Positions 1 to 64,000 of a stretch of 64,000 nt of DNA are shown here, one piece after another. The translations under genes and the position numbers were made by a program. The DNA is from Candidatus Kapaibacterium sp. (GTDB lineage: Bacteria > Bacteroidota > Ignavibacteria > Kapaibacteriales > UBA2268): assembly GCA_963665665.1 (NCBI GenBank), contig OY762428.1, positions 1,568,001 through 1,632,000 of the forward strand, given 5' to 3'. The notes below the pieces were generated by a model. It was not told where the DNA came from, did no database searches, and saw only the letters and a program-made list of their open reading frames with translations. The number at the start of each line of letters is the position of its first letter. Position 1 is the first letter of the stretch.

Positions 1-54
1 ATATCTCACCTTGATATCGAAGACATAGAAAGTGATATTAATAAGTTGAAATAA
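1..54 (+). CDS. 3' end of a probable UPF0175-family antitoxin (partial)
   Basis: Frame 1 reads ISHLDIEDIESDINKLK* and stops 1 nt before the DUF3368-like ATG. UPF0175 genes typically sit upstream of DUF3368 genes. Confidence 0.5.
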   Translation: MSHLDIEDIESDINKLK

Positions 55-55
55 T

Positions 56-550
56 ATGAAAAACAAGCTGGTAATAGCTGATTCAGGGCCAATTTTTTCA
101 TTATTAATAATTGGCAGGTTAGATTTATTATTAAAACTTTTTGAAGAAATAAGGATTCCGAGAGCAGTTTGGGAGGAAATTACACGAGATGAGACGAAAG
201 ATTTCTATAATCAAATAATAGATTTTTTCCATGATAAGATTCAGGATATAAACAGTTTTAATGATTTATCCTTTATAATGGACTATGGTGAATCGGAATC
301 AGTTATACTCTATAATGAATTACAAGCTGATTTCCTGCTAATTGACGATAAAAAAGCAAGGAAAATTGCTGAAAATTTTAATATAAATTGTATCGGAACA
401 ATTGGACTATTATCTGTTTCAAAAGAAAAAGGTTTTATCAGTAAGTTGAAACCAATATTTGAGATATTACTTTCAAATAACAGATATTATTCATTGGATT
501 TGCTTAATTGCATTTTAGAAAAATATAATGAGGATTTAATATTCATATAA
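56..550 (+). CDS. DUF3368-family PIN-domain protein (putative toxin)
   Basis: PIN motifs VIADSGP, IPRAVWEE, GESESV, LLIDDKKARKIA, GTIGLL. Confidence 0.85.
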   Translation: MKNKLVIADSGPIFSLLIIGRLDLLLKLFEEIRIPRAVWEEITRDETKDFYNQIIDFFHDKIQDINSFNDLSFIMDYGESESVILYNELQADFLLIDDKKARKIAENFNINCIGTIGLLSVSKEKGFISKLKPIFEILLSNNRYYSLDLLNCILEKYNEDLIFI

Positions 551-672
551 GAATTCAATATTTTCTGGCATTATAAAATATTACGGGCCGTCATCCTGAT
601 ATTACTCAGAGTGTGGCCCGTGTTTGCTTTAGGTTCCTGTTACCTGAAATAAATTTCTGCTGGAATCAGAAG

Positions 673-1182
673 TTAATCATCATCTTCTTCGTTCTCGTCA
701 TTATCATTTTCCTCTTCCCGGCTGATTTTAGTTCCGTCATCTTTAATCAGAACTTCCAGTTCTTTATCGCCGCTTTCCAATTCAAATTCGTATAGATTGG
801 TTTTTTCAGCAGTTATTATGTATTCAACTTCTTCAACCTTGTGATCGGGATATTTCTCTTTTAATACATTCATTACTGATTCGGGAACATCCTCTGCATT
901 TATCTCTTTCTCTGTGGCAAGCCACTTGCCGTCTTTGTCAAATTCCACGCTGTATTCCACTCCTGAAATTTTAAATTCAGCTTCGTAGTCGTTTTCTTCT
1001 TTTTCCCATTCAGTATCTTCGGCTTTAGGGAATTCGCTTTTGACAAAATCTACGCTGCTTTGAGGAATGCCATCTGTATTTTCGCTATTTAAAATATTTT
1101 CGACTGATTTGTTGTCAGAGGCTTCTTTAGCTGAGCAAGAAAAAAGGAAAAGAACGGTTAAAAGGATTGCAAAGTATTTCAT
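673..1182 (-). CDS. PepSY-like (DUF2874/BLIP-like) lipoprotein
   Basis: Lipobox LFSC; two repeats of P..V...FP/YP...E.E....YE.E..; FDKDGKWL. Confidence 0.8.
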   Translation of the reverse strand: MKYFAILLTVLFLFSCSAKEASDNKSVENILNSENTDGIPQSSVDFVKSEFPKAEDTEWEKEENDYEAEFKISGVEYSVEFDKDGKWLATEKEINAEDVPESVMNVLKEKYPDHKVEEVEYIITAEKTNLYEFELESGDKELEVLIKDDGTKISREEENDNDENEEDDD

Positions 1183-1302
1183 GATATACCTTCTATATGT
1201 TTATTAGTAATTTTATACAAAGTAATTAATTATTGATTTTAAAACAAAAAAAGCCCCGCAAATAATTACAGGGCCGGGAAATTTCTCTATTCAGGGAGAG
1301 AT

Positions 1303-2220
1303 TTATTTAAGGTATTTCTGGTATATTCTACCTCCGAAGCGATACCTTTTCAGGTAATTGCTCTGTGATATATGGCTGTAGACAACGCCACGCCTTTTCC
1401 ATGAGGATGCATGTGCAAACACGCCATTGCCAATATAAATACCAACATGCCCTATCCTACTTGAACGCCAGTTGGAACCAGTGAAGAATATCAGATCGCC
1501 AAATTTCAGGTCATCAACCTTTTTAATTTTATCGAAGATCCTGGCCTGATTTGCAGCGCCGGCCGGGATATGAAGCCCTATTGATTCTTCCATTACAATG
1601 GAAGTAAAGTTGGAACAGTCAACGCCTTTTCTGGATCGACCGCCCCAGGTATATCTCGTTCCGAGCCACCCTGTAATAGTTGTCATCAGTTCAGCTTTCC
1701 TCAGAATATCTTCAAATACCGGTTTGTACCAGTCAGGTTTAAGATACTCAGGCATACCGATTTCGGTAACTTTTTTCGGGCTAACCCAATATCTCTTCAT
1801 TATAAAATCCCTGTAATAGGGGTTGATAAATGAAAATGAAGAGAAAAGATCAAAACTCCAGAATTCCATTTCCGATTTGTTTATAAGGGTGTAATCCTTT
1901 GATAAAATATTAGGTTTTTCAATTGATCTCGGAGAAAAACTAAACTTTAGTTCTTTACCGAGGTCCTTGATAACGGGGCTGTTTACAGTTTTCAGAAATG
2001 ATGAGGGAGAGAATTCGGTAATATATACTTTGCTTGTATAATTGTAATATTTCGGGCAGTATTCTTTCAGAAGTGTGATAGAACGCTCTATCTTACTTTT
2101 TTTGGTATAGCTTTTTCTTGCAGAAACAACACTGACATCAGCAAGAATAAACAATATTGTAATTATAATCAAAAGCGGGTATATAATTCTATTTTTATCA
2201 GTCATAACAGAGTTTTCCAA
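1303..2220 (-). CDS. NlpC/P60 (C40) peptidoglycan endopeptidase
   Basis: YTWGG, GVDCS, GDLIFF, GHVGIYIG, FAHAS; N-terminal hydrophobic segment. Confidence 0.9.
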   Translation of the reverse strand: MENSVMTDKNRIIYPLLIIITILFILADVSVVSARKSYTKKSKIERSITLLKEYCPKYYNYTSKVYITEFSPSSFLKTVNSPVIKDLGKELKFSFSPRSIEKPNILSKDYTLINKSEMEFWSFDLFSSFSFINPYYRDFIMKRYWVSPKKVTEIGMPEYLKPDWYKPVFEDILRKAELMTTITGWLGTRYTWGGRSRKGVDCSNFTSIVMEESIGLHIPAGAANQARIFDKIKKVDDLKFGDLIFFTGSNWRSSRIGHVGIYIGNGVFAHASSWKRRGVVYSHISQSNYLKRYRFGGRIYQKYLK

Positions 2221-2391
2221 TATTCAACAAAGTACAGGTTACAAATGTATGCAAACAATACATAAATACCAATTATTGATTGTTAATGAAATATTAAGAA
2301 TCTGATATCAGAAAACCGGGGATTTCTAATTGAATTTTTGGATCAAAGAATGAGTTTTTTCACGAATAAAAAAAAATCAGAACATAATATT

Positions 2392-2416
2392 AAACTTTCA
2401 GCAAAGAACATCCGTC
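2392..2416 (+). promoter_or_regulatory. Possible ECF-type promoter AAAC-N17-CGTC upstream of the TonB receptor
   Basis: taAACtttcagcaaagaacatcCGTCaa about 25 nt upstream of the ATG; short motif that could occur by chance. Confidence 0.25.
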
Positions 2417-2440
2417 AATTGGATTATTGTTAAATTGTGA

Positions 2441-4714
2441 ATGAAAATTATGAAGCTGTTATTCTTATTTTTTTTGATATTTATATTCTCCAGTAGCTTG
2501 TATGCTGCGTCCATCAACGGATTTGTTACGGATGAAAAATCAGGAGAAACTATTGTCGGGGCAACTATCTACCTGAAAGGTACAAAATTCGGGGCCTATA
2601 CCAACAAGGCCGGATATTATTCTATAAACGGAATCCCTGCCGGAAACTACGAAATAAACGTATCATCGATCGGATATAAAAAATATTCAGAAAATATCAA
2701 ATTGACAGCCAACCAAAGTTTAAGGAAGAAGATAATCCTAGAGCCAAATGATATTTATACTGATGAAGTAAGAGTAGAAGCAGACCGCGAAGCTGATAAA
2801 AATGAAATAATTATCAGCCGTGTGGATATACCAATGCGGGAAATCAAAAAAATCAGAATCGGAGGCGAAGCTGATATTTTCCGTTCTATCCAGTTCCTGC
2901 CCGGTATTCTGACATCTTCGCAGATATCAAGCGGCCTGTTCGTCAGGGGTGGTTCGCCCGACCAGAACCTTGTTCTGCTGGACGGCTCGACTGTTTATAA
3001 TCCTACCCACCTTTTTGGATTTATTTCAACATTCAATCCCGAAGCAATAAAGGATGTTGAGCTGATCAAAGGCGGTTTCCCTGCCGAGTATGGTGGAAGG
3101 CTCTCGGCTGTTCTGAATATTACTCAAAAAGACGGTAACAAAAATAATTATGACGGAATGGCAAGTATAGGGGTAATTTCTTCTCGAGCATCGGTTGAAG
3201 GCCCGCTTGGGAACGGCTCTTTTTTCCTCGGAGGCAGGCGTACATATTTTGAACTTGTTAAAGCATTTATACCTGATGATCCGGAAAGCCCGTTGCCTGA
3301 TTTCAATTTCTATGATGTTAACGCCAAGGTAAGTCAGCAATTCGGAAGAAATGATAAATTCTTCGCCAGTGGTTTCGTTTCGGCTGATAATCTCAGCTAT
3401 GGAAGCTATGGAATTGACGTTGGCCTGGGAATAGGAAACAGATCCGGCGCACTTAAATGGACACATATTTTTGGTGATAACCTCTTTTCCGACCTCAATG
3501 TATCCGCATCGCATTATAACAATTCTCTCGACGGAGGACAATCAGGTTTCAATTTCGCTTTTGAAAATACAATAACTGATTATACTATCAAAAATACAGT
3601 TGAGTGGTTTACATCCGACAGAATAACCCATAAATTCGGATTCGAAACTGTTTTTTATAATTACGGTTACTTTTCCAATTTTTCAGGGGACGAAGATTCA
3701 ACTGCCAGCTCTTCATCAAATGAATCAGGTATGATCAACCTGAATGTAAAGGATGTTTCTCACAGCGGATTTGTACAGGTGAACTGGAAACCAATGGACA
3801 TAATATCACTCCAGGCCGGCTTACGGGGCAATTACTGGAAATTGCGTAATGAATTCAATTTAAACCCAAGGTTAGCAATAAGATACCAGCTAAATGGACA
3901 GGTTGCCCTTAAAGCAGCATGGGGAATGTTCAGCCAGAATCTGCGCCTTGCTTCACAACCTGATTTCTCATTCTTTGATACATGGCTGCCAACAGATTCT
4001 ACCCTGCCGATAAGCAAAGCACAGCATTTTGTTTTCAGTGTGGAGACAAAGCCCTATGATGAGTTCAGTCTTAATTTTGATACCTATTACAAAAAACTTA
4101 ATAATATCAGTGAGATAAACAGATACCTGCTTGATGCCGAAACAAGCAGTGACGTTTTTTTCATTGGGGATGCTAACGCTTATGGAGCAGAAGTATTCCT
4201 GCAAAAGAAAACAGGCAAACTAACAGGTTGGTTCGGATACGCTCTGGGATTCATATATGCGAAATTCGACAGTATCAACGGCGGAAAAGAATTTCGGCCC
4301 AAGTATGACCGCCGTCACGACCTGAAACTGGTTGTTAATTATCATTACAATGACAGCTGGGACTTTGGGATGAGTTTTACATTTCAGTCCGGCCAGTCTT
4401 ATACCGGGGCCACATCCCGTTTCCAGATAAGAATGCCGGAGATGACCACAGGCCGTGGAGTATTGATACCTTCGGAAAGATACGGGCTAAGGTTGCCGCC
4501 GTCCCATCAGCTGAACATGAATGCTGCCTATTCATTTAAAATGTATGGTTTCCCTGCCAAAGTAATTTTGGATGTTTTCAACGTGTATAACCGCAGGGAT
4601 ATATGGTTCAGATATTATGACACCAAAACTGATGAAACTAAGGTAGAAGACGTAAGGCTACTCCCAATCCTTCCCACACTCTCATTTGAAATTAAATTCT
4701 CGGAGGCAAAGTAA
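2441..4714 (+). CDS. TonB-dependent receptor with N-terminal carboxypeptidase-regulatory-like domain
   Basis: Signal peptide, INGFVTDEKSGE, plug motifs VRGGSPDQNLVLLDG and KGGFPAEYGGRLS, barrel end LPTLSFEIKF. Confidence 0.92.
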   Translation: MKIMKLLFLFFLIFIFSSSLYAASINGFVTDEKSGETIVGATIYLKGTKFGAYTNKAGYYSINGIPAGNYEINVSSIGYKKYSENIKLTANQSLRKKIILEPNDIYTDEVRVEADREADKNEIIISRVDIPMREIKKIRIGGEADIFRSIQFLPGILTSSQISSGLFVRGGSPDQNLVLLDGSTVYNPTHLFGFISTFNPEAIKDVELIKGGFPAEYGGRLSAVLNITQKDGNKNNYDGMASIGVISSRASVEGPLGNGSFFLGGRRTYFELVKAFIPDDPESPLPDFNFYDVNAKVSQQFGRNDKFFASGFVSADNLSYGSYGIDVGLGIGNRSGALKWTHIFGDNLFSDLNVSASHYNNSLDGGQSGFNFAFENTITDYTIKNTVEWFTSDRITHKFGFETVFYNYGYFSNFSGDEDSTASSSSNESGMINLNVKDVSHSGFVQVNWKPMDIISLQAGLRGNYWKLRNEFNLNPRLAIRYQLNGQVALKAAWGMFSQNLRLASQPDFSFFDTWLPTDSTLPISKAQHFVFSVETKPYDEFSLNFDTYYKKLNNISEINRYLLDAETSSDVFFIGDANAYGAEVFLQKKTGKLTGWFGYALGFIYAKFDSINGGKEFRPKYDRRHDLKLVVNYHYNDSWDFGMSFTFQSGQSYTGATSRFQIRMPEMTTGRGVLIPSERYGLRLPPSHQLNMNAAYSFKMYGFPAKVILDVFNVYNRRDIWFRYYDTKTDETKVEDVRLLPILPTLSFEIKFSEAK

Positions 4715-5577
4715 TGAATTTTAAATTGGCCATTATACTGTTAATAATTGTATCAGCAATTATATCCTGCGAGGATACTCCGCCCGAAAATTATATTCCG
4801 CAAACCTATGTTGAGGGTTTCTTGCTTGTCGATCAACCGATAGAAGGAATAAGATTATTTACAACACAGTCCGTAAGCGATTCTTTTAATTACTCAGAAA
4901 GTATAATCAGAAATGCCGAAGTCAGAATTATTGATGAAAACGGGAATCTCTATGACCTACAATTCCGTGACAGTATTAATGATTATTTCTATCCGGGCAA
5001 CGAAACAGTACTGCCAAAAACTAAATATAAACTGGAAATCGATCCCGGAGACGGGAACCTGATTACCGGGGAGACTATAACACCTCAACGATTTGAATGG
5101 GTTGAAAGTCCGAAAGATATTATTCACTATCCCAAGGATACTCTTGCTCTTGATGAAGTGGATTCCCTGGGTATATCATGGAACAATTCAGCAGGGACTC
5201 TCTGGTATATGATCCAGGTGAAATGCCTCGATACCCTTGATTACGGCATATATTTAAACGATATTGACGATGAAGAACTTAACAGGAGAATTGAAAGGCC
5301 GTTCGGACAGAATTCCAGGTACTGGACTGATCCGTCCCGCTATGTCGGGCCGTTGGCAAATACCGAACTTCCCACGGTGTGGAATACTTTCAAGTGGTAT
5401 GGTAAACATGAACTAAAGATATATGCCCCGGACTTTAACATGCTCAGGTGGTTTATTCACATGCAGCGTGCATCTTATTACGAACCTTTGCTGGGGAGCA
5501 TTGAAGGAGCAATAGGAGTTTTCGGGTCTGCATCGCTTATCAGTGATGAGTTCTTCCTGATAAAGAATCAGAAGTAG
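4714..5577 (+). CDS. DUF4249-like lipoprotein, partner of the TonB receptor
   Basis: Lipobox ISC; YVEGFL; C-terminal SIEGAIGVFGS; stop/start overlap with the receptor gene. Confidence 0.75.
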   Translation: MNFKLAIILLIIVSAIISCEDTPPENYIPQTYVEGFLLVDQPIEGIRLFTTQSVSDSFNYSESIIRNAEVRIIDENGNLYDLQFRDSINDYFYPGNETVLPKTKYKLEIDPGDGNLITGETITPQRFEWVESPKDIIHYPKDTLALDEVDSLGISWNNSAGTLWYMIQVKCLDTLDYGIYLNDIDDEELNRRIERPFGQNSRYWTDPSRYVGPLANTELPTVWNTFKWYGKHELKIYAPDFNMLRWFIHMQRASYYEPLLGSIEGAIGVFGSASLISDEFFLIKNQK

Positions 5578-6017
5578 CTGATACCATATATTATAATATA
5601 TTTTACAATTTTTTCAATTACTCAGGTATTTAACTACAAACCTGATTTTGTTATGATCAGATATATCCATGATATTCAACCTGAGGCGTTAACACGGATC
5701 AGTTTTTAAAAGTTGGGGATTAAATGCTGAATTGCAAGATTATACTCTCTGAAACCTGATACATATTGTGACTTAGTTATCTCTACTCCCATCCGACAGA
5801 ATTTCTGTGCAAATTGATCATCAGGTTTGCCGGGCATAGCAAACTTCAATGTTTTTCAACTGAATATTTTCATCGCCATAACGAATTCCGCTACTTTTCT
5901 ATTAAAACATCAATTGATCAAGGAGATCGAACGGACAAATAGAACGAAATTCTTTATCAAAAAAGTGAAATTCTGTGTTTTCTGAGTAAAAATTTACCTG
6001 AAAAAGTGTTTTTGGAA

Positions 6018-6227
6018 GCACAAACCAACGCTAAGATGACACGAACCAAGCCTAAGACGGCACGAACCAACGTTAAGACGGCATGAACCAAGCCTAAGAC
6101 GGCACGAACCAACGTTAAGACGGCATGAACCAATGCTAAGACGACATGAACCAAGCCTAAGACGGCACGAACCAAGCCTAAGACGGCACAAACCAACGCT
6201 AAGATGACATATCCCAACGCTAAGATG
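6018..6227. repeat. 21-bp tandem array A, about 10 units (GCACGAACCAAGCCTAAGACG-like)
   Basis: Units read directly, with variants such as gcatgaaccaagcctaagacg and gcacgaaccaacgttaagacg. Confidence 0.95.
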
Positions 6228-6248
6228 ACATAAATCAGCGATAATCAG

Positions 6249-6521
6249 GCTTGGGGGAACGCTCGGAAAGCTTGGGGGAACGCTCGGAAAGCTTGGGGGA
6301 ACGCTCGGAAAGCTTGGGGGAACGCTCGGAAAGCATGGGGGAACGCTCCGAAAGCTCTGGGGAACGCTCGGCAGGGTCGGGGGATCGCTCGGAAAGCTTG
6401 GGGGAACGCTCGACAGGCACGGGTGAACGCTCGACAGGCACGGGGGAACGCTCGGCAGGCACGGGGGAACGCTCGGCAGGGTCGGGGGAATGCTCGGCAG
6501 GCACGGGGGAACGCTCGGAAC
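6249..6521. repeat. 21-bp tandem array B, about 13 units (GCTTGGGGGAACGCTCGGAAA-like)
   Basis: Units read directly; GC-rich against an AT-rich background. Confidence 0.95.
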
Positions 6522-7168
6522 GCTCAGAAAAAGGGATTTTGGCTGTAAAAAATCGTTTCAGAAGGATGTATAAAAGGCATTAATATCAATAATATCAGTC
6601 AATTACGAGGACGGATAGTAAATAAGTAAAAATTCGACAGGAATATGATCCGGATAGTTGAAAATCAATTGCATTCAGGGAATAATTTCTCCAAATTATG
6701 CGTTTTAAAGCCCCCGGGAAAGAATAAAATTCTTCGGCAGTGGCAGAATCGAAATAAAGAATACACTTGTTTCTATGATAAAATCATGAAGAATAGATTC
6801 TTTACTTCTTTCAGGGTGAAATTTTACGGCTTTATCTGCTACTAACAGTAGATGTGTCTCCGGCAGTGATCTTTTCTTATTAAGAATAATGAAACTTTTT
6901 GCTTAGTCCCCAGTTTTGGATGTGAGGCGTTAACACACATGTTGCCGGAAATCAATTTTAAAACAGAATTTTTTGATAATTTAGTAAGTGAACTACTCTG
7001 TTTTTCAACGAAGTAGTTGCCGTCACAGTTGCCGAAATCATCAGGACTATCAATTTTATTGAAAAATTTTTTACAATATTATTTCAATATGATCGAATCC
7101 TATCGAAAGGTTTGTCAGTTTTAGGAAGAATTTTATAGAGAAAACATATAACCACGTTTTGGGAGTTT

Positions 7169-9226
7169 ATGAATTTACTCAGGTGGTTTTGTATGTTTTT
7201 TTATTTTTTTGCCCATACCCGTCACGTCTCTGATCTCACTTTTCTTAAGTTTTTACCTGTATTCCTATTAATAGTATATTCATCGCCATCCCTTGCAGAT
7301 GAATATGATTATGACGACCGCACGGAATCCCCTCGCTTTATAGTTAAGGGGAGCAAAAGCGGAAAATTTCCTCTTGTCCATACCGAAGCCGACGTACATA
7401 TTACCGGTGTAATAGCCGATGTTAAAGTAACCCAGGTATATGTAAATAACGGTAAGGAAACCGTTGAAGCGAAATATGTATTTCCGGGATCAACCAAATC
7501 TGCTGTTCATGCTATGACTATGTTCGTTGGAAAACGAAAAATTGAAGCTAAGATCAAGAAAAAGGAAGAAGCCCGCGAAGATTACGAAACGGCTAAGGCA
7601 GAAGGTAAAAGCGCTTCTCTGCTTGAACAGGAAAGGCCAAACGTTTTCAGTATGAACGTTGCAAATATCCGCCCCGGCGATACGATAAAAGTTGAATTGA
7701 AATACAACGAACTTATCAGCCCGGAAGAAGGAGTTTATGAGTTTGTATATCCAACCGTGGCCGGCCCGAGATATGAAGGTTCCGGAGGAACTGATAAAGA
7801 CCCCTGGGTTACGAACCCATACACTCATGAAGATACTCACAAATACATGTCCAATACTTACACATTTGATATAGATGTAGAATTGGAGGCCCCTCTGCCA
7901 ATCAGCGCCGCTCAATGCAGCTCTCACGAAGTAAATATTAATTACAAAAGCGAGAGAAATGCAATTATCGGACTTAAGAAAATGAAATCCAACGGAGGAG
8001 AGAAGGATTTTATTTTCAGGTACAGCCTCTCGGGAAATGAGCCTGAAACAGGACTAACAGCTTACAAAGGAAAGGACGGGAATTACTTCCTGTTCACTGT
8101 TCAACCGCCAAAAAGACTGGAAAAAGACAAAATTCCGCCAAGGGAGTATATATTTATCATGGATGTTTCAGGCTCCATGAGCGGTTTCCCGATTGAATTA
8201 TCAAAAAATATGATGAGGAAGCTCCTGTCAGGGCTAAAACCTCACGACAGGTTTAACCTTATGCTTTTTGCCGGATCATCCGAGATAATGGCCAATGAAT
8301 CCGTTGCAGCCACCAAAGCAAATATTGACAGGGCTATGGATATTATCGACGGGCAGAACGGAAGGGGAAGCACGGAAGTATTATCCGCCCTGGAAAAGGC
8401 GCTTAGTATGAAGAATACAAGGGACTATTCCCGCTCATTTATCATTCTTACGGACGGTTATGTTACTGTTGAAAAGGAATGTTTCGACCTGATCAGGGAT
8501 AATCTCGGAAATGCTAATTTCTTCTCAATCGGCATAGGAGAAAATGTTAACAGGTTTATTATTGAAGGTATGGCTCATGTGGGCAATACCGATCCTATAG
8601 TAGTTACAAGCGAGAGCAGGGCCAGGGAGGCATTCCTAAAATTTACAAAACTCGTGTCAGGCCCTGTTCTCACCAATATTGAGCTGGATTTCGGGGGCTT
8701 TGATGCTTACGACTTAAACCTCCAGAAAGTCCCCGATCTCTTCGCTGAAAAACCTGTAGTTATATTCGGAAAATGGAAAGGCCCGCTACAGGGCGAAATA
8801 AGGCTTAAAGGCCGCAGCGGCGACGGTATATTCAGGGCTGTTCACAGGGTTACGCCTAAAGATATGTCTGAGGAAAGTTCAGTTCTTAAATATCTCTGGG
8901 CCAGGGATAAAATCAGGATACTATCTGATTATAATAGTATTGATAATGATGACGACCTGGTTGAAGAGATAACTGATCTCGGACTAAAATACAACCTGCT
9001 AACCGATTATACATCATTTATAGCAGTTGACCATAAAAGGAAAAATTCAATAAATGATGATCTGGATATGTCCTTTAAAGCAACAGACAGTCAGAAACCT
9101 GTAAGCATTAGCAGCAAATATTCCGGTGGCAGTTCAGGCGCTGTGCCCGAACCGGAAGAATGGCTGCTGATAATAGCACTTTCACTAACTGCAATTTTTG
9201 TTGCATATCGTAAATTTTTTGCCTGA
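7169..9226 (+). CDS. VIT + VWA domain protein with PEP-CTERM sorting signal (exosortase N substrate)
   Basis: VIT (VKVTQVYVN...EAKYVFP...ASLLEQERPNVF), MIDAS DVSGSM and LTDG, C-terminus VPEPEEWLLIIALSLTAIFVAYRKFFA. Confidence 0.9.
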   Translation: MNLLRWFCMFFYFFAHTRHVSDLTFLKFLPVFLLIVYSSPSLADEYDYDDRTESPRFIVKGSKSGKFPLVHTEADVHITGVIADVKVTQVYVNNGKETVEAKYVFPGSTKSAVHAMTMFVGKRKIEAKIKKKEEAREDYETAKAEGKSASLLEQERPNVFSMNVANIRPGDTIKVELKYNELISPEEGVYEFVYPTVAGPRYEGSGGTDKDPWVTNPYTHEDTHKYMSNTYTFDIDVELEAPLPISAAQCSSHEVNINYKSERNAIIGLKKMKSNGGEKDFIFRYSLSGNEPETGLTAYKGKDGNYFLFTVQPPKRLEKDKIPPREYIFIMDVSGSMSGFPIELSKNMMRKLLSGLKPHDRFNLMLFAGSSEIMANESVAATKANIDRAMDIIDGQNGRGSTEVLSALEKALSMKNTRDYSRSFIILTDGYVTVEKECFDLIRDNLGNANFFSIGIGENVNRFIIEGMAHVGNTDPIVVTSESRAREAFLKFTKLVSGPVLTNIELDFGGFDAYDLNLQKVPDLFAEKPVVIFGKWKGPLQGEIRLKGRSGDGIFRAVHRVTPKDMSEESSVLKYLWARDKIRILSDYNSIDNDDDLVEEITDLGLKYNLLTDYTSFIAVDHKRKNSINDDLDMSFKATDSQKPVSISSKYSGGSSGAVPEPEEWLLIIALSLTAIFVAYRKFFA

Positions 9227-9244
9227 CGGTTAAACGCGGGCAAG

Positions 9245-9280
9245 CCTGCCGTATCCATAACCTGACCCGGGTACGGCAGG
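9245..9280 (+). other. Intergenic stem-loop between the VIT gene and the exosortase gene
   Basis: cctgccgtatcc...gggtacggcagg, with no long U-tract. Confidence 0.5.
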
Positions 9281-9310
9281 AATTATTTTAAGATCATAAT
9301 TGCGTTTACA

Positions 9311-10645
9311 ATGAAATTCAACAAACAAATCATTATAACGATTTCCTTAGTTATGGCCGTAATAGCAGGCTTTTTTGCCGGGCCTTATTCCCCTTTCATA
9401 AGGGAATTTGGCATCAGCGAGGCAGGCCTTATATTCGTGCCGCTAATGCTGCTAATGAAAAAAAACGGGCAGAAATCAGCCAGGTTTCTTTTTCCGGCAG
9501 CATTATCCATTATTTTATATCTCATAATTTACCGGGCTTCGCTTCTTTATCTCGCTGTTTTCTACATTGTATTTTTCATTATTGAATATCGGCAGGGCCG
9601 GTTGAATAACGGGGCTTTTTTCATTCCTCTGGTTCTTGCCCCCTACACGGGATATTTCCTGAATGTTTTCGGATTTCCGGTCAGGATGGAGCTAACGGAA
9701 ATATCAGCACAGATTTTATCTTTTATAGGATATATTTCAAAAGCGGTAGGAAATATAATTTATATAAATAACCAGAGTTTTTCTGTCGATCCGGCATGTA
9801 TGGGGCTGAAAATGGTAGTAACAACATTCATTGCTGCACTTGTGTTTGCGGCCCTGCACGAGAAGAAAGGCAGAATATCCGGAACTTACCTCAATTATAT
9901 ATCGATTTTTACTGTCAGTTTTATCCTGGTAATAATTGCTAACATAGCGCGGATGATTTTTTTAATTATTTTCGAATCACCTGCCGGCAGCGCCTCGCAT
10001 GAAATTATCGGCATTGCCTGTCTTATATTGTTAACGTTTATCCCCCTGTATCTGATTATACCTCGCCTTCCTGCCTTTAATAATTTTGAATTTTTTTCAA
10101 TATTCAGGAAATTCAAAAGCATAAAATTATTCAGCAAGGACATTGTCCTGAACATCTCCGGTATTCTTCTTGTAATCAGTTCTTTATACCTCAATATTTC
10201 ATACAGGCCGGATAATTATTCTTCAAATATGGAAATATTCAAATGTATAAATATGCCGGGCTATGCCAAGTCACTTGAAAAATTTAATATTACTAAACTT
10301 GAAAATAAAGAATACACAATTTTCATAAAACCTGTTGAAAGCCTTTTTGCATCATATCACGACCCCATGGTATGCTGGAAAGCTTCGGGCTATTCAATAA
10401 GCAATGAGAAAGAAATGGAAATTGGCAACATGGTTGTTTATACGGCAATGCTTTCTCTTGGCAACACCCGCCTGCATACTGCCTGGTGGTTCGATAACGG
10501 TGAAAGCAGAACAATCAGCCAGTTTGAGTGGCGCTACGAAATGATTAAAGGCAGCGACAGGTTTAACCTTATAAACGTCACTGCCGGCTCCAGGAAAAAT
10601 CTAATGTCCGAACTCCTGAGAATATCAACAACAGAAATCCTCTGA
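9311..10645 (+). CDS. Exosortase N (XrtN-like)
   Basis: Multi-pass membrane protein with Cys-Arg-His triad motifs VDPACMGL, ANIARM, HEIIG; C-terminal EpsI-like HDPMVCW; adjacent to a PEP-CTERM VIT gene. Confidence 0.85.
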   Translation: MKFNKQIIITISLVMAVIAGFFAGPYSPFIREFGISEAGLIFVPLMLLMKKNGQKSARFLFPAALSIILYLIIYRASLLYLAVFYIVFFIIEYRQGRLNNGAFFIPLVLAPYTGYFLNVFGFPVRMELTEISAQILSFIGYISKAVGNIIYINNQSFSVDPACMGLKMVVTTFIAALVFAALHEKKGRISGTYLNYISIFTVSFILVIIANIARMIFLIIFESPAGSASHEIIGIACLILLTFIPLYLIIPRLPAFNNFEFFSIFRKFKSIKLFSKDIVLNISGILLVISSLYLNISYRPDNYSSNMEIFKCINMPGYAKSLEKFNITKLENKEYTIFIKPVESLFASYHDPMVCWKASGYSISNEKEMEIGNMVVYTAMLSLGNTRLHTAWWFDNGESRTISQFEWRYEMIKGSDRFNLINVTAGSRKNLMSELLRISTTEIL

Positions 10646-10798
10646 TGATATTCCCGATTAAGATATTACAATATTTCAAAAGTCTGATCTACTAACTCTT
10701 TTTTTATACAAAAGAAAAAATATTTTCGTATTATCACCGCAGTAGAAGCGCTGATCCGGAAATAAGTCAAAAAAAATTCCAAAAAAATATTCCTTGAA

Positions 10799-10824
10799 TG
10801 TAACTTCTTGAAAAAATCTGTGTT
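10799..10824 (+). promoter_or_regulatory. Putative autoregulated ECF promoter TGTAAC-N14-TGTGT
   Basis: TGTAACttcttgaaaaaatcTGTGTT about 11 nt upstream of the sigma ATG; similar motif at 26242. Confidence 0.5.
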
Positions 10825-10835
10825 ATTATTGCAGG

Positions 10836-11402
10836 ATGACAAAGAAATTGGAAGAAAATAGTGATATTGAGCTTTATAATCTTCTTGATTCAGAAAAGAA
10901 AACTTCGGACAGAGCATTCGCAGAATTGTATAACAGATTGTCTCCAAGAGTATATGCATACTGCCGTCGGTTTTTAGGAAATAAGGAAGAAGCTCAGGAC
11001 GTGTTCCAGGAAGTATTTGTCAGGTTCTTTAACAGTACGAAACAAAAAAGGGAAATGACCAACGTCCCCGCCTTTATCCTCAGAATTGCACGAAACCTTT
11101 GTGTTAATGCAAAAAGAAACGAGAGGGTAAACATAAGTTACGAAGACTACATGTATATTCATGACGACGACAGGGACGAAAAGGATGAACTCCTTAACCT
11201 TATTAAAAAGGCCATCGACCTTCTGCCCGAAGATTATCGGGAAGTTTTTATCCTTCGGGAATATGACGGCATGACTTATAACGACATTGCCGAAATAACC
11301 GGGGAATCGCTTTCGAATGTGAAAGTAAGAATTTACAGGGCAAAGCAGAAAATCAGAGAAATTCTGCAACCCTACATGAAAGAAATGGAAAAATATAATT
11401 AA
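10836..11402 (+). CDS. ECF RNA polymerase sigma-70 factor
   Basis: Region 2 (AQDVFQEVFV, ILRIARNLC) and region 4 (LPEDYREVFILR...YNDIAE...VKVRIYRAK). Confidence 0.95.
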   Translation: MTKKLEENSDIELYNLLDSEKKTSDRAFAELYNRLSPRVYAYCRRFLGNKEEAQDVFQEVFVRFFNSTKQKREMTNVPAFILRIARNLCVNAKRNERVNISYEDYMYIHDDDRDEKDELLNLIKKAIDLLPEDYREVFILREYDGMTYNDIAEITGESLSNVKVRIYRAKQKIREILQPYMKEMEKYN

Positions 11403-11426
11403 CAAATATAGTTTTTTGGTGTCGAA

Positions 11427-12638
11427 ATGAACAAAATGAATGGAAATACGCCTTCCGAGTACCTGAACCAGCTCCTTGACGGGGAACTTCCCGAGGGAAG
11501 CGGCGAAGATATGTACTCCTTCCTGGCTAATGACGAAGGCCTGAAGCAGGAGATGAAAGAACTCCTTGCTATAAGGGAATCGGTCAGGAAAGATACCGAG
11601 GCGTTTACCCCGCCATTAGAAGCAACCCGGGGTGTTTTCAATAAATTGGGAATAAATCCCGAAGCTGCAACCCTTGCGCCTGCCGGAAAGTCGGCGCTTA
11701 CATCCGGGGCTGTCGGCCTGTTGAAAAAAATCTGGGTTCCTGCAGCAGCGGCTATCGTTGCTACAGTCGTAACAACATTCGTTGTTTCCAACATATATGA
11801 TAATAATCAGCCTGCCACTGTTAGCGAAAATAATATTCCGGTTATCAGCTCGGTTGAAAATAATAATGCTCCTGTTACATCCGATATTATTGAGGATTCA
11901 AAGAAAACCGATACCCGTCTTATTGCAAAAGATGAAGATACCCGAATAACAGGCAACGGCATTGTATCAGCTAAAAATAATATTACAAACGAACCTGCTA
12001 ACCTGGCTTCTGTTAGCAGTAATGAAATTTCCGCGATGAACAAAATTTACGCGCCGGAAATCATCATTAATAAATCCGACAGAAGAGAAGTTCAGCCTGT
12101 TTCCTTAACAAGGAATAACAATAGCGGACTTATAACTCCGGCAAATATTGAATTCAGCAGCCTGATGGAACAACTTAAAATCCATGATAAGAGCTATTCA
12201 ATTGCAGCAGGAGGGCTGCAGGGCCTGAACAATTCCTTCAGCGGTTGGAATCTCGGAGTATTCATTCATACAAACGAATTCGTTTCGCTCGGTGTAAAAT
12301 TCGGAAAGGAACCATTCAACAGGCTTATTTCCGAAGATATTGACGGCGTTGAAGTCCTTACCGGTAAAGATATAAACATGACCTGGCTTGCCATAGCCGG
12401 ACGCTTTTATAATCAGGACTGGAATCTGCTTGGCGTAACACCATTCGCCCAGGTAGAAGCCGGCGGCTCTACAGAAGGACTTATTGGCCGTGGCGTACTC
12501 GGGCTTCAGTACTCTGTCCTGGACAGAATCACACTGTCCGCGGGTTATGAATCAAGCCTGCTGTATTATCAGCATCAGGGTTCCAGAACAGCAAACAAAG
12601 AAGGCTTGTCCTTCGGAATATCGTATAACCTTAAATAA
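11427..12638 (+). CDS. Putative anti-sigma factor with inner-membrane helix, low-complexity linker and C-terminal outer-membrane beta-barrel
   Basis: YLNQLLDGEL anti-sigma-like N-terminus; TM segment IWVPAAAAIVATVVTTFVV; N/S/T-rich linker; amphipathic strands ending LSFGISYNLK. Confidence 0.7.
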   Translation: MNKMNGNTPSEYLNQLLDGELPEGSGEDMYSFLANDEGLKQEMKELLAIRESVRKDTEAFTPPLEATRGVFNKLGINPEAATLAPAGKSALTSGAVGLLKKIWVPAAAAIVATVVTTFVVSNIYDNNQPATVSENNIPVISSVENNNAPVTSDIIEDSKKTDTRLIAKDEDTRITGNGIVSAKNNITNEPANLASVSSNEISAMNKIYAPEIIINKSDRREVQPVSLTRNNNSGLITPANIEFSSLMEQLKIHDKSYSIAAGGLQGLNNSFSGWNLGVFIHTNEFVSLGVKFGKEPFNRLISEDIDGVEVLTGKDINMTWLAIAGRFYNQDWNLLGVTPFAQVEAGGSTEGLIGRGVLGLQYSVLDRITLSAGYESSLLYYQHQGSRTANKEGLSFGISYNLK

Positions 12639-12665
12639 CCCGTCAGGAAATTATCCTAATATTCG

Positions 12666-12701
12666 ATGTCCTGCATCTTCCCCGGTGCAGGACATTTTTT
12701 T
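12666..12701 (+). terminator. Intrinsic terminator
   Basis: atgtcctgca...tgcaggacat followed by a T-tract. Confidence 0.8.
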
Positions 12702-12745
12702 CGCTAATTCAATAGTTTCAGAACATGTATATGCTACTGCAAAAA

Positions 12746-14020
12746 TCATTTGAGATAGAAATTAGCATCTCCATAAGACAGAAAGCGGTAATTCTGCTGC
12801 AAAGCTTCATCGTAAATCCGTTTCCATAAAGCCCTGCCGAGAAATGCCGCCACAAGTAAAATGAGCGTGGAGCCGGGCAGGTGGAAGTTTGTTATCATTC
12901 CGTCAATGATTTTAAAATCGTATCCCGGCATGATAAATAATGACGTGTATCCGCTAATTACTTCTGTTTGTTGATTATCACACCAGCTGATTATTGCGTC
13001 AAGCGATTCCCTAAGGCCGGGAAGGCTGCCTTCTGCCATAGAGTTATAAGGTTCCCACTGTGTAAGCTCCAGCTGTTGATATTCTTTATCGCCTTTTATC
13101 AGTTTAAGCCCGAACCAGTATAGAGATTCGAGCGTTCTGACGGATGTTGTTCCGGTAGCCACGATTTTATTTCCGGATTCCCTGGTGGAAATAATTTCTC
13201 TGATAAGAGCTTTATCAACGAAAACCTGTTCCGTATGCATTTCATGACCGCTTATATCGTCGGCATCGACAGGCTTGAAAGTTCCCGGCCCAACATGCAG
13301 AATAAGTTCCCGTTTATTTATTCCCTTTTTATTGAGCTTTTCCAGGATATCGTTTGTGAAGTGCAGGCCGGCAGTTGGCGCCGCCACCGATCCGTCGGTA
13401 TTTGCGTAAACGGTCTGGTAGCGGTCTTTGTCATTTTCCTCGGCTTTTCGTTTTATGTATGGCGGAAGGGGTATCTTTCCAATTTTTTCCAGTACTTCGG
13501 CAAAGGAAATTGACTTGTCAGCCCATGAGAATTTTACCAGTGCCTCGTTTTTATCCTTAGTGGTAATTTCGGCAGAAAATTGAATTGAACTGTCCGGGTA
13601 TTCTGGAAGCAGCTTCATTCCGTCGCAAATCTTTCTGCCGCCAATAATACAATTCCAGGAGCATTCCCCCTTTGCCTGCATGGTTATCTGCGGATCGGCT
13701 GAAGGAAAAACCGGGTCTACACAAAGGATTTCCGCTTTGCCGCCGGTTGGTTTCTGCGCTTTAATTCTTGCGCTGATAACTTTTGTGGAATTAACCACGA
13801 GCAGGGAGTTTTCAGGTATAAGCGAGCTAATATCCGAGAATTTCCCGTGCCCGATATTACCTTTAGCCACATCAGAAAATATAAGCCGGCTTTCGTCTCT
13901 TTTTCCGCTTGGATAGTATGCTATTCTTTCCTGGGGCAGCTTGTAGTGGTAATCTTTTAAATTTATATCTGGTACATTTCCAATGTTGATCATTTTTTCC
14001 TGTAGTTTATTCACATTCAT
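12746..14020 (-). CDS. queA: S-adenosylmethionine:tRNA ribosyltransferase-isomerase
   Basis: PLPPYIKR, YQTVYA, GSVAAPTAGLHF, LHVGPGTF, GTTSVRTLES, TNFHLP, YRFLSYGD. Confidence 0.97.
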   Translation of the reverse strand: MNVNKLQEKMINIGNVPDINLKDYHYKLPQERIAYYPSGKRDESRLIFSDVAKGNIGHGKFSDISSLIPENSLLVVNSTKVISARIKAQKPTGGKAEILCVDPVFPSADPQITMQAKGECSWNCIIGGRKICDGMKLLPEYPDSSIQFSAEITTKDKNEALVKFSWADKSISFAEVLEKIGKIPLPPYIKRKAEENDKDRYQTVYANTDGSVAAPTAGLHFTNDILEKLNKKGINKRELILHVGPGTFKPVDADDISGHEMHTEQVFVDKALIREIISTRESGNKIVATGTTSVRTLESLYWFGLKLIKGDKEYQQLELTQWEPYNSMAEGSLPGLRESLDAIISWCDNQQTEVISGYTSLFIMPGYDFKIIDGMITNFHLPGSTLILLVAAFLGRALWKRIYDEALQQNYRFLSYGDANFYLK

Positions 14021-14287
14021 CCGGATACTTTTTGTAAAATCGTCATAAATCCAAATATAAAAATAGCTTAGAATAGCATATTTTTCAAATTATTTATTCT
14101 TCCGTGAAATTTTATTACTGATTCTATCTGAAACTTTCCAAAAATTGGAAAATTATAATTGCCTGATATATTCTCACTCAACCCCAAAAAATCAATCTTC
14201 CGGATGAGAAAAATAAACATAATTATCTAATAAAATATCAAATCACTCCGTAGTAAACTCCTGCACCGCTTGCAATCTCTAAAACAA

Positions 14288-15457
14288 TCAGGATTCAATT
14301 ATTCGTGGAAGGATAACGCGAAAAATTGTACCTGTATCCTTGTCAGAGTCAAACTCCACTTTGCCTTTAAAATATCCTTCGGTAAACAATTTTACGCTAT
14401 AAGTTCCAAGGCCTCTGCCAACTCCTTTTGTTGAAAATGATCGCTGAAAAATCTGTTTCTTAGTCTCTTTGGACATTACTGACGGATTGTGAACTTCGAA
14501 AACTGCCATATCATCTATAATACTGGAAGATATTTTAACAATGTCTTTTTTATTCGAGGCTTCAAGTGCATTCTTGATCAGATTGGTCAAAACTCTTGAA
14601 AGTAATAAAGGATCAGTTTCAAAATTAAAGTTCTCTGAAGAGCTATCTATCACGACGTATTGATTAGCATAAGTTTCATAAGATTTGAAATCATTTTTCA
14701 GATTATCCAGTAAAGAGAAAGAATCTATACGGCATGGAGATATTTCCAATTCATTATTTTCCGCCTGGTTGAATGATTTTTGGAAATTTATATCACTGAT
14801 CAACTCCTTAGTACCTCTTTTGATAATATCAACAATTTCCCGTGCATCATTTGCATCCTCTATATCCAATATGTTTATCAACCCGTTAATTGAGCCGGCT
14901 TTGTTCATAATATCATGGAAGAATAATCGCTCGAAATATTCCTTTCTCTTAGAACTACTGATATCCTTCATTGTAACGATATAATAGTTATTTTCTTTCC
15001 ATTCAAAAGGTTTTGAAGTTATCTCAAAATCATTGCCAATCACAGAATCACCGTTTTCAGTCAATATTCTGGCTTCCTTTGTTATCATCAGTCCGGTTTT
15101 CTGGCTTTCGAGTACGGACCTTACAGCCCCGCAAAATGAGCAATGCTCACTTGTACCGCAGCCCCCCTGCTCTTTATTAGAATGAATACAACGAAAAATT
15201 TCACCGGGACGCAACCCCAGTACATCTTCTTTTCCTTCGTACCCCAATGCTTTTATTAGAAGTTGATTGCTATAAACAATTTGCCTTTTTTCATTCAGCA
15301 AAAGAAACAGAACAGGTATCTGTGAAAATATTTCAATAAAAAAACCGGAATCCGATATCGACAGATACTGCTCTTTTATAATATCCTGACTAAGCCGCTC
15401 TGCAGGTGCAAATTTCGTTTCCTGAATATTTATATCATAATTTCTCATAATGTTCAT
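14288..15457 (-). CDS. Cytoplasmic sensor histidine kinase with Cys4-containing PAS-like domain
   Basis: RPGEIFRC...GCGTSEHCSFC; H-box FFHDIMN; NLIKNALEA; FSTKG.GRGLG. Confidence 0.9.
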   Translation of the reverse strand: MNIMRNYDINIQETKFAPAERLSQDIIKEQYLSISDSGFFIEIFSQIPVLFLLLNEKRQIVYSNQLLIKALGYEGKEDVLGLRPGEIFRCIHSNKEQGGCGTSEHCSFCGAVRSVLESQKTGLMITKEARILTENGDSVIGNDFEITSKPFEWKENNYYIVTMKDISSSKRKEYFERLFFHDIMNKAGSINGLINILDIEDANDAREIVDIIKRGTKELISDINFQKSFNQAENNELEISPCRIDSFSLLDNLKNDFKSYETYANQYVVIDSSSENFNFETDPLLLSRVLTNLIKNALEASNKKDIVKISSSIIDDMAVFEVHNPSVMSKETKKQIFQRSFSTKGVGRGLGTYSVKLFTEGYFKGKVEFDSDKDTGTIFRVILPRIIES

Positions 15458-15498
15458 CCCAATTTAAATGAATATATGTGTGAAAAGTAAAAAAACAA

Positions 15499-17445
15499 CT
15501 ACAATAAGTTAAGTTTAACCCCGCCGATTATCCATCTGCCCGGAGCCCGGATAATATCAATATCCCGATAACTGCTATTGAAAAGATTATCCGCCTGAAG
15601 GAATATACTGAAAAATCCAAAATCTCTTCTTACTTTTAGCCCGCAAAGAAAAGTATTATCAAATTCCCTGACCTCATTTGAAAATGGATCAAAATATTTT
15701 CCGGCTCTTTTGCGGTAGTTTAATACCCAATGAACACCAATATTGAAAATCAGATCATGTTCAACTGATATTACCAGTTTATCCTTAAGATAGTTCATTT
15801 CATATTTGGAATATAATTCTTCGGATTCCTTGTCCCGGTATAATTTATTATACCCAACTGTTACTGAACTGACAGGAAAAGACTCTCCAAGAATCCTGTC
15901 AGGCCTGATAGACAAAGATGCCCTGAACCCATAGGTATTTAATTTAGTAATATTCTTTGTTTGCCATTTTACCGAGTCGAATTCTCTCACCCAATCAATA
16001 ATATTATCTCCCTTACGGTAATATAAAGATGATTCAAGGCTATAAATGTTTTTGGCAATTTTCCAGCCCAGTTCGCCTGCGAAAGCCTTTTCAGGTTCAA
16101 GATCCGGGTTGCCGATATTTGTCGGGCCGTTATAATACAGATCTGTAAAAGTTGGGAGCCTTACCGACTGATTTACACCTGCAAAAAGCGAGGAATATTT
16201 ATTTAGTTTGTAGGAGAGTTCCAGTCCCGAGCAAAAACTGTTTTCAAATTCGGAATCGATATTCATGTTCATTCCGCCTGTAATAGTCCAGTCCGATATA
16301 ATAATAAGATGCTCCAGGAAAACTGAAAAGTTCAATCGGTCTGCTGCTTTGGTAAAGTATGCATTTTCTTCTCCGCTTACTTTTACGGGTTCACTCAGGC
16401 TCTCGCCCAAAACATTGCTGTAAACATGTTCATACCTGTATTCCATACCAAGGGAACTCGTACCGAAAAGCCAGTTGAAATCGCTGCGAACATTAGCGCC
16501 GATAATATCTGTTTGATGATAGTTATGCCCGCTATACCATTCAGGAGCATCATTCCTGAAAAGTTCAAACTTATCATTGTTTCTTCTCCAGTAAAATGCC
16601 GGAAGAACAGTTAAACCGAAAACATCTGCCCTGGCATCTATTGATGCAAAAAAAGTAGATAATTTTTCGTACTGCTCAGGATAATCAGCAGTATAGAATG
16701 AGTTTGCACCGAAGCCCTTATCCATATATCCAAACTGTCCGTTTATTTCATTGCTTCCTTTTTTTAAAGTTGAGCGGAAGAAAAAATCTTTCTGGCGGAA
16801 ATCAGTATTATCAATATATCCGTCCGATTTTTTTAACGATGCCGAAGCATAAGAACCCCAATAAATATTATCTCCAATATCCTTGTACCAGGAAGCAGCC
16901 AAACCCATATCGTAAAAGCCATTTTCCCCTCCGCTAAGGTTCAGGCTTGCTCGTTTTTCGAGTTTATTTCCGCTCAGGATATTAACAGCCCCGCTGAAAG
17001 CATTAGGTCCGAAAATCCTTGAACCGGGTCCTTCAAGAACTTCAATGCCGGTTATTTCGCTTAATGTGATTGGCAGGTTCATGCTGTGGTGTCCTGTCTG
17101 AGGATCATTCAGTGGTATGCCGTTTATCATAACAAGGGCCTGATCGAATGAACCGCCCCTGATACTTAGATCTGATTGTATTCCCAATGGGCCCCGGGAA
17201 CGTACATCCACCGATGGCAGTATATTCAGGACTTCATCCACACAACTGACGGGGGTGTGTTTTATCATAGTTATATCAATAATATTTACTATCCTTGAAA
17301 CATCAGAATAAACTTTTGGTATTCTTGAAGCACTCACAATTATTTCATCGGTCCTGACAGAATCAGCTGCATTCAATTGGAAAGTTATAAAAGTTATCAG
17401 CAGAATCATTAAGTAATTTTTCATCATCAAATCCGTTTTTGTCAT
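15499..17445 (-). CDS. TonB-dependent receptor (BtuB/CirA-like)
   Basis: IIVSASR, SIRGG, IEVLEGPGS..FG..A..GAVNI, GNPDLEPE, DNLFN, C-terminal barrel strand. Confidence 0.9.
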   Translation of the reverse strand: MTKTDLMMKNYLMILLITFITFQLNAADSVRTDEIIVSASRIPKVYSDVSRIVNIIDITMIKHTPVSCVDEVLNILPSVDVRSRGPLGIQSDLSIRGGSFDQALVMINGIPLNDPQTGHHSMNLPITLSEITGIEVLEGPGSRIFGPNAFSGAVNILSGNKLEKRASLNLSGGENGFYDMGLAASWYKDIGDNIYWGSYASASLKKSDGYIDNTDFRQKDFFFRSTLKKGSNEINGQFGYMDKGFGANSFYTADYPEQYEKLSTFFASIDARADVFGLTVLPAFYWRRNNDKFELFRNDAPEWYSGHNYHQTDIIGANVRSDFNWLFGTSSLGMEYRYEHVYSNVLGESLSEPVKVSGEENAYFTKAADRLNFSVFLEHLIIISDWTITGGMNMNIDSEFENSFCSGLELSYKLNKYSSLFAGVNQSVRLPTFTDLYYNGPTNIGNPDLEPEKAFAGELGWKIAKNIYSLESSLYYRKGDNIIDWVREFDSVKWQTKNITKLNTYGFRASLSIRPDRILGESFPVSSVTVGYNKLYRDKESEELYSKYEMNYLKDKLVISVEHDLIFNIGVHWVLNYRKRAGKYFDPFSNEVREFDNTFLCGLKVRRDFGFFSIFLQADNLFNSSYRDIDIIRAPGRWIIGGVKLNLL

Positions 17446-17689
17446 TCAGTAAATTATAAAATTAAGAATATCTAATCAAAATACTCTGCCAATTTAACAA
17501 CATAGGTGCTGATATTTTTCTTAAGGCTGAAATTCCATGAGTGATAAGAAATAAAATTGAACAAGCAAACTAACTATCTGAAATTGGAATAAACCCCGAT
17601 ATAGCTTAATGCAACATCAATATCCATAGTTGTTCAGGGATTCATAATCCTGATTGATATTAATTATGAATCAAACAGCTAATACTTCA

Positions 17690-19090
17690 TTATTTCATTT
17701 TTTTATGATAAAATATCATACTTAATGCTGATATCGATCCGATAATAAAAAATGGGCCCCAAACTATCCAGGGAGAGTATTGATCCCATAGAAGCACTGT
17801 GGCATCAGAAGCACTGAGGCCGGTTTTTTGTAAAAGAATTGAAAATGAATTTTCCGGCTCAATATTATTTAAACTAAAATTCTCTTTCAGATACCGTAAT
17901 GCCAGATAGGATTTTTCTGCCCAATTTTTGTACAACCACCCCCCAAGAAGAGCGCCACCACCAAGCCCCAGGGCCCAGGAAAAATTGAGGAAACTCATAT
18001 ATTGGGCTTTCTGTCCAGCTGGTGCAAAGCTTCCGATATATTCATTAAACTTCGGGTTAGTTATCATTTCTCCCAAAGTATATATTAAAACCCCGCCCGC
18101 AGCGAGAAAACCGGACATTCCCAAGCCGCAAAGCATCAGGCCGGCAGAAGAAATACTAATGCCAAGAAACAGTGCTATCGTATTTGGTATCTTCGAAAAC
18201 AGGCGTGAAACCAAAACCACGGCCAGAATAATAAATCCCGTACTCAAATTGTAATACCATTCATAAGCAAGCATCAATCCCCGATTTGTTTCCATAAGCA
18301 TAAAATCCGGCAAACCAAGGGCAACTGCCATATTAGCGCTGTCTGTCCAGTCGATAATAAAATTTGGCAAAGTTTCATAAAATTGCATATACGTAAGTGT
18401 GAAACCAGACATAATAATAATAAATATGAAAAGCCTCGGCTTAAAAAAATTCCTTGTTGTTGCTTTTAACATCTGAAAATTGCCAGATAGTTTGCCATGA
18501 AGAACAGGAAAATCCTTATAACAAAAGAGAAAAATATAATTTAAAATAAAAATCGCAGCCGAACCAAAAAATACAAATTTCCAGTGAAATCCTTTTAGGA
18601 AAATTGTAATTGGCGGAGCAAGAAATACTGCGCAATTTATAAGCATAGCGTGAATACTCCAGCCAATAGAAGCATTAGCATCGTTCAGTGAATTTGCGAT
18701 AGAACCCTGAATAGCAGGCTTAAAAATTCCGTTTCCAAAACCGAGGACTAAGGCTCCGGCAAGAAATGGCCAGAACTGTGTTTGTGTTCCAAGCAGGATA
18801 TAGCCCGAAATAATTATCAGGAAAGAGATGGCCATTACTTTCTTGTGGCCGTATCTGTCTGCAAATGCACCTGTAAAAACGGGCGTAATATTCTGCATTA
18901 TAGCCCACCAGAAAAAAATGATCCCCTTGGTTGTTTGCTCCCACTGCAATCCACCGGGATTATCTTTCTGTGCTATGTAAACCGGCAACTGAAGCAAGGC
19001 TATCCAAAAAGCCATTCTTTCAGCCATTTGAATAAGATTCAAAATCCAGAAAACTCCGGGCAACGCTCTTATAGATTTCACAATCTGCAT
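17690..19090 (-). CDS. MFS transporter (POT/PTR-like)
   Basis: ERMAF, GAFADRYG, GNGIFKP, YTLGEMITNP; many TM helices. Confidence 0.85.
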   Translation of the reverse strand: MQIVKSIRALPGVFWILNLIQMAERMAFWIALLQLPVYIAQKDNPGGLQWEQTTKGIIFFWWAIMQNITPVFTGAFADRYGHKKVMAISFLIIISGYILLGTQTQFWPFLAGALVLGFGNGIFKPAIQGSIANSLNDANASIGWSIHAMLINCAVFLAPPITIFLKGFHWKFVFFGSAAIFILNYIFLFCYKDFPVLHGKLSGNFQMLKATTRNFFKPRLFIFIIIMSGFTLTYMQFYETLPNFIIDWTDSANMAVALGLPDFMLMETNRGLMLAYEWYYNLSTGFIILAVVLVSRLFSKIPNTIALFLGISISSAGLMLCGLGMSGFLAAGGVLIYTLGEMITNPKFNEYIGSFAPAGQKAQYMSFLNFSWALGLGGGALLGGWLYKNWAEKSYLALRYLKENFSLNNIEPENSFSILLQKTGLSASDATVLLWDQYSPWIVWGPFFIIGSISALSMIFYHKKMK

Positions 19091-19093
19091 TAA

Positions 19094-20002
19094 TCAATAA
19101 CCCTGAAGTTCTAATGGCCTTAAAACGCTGATTCCTGTATTCGTTTTAACAGATTTTAAATATTCTTCCACAGCCCTGTCAAGAACAACTTTTTTCTTTG
19201 CCGAAGAAGCATGAAAAAATCTTGCTGTATCGCCAATTTTATTTATCAGGCCCGTATGGGAATAATCAAGGCCCTTTTTTGATGTTGTAATCGCAATAAT
19301 ATCACCGGTTCGAATTTTTCCGGACACCGACCCGACAGAATCAAGCGGTATAAAATAAATTTTTTCTTTATTAATTAACGACTCGAAACCGGCAATTTTA
19401 TCCACCATTTCCGGATTATCTTTCAAAGCAGGATAATACTGAGGATGTTCGGACATAAAATCAACATGCTGCCCCAGCAATTTACCACCTAAATCTTTCG
19501 ATATATTTTCAACCACCAGCTTGTTTTGATTATCAATTATCCAATCGGATGTATAATGAAGGCGTGAAGAATAATCTGTAAGAATACCTCCTCGGTATCT
19601 TATAAAAGTTAACTCGTCGGTAAGATCAGAAAATAATTTCTTTCCTTTTTTGATAACTCTTGCAATAGCAAGTGAACTTTCGTAAAAAGTAACACAATCC
19701 AACCCCTCGAAATTGATCCTGCACATTTCGGGGTTTCCTTCAAGAGTGCCGCCAATATACGGTATGCCCATGAACTGATCTGCAATTTGTACTATCAAAT
19801 CTCCAATAGGCAGTAAATTCCAGTTATCCCTTTCAGCTTTTTTAATTATTTGCTCAAATTTCTTTTCCGTGTAGCCTTTTTCATCATTAACCGGAGCAGG
19901 TACAACAGCATTAAGCCTTAGGGCAGAAAGAAAAACACCGGCAGCGGATAGTTTAATAAAATTTCTTCTATTCATTGTTTTTGTCCTTAATTTTTCCTGC
20001 AA
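19094..20002 (-). CDS. DUF1460 N-acetylmuramoyl-L-alanine amidase-like protein (NlpC/P60 fold) with Tat-like signal
   Basis: NRRNFIK; PYIGGTLE, LDCVTFYE, RLHYTSDW, GLDYSHTG, HASS; likely start at MNRR. Confidence 0.85.
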   Translation of the reverse strand: MQEKLRTKTMNRRNFIKLSAAGVFLSALRLNAVVPAPVNDEKGYTEKKFEQIIKKAERDNWNLLPIGDLIVQIADQFMGIPYIGGTLEGNPEMCRINFEGLDCVTFYESSLAIARVIKKGKKLFSDLTDELTFIRYRGGILTDYSSRLHYTSDWIIDNQNKLVVENISKDLGGKLLGQHVDFMSEHPQYYPALKDNPEMVDKIAGFESLINKEKIYFIPLDSVGSVSGKIRTGDIIAITTSKKGLDYSHTGLINKIGDTARFFHASSAKKKVVLDRAVEEYLKSVKTNTGISVLRPLELQGY

Positions 20003-20513
20003 AGCTAATTACACCGGCTATCGGCAATGAAAGTATATATGGCAGTAAACTAATTTTACTATTTCCTGACCTTTTTTCTTCAACTGTATTGGAACACAGG
20101 TTCCCGAAAATTACACTTTTAATTGATATTTCAATTGACTTTAAGGCATTCTCGCCATAAAACTCCAAAGCTGTATTTCTTGCTTTTCTGCTTACCTTCC
20201 CATTTTGTTCGGCCCAGTGCTGAGCATAAAGAACAGCCGGAAGCTCGTTTTGGCTTAGTTGGCCGTAATCACCATTAAGCAGCAAATTTATTTCATTTTC
20301 ATTCAATCCTGATTCAAGAGCTGTTCTTGAATGCAGGTAGGAACAATTGCTGCAATCGTTTACCCTGCTAACACTCAATGAAATAATTTCAGACAGCCTT
20401 GGAGAGATACTATTCTTGTTGAAAAATAAATTCCACAGCTGCCCTGACAGCATTTGCCATAACAATGAGGCCCAATGGCCCACTGCTTGAAAATATCTGC
20501 TTTCATTATTCAA
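19968..20513 (-). CDS. AhpD/carboxymuconolactone decarboxylase family protein
   Basis: EIISLSVSRVNDCSNCSYLH motif. Confidence 0.8.
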   Translation of the reverse strand: MNNESRYFQAVGHWASLLWQMLSGQLWNLFFNKNSISPRLSEIISLSVSRVNDCSNCSYLHSRTALESGLNENEINLLLNGDYGQLSQNELPAVLYAQHWAEQNGKVSRKARNTALEFYGENALKSIEISIKSVIFGNLCSNTVEEKRSGNSKISLLPYILSLPIAGVISFAGKIKDKNNE

Positions 20514-21228
20514 TTACTGTCCCCAGAATATCTTTAACAAGTTCAGGTAGTATCGTAGCCGGAAAATTAATCTGTATATCATTTTCGTTATCAGCAATGG
20601 TAATGATTTTCTGTCCTGCTTCACCCTTGGAAGAACTGACACATACAACATCACTAATTATTTCAATACTGACATTGTCAATCGGGTTTTCATACGAACT
20701 AACGAAATCCCCGCTTTCAATAACTTCAAAAATATCCGGCCCGGGAAGCCCTTCGTAATTGGAATCAGCAGGCAGGCCCGGTTGGTCGGCCACACTGCTT
20801 GCCAGAAAATCACATCTTTCGTTTTCTTTGTGCCCGGCATGGCCTTTCACCCAAACGAATTTAACATCATGGATTTTCAATAATTCTGATATTTCATACC
20901 AAATATCTACGTTTAACACTTCATTACCATCAGACTTCTTCCAGTTTTTTCTTATCCATGAGTTCAGCCAGCGCTTGTTAATCGAATCAGTCAGTAACCT
21001 GGAGTCACTATATAAAATTGCAGATTTCGGCTCTGTCCCTAATTCTTTCAGCCCAACCCATGCAGCTATCATCTCCATTCGATTATTGGTTGTTTTTCTG
21101 AATCCCCCGTAAAATTCTCTTTCTGAATTTCCATCCCTGATAATTGTTGCCCATCCACCGGGACCCGGATTTCCCCTTGCAGCACCATCCGTAAATATTT
21201 CAATTAAATTTTTTTCTGCTGTTTTCAT
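20506..21228 (-). CDS. rnhA: Ribonuclease HI with C-terminal extension
   Basis: FTDGAARGNPGPGGW, TTNNRMEM, SDS, WVKGHAGHKENERCD. Confidence 0.95.
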   Translation of the reverse strand: MKTAEKNLIEIFTDGAARGNPGPGGWATIIRDGNSEREFYGGFRKTTNNRMEMIAAWVGLKELGTEPKSAILYSDSRLLTDSINKRWLNSWIRKNWKKSDGNEVLNVDIWYEISELLKIHDVKFVWVKGHAGHKENERCDFLASSVADQPGLPADSNYEGLPGPDIFEVIESGDFVSSYENPIDNVSIEIISDVVCVSSSKGEAGQKIITIADNENDIQINFPATILPELVKDILGTVIE

Positions 21229-21413
21229 AATTTTTATTATTTATTTTATAGTAATGTTTTAATAAGAATACCATTATTTAGAAAAAAGTTCAATATTAAA
21301 ACTGTAATTTGTATTTTTTTTCTTATATTCACAAAAAAGAATGTTATTTTCAACCTGATTTTGAAAATTAAGCATATAGAATATTAAATAGTTGCAGCAG
21401 GTCAAACAAAAAT

Positions 21414-23333
21414 ATGAGCGGAATTAAGTACAAACTTTTATTCAAGAACCGTTATGTAAAAATTATTTTACCAATAATTTTTACCGTGGTACTGTTTGTT
21501 TTATCAATGATAATTTTCGTTCTGCCCATCGTTGAAAACAGCCTGATGAATGAAAAAAGAGAAATGATCAAAAAGCTTACTGAATCAGCAATATCAGTAA
21601 TTGATCATTACAAGAAAATGGCTGACAATGGAAAACTGACCCCGGAAGAAGCAAAAGAATTAGCAAAAGAACATATCAGGAATACCCGTTACGGCGAGGA
21701 CATGAAAGATTATTTCTGGATAAATGATTTCCACCCTGTTATGATTATGCATCCATATCTGCCTTACCTTGAAGGTGAAGACATTTCTACCTGGGAGGAC
21801 CCAAACGGAAATCATTTATTTCTAAAAATGGTTCAAATCTGTAACAACAACGGATCCGGTTATGTGGAGTATGAATGGCAAAAATTAGATTCAGTTAACA
21901 AACTTGAACCGAAATTATCCTTTGTTCTTTCTTATAAGCCCTGGGACTGGATTGTAGGTACGGGGGTTTACTATGATGATGTTAATATGGAATTGCAAAA
22001 ATTACGAAAAGCCTTATTTTCAGTCAGCTCGATAGTACTGACAATAATGATCGTTCTGCTATTTATTGTTGCCTATCAAAATAAATATCTTGAAAAAGAA
22101 AGAAATACCGCTGTTGAGGAATCCAGGATAACCGAAAAACGTTTCCAGGATTTTACTTCCCGGGCAAGAGACATGTTCTACCGCATGACGCTTCCTGACG
22201 GAGAGTACGAGTTTGTAACCGACGCTGTAAGAAGAATAACAGGATATACAGCCGAGGAATTTTCTAATAAAGATTTCTTTATAAAATCAATACTGCACCC
22301 TGACTGGCTGGATTTTTTTCACAAAGAGTGGGACAATCTTGAACGCGGCAATATGCCCTCGTTTTATGAATATAAAATAATCCATCGCTCAGGTGAGATA
22401 AGGTGGCTGAACCAGAGAAATACCATGGTGAAAGATGAATACGGACGTCCGGTGGCAATCGAGGGGATTGTATCCGACATTACAAGACGAAAAGTTGCCG
22501 AAGAAAAACTGGAACGTTTGAACGAAAAACTTGAGCATAAAATTGTTGAAAGAACCGCACAGCTTGAAGAAGCACTTGAAGAAATCAGGAAAGAAGTTGA
22601 AGAAAGAAAGAGAATTGAAGAATCATTGCGTGAATCGAATGCCGCAAAGGATAAATTCTTTTCAATTATTGGCCATGATCTGAAAAATCCTCTTCAGGGA
22701 TTACTCCTTTCAACCGACATGCTCCACACTGCATTCGACAGATTTGAAAAAAAGGATATAAAAAAACGTATTGGTGATATTTTTAAATCCTCTATGTTCC
22801 TTCGTGAAATGTTGGAAAACCTTCTTACCTGGGCAAGGTCTCAAACCGGTGTCATAAGTTTTTCCCCTGTAGTATTTAATTTCAGGGATACTTGTTCAAA
22901 AGCTGTTAGTCTTTCTTCGCAGTCGGCTCAGCAAAAAAATATTGTAATACACAGGCCGAATAAAAATGAAATTAATGCTTTTGCCGACCCCAACATGGTA
23001 ACTGTTATAATAAGTAATCTGTTATTCAATGCTATAAAATTTACTCCCCGCGGGGGCGAAATTTTTATGGATTGTGAAGTTTTCGAAAAGAATATGATTA
23101 TTTTTTCAATTCGTGATACTGGTATTGGCATTAGCTCCGATGACCAGGCAAAAGTATTCAGAATTGATAAAAGTTACTCAACACTTGGAACGGAAAGTGA
23201 AAAAGGTACAGGCCTGGGATTAATTATTTGCAAGGAATTCGTTGAAAAGAACAACGGACAAATTTGGGTTGAAAGCAAACCCGGCATTGGTTCCACATTT
23301 TATTTTACACTTCCATTGGCCGATGAAAATTAA
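21414..23333 (+). CDS. Cache-PAS sensor histidine kinase
   Basis: TM, Cache (YFWIND...MHP...DPNG...WIVGTGVY), TM, PAS/PAC, HDLKNP, NLLFNAIKFT, GTGLGL. Confidence 0.92.
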   Translation: MSGIKYKLLFKNRYVKIILPIIFTVVLFVLSMIIFVLPIVENSLMNEKREMIKKLTESAISVIDHYKKMADNGKLTPEEAKELAKEHIRNTRYGEDMKDYFWINDFHPVMIMHPYLPYLEGEDISTWEDPNGNHLFLKMVQICNNNGSGYVEYEWQKLDSVNKLEPKLSFVLSYKPWDWIVGTGVYYDDVNMELQKLRKALFSVSSIVLTIMIVLLFIVAYQNKYLEKERNTAVEESRITEKRFQDFTSRARDMFYRMTLPDGEYEFVTDAVRRITGYTAEEFSNKDFFIKSILHPDWLDFFHKEWDNLERGNMPSFYEYKIIHRSGEIRWLNQRNTMVKDEYGRPVAIEGIVSDITRRKVAEEKLERLNEKLEHKIVERTAQLEEALEEIRKEVEERKRIEESLRESNAAKDKFFSIIGHDLKNPLQGLLLSTDMLHTAFDRFEKKDIKKRIGDIFKSSMFLREMLENLLTWARSQTGVISFSPVVFNFRDTCSKAVSLSSQSAQQKNIVIHRPNKNEINAFADPNMVTVIISNLLFNAIKFTPRGGEIFMDCEVFEKNMIIFSIRDTGIGISSDDQAKVFRIDKSYSTLGTESEKGTGLGLIICKEFVEKNNGQIWVESKPGIGSTFYFTLPLADEN

Positions 23334-23560
23334 ATATTGAAGAAATTTTACCGGGAAAACATTATTTGGAAATTTTCACCTTCAATTTTCTTAAATTGCA
23401 GGTTGGCAAAATGGCAAATAATTCTTTTAATATTGCGTCAGCGATGTTAGAATTTTGACTTTAATTAACTTATTTGTCAATTTAAAATTTACTCAAACGT
23501 TTATATAATTAATCGTAAGCTATTGAAGAAAAGTTAAACAAAAATAGACAGAGTTTTTTT

Positions 23561-26101
23561 ATGGAAGGAAATTTTTCCAACAGGGTAAATGAAGTAATCA
23601 AATTGAGCAGAGAAGAAGCGCTTAGGCTGGGGCATGACTACATCGGAACGGAGCATCTCCTTCTTGGTATTATTCGCGAAGGCGAGGGTATTGCCGTAAA
23701 AGTTCTGAGAAATCTCGGAGTTGACCTTTATAAACTGAAAAAAGGCATTGAAGATACTGTCCGGGTTTCGGGTTCAACCCTTACAATAGGGAATATCCCG
23801 CTGACCAAACCGGCAGAAAAAGTACTCAAAATAACATATCTTGAAGCAAAATTATACAAATCTGATGTTATCGGAACCGAACATCTTTTGTTGTCCCTTC
23901 TCAGAGACGAGGAAAATATTTCCGCCCAGATATTGTCACAATTCAGCGTGAATTATGATTCCGTTCGCAGGGAGCTGGATAATATTATCAGCGGCAGGCC
24001 CGGGTCAGGCATTCGCCCTCCGGCGCCGGGACCAGTTACGAAACAAAAAGAAAAAGTAAAAACTCCGGTTCTTGATAACTTCGGCCGCGACCTTACTAAA
24101 CTGGCAGTTGAAAACAAACTTGATCCGGTTATCGGCAGGCATAAGGAAATTGAAAGAGTTTCCCAGGTTCTGTCCCGCAGGAAAAAGAACAATCCGGTAC
24201 TGATTGGTGAGCCGGGTGTTGGTAAAACGGCTATTGTTGAGGGCCTTGCCCTTATGATTGTTAAGAAAAAAGTTTCCAGGGCATTGTTCGACAAGCGTAT
24301 TGTTACTCTTGACCTTGCATCGCTTGTTGCCGGTACGAAATACCGCGGACAGTTTGAAGAAAGAATGAAAGCCGTACTTCAGGAACTTGAAAAAGCCCGT
24401 GACGTTATTCTTTTCATCGACGAACTTCATACTATCGTTGGCGCAGGCGGCGCTTCAGGATCGCTTGATGCCTCGAATATGTTCAAACCTGCCCTTGCCA
24501 GGGGCGACATACAGTGTATCGGCGCTACCACACTGGACGAATACAGACAGTACATCGAAAAGGACGGCGCACTGGAAAGGCGTTTCCAGAAGATACTCGT
24601 TGATCCGCCTTCGGCTGAAGAAACAATGGATATTCTCGATAAAATTAAATTCAGCTACGAGGAACATCACAATGTGGCATACTCTCCGGATGCTGTTGAT
24701 TCATGCGTCAGGCTCTCGGAAAGGTATATCAGCGACAGGAGTTTCCCCGATAAAGCAATTGATGTTATGGACGAAGCCGGGGCTCGTGTCCACCTTGCAA
24801 ATATTTCAGTTCCGAAAGAAGTTCTTGAACTGGAAAAAGAAATTGAAACAACAAAAGTACAGAAGAATAAAGTTGTTAAGCAGCAGAACTTCGAGGAAGC
24901 TGCGAAACTAAGAGACCTTGAGAAGAAACTTCAGGCTGAACTCGAACGTGAAAAACTGGATTGGGAAACTAAATCCGGCGAAAGGATTTATCCGGTAACC
25001 GACGAGGATATTGCCGACGTAGTGGCAATGATGACAGGTATCCCGGTTAATAAAATTGCCGAGAGCGAGCAGAACAAACTGCTTCAGCTTCCGGAAGAAT
25101 TGCAGAAAATCGTTGTTGGCCAGAATGATGCTATCGGATATCTCGCAAGAGCTATCAGGCGTGCACGTGCCGGACTGAAAGATCCTAACAGGCCGATTGG
25201 CTCGTTTATGTTTCTTGGCCCGACAGGCGTTGGTAAAACCGAACTGGCAAAAGCTCTGGCAAGGGTAATGTTCGATTCTGAAGATGCCCTTATTAGAATT
25301 GATATGAGCGAATACATGGAGAAATTCTCCGTATCCCGTTTTGTTGGAGCGCCTCCCGGCTACGTGGGTTATGAAGAGGGCGGCCAGCTTACTGAAAAAG
25401 TAAGAAGGAAACCTTATTCTATAGTACTCCTTGATGAGATTGAAAAAGCTCATCCTGATGTATTCAACGTACTCCTTCAGGTATTCGATGACGGTATCCT
25501 GACCGATGGCCTTGGCAGGAAGATAGACTTTAAAAATACAATTATTATCATGACATCCAATGTTGGTACCAGAGATGTTAAAGCAGGCGGTAGTATCGGT
25601 TTCTCGGTTGATAAAGAAAAGAGCAACTACGACGCGCTGAAAAACACGATAGAAGACTCTGTCAGGAGGCTCTTCAATCCCGAGTTCATTAACAGGATTG
25701 ATGATTTCATCATCTTCAGAAGCCTGATGCGTGAAGATATATACGGAATCATTGATATTCAGCTATCATATCTGACTGACAGGATGAAAATTAATGATAT
25801 GTCTCTTGAACTCAACAAAGAAGCAAAAGATTTCCTCGTTGAAAAAGGTTATGACGAAAAATACGGCGCAAGGCCTCTTCGCAGGGCATTGCAGAAATAC
25901 GTGGAAGATGAGCTGGCAGAGCAGATACTTAAAGGCAACCTGTCGGTAGGGTCGATCGTTAAAGGTGAGTTCAACAAAGACAAACAGATTATTGACTATA
26001 CATTCACTGCTAAACCCAAAAAAGCAGAGGATGAAAAAACAAAAGAATCTGAGAACGATGAAGTCGGGGAAGAGATCAGCGAAGACTCAGCCTCGGCATA
26101 G
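23561..26101 (+). CDS. clpC: ATP-dependent Clp protease ATP-binding subunit ClpC
   Basis: Two Clp-N repeats (GTEHLLL), Walker A GEPGVGKT and [11 protein letters not shown] domain [21 protein letters not shown] loop. Confidence 0.95.
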
Positions 26102-26126
26102 ATGCCAATACTCCTGATTAAATAAA

Positions 26127-26157
26127 TGCCGCTCCACTACGGGGCGGCTTTTTTTTA
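26127..26157 (+). terminator. Intrinsic terminator after clpC
   Basis: gccgctcc actac ggggcggc followed by a T-tract. Confidence 0.85.
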
Positions 26158-26241
26158 TATTATAAAAAATAAAGTGTTACTAATATAAAGGATAAGAAAG
26201 CAACAATTTGTTTCCTCATTTCAAAAAAATTTAAAATTTCC

Positions 26242-26268
26242 TGTAACTAAATTCAAAATCGCTGTGTC
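26242..26268 (+). promoter_or_regulatory. Putative ECF promoter TGTAAC-N15-TGTGT
   Basis: TGTAACtaaattcaaaatcgcTGTGTC; resembles the motif at 10799. Confidence 0.45.
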
Positions 26269-26426
26269 GATAAGTTAAGAACATGATGGGAATTGGAATT
26301 ATCCCAAAAGTAATTGAAGAAGAGAATGTCAGCCGCTGATTAGAAAACTAAGCTCCATTTTTATTGATAGAAAACCTTGTGCAATAACTACGCCCGGGCC
26401 ATCCCGGAGTGAAAGGAGTATATATT

Positions 26427-28526
26427 ATGCGGAAAGTATTATTCATATTTGCAGCCCTGCTGCTCATATCAGCAGAAACTTATGCCGGCATTTACGGCAT
26501 ACTGAAAGGAACAGTAAAGGACGATGAAGGCAAAGCTATTATCGGTGCCACCGTGCGTGTTGAAGGAACTACACGCGGAACTTATGTTAAGCAGAAAGAC
26601 GGCTCGTTTACTATTGTAAATATCCCGGCTGGAGAATATTTGGTAAAAGCAACAAGCGTTGGATATACCGAATTCAAGCAGAAAGTAAAAATAAAACCTG
26701 ATACAACTGCTCATATTACCATTGTTATGAGTAACAAAGTAACCTGTACAGAAGGTATTTGCGTGGCCGCAAGTAAGCCTATGGTTGATAACAGCTCAGT
26801 AGGAAGTGTAAATAAAATTACGCCATTTGGTTCTTCGTCCGGTGGATCAGGCAGAAGAAAAGTAAAGAAAATGGGTAGCGAGGAAACTACTTCCACAGTT
26901 GGTACGAGTGTAAAATCTGTAATAAGCTATACTCCGGGTGCAGTTAGCGGTGCTAATGGCATATCCATTCGCGGAGCCAGATGTTCTGAAACGCAGATAC
27001 GCGTTGACGGAGTGGATATTTCGAACCAGTATATAGGAACATCTTCCTATGCTAAACCAGTATCTACCAAAACAGAAAAATTTAATACAGAAAATTACAA
27101 TGCCATTATAGAAAATGAGTTTAAAGAAACTTTAAGCAGCCCCCTTTCGACTTTCGCTATTGACGTTGACGCGGCATCATACAGCATGGTGCGCCGCAGT
27201 ATTAACGAGGACAGGCTGCCGCCAAAGGGCGCTGTGAGGATCGAGGAGCTTATCAATTACTTCAATTACAATTATCCTCGCCCGGCGGATGGCGGCCTGC
27301 CCTTCACTATAAACAGCGAATACGGCAAATGTCCCTGGAATGATAAGCACGGCCTGCTTATGATAGGACTTCAGGGATATGAAATCCCGACTGAAAAATT
27401 GCCTGCTGCAAACCTGGTATTCCTGATTGACGTATCCGGTTCCATGCAGTATTACGATAAATTGCCTCTCTTGAAGAAGTCCCTGCGCCTGCTGACTACA
27501 AAGCTCCGCCCAATAGACAAAGTCTCGATAGTCGTTTACGCGGGCGCAGCCGGACTTGTTCTTGAACCTACATCAGGCAGTGATAAACTGAAGATAGACA
27601 AAGCAATAGAGGATATTGAAGCCGGTGGCTCAACTAATGGAGCCGGAGGAATCAAACTGGCCTACGAAATTGCCGAAAAGAATATGATAAAAGACGGGGT
27701 TAACAGGGTGATACTTGCAACTGACGGAGACTTTAACGTGGGAGTTTCATCAGAAGACGGATTGCTTGACCTGATCAAAAAAGAAAGAAAGAAAGGAATA
27801 GCCCTGACAGTACTTGGATTTGGCTCCGGAAATTACCAGGATGCAAAAATGGAACTTCTTGCCGATAAGGGTAATGGCAACTATGCATATATTGATAATA
27901 TCAACGAAGCACAGAAAGCCCTTGTTAACGAGATGGGAGCCACCCTGGCAACAATTGCCAAGGACGTGAAAATACAGATAGAATTCAATCCCCTGAAGGT
28001 GAAAGGCTACCGGCTGATTGGTTATGAGAACAGGATGCTTCAGAATGAAGACTTCGACGATGATAAAAAAGACGCAGGTGAAATTGGTGCCGGGCACAAC
28101 GTAACGGCATTTTACGAGATTATTCCGGCAGGTTCTGATGAAAAGGTGAAAACAACCGGAAAACTGAAATACCAGGAAAACACAATCACTGCCAGAGCTG
28201 CAAAATCTAACGAGTTAGTAACAGTGAAGATCAGGTACAAAGCCCCGGACGGCGATGATAGTAAACTTATCAGCAATACAGTAGCTGACAACATGGTAAA
28301 CATTAATTCCTGTTCCGAAAATTACAGGTTTGCCGCATCAGTAGCCGCATGGGGAATGCTTCTCAGGGAAAGCGAATTTATCAGCAATTACAACTATTCT
28401 GATATTGAAAAACTGGCTGCCTCTGCCGCAGGAAGCGACGCCAACGGCTACAGAAAAGAATTTATTGACCTGGTGAAAAAGACGAATACAATTTTCGGCC
28501 TTCAGGCCAATAGCAATAAAAATTAA
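26427..28526 (+). CDS. YfbK-like VWA protein with N-terminal carboxypeptidase-regulatory and TonB-plug-like domains
   Basis: AGGAG upstream of MRKV; SIRGAR...VDGV plug motif; STFAIDVDAASY, VRIEELINYF, DVSGSM, ATDGDFNVG, GYRLIGYENR. Confidence 0.88.
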   Translation: MRKVLFIFAALLLISAETYAGIYGILKGTVKDDEGKAIIGATVRVEGTTRGTYVKQKDGSFTIVNIPAGEYLVKATSVGYTEFKQKVKIKPDTTAHITIVMSNKVTCTEGICVAASKPMVDNSSVGSVNKITPFGSSSGGSGRRKVKKMGSEETTSTVGTSVKSVISYTPGAVSGANGISIRGARCSETQIRVDGVDISNQYIGTSSYAKPVSTKTEKFNTENYNAIIENEFKETLSSPLSTFAIDVDAASYSMVRRSINEDRLPPKGAVRIEELINYFNYNYPRPADGGLPFTINSEYGKCPWNDKHGLLMIGLQGYEIPTEKLPAANLVFLIDVSGSMQYYDKLPLLKKSLRLLTTKLRPIDKVSIVVYAGAAGLVLEPTSGSDKLKIDKAIEDIEAGGSTNGAGGIKLAYEIAEKNMIKDGVNRVILATDGDFNVGVSSEDGLLDLIKKERKKGIALTVLGFGSGNYQDAKMELLADKGNGNYAYIDNINEAQKALVNEMGATLATIAKDVKIQIEFNPLKVKGYRLIGYENRMLQNEDFDDDKKDAGEIGAGHNVTAFYEIIPAGSDEKVKTTGKLKYQENTITARAAKSNELVTVKIRYKAPDGDDSKLISNTVADNMVNINSCSENYRFAASVAAWGMLLRESEFISNYNYSDIEKLAASAAGSDANGYRKEFIDLVKKTNTIFGLQANSNKN

Positions 28527-28567
28527 CCCTTAACTCCGGCGATAAGCAGCCTTTTGGGTAGGTTGCG

Positions 28568-28601
28568 AACAAGCGGTCGGGAGCGCGCCCGGCCGCTTGT
28601 T
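28568..28601. terminator. Stem-loop between convergent genes
   Basis: aacaagcggtcggg...cccggccgcttgtt followed by T-rich sequence. Confidence 0.6.
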
Positions 28602-28679
28602 TTATTATTATATTGTCGAATCTTATTGCCTTATGACGAATAATCGAATAACTGACCTCCGCTGGCGTGGGTGAACTCT

Positions 28680-28910
28680 TCATTCCTGAGTTTTATTACT
28701 AATTTCTTCCAATTTTTTTGCAACCTGATCTTTTAATGTGAAATGTAGAACCAAGGAAAGAATTAGAGAAGGAAATACAATTTCCAATATTGATATCCTG
28801 TAGCCATCCCCCAATACATAAAATAATAAATCAAAAATAATTGAGTTTAATAAACAAAATAAAAATGTCAGATACCACTTTGACAGAATCTTTAGTACAA
28901 ATTTTTTCAT
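28680..28910 (-). CDS. Small two-TM hypothetical membrane protein
   Basis: 76 aa with two hydrophobic segments; starts just downstream of the rsgA stop. Confidence 0.55.
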   Translation of the reverse strand: MKKFVLKILSKWYLTFLFCLLNSIIFDLLFYVLGDGYRISILEIVFPSLILSLVLHFTLKDQVAKKLEEISNKTQE

Positions 28911-28938
28911 CCTGGTACAATCAATTATCAGATAATGA

Positions 28939-30000
28939 TCATTTCATCCTGTTTTTCTTACGTATGGCCTTCACATCCTTTACCATTTTGCCGAATTCCT
29001 TATCGCGGCGGCGGCGTTCCAGGTCCGTGCGTTCATAGTGGGCTGCTTCGCGGCTCAGCTTATGATAATTTTCCAGCACATCGGGGTCAAGTTCGCCCTG
29101 CTCCACTGCGAGTAGTACCCTGCATCCCGGTTCGTTTACATGGGTACAATCATCAAAACGGCATTCAGGAGCAAGTTCGCTGATCATTTCGAATGAATTA
29201 TCCACCGCGTCGGTTCCTACTGAAATACCTACCTCGCGCATTCCCGGTGTGTCAATTATCAATGCTCCGGACGGGAGAAGAATAATTTCCCTGCGCGTTG
29301 TGGTATGGCGTCCCTTGCCCGTGCTGTCACTTAATTCCAGTGTTTCCTGAATATCCTTTCCGGCAAGCCTGTTTATAAGAGTGGACTTTCCGGCTCCGGA
29401 CGAACCGACAAAGCAATATGTTTTCCCTGCGGCAAGCGAAGATTCAAAATTATCTATACCCGAGCCGTCCAGGCTGCTGAGGAAATGAATGTCTTCCACG
29501 TTCAGCCTTGCAGATAGTCTTTCCTTCATCTCATTGATCGAATCTTCGCCGGTCAGGTCCGATTTGCTGACAATAATGCCGGGCTTAATATTACCCTCGC
29601 GTATCAGTGTGATGTACCTTTCCACGCGGTTGATATTGAAATCCCTGTCGGCGGCCATAACAACAAAGGCTATATCAATATTTGCGGCTATGAGTTGTTT
29701 GTCTGACCTGCCGCCCGAGGCTTTCCTGGCAAGGCTGGATTTCCGGGGCAGCAAATCCTGTATAATCGCGCTGTCGCCGAAAATAGTAACAGCAACATAA
29801 TCGCCCACAGCCGGCAGTTCGGACTGGTCATCAGTAGAGTACATCAGTTTTCCGCTAAGTTCCGCCATGCCGGTATAGCCTTCCGCAACGATAGAATACC
29901 TGTCCTTATGCCGCGAAATAATTCTTGCAGGCGCGAAGCTTTCCGGGAACATCTTCCCGAACTCTTCGCTTAATAATTCCGTGTAACCGTATTTTTTCAT
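28939..30000 (-). CDS. rsgA: Ribosome small subunit-dependent GTPase A
   Basis: PAVGD, SKSDL, GSSGAGKS, GRHTT, DTPG, CRFDDCTH..EPGC. Confidence 0.95.
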   Translation of the reverse strand: MKKYGYTELLSEEFGKMFPESFAPARIISRHKDRYSIVAEGYTGMAELSGKLMYSTDDQSELPAVGDYVAVTIFGDSAIIQDLLPRKSSLARKASGGRSDKQLIAANIDIAFVVMAADRDFNINRVERYITLIREGNIKPGIIVSKSDLTGEDSINEMKERLSARLNVEDIHFLSSLDGSGIDNFESSLAAGKTYCFVGSSGAGKSTLINRLAGKDIQETLELSDSTGKGRHTTTRREIILLPSGALIIDTPGMREVGISVGTDAVDNSFEMISELAPECRFDDCTHVNEPGCRVLLAVEQGELDPDVLENYHKLSREAAHYERTDLERRRRDKEFGKMVKDVKAIRKKNRMK

Positions 30001-30131
30001 TTTTTGTATTTATTTGTTTATGATAATAATTTCAAAATTAGTGTAAATTTGAACTTATACCAATATTTTATATAATTAAATTACAAGTTGAAACTCGGAT
30101 GGTTTAAAATTTTGAAGAAAAAACCTATAAA

Positions 30132-30220
30132 TGTCATTCTGAAGGAGCCTGCGACTGAAGAATCCATCTTTTTCTTAAAGAATTATTGAAGAATGGATTC
30201 TTCGCTGGCGCTCAGAATGA
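30132..30220. repeat. REP-like palindromic element (GTCATTCTGA...GAAGAATC / GATTCTTC...TCAGAATGAC)
   Basis: Inverted termini read directly; related halves at about 32617-32680 and a degenerate half at about 6796-6820. Confidence 0.75.
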
Positions 30221-30247
30221 CCGATTTATACAGTTTTTCCAGATTCC

Positions 30248-30388
30248 TTTCTCCTCCTTCCCAGGTTGTACTTGTGAAGGACATATCCCGCAAAGTTAAA
30301 CATTGAAAAATTTAGAAGCTAAGCTTCCATTGAAAGCTGCATTGCGAAGTACAACTTCGCAATGAGATGAAGATGTTTTTCATAATTA
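30248..30388. repeat. REP-like element, copy 1 (GCATTGCGAAGTACAACTTCGCAATGAG hairpin)
   Basis: Further copies at 31405-31545 and 32717-32800. Confidence 0.8.
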
Positions 30389-30392
30389 TACA

Positions 30393-30857
30393 TCATTCGT
30401 CCAATTCACGATTATCAAAGTCTTGAATAGCACATAAAATAAATTGGTTTTTATTAGGACTTTTACAAAAATAGAAATAAATTTCCATTCCAGTATTTTT
30501 ACTAACTATCCCGATGATGTAAATATGTGTCATTATACTGCCATTTGGCCTTTTCACATCATAGGAATCACCATATAATACCTCATATCCCTCAGAAAAA
30601 TTCAACTCAATATATTTGATCCATTTTTTTAAAATTCTGGATTTTAACCGTGTTAGTCTTGATCCTTCATGATAGTAATCACTTTTATCAATTATTTTTT
30701 CAATATCTGAAGGATTCTTCATAATATCATCAATGAATTCCATTTTAGATACATCTATTGTTTTGCATGAAGTTATTAAAGAGGCAATAAAAGTTCCTCC
30801 CATAATCAATAGGGCCACCTTAGCCATCCAAAAGTATTGATTCTTACTAAAAACCAT
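30393..30857 (-). CDS. Hypothetical lipoprotein B, copy 1
   Basis: Lipobox ITSC; likely start at MAKVALL; near-identical to 31550-32014. Confidence 0.75.
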   Translation of the reverse strand: MVFSKNQYFWMAKVALLIMGGTFIASLITSCKTIDVSKMEFIDDIMKNPSDIEKIIDKSDYYHEGSRLTRLKSRILKKWIKYIELNFSEGYEVLYGDSYDVKRPNGSIMTHIYIIGIVSKNTGMEIYFYFCKSPNKNQFILCAIQDFDNRELDE

Positions 30858-31252
30858 GGCCCCGTCCTTTTTTTTGATTCAAATACAAAAAACAGTTTTT
30901 TGTTTTCATCATTCTCAATCCCGATAATATGATGAAAATGAGTTATTTCCCAATCAGTTTCTTTAGCAATTTTCTTATCGCCAAAATAACTATAATCCTG
31001 AAATTCGGTTTTTATTATTTCTGCATATAATTTATAATCTGTTTCTCTATCACCTATCCATTTCTCAGTATAAAAACCATTTTCCTTGACAATATTCTCA
31101 ATGTTATCAGGATCAGCAAGTATTTTTTCAATTAATAAACATTTCTCTTTATCAATCTCTTTGCATGACAAAGTAATAACTATGGGTATCAAACATATTA
31201 TAATCATTAACTTACTCATAAATATTTCCCCGGGTCGCAGTCGTTTATTCAT
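30806..31252 (-). CDS. Hypothetical lipoprotein A, copy 1
   Basis: Lipobox TLSC; near-identical to 31963-32409. Confidence 0.75.
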   Translation of the reverse strand: MNKRLRPGEIFMSKLMIIICLIPIVITLSCKEIDKEKCLLIEKILADPDNIENIVKENGFYTEKWIGDRETDYKLYAEIIKTEFQDYSYFGDKKIAKETDWEITHFHHIIGIENDENKKLFFVFESKKRTGPWFLVRINTFGWLRWPY

Positions 31253-31377
31253 TTTAGCAAATATAATAAATCATTTATTAATTGAATAACATCATTATTT
31301 AATTAACCGTTAATTATTGAACTAATTACATTGCAGCCTGATAATATGGCGCAATTTCGGAGGAATTATAAATAAAA

Positions 31378-31403
31378 GGGCATCCACAAGGGAGGCCCCT
31401 ACG
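31378..31403 (-). repeat. GTAG-type REP half (GTAGGGGCCTCCCTTGTGGATGCCC)
   Basis: GTAG tetramer followed by an imperfect GC-rich palindrome, located in the spacer between the duplicated units. Confidence 0.6.
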
Positions 31404-31549
31404 GTTTCTCCTCCCTCCCAGATTATACTTGGGAAGTACATATCCCGCAAAGTTAAACTTTGAAAAATTCCGAAACTCAGCTTCTGCGGAAAACTGCATT
31501 GCGAAGTACAACTTTGCAATGAGATGAAGATGTTTTTCATAATTATCCC

Positions 31550-32014
31550 TTATTCGTCCAATTCACGATTATCAAAGTCTTGAATAGCACATAAATGAAA
31601 ATGGTTTTTATCAGGTTTTTTACAAAAATAGAAAAAAATTTCCATTCCGGTATTTTTACTAACTATCCCGATGATGTAAATATGTTTTATTAGACTGCCA
31701 TTTGGCATTTCCACATCATAGGAATCACCACATAATACCTCATATCCCTCAGAAAAATTCAACTCAATATATTTGATCCATTTTTTTAAAATTCTGGATT
31801 TTAACCGTGTTAGTCTTGATCCTTCATGATAGTAATCACTTTTATCAATTATTTTTTCAATATCTGAAGGGTTCTTCATAATATCATCAATGAAATTCAT
31901 TTTAGATACATCTATTGTTTTGCATGAAGTTATTAAAGAGGCAATAAAAGTTCCTCCTATAATCAATAGGGCCACCTTAGCCATCCAAAAGTATTGATTC
32001 TTACCAAAAACCAT
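31550..32014 (-). CDS. Hypothetical lipoprotein B, copy 2
   Basis: Lipobox ITSC; paralog of 30393-30857. Confidence 0.75.
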   Translation of the reverse strand: MVFGKNQYFWMAKVALLIIGGTFIASLITSCKTIDVSKMNFIDDIMKNPSDIEKIIDKSDYYHEGSRLTRLKSRILKKWIKYIELNFSEGYEVLCGDSYDVEMPNGSLIKHIYIIGIVSKNTGMEIFFYFCKKPDKNHFHLCAIQDFDNRELDE

Positions 32015-32409
32015 AGTCCTGTCCTTTTTTTTGATTCAAATACAAAAAACAGTTTGTCGTTTTCATCATTTTCAATCCCGATAATATGATGAAAATGGTT
32101 TATTTCCCAATCAGTTTCTTTAGCAATTTTCTTATCGCCAAAATAACTATAATCCTGAAATTCGGTTTTTATTATTTCAGCATATAATTTATAATCTGTT
32201 TCTCTATCACCTATCCATTTCTCAGTATAAAAACCATTTTCCTTGACAATATTCTCAATGTTATCAGGATCAGCAAGTATTTTTTCAATTAATAAACATT
32301 TCTCTTTATCAATCTCTTTGCATGACAAAGTAATAACTATAGGTATAAAACACATCATTATAACTATTTTTTTCATAATTCGCTCCCCGTGTCGCAGTCG
32401 TTTATTCAT
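31963..32409 (-). CDS. Hypothetical lipoprotein A, copy 2
   Basis: Lipobox TLSC; paralog of 30806-31252. Confidence 0.75.
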   Translation of the reverse strand: MNKRLRHGERIMKKIVIMMCFIPIVITLSCKEIDKEKCLLIEKILADPDNIENIVKENGFYTEKWIGDRETDYKLYAEIIKTEFQDYSYFGDKKIAKETDWEINHFHHIIGIENDENDKLFFVFESKKRTGLWFLVRINTFGWLRWPY

Positions 32410-32560
32410 TTTAGCAAATATAATAAATCATTTATTAATTGAATAACATAATTATTTAATAAACCGTTAATTATTGAACTAATTACATCTAAACTTGTCC
32501 TCGTTGTAGAATACTGTAATTGGCAATTGGCAGCTACGGCCAGCCCCAATGGTTTCTTCC

Positions 32561-32712
32561 GGGGCTGTCTCAAAAGTTGAAAAACTGTTATTTCCCGACA
32601 GGCCGGGATCTTCGACTGAGCGCAGCGAAGAATCTATAACCCGCATGAATACTGGATTCTTCACTTCGTTCAGAATGACAAATCGTAAATATTTCGAATA
32701 AAGAGACATCCC
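32561..32712. mobile_element. MITE-like remnant with termini GGGCTGTCTC / GAGACATCCC, containing a REP
   Basis: Imperfect terminal inverted repeats; internal gaagaatc...gattcttcacttcgttcagaatgac. Confidence 0.45.
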
Positions 32713-32914
32713 GATTTATCCAACAAAGTTAAACTTTGAAAAATTCCGAAACAAAGCTTCTGCGGAAAGCTGCATTGCGGAGTACAACTTCGCAATGAGA
32801 AGAAAAGTTGAGTTCGATTCAGATGCAGATTCTGTAACAATCTTCAGAATAATACTTCCTTTATAAATCCAATAATTCTTTAGATATTTTTAGCCCCTAA
32901 ATAAAAATACATAA

Positions 32915-32946
32915 ACACCTTTCCCGTATATCTTCGGGAAAGGTGT
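32915..32946 (-). terminator. Stem-loop downstream of the NmrA-like gene
   Basis: acacctttcccg...cgggaaaggtgt. Confidence 0.7.
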
Positions 32947-32998
32947 AATATTTCGAACAACTTCCTGCTTTCAATAATTATCTAATGAAAAACAACGA

Positions 32999-33841
32999 TT
33001 AAATTTTATTATCTATATACTCATCAAAAGGCAGGGGTTTTCTGCCGATAATTTTCTCAACATCATCAGTAACTCCGGCTGTATATCCAGCACTTACAGT
33101 TCCGTATAAGGCACACATCATTTCAACTGAAGGCTCCGGCATTCCATTGTCCAGTGCGCCCTGCTTCATATCTTCCATACTTAGTTCAACATAGCTTATA
33201 TTCTTCCCTGATATTTCGGAAATAATAGCTGCAACTTCATAATGATCCAGTATATCCACACCTGTCAGATTATAAGCCTGCCCTTTGAAATTCTCAATAT
33301 TATTAAGAATTGCATTTGCACAATCTGCAATATCATCCACGGCAATAAAACTTGTTTTCCCTTTGCCTGCAGCCAGAAATATTCCGTTTTTATGCTGAAT
33401 CATAGGTGCTATAAATCCGGCTGTAAAGTTTTCCATGAAGAAATTCGGCCTGATAATAGCATAATCGATTCCGCTTTTCATCAAATGCTGCTCTACTTTA
33501 TAAAGTCCGGAATCAGGAGCCATGTCTATGCCAAGAGCTGTATTCAGAAGAATAAAATTAACACCAGATTCGATTGCAGTATCAATAAAAGGTATAAGCT
33601 TTTGATCAGAAAAAGGATCCATTGAGGGGGCAACAAGAGATACTGAATCAACATCCTTTAGAACCTCTCTGAATTGAGCGGGTTGTTCATAATCAAATTT
33701 TACAGGGGTCAAATTCTGTTTTTTCTCAATTTTATCAATATTTCTACCTGCTGCAAAAACATTGTTGCCACTTTCAGCTAATTTTGCAGAAACTTTACTT
33801 CCCAGGTTACCAGTTGCTCCTGTTACCAAGATATTCTTCAT
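32999..33841 (-). CDS. NmrA/SDR-family NAD(P)-dependent oxidoreductase
   Basis: ILVTGATGNLG, IRPNFFMEN, FIAVDDIA. Confidence 0.9.
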   Translation of the reverse strand: MKNILVTGATGNLGSKVSAKLAESGNNVFAAGRNIDKIEKKQNLTPVKFDYEQPAQFREVLKDVDSVSLVAPSMDPFSDQKLIPFIDTAIESGVNFILLNTALGIDMAPDSGLYKVEQHLMKSGIDYAIIRPNFFMENFTAGFIAPMIQHKNGIFLAAGKGKTSFIAVDDIADCANAILNNIENFKGQAYNLTGVDILDHYEVAAIISEISGKNISYVELSMEDMKQGALDNGMPEPSVEMMCALYGTVSAGYTAGVTDDVEKIIGRKPLPFDEYIDNKI

Positions 33842-33952
33842 TGTTTTATCCTTTTGTTATTTAAAAATGTATCCAAATGTCTGGTACAAAATTAAATATT
33901 CGTCAGACGCTGATAAAGGTAACAAAAGGACTATGGATGGTAAATTTCGGAA

Positions 33953-34825
33953 TCAATAGTTAAACAGGCTTTCCCGGAATTGCATTGGCGGGCTTCCCGT
34001 ATGTTTTTTAAAATACTTTACCATATTTGTCGGTTCATCAAACCCTGTCTGATATGCTATCTCCTTCACAGTCATTTCAGTATATGAAAGCAGTCTTTTT
34101 ATTTCCAGAATATTTCTGCTGTCAATAATTTTTTTTGGTGTCCTGCCAGTACAAAGCTTAACAACTTTTGTCAGAGTTTTATCAGACACATTCAATTTAT
34201 CTGCATATCCGGCAACACTGATTTTATTTCCAAGATTATCTTCCAGTAAATCCTCAAATCTACTAAACAGTTCAAGTGAATCAGAGCATGAAACCACCGA
34301 TAGATTTCTTTTTGCCCGTTCAAGGTTAATTAATAACTGACTGAGTATATTTTTGAGTATATGTTCCTTACCAAAATCAGGTTTCCTTTCCTCTTCAAGC
34401 TTCAAATTATGTACTATTGAAAGGATCATATCAACATCATAATCGTTTCTTTCAATAGCCAGCGGTTGAATTTCCGAGTTAAACAGCAGGAAATCGCGGA
34501 AAAACCTGAAATTTGACTTCGATTTAAAAAGGAAATCTTTGGTGAATAATATGGCATGCCCCTTCACTTCGGGATTTTCCCGAAACATTTGAACCTGATT
34601 AATTCCAATAGGAATAATAGTTCCTGACTTATAGTTAATTTCCTGAAAATCAACGATATGCTTACCTGCTCCCTTAGTAAAAATCAATATCTGATAGAAC
34701 CTGAGCTTATGTGGCAATACAGCAATATCAGTATTTTTTACAACTATGTGGTCAATATCAACAATTTCAAATTGTATTTCAGGTTCATGGCTTTTCAAAA
34801 AATCATACTCTTCAATCGATTTCAT
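33953..34825 (-). CDS. AraC-family transcriptional regulator
   Basis: PHKLRFY cupin region; YADKLNVS; KEIAYQTGFDEPTNMVKYFKKHTG. Confidence 0.92.
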   Translation of the reverse strand: MKSIEEYDFLKSHEPEIQFEIVDIDHIVVKNTDIAVLPHKLRFYQILIFTKGAGKHIVDFQEINYKSGTIIPIGINQVQMFRENPEVKGHAILFTKDFLFKSKSNFRFFRDFLLFNSEIQPLAIERNDYDVDMILSIVHNLKLEEERKPDFGKEHILKNILSQLLINLERAKRNLSVVSCSDSLELFSRFEDLLEDNLGNKISVAGYADKLNVSDKTLTKVVKLCTGRTPKKIIDSRNILEIKRLLSYTEMTVKEIAYQTGFDEPTNMVKYFKKHTGSPPMQFRESLFNY

Positions 34826-34955
34826 TAAGTTACCCTGTAGAAAATCATGGTTAACATATTATATTCTTATACAAATTAGTAAAATAGCTTAATAAATACA
34901 TTCAAAATCCGTCAATTAAATTTATTTAACAGTTTTCATTCTTATATCAGAACAT

Positions 34956-34970
34956 TGGAATGAAATTTGC
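34956..34970 (+). promoter_or_regulatory. Possible sigma-54 promoter
   Basis: TGGAATGaaatTTGC with GG-N10-GC spacing, upstream of the TonB gene. Confidence 0.35.
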
Positions 34971-35090
34971 GTTAATAAAAGAAGAGTTATAAGAAATAAT
35001 GGAATTATCACTAATATTTCTTATATTTGAAAAGAATATTTTAAACCATTAAAAAACAAATCGGATAGATTTGATTTATGGGGGGCTGAG

Positions 35091-35876
35091 ATGTATAAAT
35101 CAACAAGGCACGAAAACGAATCAAGCCTTAATTTTAAATTACCTTGGGACAAAAATACCGCGAGGGGATTCGGTATTGCCGTCCTGACTACTTTTTTTAC
35201 AATATTTATTGCTGATTATTTCAACCTGATAGACAATGAAGTACATGTTAGAACCATAGAAATCAGATCTATACCAATCGAGCTATTAAATTGGGGAGAC
35301 GGTGACGGTACAGGAATGAGTGCAGGAAACTTGCAGGATGAGGGAAAAAGACACAAGGGCAATGAACCCAACAGTGTTCTTGAAGATGCTAAGATTGCAG
35401 CTAAAACTAAAAGAAGTAATACATCATCCAATACAGATATAGACAGGGCTACTGATTTCAAACCTGTTAGCGAGTTATCTTCAAACGAAAATTCCGAAAG
35501 CTCTGAAAAAGGAGAGTCAACGTCGAATATCGGTTCCAAAGACGGTGATCCTAATGGTACAGGCCTTAAAGATAAAGGCTTCGGAAAAGGTGCAGGCAAC
35601 GGATTTGGAGATATAGAATGGGGCGGCGGCGGCAATCGTACCGTATTAACAAAGATTGTCCCCAAAATGCCTCCGGGTGTAAACAGAACAGCTTCTATAA
35701 AGATTAAATTCTGGGTTCAGCCTGACGGAACTATTCGTAAAATGATTCCGCTTAAAAAAGCAGATCCGAGAATTGAAAAAGCTGCTATGGACGCACTTAG
35801 AAGATGGCGTTTCAACAAATTGGACGACAATCGCGAAATGGTCGGGATAATTCCTTTAACTTTCCGCCTGAGGTAA
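35091..35876 (+). CDS. TonB-family energy transducer
   Basis: N-terminal TM, G/S-rich linker, TonB_C (IKFWVQPDG...AAMDALRRWRF...LTFRL). Confidence 0.85.
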   Translation: MYKSTRHENESSLNFKLPWDKNTARGFGIAVLTTFFTIFIADYFNLIDNEVHVRTIEIRSIPIELLNWGDGDGTGMSAGNLQDEGKRHKGNEPNSVLEDAKIAAKTKRSNTSSNTDIDRATDFKPVSELSSNENSESSEKGESTSNIGSKDGDPNGTGLKDKGFGKGAGNGFGDIEWGGGGNRTVLTKIVPKMPPGVNRTASIKIKFWVQPDGTIRKMIPLKKADPRIEKAAMDALRRWRFNKLDDNREMVGIIPLTFRLR

Positions 35877-35879
35877 GCA

Positions 35880-36050
35880 ATGGTTTTAGCTTTCATTGCC
35901 GGACTTCCGACTGTAGCAATTGTAATTATAGCTATTCTTGCTATAATGATACTTTTTATGATCTTTAAAAAGCTGATTAAATTTGCTATCTATCTTTCAG
36001 TTTTAATTATCCTCATAATAGTAATCAGCAAACTGCTTCAAATGCAATAA
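35880..36050 (+). CDS. 56-aa two-TM small membrane protein (below the ORF-track cutoff)
   Basis: MVLAFIAGLPTVAIVIIAILAIMILFMIFKKLIKFAIYLSVLIILIIVISKLLQMQ*; starts 3 nt after the TonB stop and ends just before the terminator. Confidence 0.65.
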   Translation: MVLAFIAGLPTVAIVIIAILAIMILFMIFKKLIKFAIYLSVLIILIIVISKLLQMQ

Positions 36051-36057
36051 AAATTTA

Positions 36058-36097
36058 AAAGACTCTGATTTCCACTTTGAAATCAGAGTCTTTTTTA
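36058..36097. terminator. Bidirectional intrinsic terminator
   Basis: aaagactctgatttc...gaaatcagagtcttttttt between convergent genes. Confidence 0.85.
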
Positions 36098-36129
36098 TAT
36101 CGTCCTAATTCTTACAATCTCTTCTTCAA

Positions 36130-37218
36130 TTAGCCCAAAGCATCAATACGTCTTTTTACAGCATCCATCATCATATCAGGAGTCAGGCTGTCTAAGCAGA
36201 AATATTCATTGTTTTTACATTTCGGGCTGAAGAAGCAGGTACATTCTTTTTGGGGCATAACTATCTCTCCCCTGCCGTAAAGCTCAAATTCATTCGGGTT
36301 AAATATATTATTCATCAGCACAAGCTGCTTTCTTAAAGCTATAGCAATATGCATTCCCATCGTTACGGCGGATACTATCACATCGCACTGGTTCATCAGG
36401 GAAATAAAAACAGGCAGTGGGAAGTAACCGAGATATTCGGCTCCTGTCTGTTCGGCATAAAACCTGTTCTTATCATCTTCCTGAGGCCCGCCAAGCAAAA
36501 GCGGATAAAAGCCTTCAGATTGAATTTTCCTGATCAACTCAACCCAATAGTCATCTTTCCATAGCCGGGAAGTCCAGCGCGCTCCGCAGCCCGTATTCAA
36601 ACCTATTATTTTCTTCCCTTTGCTTTGAATATCCCATTCGGCGCTTTCATCGAATTCAATTACATATTCCTGTCCTTTGAATTTCCAACCCATTATTTCA
36701 AAGATTTCCTCCATGTAATTCTTTTTATTGGACTGGTTAACATCATCAAAAAGACCGGTAATAAATTTATCCCTCGATGCTGAATCGATAGGGGCAGGCT
36801 TTCCGTTAATCAAAGTATATCCGATTTTCCTGTCAGCCTTTGTCATATTGGTAAGGGCGCAGGCATAATCATCTTTGTCAAGATTAATAAGTAGGTCAAA
36901 TTCAGTTGCCTGCAAAACGAGCAAAGCCTCGGGACCAAATTTTAATACCTTTTCAACAGTTGACGGAACAACTTCAGGCGTTAAAGTCAGCCACCAAATT
37001 GAGTATCCGGGATATTCCAATCTGAATTTTTCAAGCAGCGGTGTTGTTCTTATAACATCTCCGATAGCACCAAGTTTAATTATTAATATTTTACCCTGCT
37101 CCTGGCAATAATCCGGACAATCCTCGCAGTGATATCCCTTTGTTTTGTGAGGATTGCATGGAATATGCCCTCTGAAGTACTTACAATCAGATTTGTATTT
37201 AATATTTTCAAACTGCAT
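36130..37218 (-). CDS. Glycosyltransferase family 9 (heptosyltransferase-like)
   Basis: ILIIKLGAIGDVIRTTP, GLNTG, LLGGPQE, MHIAIA. Confidence 0.88.
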   Translation of the reverse strand: MQFENIKYKSDCKYFRGHIPCNPHKTKGYHCEDCPDYCQEQGKILIIKLGAIGDVIRTTPLLEKFRLEYPGYSIWWLTLTPEVVPSTVEKVLKFGPEALLVLQATEFDLLINLDKDDYACALTNMTKADRKIGYTLINGKPAPIDSASRDKFITGLFDDVNQSNKKNYMEEIFEIMGWKFKGQEYVIEFDESAEWDIQSKGKKIIGLNTGCGARWTSRLWKDDYWVELIRKIQSEGFYPLLLGGPQEDDKNRFYAEQTGAEYLGYFPLPVFISLMNQCDVIVSAVTMGMHIAIALRKQLVLMNNIFNPNEFELYGRGEIVMPQKECTCFFSPKCKNNEYFCLDSLTPDMMMDAVKRRIDALG

Positions 37219-37240
37219 TAACCAACCCGTAAAATTTAAT

Positions 37241-38044
37241 TTAAAGCCTGTATTGAACTAAGAATCTGAATTGAAAATTGGAAACAAATGATTCTTCATA
37301 TTCTTTAGAAACTTTAGGTGTGAATAGCTCGCCTCTTTCCATCGGCTTTGGATTACCATTAGGATATTTCAGTTCTTCGTCCCGAAGCAAGAGATTCATC
37401 ATACTCAATGAACCACTTATATTCAGATACCATCTTTCATAAATCCTGCCTTCAATACCGAATTTTCCAAATCCTCCCAGCCGGAATGTTGCCTCTTTCG
37501 ACGGATGAATAATTGTTGTATCATTCCTTGGTACATTATTGTAATCAATGAAAACAGTATATTCATCACCATAAACAAATGTACCCATAGCATGAAGCCC
37601 TACAAAAAGTTTTGCCTCGGCCAGCGGAAATTCAATAAATGCCCAGTCAAGCCCAAGGCTGAATGTTGAAACTGTAACTTTATGCTTCAAACTGAACTCA
37701 ACCTCGTTATTATAAGGCAATCTTTGAGCCGAACTGTAAAAATATTGGTCGAAGCCAATCGGTATTCTAAATCTTTCCTTTTTATCGAGATAAGTCATAA
37801 ATTGAAGTGCAAAACCCGGCTGCGGGCCTCCGAACCCTCCGCCAACAACATCCGATTTAGTTGAATCTCTTTCAAATACAGGCAAACGGCCGGGATTGTT
37901 TCCAAGAATTTCTATTGTGGATATTCCAAATGCAACACTAAAACGATCCTGAAACTGAGCTTTTGTGTCTAACTTAAACAAGAAGAAAAATGATACAACA
38001 ATCATAAGCAAGGATAGCGGCAATCTAATTTTATTATTATTCAT
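37241..38044 (-). CDS. Outer-membrane beta-barrel protein, unknown function
   Basis: Signal peptide, alternating amphipathic strands, C-terminal FRFLVQYRL. Confidence 0.65.
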   Translation of the reverse strand: MNNNKIRLPLSLLMIVVSFFFLFKLDTKAQFQDRFSVAFGISTIEILGNNPGRLPVFERDSTKSDVVGGGFGGPQPGFALQFMTYLDKKERFRIPIGFDQYFYSSAQRLPYNNEVEFSLKHKVTVSTFSLGLDWAFIEFPLAEAKLFVGLHAMGTFVYGDEYTVFIDYNNVPRNDTTIIHPSKEATFRLGGFGKFGIEGRIYERWYLNISGSLSMMNLLLRDEELKYPNGNPKPMERGELFTPKVSKEYEESFVSNFQFRFLVQYRL

Positions 38045-38062
38045 AAGTTTTACCCGTTGATA

Positions 38063-39184
38063 TTATATTCTTTCTTTTATACCATAGCTTTCATTTTTTA
38101 CATTATTCTTTGTGATAAGCTCACCTATTAACCCCATTGATATAAATTGCACGCCGACAATAATCAGAGCTATTCCGAACAGGGTAAGCGGCCTGTTACT
38201 GAGTGACGTTTTATTCATAGCCCATTCTATTGTAAGATATAGATCAATAATAAAACCTGTAATTGCAAACAAAGACCCGAATGTACCAAAGAAATGCAAA
38301 GGACGTTTCATATACCTCGTTGTAAAAAGCACCGTTAGCAGGTCAAGATAACCTTTCACCAGTCTGGTAATGCCATATTTTGATTTACCGTATTTACGTG
38401 CGTGATGATGAACCGGGATCTCCGTAACCCTGAACCCCGCCCAATTTGCGAGGGCAGGTATATACCTGTGCATCTCACCATAAACTTCAACATTTTTTAC
38501 AACATCTTTTTTGTATGCTTTCAAACCGCAATTATGGTCATGAAGCTTAACACCGCTTGTTTTTGAAGTAACGTAATTAAACAATTTTGAAGGCAGTGTT
38601 TTGGATATCGGATCTTTCCTGTTTTTCTTCCATCCGGAAACAAGATCGAATCCATCATTAAGCTTTTGTATCATTAACGGAATTTCAGCCGGGTCGTCCT
38701 GCAAATCGCCATCCATTGTAATTACATAATTTCCTTTTGCTTCATGAAAACCAACAGATAAGGCGGCAGCTTTTCCGTAATTCCTTCTGAATCTTATTGC
38801 CCTGAATTTTCTATTTCTTTTATTGATTTTTCTTATAACGGAAAAGGAATTATCCCTGGAACCATCATCAATAAAAATTACTTCATACCTGTTTTTGGTA
38901 TATGAATTCAATACATTTTCTATCGATTCTGATAATTCTATCAATGATTCTTCCTCATTATATATTGGTATCACAACAGATACAATTAGATTCTGAAATT
39001 TATCCGTATTTTTTGAATCTCTGTTTTCCCGGATATTCTTTGCTTTCCTGTCCTTATCATAATTTCTCGGTTTTCTTTCCCTAACGGTAGAAACATTCTT
39101 TTTCCTGCCGGAATTTATTCGCCCGCTAATATTTTTATTATCTTTTCTTTCCGAATAATCGGATTTTCGTTTTTCTGAACCCAC
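38063..39184 (-). CDS. Glycosyltransferase family 2 (ArnC/DPM1-like) with charged N-terminal extension
   Basis: SVVIPIYNEE, DDGSRD, RRNYGK, MDGDLQDDP, two C-terminal TM helices. Confidence 0.9.
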   Translation of the reverse strand: MGSEKRKSDYSERKDNKNISGRINSGRKKNVSTVRERKPRNYDKDRKAKNIRENRDSKNTDKFQNLIVSVVIPIYNEEESLIELSESIENVLNSYTKNRYEVIFIDDGSRDNSFSVIRKINKRNRKFRAIRFRRNYGKAAALSVGFHEAKGNYVITMDGDLQDDPAEIPLMIQKLNDGFDLVSGWKKNRKDPISKTLPSKLFNYVTSKTSGVKLHDHNCGLKAYKKDVVKNVEVYGEMHRYIPALANWAGFRVTEIPVHHHARKYGKSKYGITRLVKGYLDLLTVLFTTRYMKRPLHFFGTFGSLFAITGFIIDLYLTIEWAMNKTSLSNRPLTLFGIALIIVGVQFISMGLIGELITKNNVKNESYGIKERI

Positions 39185-39240
39185 TAATTGCCCCTTATGA
39201 CAATATTAACAAGATAAAAGAAGAAAAATTTCATTTTATT

Positions 39241-40002
39241 TTAATTTTTTATCAAATTGATTCTTTTTCTTATCATTCCGGATTTCTTTAACACTATAAT
39301 ATAAAATCCTTTATCAAGATTATTAATATTCAGATAAGAACTTTCTAATTCAACCAGGTCAGTATCAATTTTTCTGCCATTCAGGTCGAAAATATATAAA
39401 TCAACATCACTTATTTCATTTTCAAAAAATATCATATCATCCGCAATTACGGAAATATTCTCATCTATTACGTTCTTTCTATCAACGATACCTGTAGGTA
39501 CTTTATTATATTCTATTGAGATTTTAAATTTGTCGAGAAATTCATTCCCTACTTTAACCATTTTATTTTCTATCATATCAACTGTAAGAATACTACCGTC
39601 AATAGCGTCGCTTATTGTAGCATTTTTTACATAAGCCGGATCGAGATCCCATGATATTGTTATAGTATCAGCTCCGAATACAACACCAAGATAATAATCT
39701 ACTTTATATGTATCGTCATCAGGCAAAGAATCAACAGGAGCCCTAAAATCCTTATATGACAAAACGGTCGGGCTAATATAAAAAGCGCCCTGAAGCTGAC
39801 TTGGGGCAAAATTTGGAAATTCGAACTCGCCGTATACTGTATCTATTCCATCGGTAGCATCTGGCATTATTCCAAAGATACATTGCTCGAAATGATCATT
39901 ATTATTATTATCCAGAATTATCTTATTTGTTATTTCCTGGGATAAACCGAGCGACTGGCTAAGAACTATAAGCGCCGATATTGCAATTAATAATCTTTTC
40001 AT
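39241..40002 (-). CDS. Secreted protein with ATDG-type Ig-like module and T9SS-type C-terminal domain
   Basis: Signal peptide; IFG..DATDGID; YIFDLNGRKI...GFYII...LIKN. Confidence 0.75.
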   Translation of the reverse strand: MKRLLIAISALIVLSQSLGLSQEITNKIILDNNNNDHFEQCIFGIMPDATDGIDTVYGEFEFPNFAPSQLQGAFYISPTVLSYKDFRAPVDSLPDDDTYKVDYYLGVVFGADTITISWDLDPAYVKNATISDAIDGSILTVDMIENKMVKVGNEFLDKFKISIEYNKVPTGIVDRKNVIDENISVIADDMIFFENEISDVDLYIFDLNGRKIDTDLVELESSYLNINNLDKGFYIIVLKKSGMIRKRINLIKN

Positions 40003-40065
40003 CTTCTGCTCCTTTTTAACATAAATAAATATAAGAAATTTTCCGGGAGTGGCGCTACTTTTAAT

Positions 40066-40097
40066 AAAAAACGGGCAACCACTAAGGTTGCCCGTTT
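40066..40097 (-). terminator. Intrinsic terminator after the 1047-aa gene
   Basis: aaacgggcaacc/ggttgcccgttt; the U-tract follows on the minus strand. Confidence 0.85.
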
Positions 40098-40116
40098 AAA
40101 AATAAATCTTTTCAGA

Positions 40117-43100
40117 TTATTTTACAACATTGATTGTACGAACAGTTGCTTTACCATTAATGATCATCTTGGCAATGTACTGCCCTGATGTTAATGAAGC
40201 GGCATCGATCTGTACGTCTGTATATGTTCCTGCATTCCTGCTTGCATTATCGAGTAATTTTGCTACCTGGTTACCAAGTGCATCATAAAGAACGATAGTT
40301 ACATTTGCATTTTCGGGAACAGTATATTTAACAGTTGATTCTGAGCTAACCGGATTTGGATAGTTTACAAGAGCTGATTCAAGAGCATCTACTGTTTCGA
40401 TTTTAACAGAATTTGTTTTTGAGCTCGGTATAACTACAGTTCCGTTGCTGCCTTTTTCAATTGTACCATATATCTGGCCTGTTACAGGATCTGAGAATGT
40501 ATATTTTGCATCAGCATTGTGTACTGCAAATGATGCAGGATATTCAACTGCCTGAAGAAGAACTACTGATGAATTCTCTGTTGATAATTTACTGTTATTA
40601 TCAAACCTTACATCAAATAGATCTGCTGGAGGAAGAGGAGGAAGTACAAAACTGTTTGCATCAACATTCTGGTTTGAAAGATATAGAGAAGCTTCATTCT
40701 GTGAATTATCACGAAGAACAATAGCGTCTGACATTGCCATTACATCGTCTCTGTTTGATGCATAGATCTGTGATCCTGTTTTGATATTACTCATATCAAG
40801 GTTCAACCATGCACCTGCATCTACATACAGCCAGTAACCAAGTCCTGGTTCAAGTTCAGATACTTCTACATAACCACGGTTAGTTTTGTATCCATACACA
40901 CCAAGTTTCATTGATTCTGAAAGTGTTGGCCTGTTGTTATTATCAAATGCATCAAGGTCGATGTGATCAATATTAATCGGGATAGAAAGTGCACCAATTG
41001 TGTTCCATCCTTTGTAAAGCCTTACAGGATCGCCTGTAGCTTTAGAAATCTTAGAAATAAACACACCCTGGAAAGTAGTGTCAACTCTGTCTTCTGAATA
41101 TTTAACGAAGTAACCAACACCAGGCATTAATTCTTCTTCCTGCTGATAGATACTAAGTGTAAATTTAATCGGTACGTTCATTGCATTTGGATAGAATACA
41201 TTCCAGAATGAATTAGTAGGCCTTACTGGTAATGACAGAAGGTTCCAACCAGGATTAATTCTTGGTGTACCATCAGCATTTACGTAACGGATTACTTTTG
41301 GAAGTGTGTATTCAATCATAAATTCACTGTATTTAGGATCAGTGATAACATAAGACAGGCGGCCATTTGGCAGTGGAGTAGCTGAACGCATATTAACATT
41401 GAATTCCTCGCCGTTGCGTGCATCTCTCAGGAAGAGCTGTGCACCATCCGGGAAGTTCTTTGTATCCCATTCAATTGTGATAGGATAATTTTCAGCACCA
41501 CCAGCATTGAATTTCACCCAGTATGTAATTGACTGAAGTGTATCAAATGCACTTCTGATATCTCTTGAACCATATACAAGGTTGCCATTTTCGTCGCGAA
41601 CTGCAGTTCTTGGAAGCTCATCGTTAGGAGCCCAATCACCAAATCCGAAAGGTACCTGTGGCTGAATATCTGTATCTACAGGATAGAAACGTGCGCCGAA
41701 TCCCTGAAGATCATATTCATAAGCAAATTCACCAAATAGTTGATCAACACCGTCAGTAGCTCTGTGGCCTGTACCAAAGATAAGTTTACAAGAATCGCCT
41801 ACAGCACCGCGTGAGTTTCTTACTGTTAATTCGATACCTGGTTTTGAAGTAGTATTAAACCATTCTACAGGATTTCTGAAATATATAAATGTAACTTTAA
41901 TCCTTACGGGACTGTCAAGTGCATAGTCAGATCTGAAAGTGATGTAACCAGTATAAACACCGGCTTTTTCATCATCAGCCTGGATTTCATTAGGATCGCA
42001 CTGTACTTCTAAGTAAAGATCGCCTTCAGCTGTTGTAGGATCGCCATAAGGATCTCTTTCTTCACCAAGAATTGTATTGTCTAACCAGTCAATCCAACCG
42101 GATCTTGTTGGTGATGCAAAGTCAGCAGGATATTTATCAGCTGTGGAAAGCCTTCTTGCCTGAAGTTTCAACCATTTCTGATCTGTTTCTACTTCGATAT
42201 CAAGCAGCCTTGTTCTTTCAACGCCATTCATAACTCTAAGAAGCCTTGTTCCGAACAGAGGATCGAAAGAAGCGGAATCTATTGTAATCGGGTCAACGAT
42301 TTCCCATAGATTTTCTTCATCCTCAACTTTTTTGATAGCGGGAATTGAGCCAATACCTCTTTCAATTGAGAAATTGAATTCCGGAATAGCAGGTGTAATG
42401 CTCATATAAATTGAGCCTTCTTTTGTAGGTTCAATTTCACCGGCTGCATAGTCAAGGTTATTAATACCTGCAAGTCCTGTTATTTCAGTAGGTTCGTACT
42501 GTTCTGTGCCCGGAATACCTAATTTATAAAGATGTGCAAAAGGATTATCTTCTCTTACGTTAATATCATTATATTTTATTGTATCTGGTGCAAAGTGAAT
42601 TGATGGTTTTGCTACAGAACCCTGGCCGGGGTTATCTATAGACTGCATCACTTTGAAGCGTACATAAAGAAGTATCTGCCAGTCTTTTCTTCCAAGGTCA
42701 GTATTAGGAAGCGGACGTGTTGTGGAAGTACCTGTTATACGCATTGCACGGCCTCTCATCCTGTCCTGGAGAGCAGTTTCGTCAGAAAGATAAACCCTGT
42801 AACGGGAAGTATCTTTGAAGTCGTGCCAGGAAATATTAAAATGTTTTGAAAGTGGTTCCTGATCCATTTCTTCGTCCCTTGGTCCGAACTTCTGAACACC
42901 TACCGGCCTGATTGCCGATGAGTCATAAAGAAGTGTGAACTGGAAACTATAGATCGGGTCCGGAACAAATCTGTCATCGTCATATTTTGCCCACCTGTTT
43001 TCAATCCAAACAGGAACAAGAAATTCCCTGGGATGTTCGTATTTTTCTGATGTGGGAATCCAGATACGTCCGTCAGGATACCATTCTTCGTTATATCCGT

Positions 43101-43248
43101 CATCAGTACCTGTAAGAGTAAGATTGGGCACCGCAGGCTTATCAAAAGCAGCGAATGCATCCTGGCCTGTTGAAAATAAAAGGCCGATTACAAGCGCCAA
43201 GCCCATTAAGACTTTCATGCCCTGGTATTGTGATAAGAATCTCTTCAT
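40117..43248 (-). CDS. Secreted T9SS protein with N-terminal cohesin-like domain, ATDG/PPxPP modules and GWN repeats
   Basis: GGAGG upstream of MKRFLSQ; FLVPVWI..IYSFQFTLLYD..LLYVRFKV; GWNLLSLP, GWNTIG; NYPNP...YDALG...GQY...INVVK. Confidence 0.8.
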   Translation of the reverse strand: MKRFLSQYQGMKVLMGLALVIGLLFSTGQDAFAAFDKPAVPNLTLTGTDDGYNEEWYPDGRIWIPTSEKYEHPREFLVPVWIENRWAKYDDDRFVPDPIYSFQFTLLYDSSAIRPVGVQKFGPRDEEMDQEPLSKHFNISWHDFKDTSRYRVYLSDETALQDRMRGRAMRITGTSTTRPLPNTDLGRKDWQILLYVRFKVMQSIDNPGQGSVAKPSIHFAPDTIKYNDINVREDNPFAHLYKLGIPGTEQYEPTEITGLAGINNLDYAAGEIEPTKEGSIYMSITPAIPEFNFSIERGIGSIPAIKKVEDEENLWEIVDPITIDSASFDPLFGTRLLRVMNGVERTRLLDIEVETDQKWLKLQARRLSTADKYPADFASPTRSGWIDWLDNTILGEERDPYGDPTTAEGDLYLEVQCDPNEIQADDEKAGVYTGYITFRSDYALDSPVRIKVTFIYFRNPVEWFNTTSKPGIELTVRNSRGAVGDSCKLIFGTGHRATDGVDQLFGEFAYEYDLQGFGARFYPVDTDIQPQVPFGFGDWAPNDELPRTAVRDENGNLVYGSRDIRSAFDTLQSITYWVKFNAGGAENYPITIEWDTKNFPDGAQLFLRDARNGEEFNVNMRSATPLPNGRLSYVITDPKYSEFMIEYTLPKVIRYVNADGTPRINPGWNLLSLPVRPTNSFWNVFYPNAMNVPIKFTLSIYQQEEELMPGVGYFVKYSEDRVDTTFQGVFISKISKATGDPVRLYKGWNTIGALSIPINIDHIDLDAFDNNNRPTLSESMKLGVYGYKTNRGYVEVSELEPGLGYWLYVDAGAWLNLDMSNIKTGSQIYASNRDDVMAMSDAIVLRDNSQNEASLYLSNQNVDANSFVLPPLPPADLFDVRFDNNSKLSTENSSVVLLQAVEYPASFAVHNADAKYTFSDPVTGQIYGTIEKGSNGTVVIPSSKTNSVKIETVDALESALVNYPNPVSSESTVKYTVPENANVTIVLYDALGNQVAKLLDNASRNAGTYTDVQIDAASLTSGQYIAKMIINGKATVRTINVVK

Positions 43249-43282
43249 GAGAACCTCCAAAAATTAAAAAAAATATCAGTTA

Positions 43283-44491
43283 TTATTCTTTTATTAAAAC
43301 AATTCTTTTTTTCTCGTTATTTTCTGTTACAACAATTCCGAAGTATATTCCCGGTAATAATTCTGCAACATCAATTTCTATTCGGTTTTCAAATATATTG
43401 TCAATTTCTTTAATCTTATAACCCATCAAATCGTAAAAAGACGCAAATTTTATAAGATTTTTTTCATTTTTTATAATAAAACTATTTTTACCTGCACTGT
43501 ACCATGATTTAGTATCGCTTTTATTACTAATTTCAATTATATCATTACCTGTGGTATCTTTTTTTATTGATCTTAAATAAAGGTTTTCAGATGAATATCT
43601 CGTAACGCAAGAACAAAAACCTGTATTTATTGAATCAATTGTAATACCAGATAATAAACTGTCATTACTTTTTCTTTTAATATCAAATTCTAATATTGTC
43701 TGATCGCTGAAATCATTATTCTTTTGAAATCTGATCTTTTTTCCATCATCAATATCTTCAACAGACAAATTTGATATTAAATCATCTACAGTTTCAGTTT
43801 TTAAAATTTCAAAGTACGTTTTATCATAAACCAGGTTAAATTCTATCAAGTCGAGTCTTGCAATGTTTTCATCATATTGCATGTACAATTCGAACTTTTG
43901 AATCGAATCATTCCTGAAGAACAAAGAATCTGAGCTGAAACCGGCAGTTATTGCCCTGGTTTCTTTATCAACTTCCAATCCTTCGATTATCAATGTATCC
44001 TGTTTCTCTACTTCTATTTTGAATTCCTCGGTGAACTCAATATCCTCGAGATATAATCTTGTTGTATCCGGGCAATCCCCGAGAAATCTTCCGTACAAAA
44101 CAACCAAAGGTTTATTTCCGCTCGAAGGCGGAAATGAGAAATTGAAGGTTGTGGCATAGCCCTGTACTCTTCCTTCTTCAGAAATAAATGATACTTCCCT
44201 GGTTTCAAAGAACTCTGATAATGTATTTGTGTAGAGTGCTGTTATCCATTGTATTTTTTCCGGATTATAGTTTAAATAATACTGGAAACCATACAAGCTG
44301 TCGAATCTTTGCACTTCTCCGATACTCAGTGAAACATAAAACTCTTTTTTATCTGCCGAGCCGCAAACATCAATAATTTTTTGTTGTGTCAGTTCAGCTC
44401 TTACCGTTTCCTGAGATAATCCGGTCAGGCTGCTGCAAGCAAAGAGCAGCAGCCATATCCAGATTTTATATTTCAATGAACAGCTCATCAA
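43283..44491 (-). CDS. Secreted T9SS protein with two cohesin-like domains
   Basis: FYVSLSI..LYGFQYYLNYNPEKI..PLVVLYGR; FELYM..IEFNLVYDKTYF..ILEFDIK; YDLMG..PGIYF..LIK. Confidence 0.7.
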   Translation of the reverse strand: MMSCSLKYKIWIWLLLFACSSLTGLSQETVRAELTQQKIIDVCGSADKKEFYVSLSIGEVQRFDSLYGFQYYLNYNPEKIQWITALYTNTLSEFFETREVSFISEEGRVQGYATTFNFSFPPSSGNKPLVVLYGRFLGDCPDTTRLYLEDIEFTEEFKIEVEKQDTLIIEGLEVDKETRAITAGFSSDSLFFRNDSIQKFELYMQYDENIARLDLIEFNLVYDKTYFEILKTETVDDLISNLSVEDIDDGKKIRFQKNNDFSDQTILEFDIKRKSNDSLLSGITIDSINTGFCSCVTRYSSENLYLRSIKKDTTGNDIIEISNKSDTKSWYSAGKNSFIIKNEKNLIKFASFYDLMGYKIKEIDNIFENRIEIDVAELLPGIYFGIVVTENNEKKRIVLIKE

Positions 44492-46450
44492 TTACTTGTT
44501 GAGGATCATTTTCTTTGTAGCAGTGAAATCATCGCCTGTTAACCTGTAAACATATACACCGTTTGCAACAGCATTACCACTGTTGTCTACGCCATTCCAT
44601 GAGAATTTGTGTGTATCTGTAGAAAGGTTTCCGTTAACGAGAGTTTTTACAACATTACCAAACATGTCATAAATTTCAAGTTTGTAGCTTCCTGCATCTT
44701 TAATTGTTACAAAGATATCTGTGCTTGCTGTGAATGGGTTAGGATAGTTTTTGAAATTAAGACCAAAATCATTATCCTGTCCTTCAACATTTGTAAGAAG
44801 CGCAGAGAAACCATCGATATTGTTATCGTTGAATCTTGCATTTGTAACTTCTATCTGAGCATTTTCAGATTTTACTGTAACAAATAATACGGGTGTTGAT
44901 GTTTCAAATTCGCCTGTACCTGCAAATACTACAGTATTGCCTTCATGTGTTGTCTGAACATTACCGTTAACAGATACTATGTCAGCATTAAGGTCGAATT
45001 TACCTGCAAGCATACCATCAAGATAACCATTCAGGTTAACTGTCAGCATGTATTCGTTATCGCCAAGACCTTTAACTTCAGAAATATCGAAAGCAGTTGC
45101 TTCTTTTTCGTTGTTTGAGATCTTACCATATTGTTTTATCCAGTCATATATCCAGGGCAATTCAGGAACGCGGCCTGAAATATAATGCAGAATCCATGCT
45201 GCATCATATTCTGTTGCCTGGAAATAAACGCGGTTAATACTATTGATACCAACAGGAAGGTTATCTGCTACATTCATATCACGCCAGGGAATATCTTTCC
45301 TGATAATGAGTGTAGCTTCATATTCTTCACCCTCATCGTCGATGAGAGTAGTATCCACATAAGCATAGTAATAACGACCATTATGGTTAACGTCTGCGTG
45401 ATAAGCTTCTCTTCTGCGAACACTATCCAAAGGAATATTTGTAACAACGTGACGCATGATAATACGTGCATCGTTAACTGTTACAAAGCGGTTCTGAGGC
45501 ATACCATAATGTCTGTTACCATAAGCTTTAGAGAAATCAGCATCACCGTCGCCCCACCATTCGTCAATATTCAGACGTGTAAGTGCGCGGAAGAAGATTC
45601 TCTTGTCTGTACCGCCGGAAGGTGGCCAGAGGTTAGTTAGTGTAGTTTCAGTTCTTGCATACATCGGGTCGTAATCTTCATCATCCGGACCCATGAAATA
45701 AAGGCCGTTCAGGAAGTCGCCGCCAGTACCGTTAATACCTACTGAAGCATCTTTAGTAATAATTGTATTACCAGCATCCGGGTCGGGATTGCCACCAACA
45801 GGGCCATAACAGAATTCAATATTACCCTGATTTGAGAATTGGTCAGTAGATTTATAAATAACAACCTGGAAGTTTGCTACCGAAGATTTTACATGAACCA
45901 TATTACCTTCATCATCTTCCTGTTCGAAGTTAATGTTAAGGTCTTTCCATTGAACCACGAAGAAATCACCACCGTCGTAAGTAGAAATTTCTGACTCCAT
46001 AAATCCATCAAATACATCAGTTGCATTTCTGTAGTAGTGGTCTCCCCAGAATGGAGCAATTACATTACTCGGGAAAGAAGTTGCATTCTGGAAAAGAGCA
46101 GTAGGATCGTCAGGAGCTACGAAAGGAGGTGTAGTTCCCTGCCTTGTGAATGCAATGAAACCATTAATGTTTACCCATACCTGGTTGTAAACTTCACTAT
46201 TATATTCGAACTGGAACGGAAGAGGAATTGCCTGGTGATAATATCCGTTCCTGCGGTCTTCCCTGAAACTGGGCGGAAGCCCGAAGTCCTCAGAAGGCAG
46301 TACATCAGGATATTCGAGGAATTGGAAAGGAGCATTTTCCCTTACAATTACCGTATCGAATTCGCTGTATACCTGCGCTTCAGCTTGCTGTGACAGGAAT
46401 GTTACTCCTAAGATCACAATCCCTACAGCAAAGATTAAGAAACGTTTCAT
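44492..46450 (-). CDS. Secreted T9SS protein with NIDO-like domain and dockerin-like domain
   Basis: IPLPFQF..VNINGFIAF..IAPFWGD..FQVVIY; GDAD..VTVNDARIIMRH / ADVNHNG..ATEYDAAWILHY; NYPNPF..WNG.D..G..VANGVYVYRL. Confidence 0.78.
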   Translation of the reverse strand: MKRFLIFAVGIVILGVTFLSQQAEAQVYSEFDTVIVRENAPFQFLEYPDVLPSEDFGLPPSFREDRRNGYYHQAIPLPFQFEYNSEVYNQVWVNINGFIAFTRQGTTPPFVAPDDPTALFQNATSFPSNVIAPFWGDHYYRNATDVFDGFMESEISTYDGGDFFVVQWKDLNINFEQEDDEGNMVHVKSSVANFQVVIYKSTDQFSNQGNIEFCYGPVGGNPDPDAGNTIITKDASVGINGTGGDFLNGLYFMGPDDEDYDPMYARTETTLTNLWPPSGGTDKRIFFRALTRLNIDEWWGDGDADFSKAYGNRHYGMPQNRFVTVNDARIIMRHVVTNIPLDSVRRREAYHADVNHNGRYYYAYVDTTLIDDEGEEYEATLIIRKDIPWRDMNVADNLPVGINSINRVYFQATEYDAAWILHYISGRVPELPWIYDWIKQYGKISNNEKEATAFDISEVKGLGDNEYMLTVNLNGYLDGMLAGKFDLNADIVSVNGNVQTTHEGNTVVFAGTGEFETSTPVLFVTVKSENAQIEVTNARFNDNNIDGFSALLTNVEGQDNDFGLNFKNYPNPFTASTDIFVTIKDAGSYKLEIYDMFGNVVKTLVNGNLSTDTHKFSWNGVDNSGNAVANGVYVYRLTGDDFTATKKMILNK

Positions 46451-46498
46451 TTGTGAACTCCAATTATATTTAAAAATATTTATTTCCGATTTATAATT

Positions 46499-46520
46499 GG
46501 CAGGCCATTGAAGGCCTGCC
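46499..46520 (-). other. Intra-operon stem-loop after the giant gene
   Basis: ggcaggcc-6nt-ggcctgcc; no U-tract on the coding (minus) strand. Confidence 0.6.
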
Positions 46521-46537
46521 TATTTTTATCAGATATT

Positions 46538-49500
46538 TTACTTCACAATTACCAGAGGCATTGTTGAAGTAGTACCATTTGCTGTAAGTCTTACTACATA
46601 AGAACCGCTTGAGAGAGCTTTGCCATCAAGGTCGTTTGCTTTCCAAACAATGTTATGTGTTCCAGCTTCGTAATATGAGTCTGCAAGTGTTGCAACTTTA
46701 TTACCGAGAGCATCGAATACATCAAGAGCAATTTTGCCAGATCTTGGAATCTGGAATCCAACAGTTACATCGCCAGTGTTGCTGTACGGGTTCGGTGATA
46801 CCGAATTAACTTTGGCAACAGTTGGTAATCCAACCTGAGTTTCTACCGGTGTTGTCCAGTCATAGATAATCAGGAAGGCATCGATTTCATTCTGTTTGAT
46901 GCTCAATACTGTGTATTCACCATCTTCAGTAAGTTCAATATAAGAGGCGATATTAGGATCGTTATAGTTTGGATCTCTCATATCTACTCTGAATATATTA
47001 CCGTTTGACTGTGCATCTTTAAGATACCATGAACCACCAGAAGGATTAACCTCGTTATTGTCCATCGGAGGAATCTGAGATTTTTTCCATTTCAGTGTTA
47101 CAGGATATGCAGGTGATGTCTGACCATTTTCTCCACCAGCCTGGAATGATGCTCTGTATACATAAGTACCTTCCTGGCCAGGAGCCTGTGGGAATACGCT
47201 TATAAGTGTACCATTCCTTGTAGGAATTGTCCAGCGAGCGTCAAATACGTCAAGCGGAGGAAGTGGAGGAAGATCATACTCGCAATAGTTTGAATCAAGC
47301 ATACCAAGCGGGTTGCCATCATCAGCATCGCCAGTTGAAGCGTTACGTGCTGCAGTACCCCATGTCAATGTTTCCATTGCACCAAGGTGGTTTTCGATAA
47401 TAATATCGCAAAGGAAGTCTGCTTCTTCCATAAGTTTCAGCCTGAACGGAAGCTCTTTTTCAGCTCCGTCTTTGTCTGTTACTTTTATTATAATAGTTAC
47501 TTTACCGTCAGCATCTCTCGAAAGTGCTGATGGATCTGTAATTGTTACAGATACTTTTACAGTGTCAAGATCAAGCGGACCATTGATAGTTGTCGGATCG
47601 AGTGTTACTCCTGCTGAAGGTTCTACTACTGTAAGTGTAAGAACTTCATTTTCACCATCAACTCTGCGGAGAAGATCAAGATCGCTTACAAGCAATGTAT
47701 CGTTATAAACTCTGTCGTCAGCATTGAATTTTGCACTTTCAATACATTTAACGATAGGAGCCTGGTCAATATCAGGATCGTGGTTTGTTTTCAGTACTCT
47801 GAGAGGAATCTGCTTAACATAAGTCAAGTCATCTTCGTCTCGTACAAGTACAGTTACCAGTTCGTCCTGAGGAGCTACTTCGTTATCTGCCTTAAGCATC
47901 GGTTTTCCATAAAGAAGACCGCTTTCTTTATTTATCTTAAGCCAGTCAGGAGTTGTTTTCATATTTGAAACATCCCAAACGCCAGCTTCCGGGAAGCACG
48001 GATCTTTCTGAATTTCATCCTGCGGATAATCTTCATAGATCAATTCATATTCGTGCCATTGGCCGAAGTTAGGATCGTAAACTGAGATAGCTCTTGTTGT
48101 ATCATCAAGGCCAGGATTATAATCAATATCTTCCTCTGCGTCAGGAAGTGACTGAGTTATAATTTCAGGCTGAATATTGATAAATACAGGCATATCCATG
48201 TAGTTCACTCCACCATGACCGTCATTTACAACAACTGTAAATACTGTATCAGTGTTGAGTTTGTTATTAACCTGTTTTGAAGGAGTAAGAAGCTCAATTG
48301 CTTCATCTCTGTCAATACGAATGTCAAGTTTACCCCAAGTCTGGAACTGAGCGCCAAATGTATCTGATGCAGGATCGGTTACACCATCACCATATTCATG
48401 CAGATATTCATTAGCCATCCAAACAGGCCTTGTCTGAGTGATAGTTGTATCGTTTTCACGACCATCACCATCATTATCATAAATTGTGCTGTCGATAACA
48501 ACATCATCTTCGCCAGCGCGAACTGCAATGTTCATAAAGCCATAAGCTGTACGTCCGTAGCGGAAGTCCCAGCCACTTGCCCATGAATCTTCAAGCTCAT
48601 CATCTGTATTAAAGTCAACTTTAAAGCGAAGTTTATCTGTAAGGTTTGCCATTAATGTACCATCTTCGTCTGAACGACGGCAAGGATAAAGTGAAGGCAT
48701 ATATGTACCAACAACTTCTCTTGTTCCTGCCATATCAACTCTTCTTGTTACTTCTTCTTCTGATTCATCAGGACCAATGAAGCGAGGAGTTGAATCTACA
48801 ACAATAATACGGAATGCATAGTCGCCAGTATGGTAACCGTTCTGGCCAACATAGTCAATTGTATCCTGCTGCAGATAGCGTGCTTCCATATCCTGATATG
48901 CAGGAGCTGAAAGATAAGGCCTGAAGAGCTCGATAAATTTAGCAATATATTCATCGCTTGGCCTTAAGCTGTCCGGAAGAGCTTTAAGAGAATCAAGAGT
49001 TCTGTAATAAGGAGGATAGCTCATACCTTTAACGTTAATCCACTCGCCGCCAGGTACTACGAACGGGTTCATAGGCTGACCACGGAACAAGATGTAACCG
49101 TCTGCATCATCTCTTGGAAGCTGATATGAGTTTTCCCAATCTGTATTGTTTTCAGATGCTACTGTATCAACGAGAATCCAGTGTTCAAGTGCTGTATTCG
49201 GGTTGTACTGTCCGTGTCTCGGATCTGTAGGATCGTATGTCGGATGCCATTCATAAGTAAGGAATGAATACAATTCAGGATACATCTGTGATCTTGGATC
49301 ATAGTACTGATTTGTATCCATAGCTGTAATTGTAAGAATAGAATCACGTCCTGCAGCATCATCACCAATATTAGGATCATCAGGATCGCTGTAGAAACCT
49401 TCTTCAACAGGATAATACCTGTTTTCAGTAAGGAATATTGTATTAAGTAATGAAGTCATTACAAGTGTATCAAGCTGTTTGCCCGGAACTTCCGATGGAA

Positions 49501-52500
49501 CGATCTTTGTAACTGAAGCTGTATCGTCACGAAGTTTAAGAACGTTACCTGTAAATGTCGGAGGATCAACATTGCGAACAACCTTGAATGAAATACCATC
49601 GTCATAAGCCGGGATAACGCCTTCTCTCCAGAGAACTGTACGAGAGATCACTCTAACAACATCGCCGGTATCAACCGGAAGTGCTGTGAAACGTTCACCA
49701 GCGTAGAATGTTGCCTGGTTGTTATTATCAACTGGCATTGCAAAGTTACCGTTATCATCCCTGTTCGAGAAGAGATCGCTTACATTACCAAATGAGTAAT
49801 AAGGATTATCATAGCGTCTTCCTTCGAGAGTAGCTTCGTCTTCACTGTAAGGATCGTTAGCTAACTGACGGAGGAGATATTCGCCTGTACCAAGGTTAAT
49901 AAGGCCTTCAGCTGTACGGCGGATAAGAGAGTTAGGATTCCTGTTAGTAGAATCAGGAACAAGTTCAACTCTCGCACGGAATATTTCACGATAAGGAGCT
50001 TCATTGTGAACCTGGTTAAAGTTAACGCGAATGAAGTCACCAGTTGTTTCATTGATTACGAAGAATACTGATTCGTTAAGTGTTCTCGGGTCGAAGTTGG
50101 ACCTTTCAGCAACACCATCATAATCAACCATTGATTCAAGATACAGCGGATAACCAATCGGATGGATCATTTCGCCGTTTTTATTAGCGCGGAACTCATC
50201 CTGAAGCTGAGCAATAGCAGGGTATTTTAATGCGCCTGTGCTATCAATTTCTTCAGCTACGAAAGGATCGCGTGTATAACGTTTTACATATTTACCGTTT
50301 GAAGGCATAAGGGCATCTTCGAATCTTTTAACGATCGGAGGAATACCAACTGCAAAGTCTTCAATCGGGCTCATTCTGCGTTTTGAGTAATCAGCAGTTT
50401 TAATGTCTGTACCTTTGTCATAAATGTCGTAGATACGACCTGACTGAAGAACTGCATCAGGAATTGATCCTGCTTCAGGAGTATTTTCATTACCACTGAT
50501 GTTCTTCATAGGTATTGCTGTATAAGTATATTGGCCATTCTTTTCAAACGGACCCTGATCGCGGAGATCGCTGGATGAGTTGTATTTCAGCCAGAGATTG
50601 TTATTTCCGTCAGTGTCAACAAAGAATGTATGCTGAATAGCGCCATTATAACCAAAGCTGTTTTCAATTACGATGTCAACATTTGCTTCTGTACGGCCCC
50701 AATAGTTACCGCGAAGTGTATCTGTTCCGCCATAGCCAATACCGGTTGTTCCTGCAAGAACGCCTTTTGTATTAGGAGCATCAGGAAGCCTGATAAGGAA
50801 GCGGGCATCGTTATCATAAATTGAGTTAGCTGCTTCTGAGTAAATTGCATTCGGAAGCGGACCCTGAACTTCACCATAAATGATAGAGCCTGCAAGATCG
50901 CTGGATGCAAAGTTTGTTGTAATATCGTTTGTATTTTCATCTCTTACGATAGGACCGGTAATAGCATTTTGTTCCATACCGATTTCTGATTCTGCAATGT
51001 TTCCGGCAACAAGTGACCTGTTAAGGATAAGTTTAAGGTCAAAGTTGTCTGAGTAAATTGCAGCGCCGGAGAATGATTTATTGTCCTGCATTCTTACGCG
51101 GTTGAACCAAACTGAGTCAACACGTCCGATTCTGTTAACAGTTACACTGTCCAGAATATAAAGAGCACCACCAAGGCCTACACCATTTTCAGGAAGCATG
51201 ATTTCCTGGTGAAGGCGAACAACGTCAGTGTGGCTTTCGTCAACAGGCCTGAGGTCGTTCCATGTAGCGCCTGCGTCAGTTGTTGATTTAACAAGTCCTG
51301 CATCGCCAACTATATAACCATTGCTTGTTGTCGGGAAGAATACATCATATAAGTTATAATCTGTTTCTGCATCAAGTTCTGTCCATGTGTCGCCACCGTC
51401 TTCTGTTTTGTAAAGTGTACCGTAAGTACCTGTTACATAACCAGTGTTCTGTGAAGTGAAGAAACATGAATAAAGGTCATCATTAATACCAAGATCAATA
51501 ACTGACCATGTCTGGCCGCCGTTTTCTGTTTTTACAACAAGGCCGGCATTACCAGTGATATAACCAACGTTAGCATCAACGAATGCAATGTGGTTAAGTT
51601 TAACAATAACTGAAGGAATGAACTGTACATCCCATGTAGCGCCACCATCGTCAGTAACAAGGATAAGGCCTCTTTCGCCTACTGCATATCCCCTGTTAAC
51701 GCCTGTGAAGAATACACCAAGAAGGTCTGCATCTTCGGGGCGTGTATAAGTCCATGTAGCACCGCCATTGATTGTTTTAAGAATATAACCATCGTCACAT
51801 ACAGCATAACCTGTGTTTGTGCCGATGAAGAACAGGTCGTTTACAGCTTTCTGAATAGGAGTTGTAAGTTCTTCCCAGCTGCTTCCGCCGTTTTCTGTTT
51901 TCAGGATAACGCCCATTGCATCGGGCCTGCCTGTAACACCACCAACAGCGTATCCAACATCTGAACTTGTGAATACAACATCATTAAGTCTGTAATTTGT
52001 ACCTGAAGTCTGATATGTCCAGTTTACACCGCCGTTTGTAAGTTTGGCAATTTTTCCGCCATAACCAACAACGTAACCGGTATTGTTATCAAGCCAGGTT
52101 GTAGCATAGAAGTTGCTTGTTCCAACGAGTGTACCTTTACCAATCTGTGTTGTACCGGAACCGCTCTGAGAAGCAAGAATTTCGTCGTCAACTTCAATTA
52201 CGTTGCCGAGGAATCTTGTAAGCATTCTCTGGTCAGCAGGATAAGGAACTTCTTCGAATGTAAATACATCGTCGTTTGACATAAAGTCATAAGCTACGCC
52301 ATTCTCGTCATACATAACATGGTCAAGGTCTGACAAGAAGAAACGTTTTGTAGTTGCGAACGGGTTAACCATACATACGGCAGCACCGTTAGCATTATAA
52401 AGCATGTTTTCACGGAATTCAACGCCTTTAACAACGTTAAGGTCAGCATTGATAGTATAGATAGCAGCACCACCGCGAATTTCCGGTTTGTTAGCATCTA

Positions 52501-54670
52501 AAATACCTTCACCAACAACGTTTTCGTTAAATTCAGCTCTGATGATTTGAATCATTCTCTCGTGCGGAGGTTTGATTTCAATATCAGCAGGAATAGCAAC
52601 CATTAAAGCACCACCGGCATAACCGGCTGTATTTTCATGGAAACGAACCGGATATTTACCACCATAACCAATAAGGTTATCTGCAGCAACACCACCGGCA
52701 CCGTTTATCGACATATTTCTTTTTGTAAGTACAGCGCCACCCCAGCTAAGAGCTTCGTTTTCATCAAAGTAGATATTGAAGCCGTAATCGCGTGTCTGAA
52801 CGCCGGCATCACTACCACCAATGATCGGTGACATTTTAGGATCTGTATTACCATCAACATAGATAGCACCACCGGCGCCTGCTACGTTCTGGTAGAATTT
52901 TGTCTGGTTGTTAAGGTCTTCCCTTGTGGGGCCACCTCTTACCTGAAGACGGCCAAGAGTATTTTCTTCAAAGATAGCGCCACCCATTGAGTAGTAACCG
53001 CTATTCTGTCCTGAAGCATCGTCTTCAAGGAATTTAGTATATGTTTTGTTATGGCTGAATTCGCCGGCAACAATCATGGAAGTGTAACGGCCAAGATAAA
53101 TGGCACCACCGCGAGCACCTTTTGTGCTTGCAGCATCCTGATAGTTTTCAGCAAAGTTGCCAATGGCATGGAAAGTATCTTCATCATCAAATACTTCAAT
53201 GTTGCCATCAATTTTAATACTGTTGTTCAAACCGAATGCAACTTCGATCTGCCTGTCTTCTGCACCTTCACGGCCTGCTATATAAATAGCACCGCCATAA
53301 GCACAGTCACCATAAAGCTGAGGATAATCTGCCGGATTATCGTAATCCTGCTCAACTACCTGGAAACCACCCTGATTTGTAAATATAATGTTTACAAGCT
53401 CAACTTTATTCTGGTTAAATTTAAGATTACGGATACGGCCAAGATAAACAGCAAGCCTACCGTCGTCATAAGCCTGACGGTCGTAATCTGACATTGGTTC
53501 TTCCATACCCGGTTCATCGATCATATCGATTTTCAGTATGGGGTTATTTCTTACTATACATGAAATATTACCGTCTTTATCAGTAATATTCGGGTTTTTA
53601 TCAGCATCATAGTAGCCAACAGCCTGATCTGACATCGGGAAACCTGCGGGAGCCTGAAGAATATTCAGAGCACCACCGCGATAGCGTGCAGTATTATTTG
53701 AGAATTCACAACCAAGGAGCCAAAGCCTTGATGAGAATGTTGTAATAGCACCACCGGAACCGTTAGATGCCATCACCATCCTGCGATTAAGATCGCGAAC
53801 TTCATCCCAGGTATAACCGGGGAAATCAGCCTGTGAATAATAATCAGTACGATCTACCATAGTATCCTTGCGGAAACCTTCGAATGAACAGTTCCTGAAG
53901 AAAGCTGCCCTTGCACCAGGTAGAACAACGATATGTCCCCATTCCCTTGAAAAATCATTTGTCGGCTGGCCGATAAATGTAATTCTTTCAGGACCGAAAG
54001 GAACTGTACCGTAGTTTTCTCTTTGCCAGGGATTGATAGTCAGGTTGATATCATCATTAATATCTTTGTTCATTCTGGCTGCTTTGAACATAATAGCCTG
54101 TTCGAAGCTGATAACAGCTTCATTTTCATCAAGTGGATACATTACAGCGCCGGGATGTTCCAGATCGCGGATAGTTCTGTCGTCCAAATCAAGGATAACA
54201 TTATAAACGTAATCATATTTGTCTTCGTGAACTGTAATGTCTCTTGCAGTTTCCACACCAATAGTCGAAACAGTTCTGCTTGTTTCTGACTGGTATAGGA
54301 AATAGTCAAGGTCTGAATAGCCGGCCCAACCATAAGGGTTAGCCGATGAACCCGGAGCGGCAACTGGATCGATGTTGTCCGGATTTTGTGTGTAAGTTGC
54401 TTCGGCAAAACCGTCGGCGATTACTCTACCTCCGGCTGCAACAACGAGCTTACCTAACGGGTTGAATAAAACTTCCGTACCCGGTTCAATGATAAGCGTA
54501 CCTTTTACTGTGTATGCCCTGTCAATAACATAAGTTGAGTCTTTGACAAAGATACGGACATGCCCGGATTCAGTTTCCCCGGACACATACACCTGGTCGG
54601 CTTGCCCGGTATTATAACCGAAAATGGCAAGTATAAACGCCAGGATGCTCAAACGAAAAAATCGTTGCAT
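46538..54670 (-). CDS. About 2710-aa secreted T9SS protein: Pmp-like beta-helix with inserted BNR/YCF48-type propeller and Ig/cadherin-like stalk
   Basis: GGAGG upstream of MQRFF signal peptide; many GGA(I/L/V) and FxxN motifs; seven T.(N/D)GG..W-like blades; PDWLKINKESGLLYGKP; PNP...FDALG...SGSY..RL...LVIVK. Confidence 0.85.
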   Translation of the reverse strand: MQRFFRLSILAFILAIFGYNTGQADQVYVSGETESGHVRIFVKDSTYVIDRAYTVKGTLIIEPGTEVLFNPLGKLVVAAGGRVIADGFAEATYTQNPDNIDPVAAPGSSANPYGWAGYSDLDYFLYQSETSRTVSTIGVETARDITVHEDKYDYVYNVILDLDDRTIRDLEHPGAVMYPLDENEAVISFEQAIMFKAARMNKDINDDINLTINPWQRENYGTVPFGPERITFIGQPTNDFSREWGHIVVLPGARAAFFRNCSFEGFRKDTMVDRTDYYSQADFPGYTWDEVRDLNRRMVMASNGSGGAITTFSSRLWLLGCEFSNNTARYRGGALNILQAPAGFPMSDQAVGYYDADKNPNITDKDGNISCIVRNNPILKIDMIDEPGMEEPMSDYDRQAYDDGRLAVYLGRIRNLKFNQNKVELVNIIFTNQGGFQVVEQDYDNPADYPQLYGDCAYGGAIYIAGREGAEDRQIEVAFGLNNSIKIDGNIEVFDDEDTFHAIGNFAENYQDAASTKGARGGAIYLGRYTSMIVAGEFSHNKTYTKFLEDDASGQNSGYYSMGGAIFEENTLGRLQVRGGPTREDLNNQTKFYQNVAGAGGAIYVDGNTDPKMSPIIGGSDAGVQTRDYGFNIYFDENEALSWGGAVLTKRNMSINGAGGVAADNLIGYGGKYPVRFHENTAGYAGGALMVAIPADIEIKPPHERMIQIIRAEFNENVVGEGILDANKPEIRGGAAIYTINADLNVVKGVEFRENMLYNANGAAVCMVNPFATTKRFFLSDLDHVMYDENGVAYDFMSNDDVFTFEEVPYPADQRMLTRFLGNVIEVDDEILASQSGSGTTQIGKGTLVGTSNFYATTWLDNNTGYVVGYGGKIAKLTNGGVNWTYQTSGTNYRLNDVVFTSSDVGYAVGGVTGRPDAMGVILKTENGGSSWEELTTPIQKAVNDLFFIGTNTGYAVCDDGYILKTINGGATWTYTRPEDADLLGVFFTGVNRGYAVGERGLILVTDDGGATWDVQFIPSVIVKLNHIAFVDANVGYITGNAGLVVKTENGGQTWSVIDLGINDDLYSCFFTSQNTGYVTGTYGTLYKTEDGGDTWTELDAETDYNLYDVFFPTTSNGYIVGDAGLVKSTTDAGATWNDLRPVDESHTDVVRLHQEIMLPENGVGLGGALYILDSVTVNRIGRVDSVWFNRVRMQDNKSFSGAAIYSDNFDLKLILNRSLVAGNIAESEIGMEQNAITGPIVRDENTNDITTNFASSDLAGSIIYGEVQGPLPNAIYSEAANSIYDNDARFLIRLPDAPNTKGVLAGTTGIGYGGTDTLRGNYWGRTEANVDIVIENSFGYNGAIQHTFFVDTDGNNNLWLKYNSSSDLRDQGPFEKNGQYTYTAIPMKNISGNENTPEAGSIPDAVLQSGRIYDIYDKGTDIKTADYSKRRMSPIEDFAVGIPPIVKRFEDALMPSNGKYVKRYTRDPFVAEEIDSTGALKYPAIAQLQDEFRANKNGEMIHPIGYPLYLESMVDYDGVAERSNFDPRTLNESVFFVINETTGDFIRVNFNQVHNEAPYREIFRARVELVPDSTNRNPNSLIRRTAEGLINLGTGEYLLRQLANDPYSEDEATLEGRRYDNPYYSFGNVSDLFSNRDDNGNFAMPVDNNNQATFYAGERFTALPVDTGDVVRVISRTVLWREGVIPAYDDGISFKVVRNVDPPTFTGNVLKLRDDTASVTKIVPSEVPGKQLDTLVMTSLLNTIFLTENRYYPVEEGFYSDPDDPNIGDDAAGRDSILTITAMDTNQYYDPRSQMYPELYSFLTYEWHPTYDPTDPRHGQYNPNTALEHWILVDTVASENNTDWENSYQLPRDDADGYILFRGQPMNPFVVPGGEWINVKGMSYPPYYRTLDSLKALPDSLRPSDEYIAKFIELFRPYLSAPAYQDMEARYLQQDTIDYVGQNGYHTGDYAFRIIVVDSTPRFIGPDESEEEVTRRVDMAGTREVVGTYMPSLYPCRRSDEDGTLMANLTDKLRFKVDFNTDDELEDSWASGWDFRYGRTAYGFMNIAVRAGEDDVVIDSTIYDNDGDGRENDTTITQTRPVWMANEYLHEYGDGVTDPASDTFGAQFQTWGKLDIRIDRDEAIELLTPSKQVNNKLNTDTVFTVVVNDGHGGVNYMDMPVFINIQPEIITQSLPDAEEDIDYNPGLDDTTRAISVYDPNFGQWHEYELIYEDYPQDEIQKDPCFPEAGVWDVSNMKTTPDWLKINKESGLLYGKPMLKADNEVAPQDELVTVLVRDEDDLTYVKQIPLRVLKTNHDPDIDQAPIVKCIESAKFNADDRVYNDTLLVSDLDLLRRVDGENEVLTLTVVEPSAGVTLDPTTINGPLDLDTVKVSVTITDPSALSRDADGKVTIIIKVTDKDGAEKELPFRLKLMEEADFLCDIIIENHLGAMETLTWGTAARNASTGDADDGNPLGMLDSNYCEYDLPPLPPLDVFDARWTIPTRNGTLISVFPQAPGQEGTYVYRASFQAGGENGQTSPAYPVTLKWKKSQIPPMDNNEVNPSGGSWYLKDAQSNGNIFRVDMRDPNYNDPNIASYIELTEDGEYTVLSIKQNEIDAFLIIYDWTTPVETQVGLPTVAKVNSVSPNPYSNTGDVTVGFQIPRSGKIALDVFDALGNKVATLADSYYEAGTHNIVWKANDLDGKALSSGSYVVRLTANGTTSTMPLVIVK

Positions 54671-54752
54671 AGTACCTCCAATGAATAAATACCTGTTATT
54701 TATCAAAAAATCTATTGTTTTCTCCATAAAAAAATTCATTTCAAATCTATGA

Positions 54753-55472
54753 TTATTCAATTATCGTGCCAATACGAACCAGTCCTGTCTTAGCTTTTCC
54801 GCTAAATTCGGATAAGCCTGACTCGTCAATAATTTTTCTATAAAGTTCTTCTGCTTTTTCTTTATCGCCGGCTTTTTCGTAATTCCTTCCGGCATAATAC
54901 TGATACCTTACTTTCGAAGAAGATTCGGATGCAGTATTTGCAGCATCTTCGTAATGGCCGGCAGCTTCTTTATAATTTTTATCAGCTTCAGCACAAACGC
55001 CAAGGCCGGCATGAGCGCCAATCAGAACCAATTTTGATTCCGAATCCATAGCGTTTTCAAAATATGATCTTGCTTCTGAATATTTGCCAAGTTCCACATA
55101 AGCATTTGCAGCATAAAGGGCTGCTGTTTTTCCCGGCTCCACACCTGAATATTTATTTGCAATGGCAGTTAATCCTAATATAGACTGTCCCCTTACCTTT
55201 TTATTAGGATCGCCGTTAATAGCCAGCTCATATTGTCCCTGATTATAATAATTGAGTATCCTGGAAAGTTCTGTGGTAGCTTCCTTCTGCTCGTCTGCCT
55301 GGGCACTTCTCATGTAAAACATACCAAGAACAATAATAATTACAGCCCCAAATCCAATAACAAAATGTTTCCAATATTTCTGTACGAACTCTAACGATTG
55401 TTCAGCGGAATTTTCTCCCGACTTTTCTCCATTTTCTTGTGTCATTTTTTTATTGTTTTCCATTTTTTTCAA
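54753..55472 (-). CDS. Membrane-anchored TPR protein (YfgM-like)
   Basis: Single TM followed by TPR motifs (YAANAYVELGKY, AGLGVCAE, YAGRNYEKAGD). Confidence 0.8.
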   Translation of the reverse strand: MKKMENNKKMTQENGEKSGENSAEQSLEFVQKYWKHFVIGFGAVIIIVLGMFYMRSAQADEQKEATTELSRILNYYNQGQYELAINGDPNKKVRGQSILGLTAIANKYSGVEPGKTAALYAANAYVELGKYSEARSYFENAMDSESKLVLIGAHAGLGVCAEADKNYKEAAGHYEDAANTASESSSKVRYQYYAGRNYEKAGDKEKAEELYRKIIDESGLSEFSGKAKTGLVRIGTIIE

Positions 55473-55528
55473 AATCCTTATTTTCTATTTACTTGATACT
55501 CTTTTTAACTCGTTTATTTTCAATTTTG

Positions 55529-55602
55529 TACGCCCGAAGGGATTCGAACCCTTAGCCTTTGGAACCGGAATCCAACACTCTGTCCAGTTGAGCTACGGGC
55601 GC
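55529..55602 (-). tRNA. tRNA-Arg(CCG)
   Basis: GCGCCCGTAGCTCAACTGGACAGAG TG TTGGA TT CCG GT TCCAA ... GGTTCGAATCC ... CGGGCGTA; no encoded CCA. Confidence 0.95.
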
Positions 55603-55636
55603 TTTTAAGCCACGTCAATGCAAAATTAAAACACAA

Positions 55637-55665
55637 ATCCCGAAAATCCAATTGGAATTTCGGGA
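55637..55665 (-). terminator. Stem-loop downstream of the E1 gene
   Basis: atcccgaaaatcca/tggaattttcgggat-type inverted repeat. Confidence 0.5.
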
Positions 55666-55792
55666 TGTATGCCGTTCAAATCATTAATTTTGTGTCATAT
55701 TTGCGTTCTTTGTGTGTCTTTTTTTACAGTGTCAGGTTTATTACACACTTTGAAATTATCTGACAATTTTGCTAAATTTTTTCCACACTGTT

Positions 55793-57925
55793 CTAAAACC
55801 TGACAACTTTTTCCACACTTTGTTTAACATCTTCCACACTTAGCAATATAGCATTTTCGTAGCTTTTTGCAAAACCAACAGGAGTATTTTTCGATCCTAC
55901 ACGTTTAACAGGTGCATCAAGAGAGGTAAAACAATTCTCTGTTATCTCCGCGGAAATCTCACCGCCGAAACCGCCAATAAGTTTATCTTCATGTGCAATC
56001 AATGCCCGGCCTGTTTTCCTGACCGATTCAAATACAAGTTCCTTATCCCATGGTATCAAAGACCGCAAATCTATAACTTCGGCTGAAATCCCGGATTCTT
56101 TTTCAAGTTTTTCTGCTGCCATAAGGCTCATGTGGACTGCATTCCCATAGCTAACAATGCTTATATCCGTACCTTCCCTTCTAATTTTTCCTTTACCAAA
56201 CGGTATGATAAAGTCATCATCCGGTGTCGGGCCATAAGCCTGTTTGAAATTGTAAAGGAATTTGGGTTCCAGGTGCATAGTTACACCTTTTGACCTCATT
56301 GCATTTCTGATCAAACCGATAGCATCCTCAGCAAATGAAGGATAAACCACCCTTATTCCGGGAAATGTTGTCAGCACACCTTCAATTGTCTGAGAGTGAT
56401 ATAACCCGCCCTGAATATAACCGCCGCTTGCCAGCCTGATAAGAACATTGGGGCTGAACTGGCCTTTTGTTCTCCAGTATTCATGCGAATGTTCAACAAG
56501 TTGTTCCATTGCAGGCCAGAAATAATCTGCAAATTCTGCACCTTCTACAACAACTCTGATTTCATCGTCGTACCTGCAGAATCCGTTGGCCGTTCCAACA
56601 ATACTATCCTCGGCAATAGGGGAATTGAAAACCCTGTCGTTGCCAAATTCATGCATCATACCTTTCAGCACATTGAATACACCGCCTTTATTCTTCGAGG
56701 CAACATCCTGCCCCCACAGGTAAGTTTTCGGGTTTCGCCTGAACTCCTGCTTCAGAGCATAATTAATACCCTCAAGATAAGACAATTTTGGAGCATCAGG
56801 ATTCAGTATAGTTTCTGTATTATCTTCCTTTTTAACAATTGATTCCGGAATTATAAACTCGTGATAACTACTACCGTCTGCATCAGGCGCAGCCTCAGCT
56901 TTATCTGCCGCTTCGAAGATCTTTTCCTGATTTTCTTTTTCAAGTGCCAAAAGTTCCTTCTCTGTCATGAATCCTTCACTAAGGATTGTGTAACGCAACT
57001 GAAGCATCGGATCTCTTTGAGCAGCTTCGTCAATTTCTTCCGGTGTTCTGTATAATTCATGCGGATCAGAATTGGAATGGGAACTCATTCTGTCACAATC
57101 GGCATGAACCATAGCCGGCCCCATACCGGATTTTACATAATCCATGGCGTCAAGCATGGTATTATAGGAATTGAACGGACACCTGCCATTACAATTATAT
57201 ATCTCAAGGTTTTTAAAGCCTTTATAATTATCTGAAATTGTAGCGTTTGCCGTTTGTTCGTAAATCGGAACCGATATAGCATACTTATTATTCTGAATCA
57301 CGAAAATTACAGGGAGTTTTTCCAGAGTCGCAGTATTAAGAGCCTCCCAGAAGTACCCTTCTGAAGAAGCTGATTCACCGGCAGAATAAATTACGAATTC
57401 CTTTCCGCCAAACTTCTTGATTGCCCTGCCCAAACCTGCCGCGTGAAGTGAATGGTTCCCGGTACATGATGATACATTCTGGATTCCGATTTCCGGCTTT
57501 GCAAAGTGGTTGCTCATATGCCTTCCACCGCCTGCAACATCAGTTTCTTTACTCAGGCCGTTGAGAATTATTTCCTCTGGAGTCATTCCTCCTGCAAGAA
57601 CTGTCAGCATATCCCTGTAATATGGGAACAAATAGGATTTGTTTTCTCTAAAGATTTTTCCAATTGCAAACTGAATTCCGTCGTGCCCCCCAAATGGTGC
57701 GTGGTATGACCAGCCTTTTCCCATTTTCAGATAGAGAGCAGCTTTTTCATCCAGCCTCCGCCCCAGATGAATTGTTTTGTACCATTCAATAATTGTATTC
57801 TTGTCATAATTACGTGCATCGAATGCACAATTTAAAACCAATTCTCTTTCAACGCCAAGATAATTCATTTTTACCTTGGCGGACTCTGTGTTCAATATTT
57901 TTCCGACATTAACTTTTTTTGCCAT
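55793..57925 (-). CDS. 2-oxoacid (probably branched-chain) dehydrogenase E1, fused alpha/beta
   Basis: PYYRD, TPP motif GESASSEG...QNNKYAIS, HSNSD, GQDV, NSPIAE, GGLYHSQ, EVIDLRSL. Confidence 0.92.
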   Translation of the reverse strand: MAKKVNVGKILNTESAKVKMNYLGVERELVLNCAFDARNYDKNTIIEWYKTIHLGRRLDEKAALYLKMGKGWSYHAPFGGHDGIQFAIGKIFRENKSYLFPYYRDMLTVLAGGMTPEEIILNGLSKETDVAGGGRHMSNHFAKPEIGIQNVSSCTGNHSLHAAGLGRAIKKFGGKEFVIYSAGESASSEGYFWEALNTATLEKLPVIFVIQNNKYAISVPIYEQTANATISDNYKGFKNLEIYNCNGRCPFNSYNTMLDAMDYVKSGMGPAMVHADCDRMSSHSNSDPHELYRTPEEIDEAAQRDPMLQLRYTILSEGFMTEKELLALEKENQEKIFEAADKAEAAPDADGSSYHEFIIPESIVKKEDNTETILNPDAPKLSYLEGINYALKQEFRRNPKTYLWGQDVASKNKGGVFNVLKGMMHEFGNDRVFNSPIAEDSIVGTANGFCRYDDEIRVVVEGAEFADYFWPAMEQLVEHSHEYWRTKGQFSPNVLIRLASGGYIQGGLYHSQTIEGVLTTFPGIRVVYPSFAEDAIGLIRNAMRSKGVTMHLEPKFLYNFKQAYGPTPDDDFIIPFGKGKIRREGTDISIVSYGNAVHMSLMAAEKLEKESGISAEVIDLRSLIPWDKELVFESVRKTGRALIAHEDKLIGGFGGEISAEITENCFTSLDAPVKRVGSKNTPVGFAKSYENAILLSVEDVKQSVEKVVRF

Positions 57926-58053
57926 TTTAGCTATCCTTATTATATAGACATATTGTATTATGAAATTTCAATTTTTTTACTACTTCAACTGCCTATATAA
58001 CACTTAAGCAGCAATGTTATTGTTTTTAGATTAAACTTAATTTAATATTAGGC

Positions 58054-59475
58054 TCATTTTAATAATTTCTTTTTCAGAATTTCCTCCAACAATTCAGTAT
58101 CAACATTCCCGTTAAAAGACTGAATAATCAATCCTTTGAAATATGTAAAAGCTTTTCTGTCTCCATCGGACAGCCTTTTGAAAAGTCCGCTTTCAGAATC
58201 TATCAGTGTTTCGATAGTGTTATTTATAATGTTTGGATCGCGAATGATTTTCAGTTTTCTTTGTTCAATTATTTCCTCAATATCTTTATTATTCTTGGAG
58301 AGTTCATTTAGAATAATATTTGCGGATTTGGAAGAAATAATTCCCTGCCGAATATATGTTACAATTTTGGATATTGCTTCCGCCAAACCTTCGGAATATT
58401 TATCAGCTATATCCCGTACTTCATTGATAATAATAGAAGCTGCGGTATTAATATTATCGGCATTGTAATCAATAATAACTGCAATTTTTTCAAATAAACT
58501 ATATAAGGATTTGTCATCTGCAATCACCTTCGCATATTGATATTTCAAACCGAAGTCAAAAATGTACTTTTTCAACCTTATGGATGAAGGGGGAATCACT
58601 CCTTCCTTCAATTTTTCGATATAATCTTCATCACAAATCAGGGGCAGAAAATCAGGTTCATTGAAGAACCTGTAATCATTCTCATCCTCTTTTGTTCTCA
58701 TTAATATCGTTTCTTTTTTCCTTTCATCCCACCTCCTGGTTTCAGATTTCAGAATTTCCCGGCATGATAATATATTTCTCTGCCTTTCAATTTCAAATTT
58801 CAGAGCCTTTTTCACATTCGCGAAACTATTCAGATTCTTTATCTCTACTTTATAGCCGGGTATAACATCAGAATTACAAGAAAGCGAGATATTGACATCA
58901 CATCTTAGTTCTCCTTTTTCCATCCTGCACTTTGATATTTCATTGTTAACCATCAGGTTTTGAAAAGCCTTTAAAAAATCATATATCTCATCCGGCGATT
59001 TACTCGAAGGTAGAGTTACAATCTCCAATAACGGAGAACCGCTTCTGTTAAAATCAATCAATACATTTCCGGAATCATCGTGATAGCTTTTCCCTGAGTC
59101 CTCCTCGATATGAAGCCGTTCAATTTCTATGGATAAAAATTTACCTCCGGATTCAAACTCTAACTCACCTGATCCACAAACTGGCGAATCACCCTGGGTT
59201 ATCTGGTAACCTTTAGGCATATCAGGATAAAAATAATGTTTTCGGGTAAATTCCGAGATTCTGTCTATATGGCATCCTAAAGCAAGCCCTGCCATTATTG
59301 CTTTATCTTTTACTTCATTGTTAAGGGAAGGCATTGCTCCGGGATATCCAAGACAAACCGGGCAAACATGGTTATTTTGTTCAGCATCCCGGACATTCCT
59401 GCAATTACAGAATACTTTCCCGGATGTTTTTGGCTGAACATGAATTTCAAGGCCTACAATTGGTACAAATTTCAT
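58054..59475 (-). CDS. gatB: Asp/Glu-tRNA amidotransferase subunit B
   Basis: GLEIHVQ, CPVCLGYPG, RKHYFYPDMPKGYQITQ, HIEEDSGK, NRSG.PLLEIVT, RCDVNIS, EIKNLNS, YRFFNEPD. Confidence 0.92.
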   Translation of the reverse strand: MKFVPIVGLEIHVQPKTSGKVFCNCRNVRDAEQNNHVCPVCLGYPGAMPSLNNEVKDKAIMAGLALGCHIDRISEFTRKHYFYPDMPKGYQITQGDSPVCGSGELEFESGGKFLSIEIERLHIEEDSGKSYHDDSGNVLIDFNRSGSPLLEIVTLPSSKSPDEIYDFLKAFQNLMVNNEISKCRMEKGELRCDVNISLSCNSDVIPGYKVEIKNLNSFANVKKALKFEIERQRNILSCREILKSETRRWDERKKETILMRTKEDENDYRFFNEPDFLPLICDEDYIEKLKEGVIPPSSIRLKKYIFDFGLKYQYAKVIADDKSLYSLFEKIAVIIDYNADNINTAASIIINEVRDIADKYSEGLAEAISKIVTYIRQGIISSKSANIILNELSKNNKDIEEIIEQRKLKIIRDPNIINNTIETLIDSESGLFKRLSDGDRKAFTYFKGLIIQSFNGNVDTELLEEILKKKLLK

Positions 59476-59490
59476 GAATAGACATTAGAA

Positions 59491-60729
59491 TTATTTTTTA
59501 TTAGGTATTCTTAGCCTGAAAGTTGTACCTGAATCCTTTATACTTACAAAGTCAACTTTACCTTTCAGGTATTTCTCGCCGAACAGTTTCATGGAAAAAG
59601 TACCCATTCCCCTGCCGGGCTTATTTTTCGTAGTGAAATTCTTTTTAAAAACCCTTTCTTTTATACTATCCGGAATCACACAAGCATTCCAAACTGCAAA
59701 TTCCACTTCATCCTGTCCTATATGATAATGGAATTCCACCTTGCCACCCTTTTCAGTTGCTTCTAAAGCATTAAGCAGCATATTAGTCAATATTCTGTTC
59801 AGGAGAAACGGATCGGAATAGAAATATTTACTTTCACAACTTTTCTGGCAAACAAACTCTTTATCCTGAGAGCAGGGCTGAGAATTGACCATCTCTGAAA
59901 GTTCATCTACCAAATTAGTAATCTCAATTGATTCAATCATCAGTTGGTAATTATCTTCAACATGTGCGTTCAGCAATCTCTGTAAATCTATTTCCCTGGA
60001 AAGCCTCATTGATATTTTTTTTATTTTAGATGATAATCTTTCATAATCATCCTTTCCCTTGGAGTCAAGCAAATAAGTACTTGTAACCAGGGAAGTAATA
60101 ATATTATTAATATCATGAAAGAAAACCCTTTCGAGTAATTCTTTCTGTTTCATTTTTGTAATGTCATTGATAAAGAACAGAATAAATTTTTTCCCACCGA
60201 AAGAAACAGGGGATGATTTAATCTGAAAATAATAATCAACCTGAACCCCGTTCTTCTCTGCCGAAATAACACAATCTCTCTCATCTGGCGAATTATCGCC
60301 AAGGGCAGCCATAATTGAAATAGCAGCACCGCATGTACTACATGTGATTGATGTACCACAACCACCTGGCATCTCGTCGGAATAAACACAGTTCAGCGCT
60401 TCCCCCGGCCTGAGTCCAAGAAGCGGGGATGCTTCAGTAATATCAAGAACTTCAAGCAAATGATCATTGACAGCAACAATCTGCCTGTCTTCATTCAGAA
60501 CAGCAAATATCCCCCCGGCACTTTCCAAAAGTTGTGTTATAATACTATTATTGGCAATAAAATCAATCTCCCGATCTATCTCTTTAGCAGTCTTCCTTTT
60601 AGCAGGGGCAAAATATGTTTTAATTGCTGGATTATCCTCTGTCATATTAACTTCCATAGTAATTTTCCGGCTTATTAATTTTTGATAATTAAGAGCAATA
60701 TAAAAATTTCTTTCGAATATTACTAACAA
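59491..60729 (-). CDS. Cytoplasmic sensor histidine kinase with Cys4-containing PAS-like domain (paralog of 14288-15457)
   Basis: RPGEALNC...GCGTSITCSTC; FFHDINN; NALEA; GRGMG; true start probably downstream (MEVNM/MTED). Confidence 0.9.
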   Translation of the reverse strand: MLVIFERNFYIALNYQKLISRKITMEVNMTEDNPAIKTYFAPAKRKTAKEIDREIDFIANNSIITQLLESAGGIFAVLNEDRQIVAVNDHLLEVLDITEASPLLGLRPGEALNCVYSDEMPGGCGTSITCSTCGAAISIMAALGDNSPDERDCVISAEKNGVQVDYYFQIKSSPVSFGGKKFILFFINDITKMKQKELLERVFFHDINNIITSLVTSTYLLDSKGKDDYERLSSKIKKISMRLSREIDLQRLLNAHVEDNYQLMIESIEITNLVDELSEMVNSQPCSQDKEFVCQKSCESKYFYSDPFLLNRILTNMLLNALEATEKGGKVEFHYHIGQDEVEFAVWNACVIPDSIKERVFKKNFTTKNKPGRGMGTFSMKLFGEKYLKGKVDFVSIKDSGTTFRLRIPNKK

Positions 60730-60824
60730 TTAATAATAGTATCAGGTTCTGTTATAATTATTTGAATAGGTCACTTCAGCTTTACTTTTGGAAGCCGATA
60801 CTCATAGTGGAATAAAATATTCTT

Positions 60825-60839
60825 TGGCACGTTCATTGA
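60825..60839 (+). promoter_or_regulatory. Possible sigma-54 promoter
   Basis: TGGCACGttcaTTGA: consensus -24 element, with GA instead of GC at -12; 40 nt upstream of the ATG. Confidence 0.4.
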
Positions 60840-60879
60840 TAGAAACAGTCTTGATGAAAGAGTATATAAAATAGAAAAC

Positions 60880-62370
60880 ATGAAAACAGAAATAAAAATA
60901 TCCATATTGATCATCAGCTTTTTACTCCCGTCAATAATTTTCGGGCAGACATTTAAGCTTGAAAGGACAGATGTTGATTCCACGCGTTCATCGTTTGTTA
61001 CTGCAACGTACAATTTTGGATTTGACGTAATTGCCGAGGATATAGAGAATTGCAACGGAGCTGCTTTTGAATTACATTTTAACCAGACTGATTATGTTAA
61101 ATTCAACGGTTATGATCTTCGCGGTTTCGGCGAAGATCCCATTCCTATCGTATTCACAGAAGAAGACCCTGCAAATGACATTTCAAAGATTCATGTAGGT
61201 GTCCTGTCAGGTGAAACCCTGGAAGAAAACGGTTTTGATAATCCTAATATTATCCACCTTGAGTTTACAGTTGCACAATCTGCGCCAAACGAGGATGATT
61301 TAACTTTTACCTTTGTCAACCCTCAGGCAGTTGTCAGTTCAGACAGCGGCGTTGGAGAAGTTCTTGATATAGAAACCGAACCGGTAACCTATCAAATACA
61401 TAGCTTCATTGACGTTTGGCCCGGCGATGCTGATAATAATGATTCGGTGAATACAAAAGACATATCACAAATATTACTGTTTCTCGGGATGGGTAGCAAT
61501 ACAAAATTCATGCGCAGCTTTAAACGCCCCAATGCCAGTACGTTATGGACCGGCCAGAGAGTTCTTGGCTGGGACAGCCTGACAGTAACTTATGCAGACT
61601 GCGACGGCAACGGTGATGTTACTATGAGCGATGCACTGGTTGTTTACCTGAATTACGGAAAAGCACACGGCATTCCGATTATTCCTGTTTCGGAAGGTAA
61701 TATTACCGAGAATGCTGATATCATTTATGAACCGGTAGTTGAAAAAACCGAAAACACTGTTTCAATCCCCGTTCAAGTAGGTGAAACTACTTCTTATATT
61801 GCAGCAGGAGCAGTTTTCGATTATTCGTTGATAGGTAATAACTACAACTTGATCGGATTTGAAAGAGGAGATATTTTCAATCCAGGAGAAAGTTATTTCA
61901 CTTATAATATTAATCCTGCCAATAAAACTGCCAGCATTGCTTTTGGCTCATTGGACAAAAATATCACTAACAACTCGGCCGGAATAATTGCTTATGCACT
62001 GTTGGAACCAAACGGAACAACAAGTTCTAAGCCCGCATCCCCGATTATTACCGAACTTAAAGGTATTAACCGAAGCGGAATGGTATTCCCACTTATTGGA
62101 ATAACCGGTGTCGATAAATCATCTGCAAATTCAAAAGATTTTACAATCACTCATCTTGATGAAAATATACATTTGTCACTCACCAATGATCTTCCGGAAA
62201 CAAGTGAACTCGAAATATTTGATTATACAGGTAATAAAATTAGAAATTTCTATTTGCAACCGGAATTATCCGGCAATACAACAATTTATTGTCCTCTGCC
62301 TTCCGGCGTATATTTCGCAATTCTAAGATCTTCCAGAGAAATAAAAAGCTGCCAGTTCATATCCAACTGA
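60880..62370 (+). CDS. Secreted cohesin-dockerin-cohesin protein with T9SS-type C-terminal domain
   Basis: Signal peptide; FGFDV..GAAFELHFN..IHLEFTV; PGDADNNDSVNTKD / ADCDGNGDVTMSDA; VSIPVQV..VFDY; IFDYTG..LPSGVYF. Confidence 0.78.
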   Translation: MKTEIKISILIISFLLPSIIFGQTFKLERTDVDSTRSSFVTATYNFGFDVIAEDIENCNGAAFELHFNQTDYVKFNGYDLRGFGEDPIPIVFTEEDPANDISKIHVGVLSGETLEENGFDNPNIIHLEFTVAQSAPNEDDLTFTFVNPQAVVSSDSGVGEVLDIETEPVTYQIHSFIDVWPGDADNNDSVNTKDISQILLFLGMGSNTKFMRSFKRPNASTLWTGQRVLGWDSLTVTYADCDGNGDVTMSDALVVYLNYGKAHGIPIIPVSEGNITENADIIYEPVVEKTENTVSIPVQVGETTSYIAAGAVFDYSLIGNNYNLIGFERGDIFNPGESYFTYNINPANKTASIAFGSLDKNITNNSAGIIAYALLEPNGTTSSKPASPIITELKGINRSGMVFPLIGITGVDKSSANSKDFTITHLDENIHLSLTNDLPETSELEIFDYTGNKIRNFYLQPELSGNTTIYCPLPSGVYFAILRSSREIKSCQFISN

Positions 62371-62509
62371 TCTATCATCATAATTAACATCATAGCTGAT
62401 TCTATATTACAAATTACTATATAGATATAGTAATACTTAACATCGGTGCACCTTGTTGATTAATTAATTATATTTATTCAGCATGTTAGATTGATAGCCG
62501 GAGTTAGAA

Positions 62510-62794
62510 ATGAAATATTTAATCTTAGCAGCATCACTTCTGTTATTGGTTGTTATGAATGAAAATATCAATGGTAAAGGGCAGATTACAATATCATTCA
62601 CCGGGGAAATTGAATTCGAAAGTTCAGAAAACAGTTCGGAATTGAAATTCCAAAATAACAGCATCAATAATATTGGAAATACTCTTCCCTGTATTCCCGC
62701 AATCAGCAGCCCCTGTCCGAAAAACAATATGATTAGTTGTCTGTATCAACAAGATAATTCAATAAAATATTTTAGAAGAAATACACATAAATAA
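62510..62794 (+). CDS. Small hypothetical secreted protein
   Basis: GGAG upstream and a signal-peptide-like N-terminus; no recognisable motifs. Confidence 0.4.
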   Translation: MKYLILAASLLLLVVMNENINGKGQITISFTGEIEFESSENSSELKFQNNSINNIGNTLPCIPAISSPCPKNNMISCLYQQDNSIKYFRRNTHK

Positions 62795-62886
62795 AAGAGC
62801 CCGCCAAAAAGGAGGACTCCTTCAATAAATCGTTGCTGCATTGTCAATGTTGATAAAAGAAGCAATATTGATGGATATTCACTATA

Positions 62887-63300
62887 TCAGGGATTCAATA
62901 TGCATTCATGTGTAACATTAGCGCCTGCTGCTTTGAACATTGCAGAAGCACCGCAATATTTATCCTGTGATAGCTCAACACACCTTTCCAGGTCGGCCAG
63001 GGAAGCATCAGGGCTTGTCAATTCGTAAATGATATGTACGTTTATGTACATTTTAGGATGTTTCTCCCCTCTTTCACCTTCGATTTTTATCTGAAAATCA
63101 TCAATAGTTTTACGTTTTTTCCTGAGAATACTGACAACATCCATTGCTGAACATGCAGACAGTGACTGAAGCATCACTTCCATAGGGGTGGCAGCTGTGT
63201 TTTCCCCGCCTACTTTATCCACGGTATCGAAAGCCGTTTCGTGGCCGCGTCCGTTATCAGCAACAAACCTCATTTTTCTGTCCAATTTCAGGGTATGCAT
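62887..63300 (-). CDS. OsmC/YhfA-family protein
   Basis: TPMEVMLQSLSACSAMDVV and LSQDKYCGAS. Confidence 0.9.
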   Translation of the reverse strand: MHTLKLDRKMRFVADNGRGHETAFDTVDKVGGENTAATPMEVMLQSLSACSAMDVVSILRKKRKTIDDFQIKIEGERGEKHPKMYINVHIIYELTSPDASLADLERCVELSQDKYCGASAMFKAAGANVTHECILNP

Positions 63301-63499
63301 ATTTTTACCTTTCTTTTTTTTAATTATTAATCATTTTAAAAATCATTATTTTTGTTATTCGTTATCATTTGATAATTAACGTTTTGACTTTAAAATTACT
63401 GTATGGTAATATATTTTTAAAACAAACAAATGAAAATTAGATTTTATAAAAATATAAATAATTTCTTTATTATCAAATATTTATTAAACAGGAGAACTA

Positions 63500-64000
63500 A
63501 TGGCTGATTTAGCACCAAAAGTTTCGATAATAATGGGAAGCGATTCTGATCTTCCCGTAATGAGAAAAGCTGCAGAAGTTTGTAAAGAATTCGGCGTTGG
63601 GTATGAAATGCGTGTAATTTCTGCACATAGAAATTCAATAGACTCTATTGAATATGCACAGAATGCAAAGAAGCGCGGTATTAAAGTAATAATTGCCGGG
63701 GCCGGCGGCGCAGCACACCTGCCGGGCGTTCTTGCCGGAAATACTACTCTCCCGGTTATCGGTATTCCTGTACAGTCAAAAGCTTTGAATGGAATGGATT
63801 CACTGCTTTCAATCGTTCAGATGCCTCCCGGGGTTCCGGTTGCTTCAATGGCAATTGACGGCGCAAAGAACGCAGGCCTTTTTGCTATGCAGATAATCGC
63901 GCTTTTCGATCAGGAAGTATCAGATAAATTTGACCAATACAAGATTGATATGCGTGATGCTTCAAGGGCAAAGAATAACAATCCGGAATTCACCCCCATA
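63500..64000 (+). CDS. purE: N5-carboxyaminoimidazole ribonucleotide mutase (partial; runs off the window and is absent from the ORF track)
   Basis: MADLAPKVSIIMGSDSDLPVM...SAHR...IAGAGGAAHLPG...PVIGIP...SIVQMPPGVPVA; AGGAG upstream. Confidence 0.95.
   Translation, partial: MADLAPKVSIIMGSDSDLPVMRKAAEVCKEFGVGYEMRVISAHRNSIDSIEYAQNAKKRGIKVIIAGAGGAAHLPGVLAGNTTLPVIGIPVQSKALNGMDSLLSIVQMPPGVPVASMAIDGAKNAGLFAMQIIALFDQEVSDKFDQYKIDMRDASRAKNNNPEFTPI

Follow-up and report, generated by a model that had tools for sequence, protein, structure and literature searches.

A candidate dockerin–cohesin pair in a conserved cluster of T9SS surface-protein genes of Kapabacteria

Cohesin–dockerin pairs are understood almost only as builders of cellulosomes, and their numerous non-cellulosomal relatives have no assigned role. 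The locus described here, from the genome of a Candidatus Kapaibacterium sp. (contig OY762428.1), raises the question of whether such a pair could tie together a set of surface proteins that includes no enzymes. An initial annotation, made from the letters of a 64,000-nucleotide stretch of this contig (the window), had placed five co-oriented genes at 39241..54760 and read them as cargo of type IX secretion (T9SS) that may form a cohesin–dockerin surface complex. The ORF list of the window bears out the layout, with five consecutive co-oriented minus-strand ORFs spanning 39241–54760 (Table 1). The likely real start of the largest gene is the ATG at 54670, which yields the N-terminus MQRFFRLSILAFILAIFGYNTGQA and the 2710 residues given by the initial annotation for this protein (hereafter the giant). 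Directly after the stop codon that ends the 652-aa gene, with zero gap, comes the start codon of the 402-aa gene. Besides the terminator-like hairpin listed in Table 1, a second one lies at 36057–36094, by the GT2, 267-aa and GT9 genes. A promoter scan was uninformative (72 sites against 59.7 expected). Of the eight sequencing runs listed, six, from three studies, contain the stretch, none of them an RNA run.

Table 1. Coordinates of genes, modules and other features at the locus, in positions of the window, ordered from the upstream TPR gene to the downstream glycosyltransferase genes
Feature	Coordinates	Strand	Residues	Basis or remark
Upstream TPR protein gene	54753..55472	-		Pfam TPR families
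Giant T9SS cargo gene	46538..54670	-		2710 aa from ATG at 54670; ORF opens at TTG 54760 (2740 aa)
Giant, Pmp-type beta-helix repeat region	52061..53713	-	~350-900 of 2740-aa frame	Pfam Chlam_PMP, four overlapping pieces, best E 3e-11
Giant, BNR/Ycf48-like beta-propeller	50711..51913	-	~950-1350	Pfam PSII_BNR, E 7.8e-34 on one piece
Giant, type A CTD	46553..46798	-		TIGR04183 26.6 bits; Pfam Por_Secre_tail 20.5 bits, below its cut-off
652-aa adaptor-like protein gene	44492..46450	-		Signal peptide, NIDO-like domain, dockerin, beta-sandwich, CTD
652-aa protein, NIDO-like domain	45575..46369	-	28-292	Pfam NIDO in 5/38 relatives; Atlas matches
652-aa protein, dockerin-fold module (both F-hand loops interrupted)	45146..45568	-	295-435	Unbiased structure search; loop conservation
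652-aa protein, beta-sandwich	44792..45103	-	450-553	Tied matches: CLIPPER Z 8.5, cohesin 1ohz_A Z 8.0, CBM 3ndy_E Z 8.0
652-aa protein, T9SS CTD	44495..44767	-		TIGR04183 44.9 bits; PorU CTD Z 11.4
402-aa protein gene	43283..44491	-		Cohesin, second beta-sandwich, CTD
402-aa protein, cohesin-fold module 1	43961..44356	-	46-177	Structure search; model pLDDT about 62-77 here
402-aa protein, module 2	43607..43960	-	178-295	Cohesin-like or Ig-like
402-aa protein, CTD	43286..43519	-		RemA CTD 8gl6_D, Z 11.9, rmsd 1.6, 76/76 residues
1047-aa T9SS cargo gene	40117..43260	-		ORF; orthologues in 63/63 loci
1047-aa protein, N-terminal module, possible cohesin	42424..43143	-	40-279	Weak matches only
1047-aa protein, ATDG module	41281..41820	-	~481-660	Common to 253-aa protein
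Terminator-like hairpin between 1047-aa and 253-aa genes	40069..40097	-		12-pair stem, 7 G-C pairs, T run; pattern match only
253-aa T9SS cargo gene	39241..40002	-		ATDG module and CTD; TIGR04183 24.8 bits
Downstream GT2 (ArnC-like), 267-aa protein and GT9 (heptosyltransferase-like) genes	36130..39184	-		Usually accompany the cluster

Signal-peptide-like N-termini, with a charged start, a hydrophobic core and small residues before the cut, are visible on inspection in all five proteins. The NCBIfam model TIGR04183 for the C-terminal domain (CTD) scores four of them above its 23-bit cut-off (26.6, 44.9, 30.5 and 24.8 bits); the 402-aa protein, at 17.2 bits, stays under the HMM cut-offs, and its CTD was recognized by structure, its last 78 residues superposing on the CTD of RemA. 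The genome also encodes PorU (NF033707, 853 bits against a cut-off of 420) and SprA (TIGR04189, 957 bits against 200), and 150 of its 374 CTD candidates were scored, all 150 above cut-off. The CTDs together with PorU and SprA agree with the assignment of all five proteins to T9SS cargo. As with established T9SS type A cargo, the five would be exported and each held on the outer membrane via its CTD. Since every protein carries its own anchor, a link between them is not needed for surface retention.

SprB and RemA are gliding cargo of Flavobacteria, and the locus could be read as a gliding-motility adhesin set in which the giant is moved along the surface. The giant is indeed a repetitive T9SS cargo with accessory proteins encoded beside it, and the RemA-like CTD of the 402-aa protein fits this picture. 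A search of the genome (single contig, 99.5% complete) gave no GldJ above cut-off (best 30.5 bits against 458), which led us to drop the idea, and we consider it very improbable: the CTDs are of type A, and the giant's orthologues keep 43–56% identity over 2700 residues across the order, which would be unlike fast-evolving adhesins.

The proposed plug resides in the 652-aa protein, for which we recovered 388 database relatives and 176 species genomes with a relative, and whose AF2 model has a mean pLDDT of 84.6. Its N-terminal domain had been called NIDO-like. The window's own protein gave no Pfam NIDO match at E<=10; NIDO (PF06119) matches five of 38 family members (best E 1.7e-4), and NIDO clusters make up 20 of the 30 named Atlas matches to this N-terminus (score 0.94–0.95, 182–188 shared features), in line with the earlier designation. 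For the following module (residues 295–433), an unbiased structure search of 48,161 chains returned the dockerins 4fl4_A (Z 8.4, rmsd 1.9, 67/68 residues, 25% identity) and 5m2o_B (Z 8.3, rmsd 2.3, 70/74 residues, 31% identity). In an F-hand calcium loop, positions 1, 3 and 5 are occupied by D or N and position 12 by D. In our reading of the register, which is not taken from a solved structure, loop 1 comprises D301, D303, D305 ... D327 and loop 2 D353, N355, N357 ... D416, and insertions of about 15 and about 35–55 residues split both loops. D301, D303, D327, D353 and D416 are each present in 38/38 relatives, and the remaining positions vary only between D and N (305, 33 D and 5 N; 355, 37 N and 1 D; 357, 35 N and 3 D), so that the duplicated F-hand loop pattern is D/N-only or invariant throughout the 38 sequences. 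Both helices are likewise invariant or nearly so, and at 58.8% mean pairwise identity this is the best-conserved module of the cluster. It is also single-copy: a custom HMM finds one ORF with this dockerin type in the whole genome, and a search for longer carriers, which counts as weak evidence, found none at E<=0.001 among 51 candidates. Judged by its fold, the module appears to be a real but highly diverged dockerin, as initially annotated.

The proposed socket is module 1 of the 402-aa protein, whose structural model is moderately confident overall (mean pLDDT 60). Cohesins are nine-stranded beta-sandwiches, and all 11 single-domain matches of this module in the top 50 are cohesins (Z 10.0–11.5, rmsd 2.2–3.5, 113–125 residues aligned; 48,161 chains), and another structure search returned more than 20 cohesin entries. 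The structural matches of the 402-aa protein include the non-cellulosomal cohesins 2xdh (Z 10.0) and 2vo8 (Z 9.9). Mean pairwise identity of module 1 is 32.6%, and the structural evidence points to a real but highly diverged cohesin. For module 2, there is in effect a tie between the cohesin 2vo8_A (Z 9.9) and Ig domains of Gram-positive pilins and adhesins (Z 8.0–9.1), the best of which is less than 1 Z away, and at 16.8% mean pairwise identity module 2 is the least conserved module of the cluster. Of the tandem double cohesin initially described, module 1 thus stands, with cohesins as its only single-domain matches in the top 50, and module 2 could equally be a pilin-type Ig domain. The module coordinates proposed from the letters (402-aa residues 46–173 and 191–303; 652-aa residues 299–423) match the structural ranges within a few residues.

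Sequence models recognize neither fold. Cohesin (PF00963) has no match in the 402-aa protein at E<=10, and the genome's 11 Cohesin matches all lie outside the 402-aa gene. Dockerin_1 (PF00404) matches neither the 652-aa protein at E<=10, nor this gene in a whole-genome scan, nor any of the 38 relatives (E<=0.1). Neither Pfam at E<=10, nor NCBIfam at E<=1, nor the genome scans placed Cohesin or Dockerin_1 in any of the five. Likewise, phmmer and profile searches of PDB chains with the 652-aa protein and its family, and with the 402-aa protein and its family, returned no cohesin or dockerin, and hhalign of the 402-aa against the 652-aa family aligned the CTD only.

The giant had been described as a beta-helix/propeller/Ig protein, and all three elements were recovered: the Chlam_PMP repeats, the BNR/Ycf48-like propeller and a weak Pfam He_PIG match for the Ig part. 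Pfam searches by pieces gave no family match for regions 1–350 and 1350–2250. The propeller's closest solved chains are non-catalytic Ycf48 proteins (E 5.5e-19), and a search of PDB chains found no hydrolase among its solved relatives. In the 1047-aa protein, for which 176 library representatives were found at E<=1e-30, the N-terminus has weak cohesin-like signals: Pfam Cohesin matches two of 32 relatives (best E 0.0082, weak), the sole PDB profile match is the cohesin 4dh2_A (E 0.28, also weak), and cohesin clusters account for 14 of 30 Atlas matches (score 0.92). Against the 402-aa family, hhalign gave it a probability of 0.9% over a 21-column motif only. The ATDG module noted at the outset is common to the 1047-aa and 253-aa proteins (BLASTP, 39% identity over 64 residues, E 6e-5).

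Neither Pfam nor NCBIfam detected a glycoside hydrolase or other catalytic family in the five proteins, in agreement with the initial impression that recognizable enzymes are absent. This bears on a further reading, in which the locus encodes a complex of polymer-degrading enzymes resembling a cellulosome. In its favour are the presence of both folds, the occurrence of BNR propellers in some glycosidases, and a weak NCBIfam match to the F510_1955 glycosylhydrolase, at 42.1 bits where the cut-off is 175. Set against these are the lack of a catalytic family, the Ycf48 identity of the propeller's solved relatives, the single copy of the dockerin type and, as weak evidence, the absence of longer carriers among the candidates searched, and we regard an enzyme complex as scarcely credible. 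Because no enzyme domain was found and the dockerin type is single-copy, any assembly would be a fixed structural complex rather than a cellulosome.

Gene-order conservation was the test by which the initial annotation proposed to refute itself, and the order is kept across the Kapabacteria-type loci. Among loci with room for the respective gene, the TPR gene was found in 65/65, the giant in 66/66 and the 1047-aa gene in 63/63. The 402-aa gene at first seemed rare, with seven relatives by a word-indexed search, which proved to be a sensitivity limit: tblastn found it in its slot at 70 of 73 loci, and 72 of 73 after a profile search. The 253-aa gene was found by tblastn in 41 of 60 loci, and 14 of the 19 loci with no match have a gap of 926–1339 bases between their 1047-aa and GT2 matches. 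Downstream, the GT2 (51/59 loci), 267-aa (51/59) and GT9 (48/57) genes are frequent companions and may belong to a transcript separate from the five-gene cluster. Since related loci repeat this gene order, chance does not account for the arrangement. At full length (E<=1e-100), relatives of the 652-aa protein occur solely in the order to which the window belongs and in one other family: 20 of 22 sampled genomes of the order have one, as do two of 76 from elsewhere in the class. For the other 302 genomes of the phylum, the listed best matches include none; the strongest of these has an E-value of 4.4e-26, and 127 genomes have no match at E<=1e-10.

Whether the two modules bind each other is a separate matter from their folds. 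In the complex prediction, the dockerin and the 402-aa chain scored 0.40 (runs 0.40, 0.46 and 0.37; best of three controls 0.00), in a job with three chains and custom alignments, unlike the tool's calibration, and the predictor could have memorized solved cohesin–dockerin complexes. In that calibration, 116 of 157 solved complexes reached the mark, as did two of 215 mismatched pairs; at 0.60 or less, just 18 of the 157 did so, along with both mismatches, and by these counts a pass in this range, where the present score lies, is weak. Between runs, no less than 47% of contacts agree, and the partner has a pLDDT of 72 or more. Swapping out only the 402-aa chain, with the 1047-aa N-terminus left in place, brought the score down to 0.00, and the pLDDT of the isolated dockerin dropped to 33 once the 402-aa chain was removed. 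Taken as a model, the prediction leans weakly towards binding.

An exploratory distance-matrix analysis of co-variation (34 loci and the window) used either giant residues 1351–2650 or GT9 as control. With the giant control, the dockerin correlates best with the 402-aa protein's module 1 (partial r 0.35; reached in 0 of 2000 permutations, a count that overstates the signal because related genomes are not independent), and the relation is reciprocal. With GT9 as control, the giant's C-terminal part comes first (0.69 versus 0.65 for module 1). In the same exploratory analysis, NIDO-domain distances co-vary best with giant residues 60–900 (partial r 0.54). The cohesin–dockerin binding initially proposed thus draws weak in-silico support from the complex score and the co-variation with module 1, and it would be calcium-dependent if the conserved loop residues are a guide.

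These data have to be weighed against a simpler account, in which the proteins are independent, co-located T9SS surface proteins (adhesins or coat) whose folds are inherited structural or calcium-stabilizing elements that no longer bind each other, and which are encoded together for co-regulation or co-secretion only. The individual CTD anchors, the failure of sequence models to recognize the modules and a complex score in the weak range all suit this account, as does the one locus (L056) that has no 402-aa gene in its slot, with none found in its assembly, and an intact dockerin. So does the very unequal conservation of plug and socket (58.8% versus 32.6%), a disparity not accounted for by simple co-evolution of two partners. 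What speaks against it is the strict conservation of calcium-loop residues and both helices in the 38 relatives, in what is the best-conserved module, together with the loss of the complex score on replacing the 402-aa chain alone, the mutual best residual co-variation of dockerin and module 1 under one control, and the abutting 652-aa and 402-aa genes. On balance we hold mutual independence to be unlikely.

A further account keeps the dockerin at home, acting within its own protein or between copies by clasping the beta-sandwich at 450–553 or by stabilizing the NIDO-like domain. The cohesin 1ohz_A is among the tied matches of that sandwich, over 103 residues; Foldseek places 2w1n, a cohesin and FN3 pair, first for the whole 652-aa model; and a dockerin retained in L056 with no 402-aa gene would be expected. 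The sandwich, however, matches CLIPPER and CBM folds as well, is poorly conserved (33.6%) and, by residual co-variation, is all but unconnected to the dockerin (partial r 0.01), and the dockerin's low pLDDT after removal of the 402-aa chain also tells against this account, which we rate as improbable.

We therefore favour, at somewhat better than even credence, the reading that a diverged dockerin and a diverged cohesin in an order-wide T9SS cluster belong to one fixed, enzyme-free surface complex, with calcium-dependent docking of the 652-aa protein's dockerin into the 402-aa protein's module 1. The 652-aa protein would act as an adaptor that ties the products into a single heteromeric structure, with the giant beta-helix/propeller protein and the 1047-aa and 253-aa pair as its outward-facing parts, and the structure may serve as a constitutive coat or adhesive layer. 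A bolder version, possible in our view but doubtful, casts the cluster as a lineage-defining, enzyme-free 'structural cellulosome': the 402-aa protein as a mini anchoring scaffoldin, the 652-aa protein as the adaptor docked to it by the insertion-bearing dockerin, and its NIDO-like domain as the part that holds the giant, in a T9SS-anchored, self-assembling coat or appendage.

Among known systems, a close structural parallel is with the type I cohesin–dockerin pairs of clostridial and ruminococcal cellulosomes (1ohz, 4fl4, 5m2o, 4uyp, 2vn5). The Kapabacteria modules share the cohesin beta-sandwich (Z 10.0–11.5) and the two-segment calcium-loop/helix dockerin fold (Z 8.3–8.4, 25–31% identity over 67–70 residues), and possibly the Ca2+-dependent plug in a socket, which for the Kapabacteria cluster is a proposal. 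Unlike those cellulosomes, the cluster has no dockerin-bearing enzymes and one dockerin of its type per genome; both calcium loops of its dockerin are split by insertions, no Pfam model recognizes either module, and anchoring in this diderm host is by T9SS, not by SLH or sortase. Non-cellulosomal cohesin- and dockerin-like modules were reportedly treated by Peer et al. in 2009. Like those of Archaeoglobus (2xdh) and C. perfringens (2vo8, 2w1n), the modules described here lie outside cellulose degradation, in proteins with no assigned or enzymatic role; they differ in belonging to an order-wide five-gene cluster and in being too diverged for family models.

Tannerella forsythia has a T9SS-secreted S-layer made of TfsA and TfsB, and we know of no cohesin or dockerin modules in these proteins. 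The resemblance lies in large, non-enzymatic T9SS type A cargo encoded side by side, which would form a constitutive surface layer. A close case in host and anchoring is Candidatus Stygibacter of the Cloacimonadota, for which a T9SS-anchored cellulosome-like complex has been predicted from genomes only (PMC8542988). Both are FCB diderms with a scaffoldin-like cohesin protein bearing a T9SS CTD, and both assemblies are inferred from genomes. The Stygibacter complex, as described there, has dockerins on GH18, GH57 and peptidases, and a scaffoldin of 3,755 aa whose tandem cohesins and CBMs InterPro recognizes; the Kapabacteria cluster differs from that description in that it lacks enzymes, has a single dockerin and carries its one or two cohesin folds on a 402-aa protein. 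The initial view that the system was plausibly undescribed holds for the operon itself, since we found no paper on the five-gene Kapabacteria operon in the searchable literature; its ingredients have been published before, both non-cellulosomal cohesin/dockerin modules and, in MAGs of the FCB group, cohesin scaffoldins anchored by T9SS.

For non-cellulosomal modules the cluster makes a clean test case, with one plug, one or two sockets, no enzymes, a gene order fixed throughout an order of uncultured Bacteroidota, and type IX export. Binding by the pair would mean that heteromeric surface structures of defined make-up can be assembled from T9SS cargo, and that family HMMs miss a whole branch of modules, here with insertions in both calcium loops. 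Should the 'structural cellulosome' prove true, it would give a non-cellulosomal cohesin–dockerin pair its first defined physiological role and reveal a new way in which diderms can organize their T9SS cargo at the surface. Being conserved and probably abundant, a surface complex of this kind would, moreover, serve the study of Kapabacteria in enrichments as a marker and, by means of antibodies and cryo-ET, as a handle.

The window carries five T9SS (type IX secretion) cargo genes, among them one encoding a dockerin fold and one a cohesin fold, in a synteny shared across the order. As the initial annotation had proposed, these are five consecutive ORFs (Table), and each could be assigned a C-terminal sorting domain (CTD): four proteins exceeded the TIGR04183 (T9SS type A sorting domain) cut-off, while that of the 402-aa protein, below the cut-off in both family libraries, was recognized by structure, with the RemA CTD superposing on its last 78 residues (Z 11.9, rmsd 1.6, 76/76 residues). 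By-eye inspection found signal-peptide-like N-termini in all five. A TTG begins the giant ORF, and an ATG 30 codons inside, which precedes a typical signal peptide (MQRFFRLSILAFILAIFGYNTGQA), gives the 2710 aa of the earlier description. The genome, a single 5.46-Mb contig, encodes T9SS machinery (PorU, 853 bits; SprA, 957 bits) and 374 candidate CTD-bearing ORFs, with all 150 of those scored above the TIGR04183 cut-off; its T9SS secretome is very large. Within the cluster, the 652-aa and 402-aa genes abut, and 22 bases separate the 402-aa and 1047-aa genes. Pattern matching placed a strong terminator-like hairpin between the 1047-aa and 253-aa genes and a second downstream of GT9, suggesting that the sugar-transferase genes may lie off the cargo transcript. 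These genes, an ArnC-like polyprenyl-phosphate sugar transferase (GT2; 227 bits, below its cut-off), a 267-aa unknown and a GT9 resembling heptosyltransferases, come after the cluster in ~85% of loci and might be linked to glycosylation of the cargo or its anchoring to LPS.

Features of the cluster and nearby sequence, in window coordinates, with tblastn matches across related loci with sufficient flanking DNA
Feature	Coordinates	Strand	Length or residues	Loci matched/with room
Five consecutive ORFs (giant, 652-aa, 402-aa, 1047-aa, 253-aa)	39241-54760	minus	2740, 652, 402, 1047, 253 codons	
TPR gene				65/65
Giant gene		minus	2740 codons	66/66
Giant segment	52061-54580	minus	residues 60-900	
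NIDO-like domain, 652-aa protein	45575-46369	minus	residues 28-292	
Extra piece, dockerin loop 2 insertion	45301-45348	minus	residues 368-383	
402-aa gene		minus	402 codons	70/73
1047-aa gene		minus	1047 codons	63/63
1047-aa C-terminal half	40117-41580	minus	residues ~560-1047	
Terminator-like hairpin	40069-40097			
253-aa gene		minus	253 codons	41/60
Sugar-transferase set	36130-39184			
GT2				51/59
267-aa unknown				51/59
GT9				48/57
496-aa ORF	60880-62370	plus	496 aa	

Sequence searches did not recover the proposed modules. None of the five cargo proteins matched Pfam Cohesin or Dockerin_1 at E<=10, all whole-genome family matches (Dockerin_1, 3; Cohesin, 11) lay outside the five genes, and phmmer and family-profile searches of all PDB chains returned FlgD-like and CTD matches only, with no cohesin or dockerin; by these family models the modules are therefore non-members. 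The structure search covered 48,161 representative chains and was independent of Foldseek. Using the 652-aa model (folded with 38 relatives, mean pLDDT 84.6), residues 295-433 matched the solved dockerins 4fl4_A (Z 8.4, rmsd 1.9, 67/68 residues, 25% identity) and 5m2o_B (Z 8.3, rmsd 2.3, 70/74 residues, 31% identity), both over practically their full length, with insertions accounting for ~65 residues of the stretch. These insertions split both calcium loops, whose ligand positions we take to follow the classical F-hand pattern: ~15 residues in loop 1 (D301-x-D303-x-D305 ... D327) and 35-55 in loop 2 (D353-x-N355-x-N357-G ... D416). The ligand positions of both are kept in 38/38 relatives, and fold and loop conservation together uphold the dockerin first proposed for this protein. 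In the window's own dockerin, the loop 2 insertion includes an extra 16-residue piece shared by only 4-10 of the 38 aligned relatives. N-terminal to the dockerin lies a NIDO-like domain, with Pfam NIDO matches in 5/38 relatives and NIDO clusters making up 20 of 30 named Atlas matches (score 0.94-0.95); C-terminal to it are a beta-sandwich (residues 450-553; tied matches to CLIPPER 8.5, cohesin 8.0 and CBM 8.0) and the CTD (residues 562-652; PorU CTD, Z 11.4).

The initial annotation had placed tandem cohesin-like modules in the 402-aa protein, modeled at moderate confidence (mean pLDDT 60, 7 sequences), and the first of the two held up. For module 1 (residues 46-177), the 48,161-chain search ranked 11 single-domain matches among its top 50, and every one of them was a cohesin (Z 10.0-11.5, 113-125 residues aligned), the archaeal non-cellulosomal 2xdh included. 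Module 2 (residues 178-295) matched cohesin 2vo8 (Z 9.9) with pilin Ig domains within one Z unit, a tie that leaves its assignment divided. The N-terminus of the 1047-aa protein gave weak pointers toward cohesin and no profile-profile support for it. An 'ATDG' module occurs both in the 1047-aa protein and in the 253-aa protein (39% identity across 64 residues, E 6e-5). The giant combines repeats of the Pmp type with a BNR propeller resembling Ycf48, and gave a weak Ig match. No catalytic family was detected in the five proteins with Pfam or NCBIfam. Separately, the 1047-aa protein ends in a module, spanning its C-terminal half, that recurs in numerous multi-domain proteins: searched at full length, the protein matched 2562 library representatives at E<=1e-10, many aligning only to residues 560-1047. 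This module carries no family name; conserved GWN...LP and G.GYW motifs recur.

A one-genome-per-species scan yielded 176 stretches with a 652-aa relative, of which 80 loci were retained for the tblastn comparison, queried with the window's proteins and with CTD-only matches ignored. Two of three apparent absences of the 402-aa gene were recovered by profile (E 9e-55), raising its count to 72/73 loci. At L056, one related locus, the 402-aa slot (10499-10659) holds only 160 bases, and a search of the assembly gave no full-length match; its dockerin is intact despite the gap. Among loci negative for the 253-aa gene, 14/19 show a 926-1339-base gap between the 1047-aa and GT2 matches, and all five cargo genes stand in order in 36/57 loci, a count limited by 253-aa divergence. 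Loss of gene order, which had been named as evidence against the original proposal, was not found; since the order is conserved across related loci, that objection fails. Among 401 sampled genomes of the phylum, full-length 652-aa matches (E<=1e-100) occurred in 20/22 genomes of the order and in 2/76 from the rest of the class, both from one family. The other 302 genomes had no best match listed at that threshold (best listed, 4.4e-26), and in 127 of them nothing matched at E<=1e-10; outside the order, the weaker matches covered the C-terminal part only.

A custom profile found this dockerin type in single copy in its own genome, and no longer proteins carrying it were found, the latter being weak evidence; together these point to a dedicated pair rather than a tagging system. 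The organism has further, less diverged cohesin/dockerin proteins, as indicated by Pfam-level matches in large ORFs (1250-2106 aa) outside the window (contig C1: 220760, 437617, 2445385-2445906, 2462006), three above cut-offs and one, of 2043 aa, with both modules. Within the window, the product of a separate 496-aa ORF resembles a small cohesin-dockerin-cohesin-CTD protein: around residues 183 and 240 it has dockerin loops of canonical appearance, and it gave weak Pfam matches (Dockerin_1, E 0.06; Cohesin, E 0.056) and a TIGR04183 match at E 0.002.

Complex prediction with the dockerin, 402-aa residues 28-300 and the 1047-aa N-terminus scored 0.40 (runs 0.40, 0.46, 0.37), against 0.00 for the best of three controls, with at least 47% contact agreement and dockerin pLDDT of at least 72. 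The score mark was reached by 116/157 solved complexes and 2/215 mismatched pairs, and scores of 0.60 or under comprised only 18/157 solved complexes and both mismatches; unlike the calibration set, our prediction used three chains and our own alignments, and the model may remember solved cohesin-dockerin complexes. Replacing the 402-aa chain alone, with the 1047-aa N-terminus kept, reduced the score to 0.00 and dockerin pLDDT to 33, so the predicted contact depends on the 402-aa protein. Overall, the modeling weakly supports a predicted dockerin complex. We also compared module-wise distance matrices from 34 loci and the window, an exploratory analysis because related genomes are not independent. 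Controlling for giant residues 1351-2650, the dockerin's top partial correlation was with module 1 (0.35, reached by 0/2000 label permutations), followed by the giant propeller (0.23), the ATDG module (0.18), its own NIDO domain (0.13) and others (<=0.05), and module 1 reciprocally had the dockerin as best partner. Controlling for GT9 changed the order (giant C-terminal part 0.69, module 1 0.65). In the same exploratory analysis, controlled for the giant C-terminal part, the strongest co-variation of the NIDO-like domain was with residues 60-900 of the giant (partial r 0.54), which hints at a possible further contact between the 652-aa protein and the giant.

No module of the cluster is better conserved than the dockerin (mean pairwise identity 58.8%, versus 32.6% for module 1), and this gap, with L056 lacking the socket gene, counts against a simple pair. 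The two folds may have persisted with their mutual binding lost, which we consider rather unlikely beside the predicted contact and the reciprocal co-variation. A gliding-adhesin role for the cluster was also weighed; GldJ was not found in the genome, which speaks against it.

In its predicted binding, the proposed pair resembles type I cohesin-dockerin, but it fails the HMM membership tests of both families and differs in four respects: its calcium loops are split, enzymes are absent, its use is single-copy and its anchoring is by T9SS. Cohesin and dockerin modules outside cellulosomes have reportedly been described (Peer et al. 2009). No literature on Kapabacteria with cohesin was found, and among the matches listed no paper combined the lineage with such modules: excerpts pairing Kapabacteria with type IX secretion came only from a hot-spring CAZyme survey mentioning Kapabacteria once, titles and abstract openings on cohesin, dockerin and type IX secretion held none on this lineage, and excerpts for Ignavibacteria with dockerin carried the term as a single mention per paper. 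One study (PMC8542988) inferred a T9SS-CTD-bearing cohesin scaffoldin with dockerin-tagged enzymes in Cloacimonadota MAGs. We found no published description of the cluster in the literature searched, mostly outside subscription journals.

The initial annotation's observation of the cluster thus stands, and its interpretation as a T9SS-exported cohesin-dockerin surface complex without glycoside hydrolases is borne out in part. We lean modestly toward a calcium-linked 652-aa/402-aa pair within a structural, enzyme-free surface complex: export and CTD processing would place the cargo products on the outer membrane, where the 652-aa dockerin would bind the 402-aa cohesin module 1 in a calcium-dependent manner, and the complex may form a non-enzymatic structural coat or adhesive layer.
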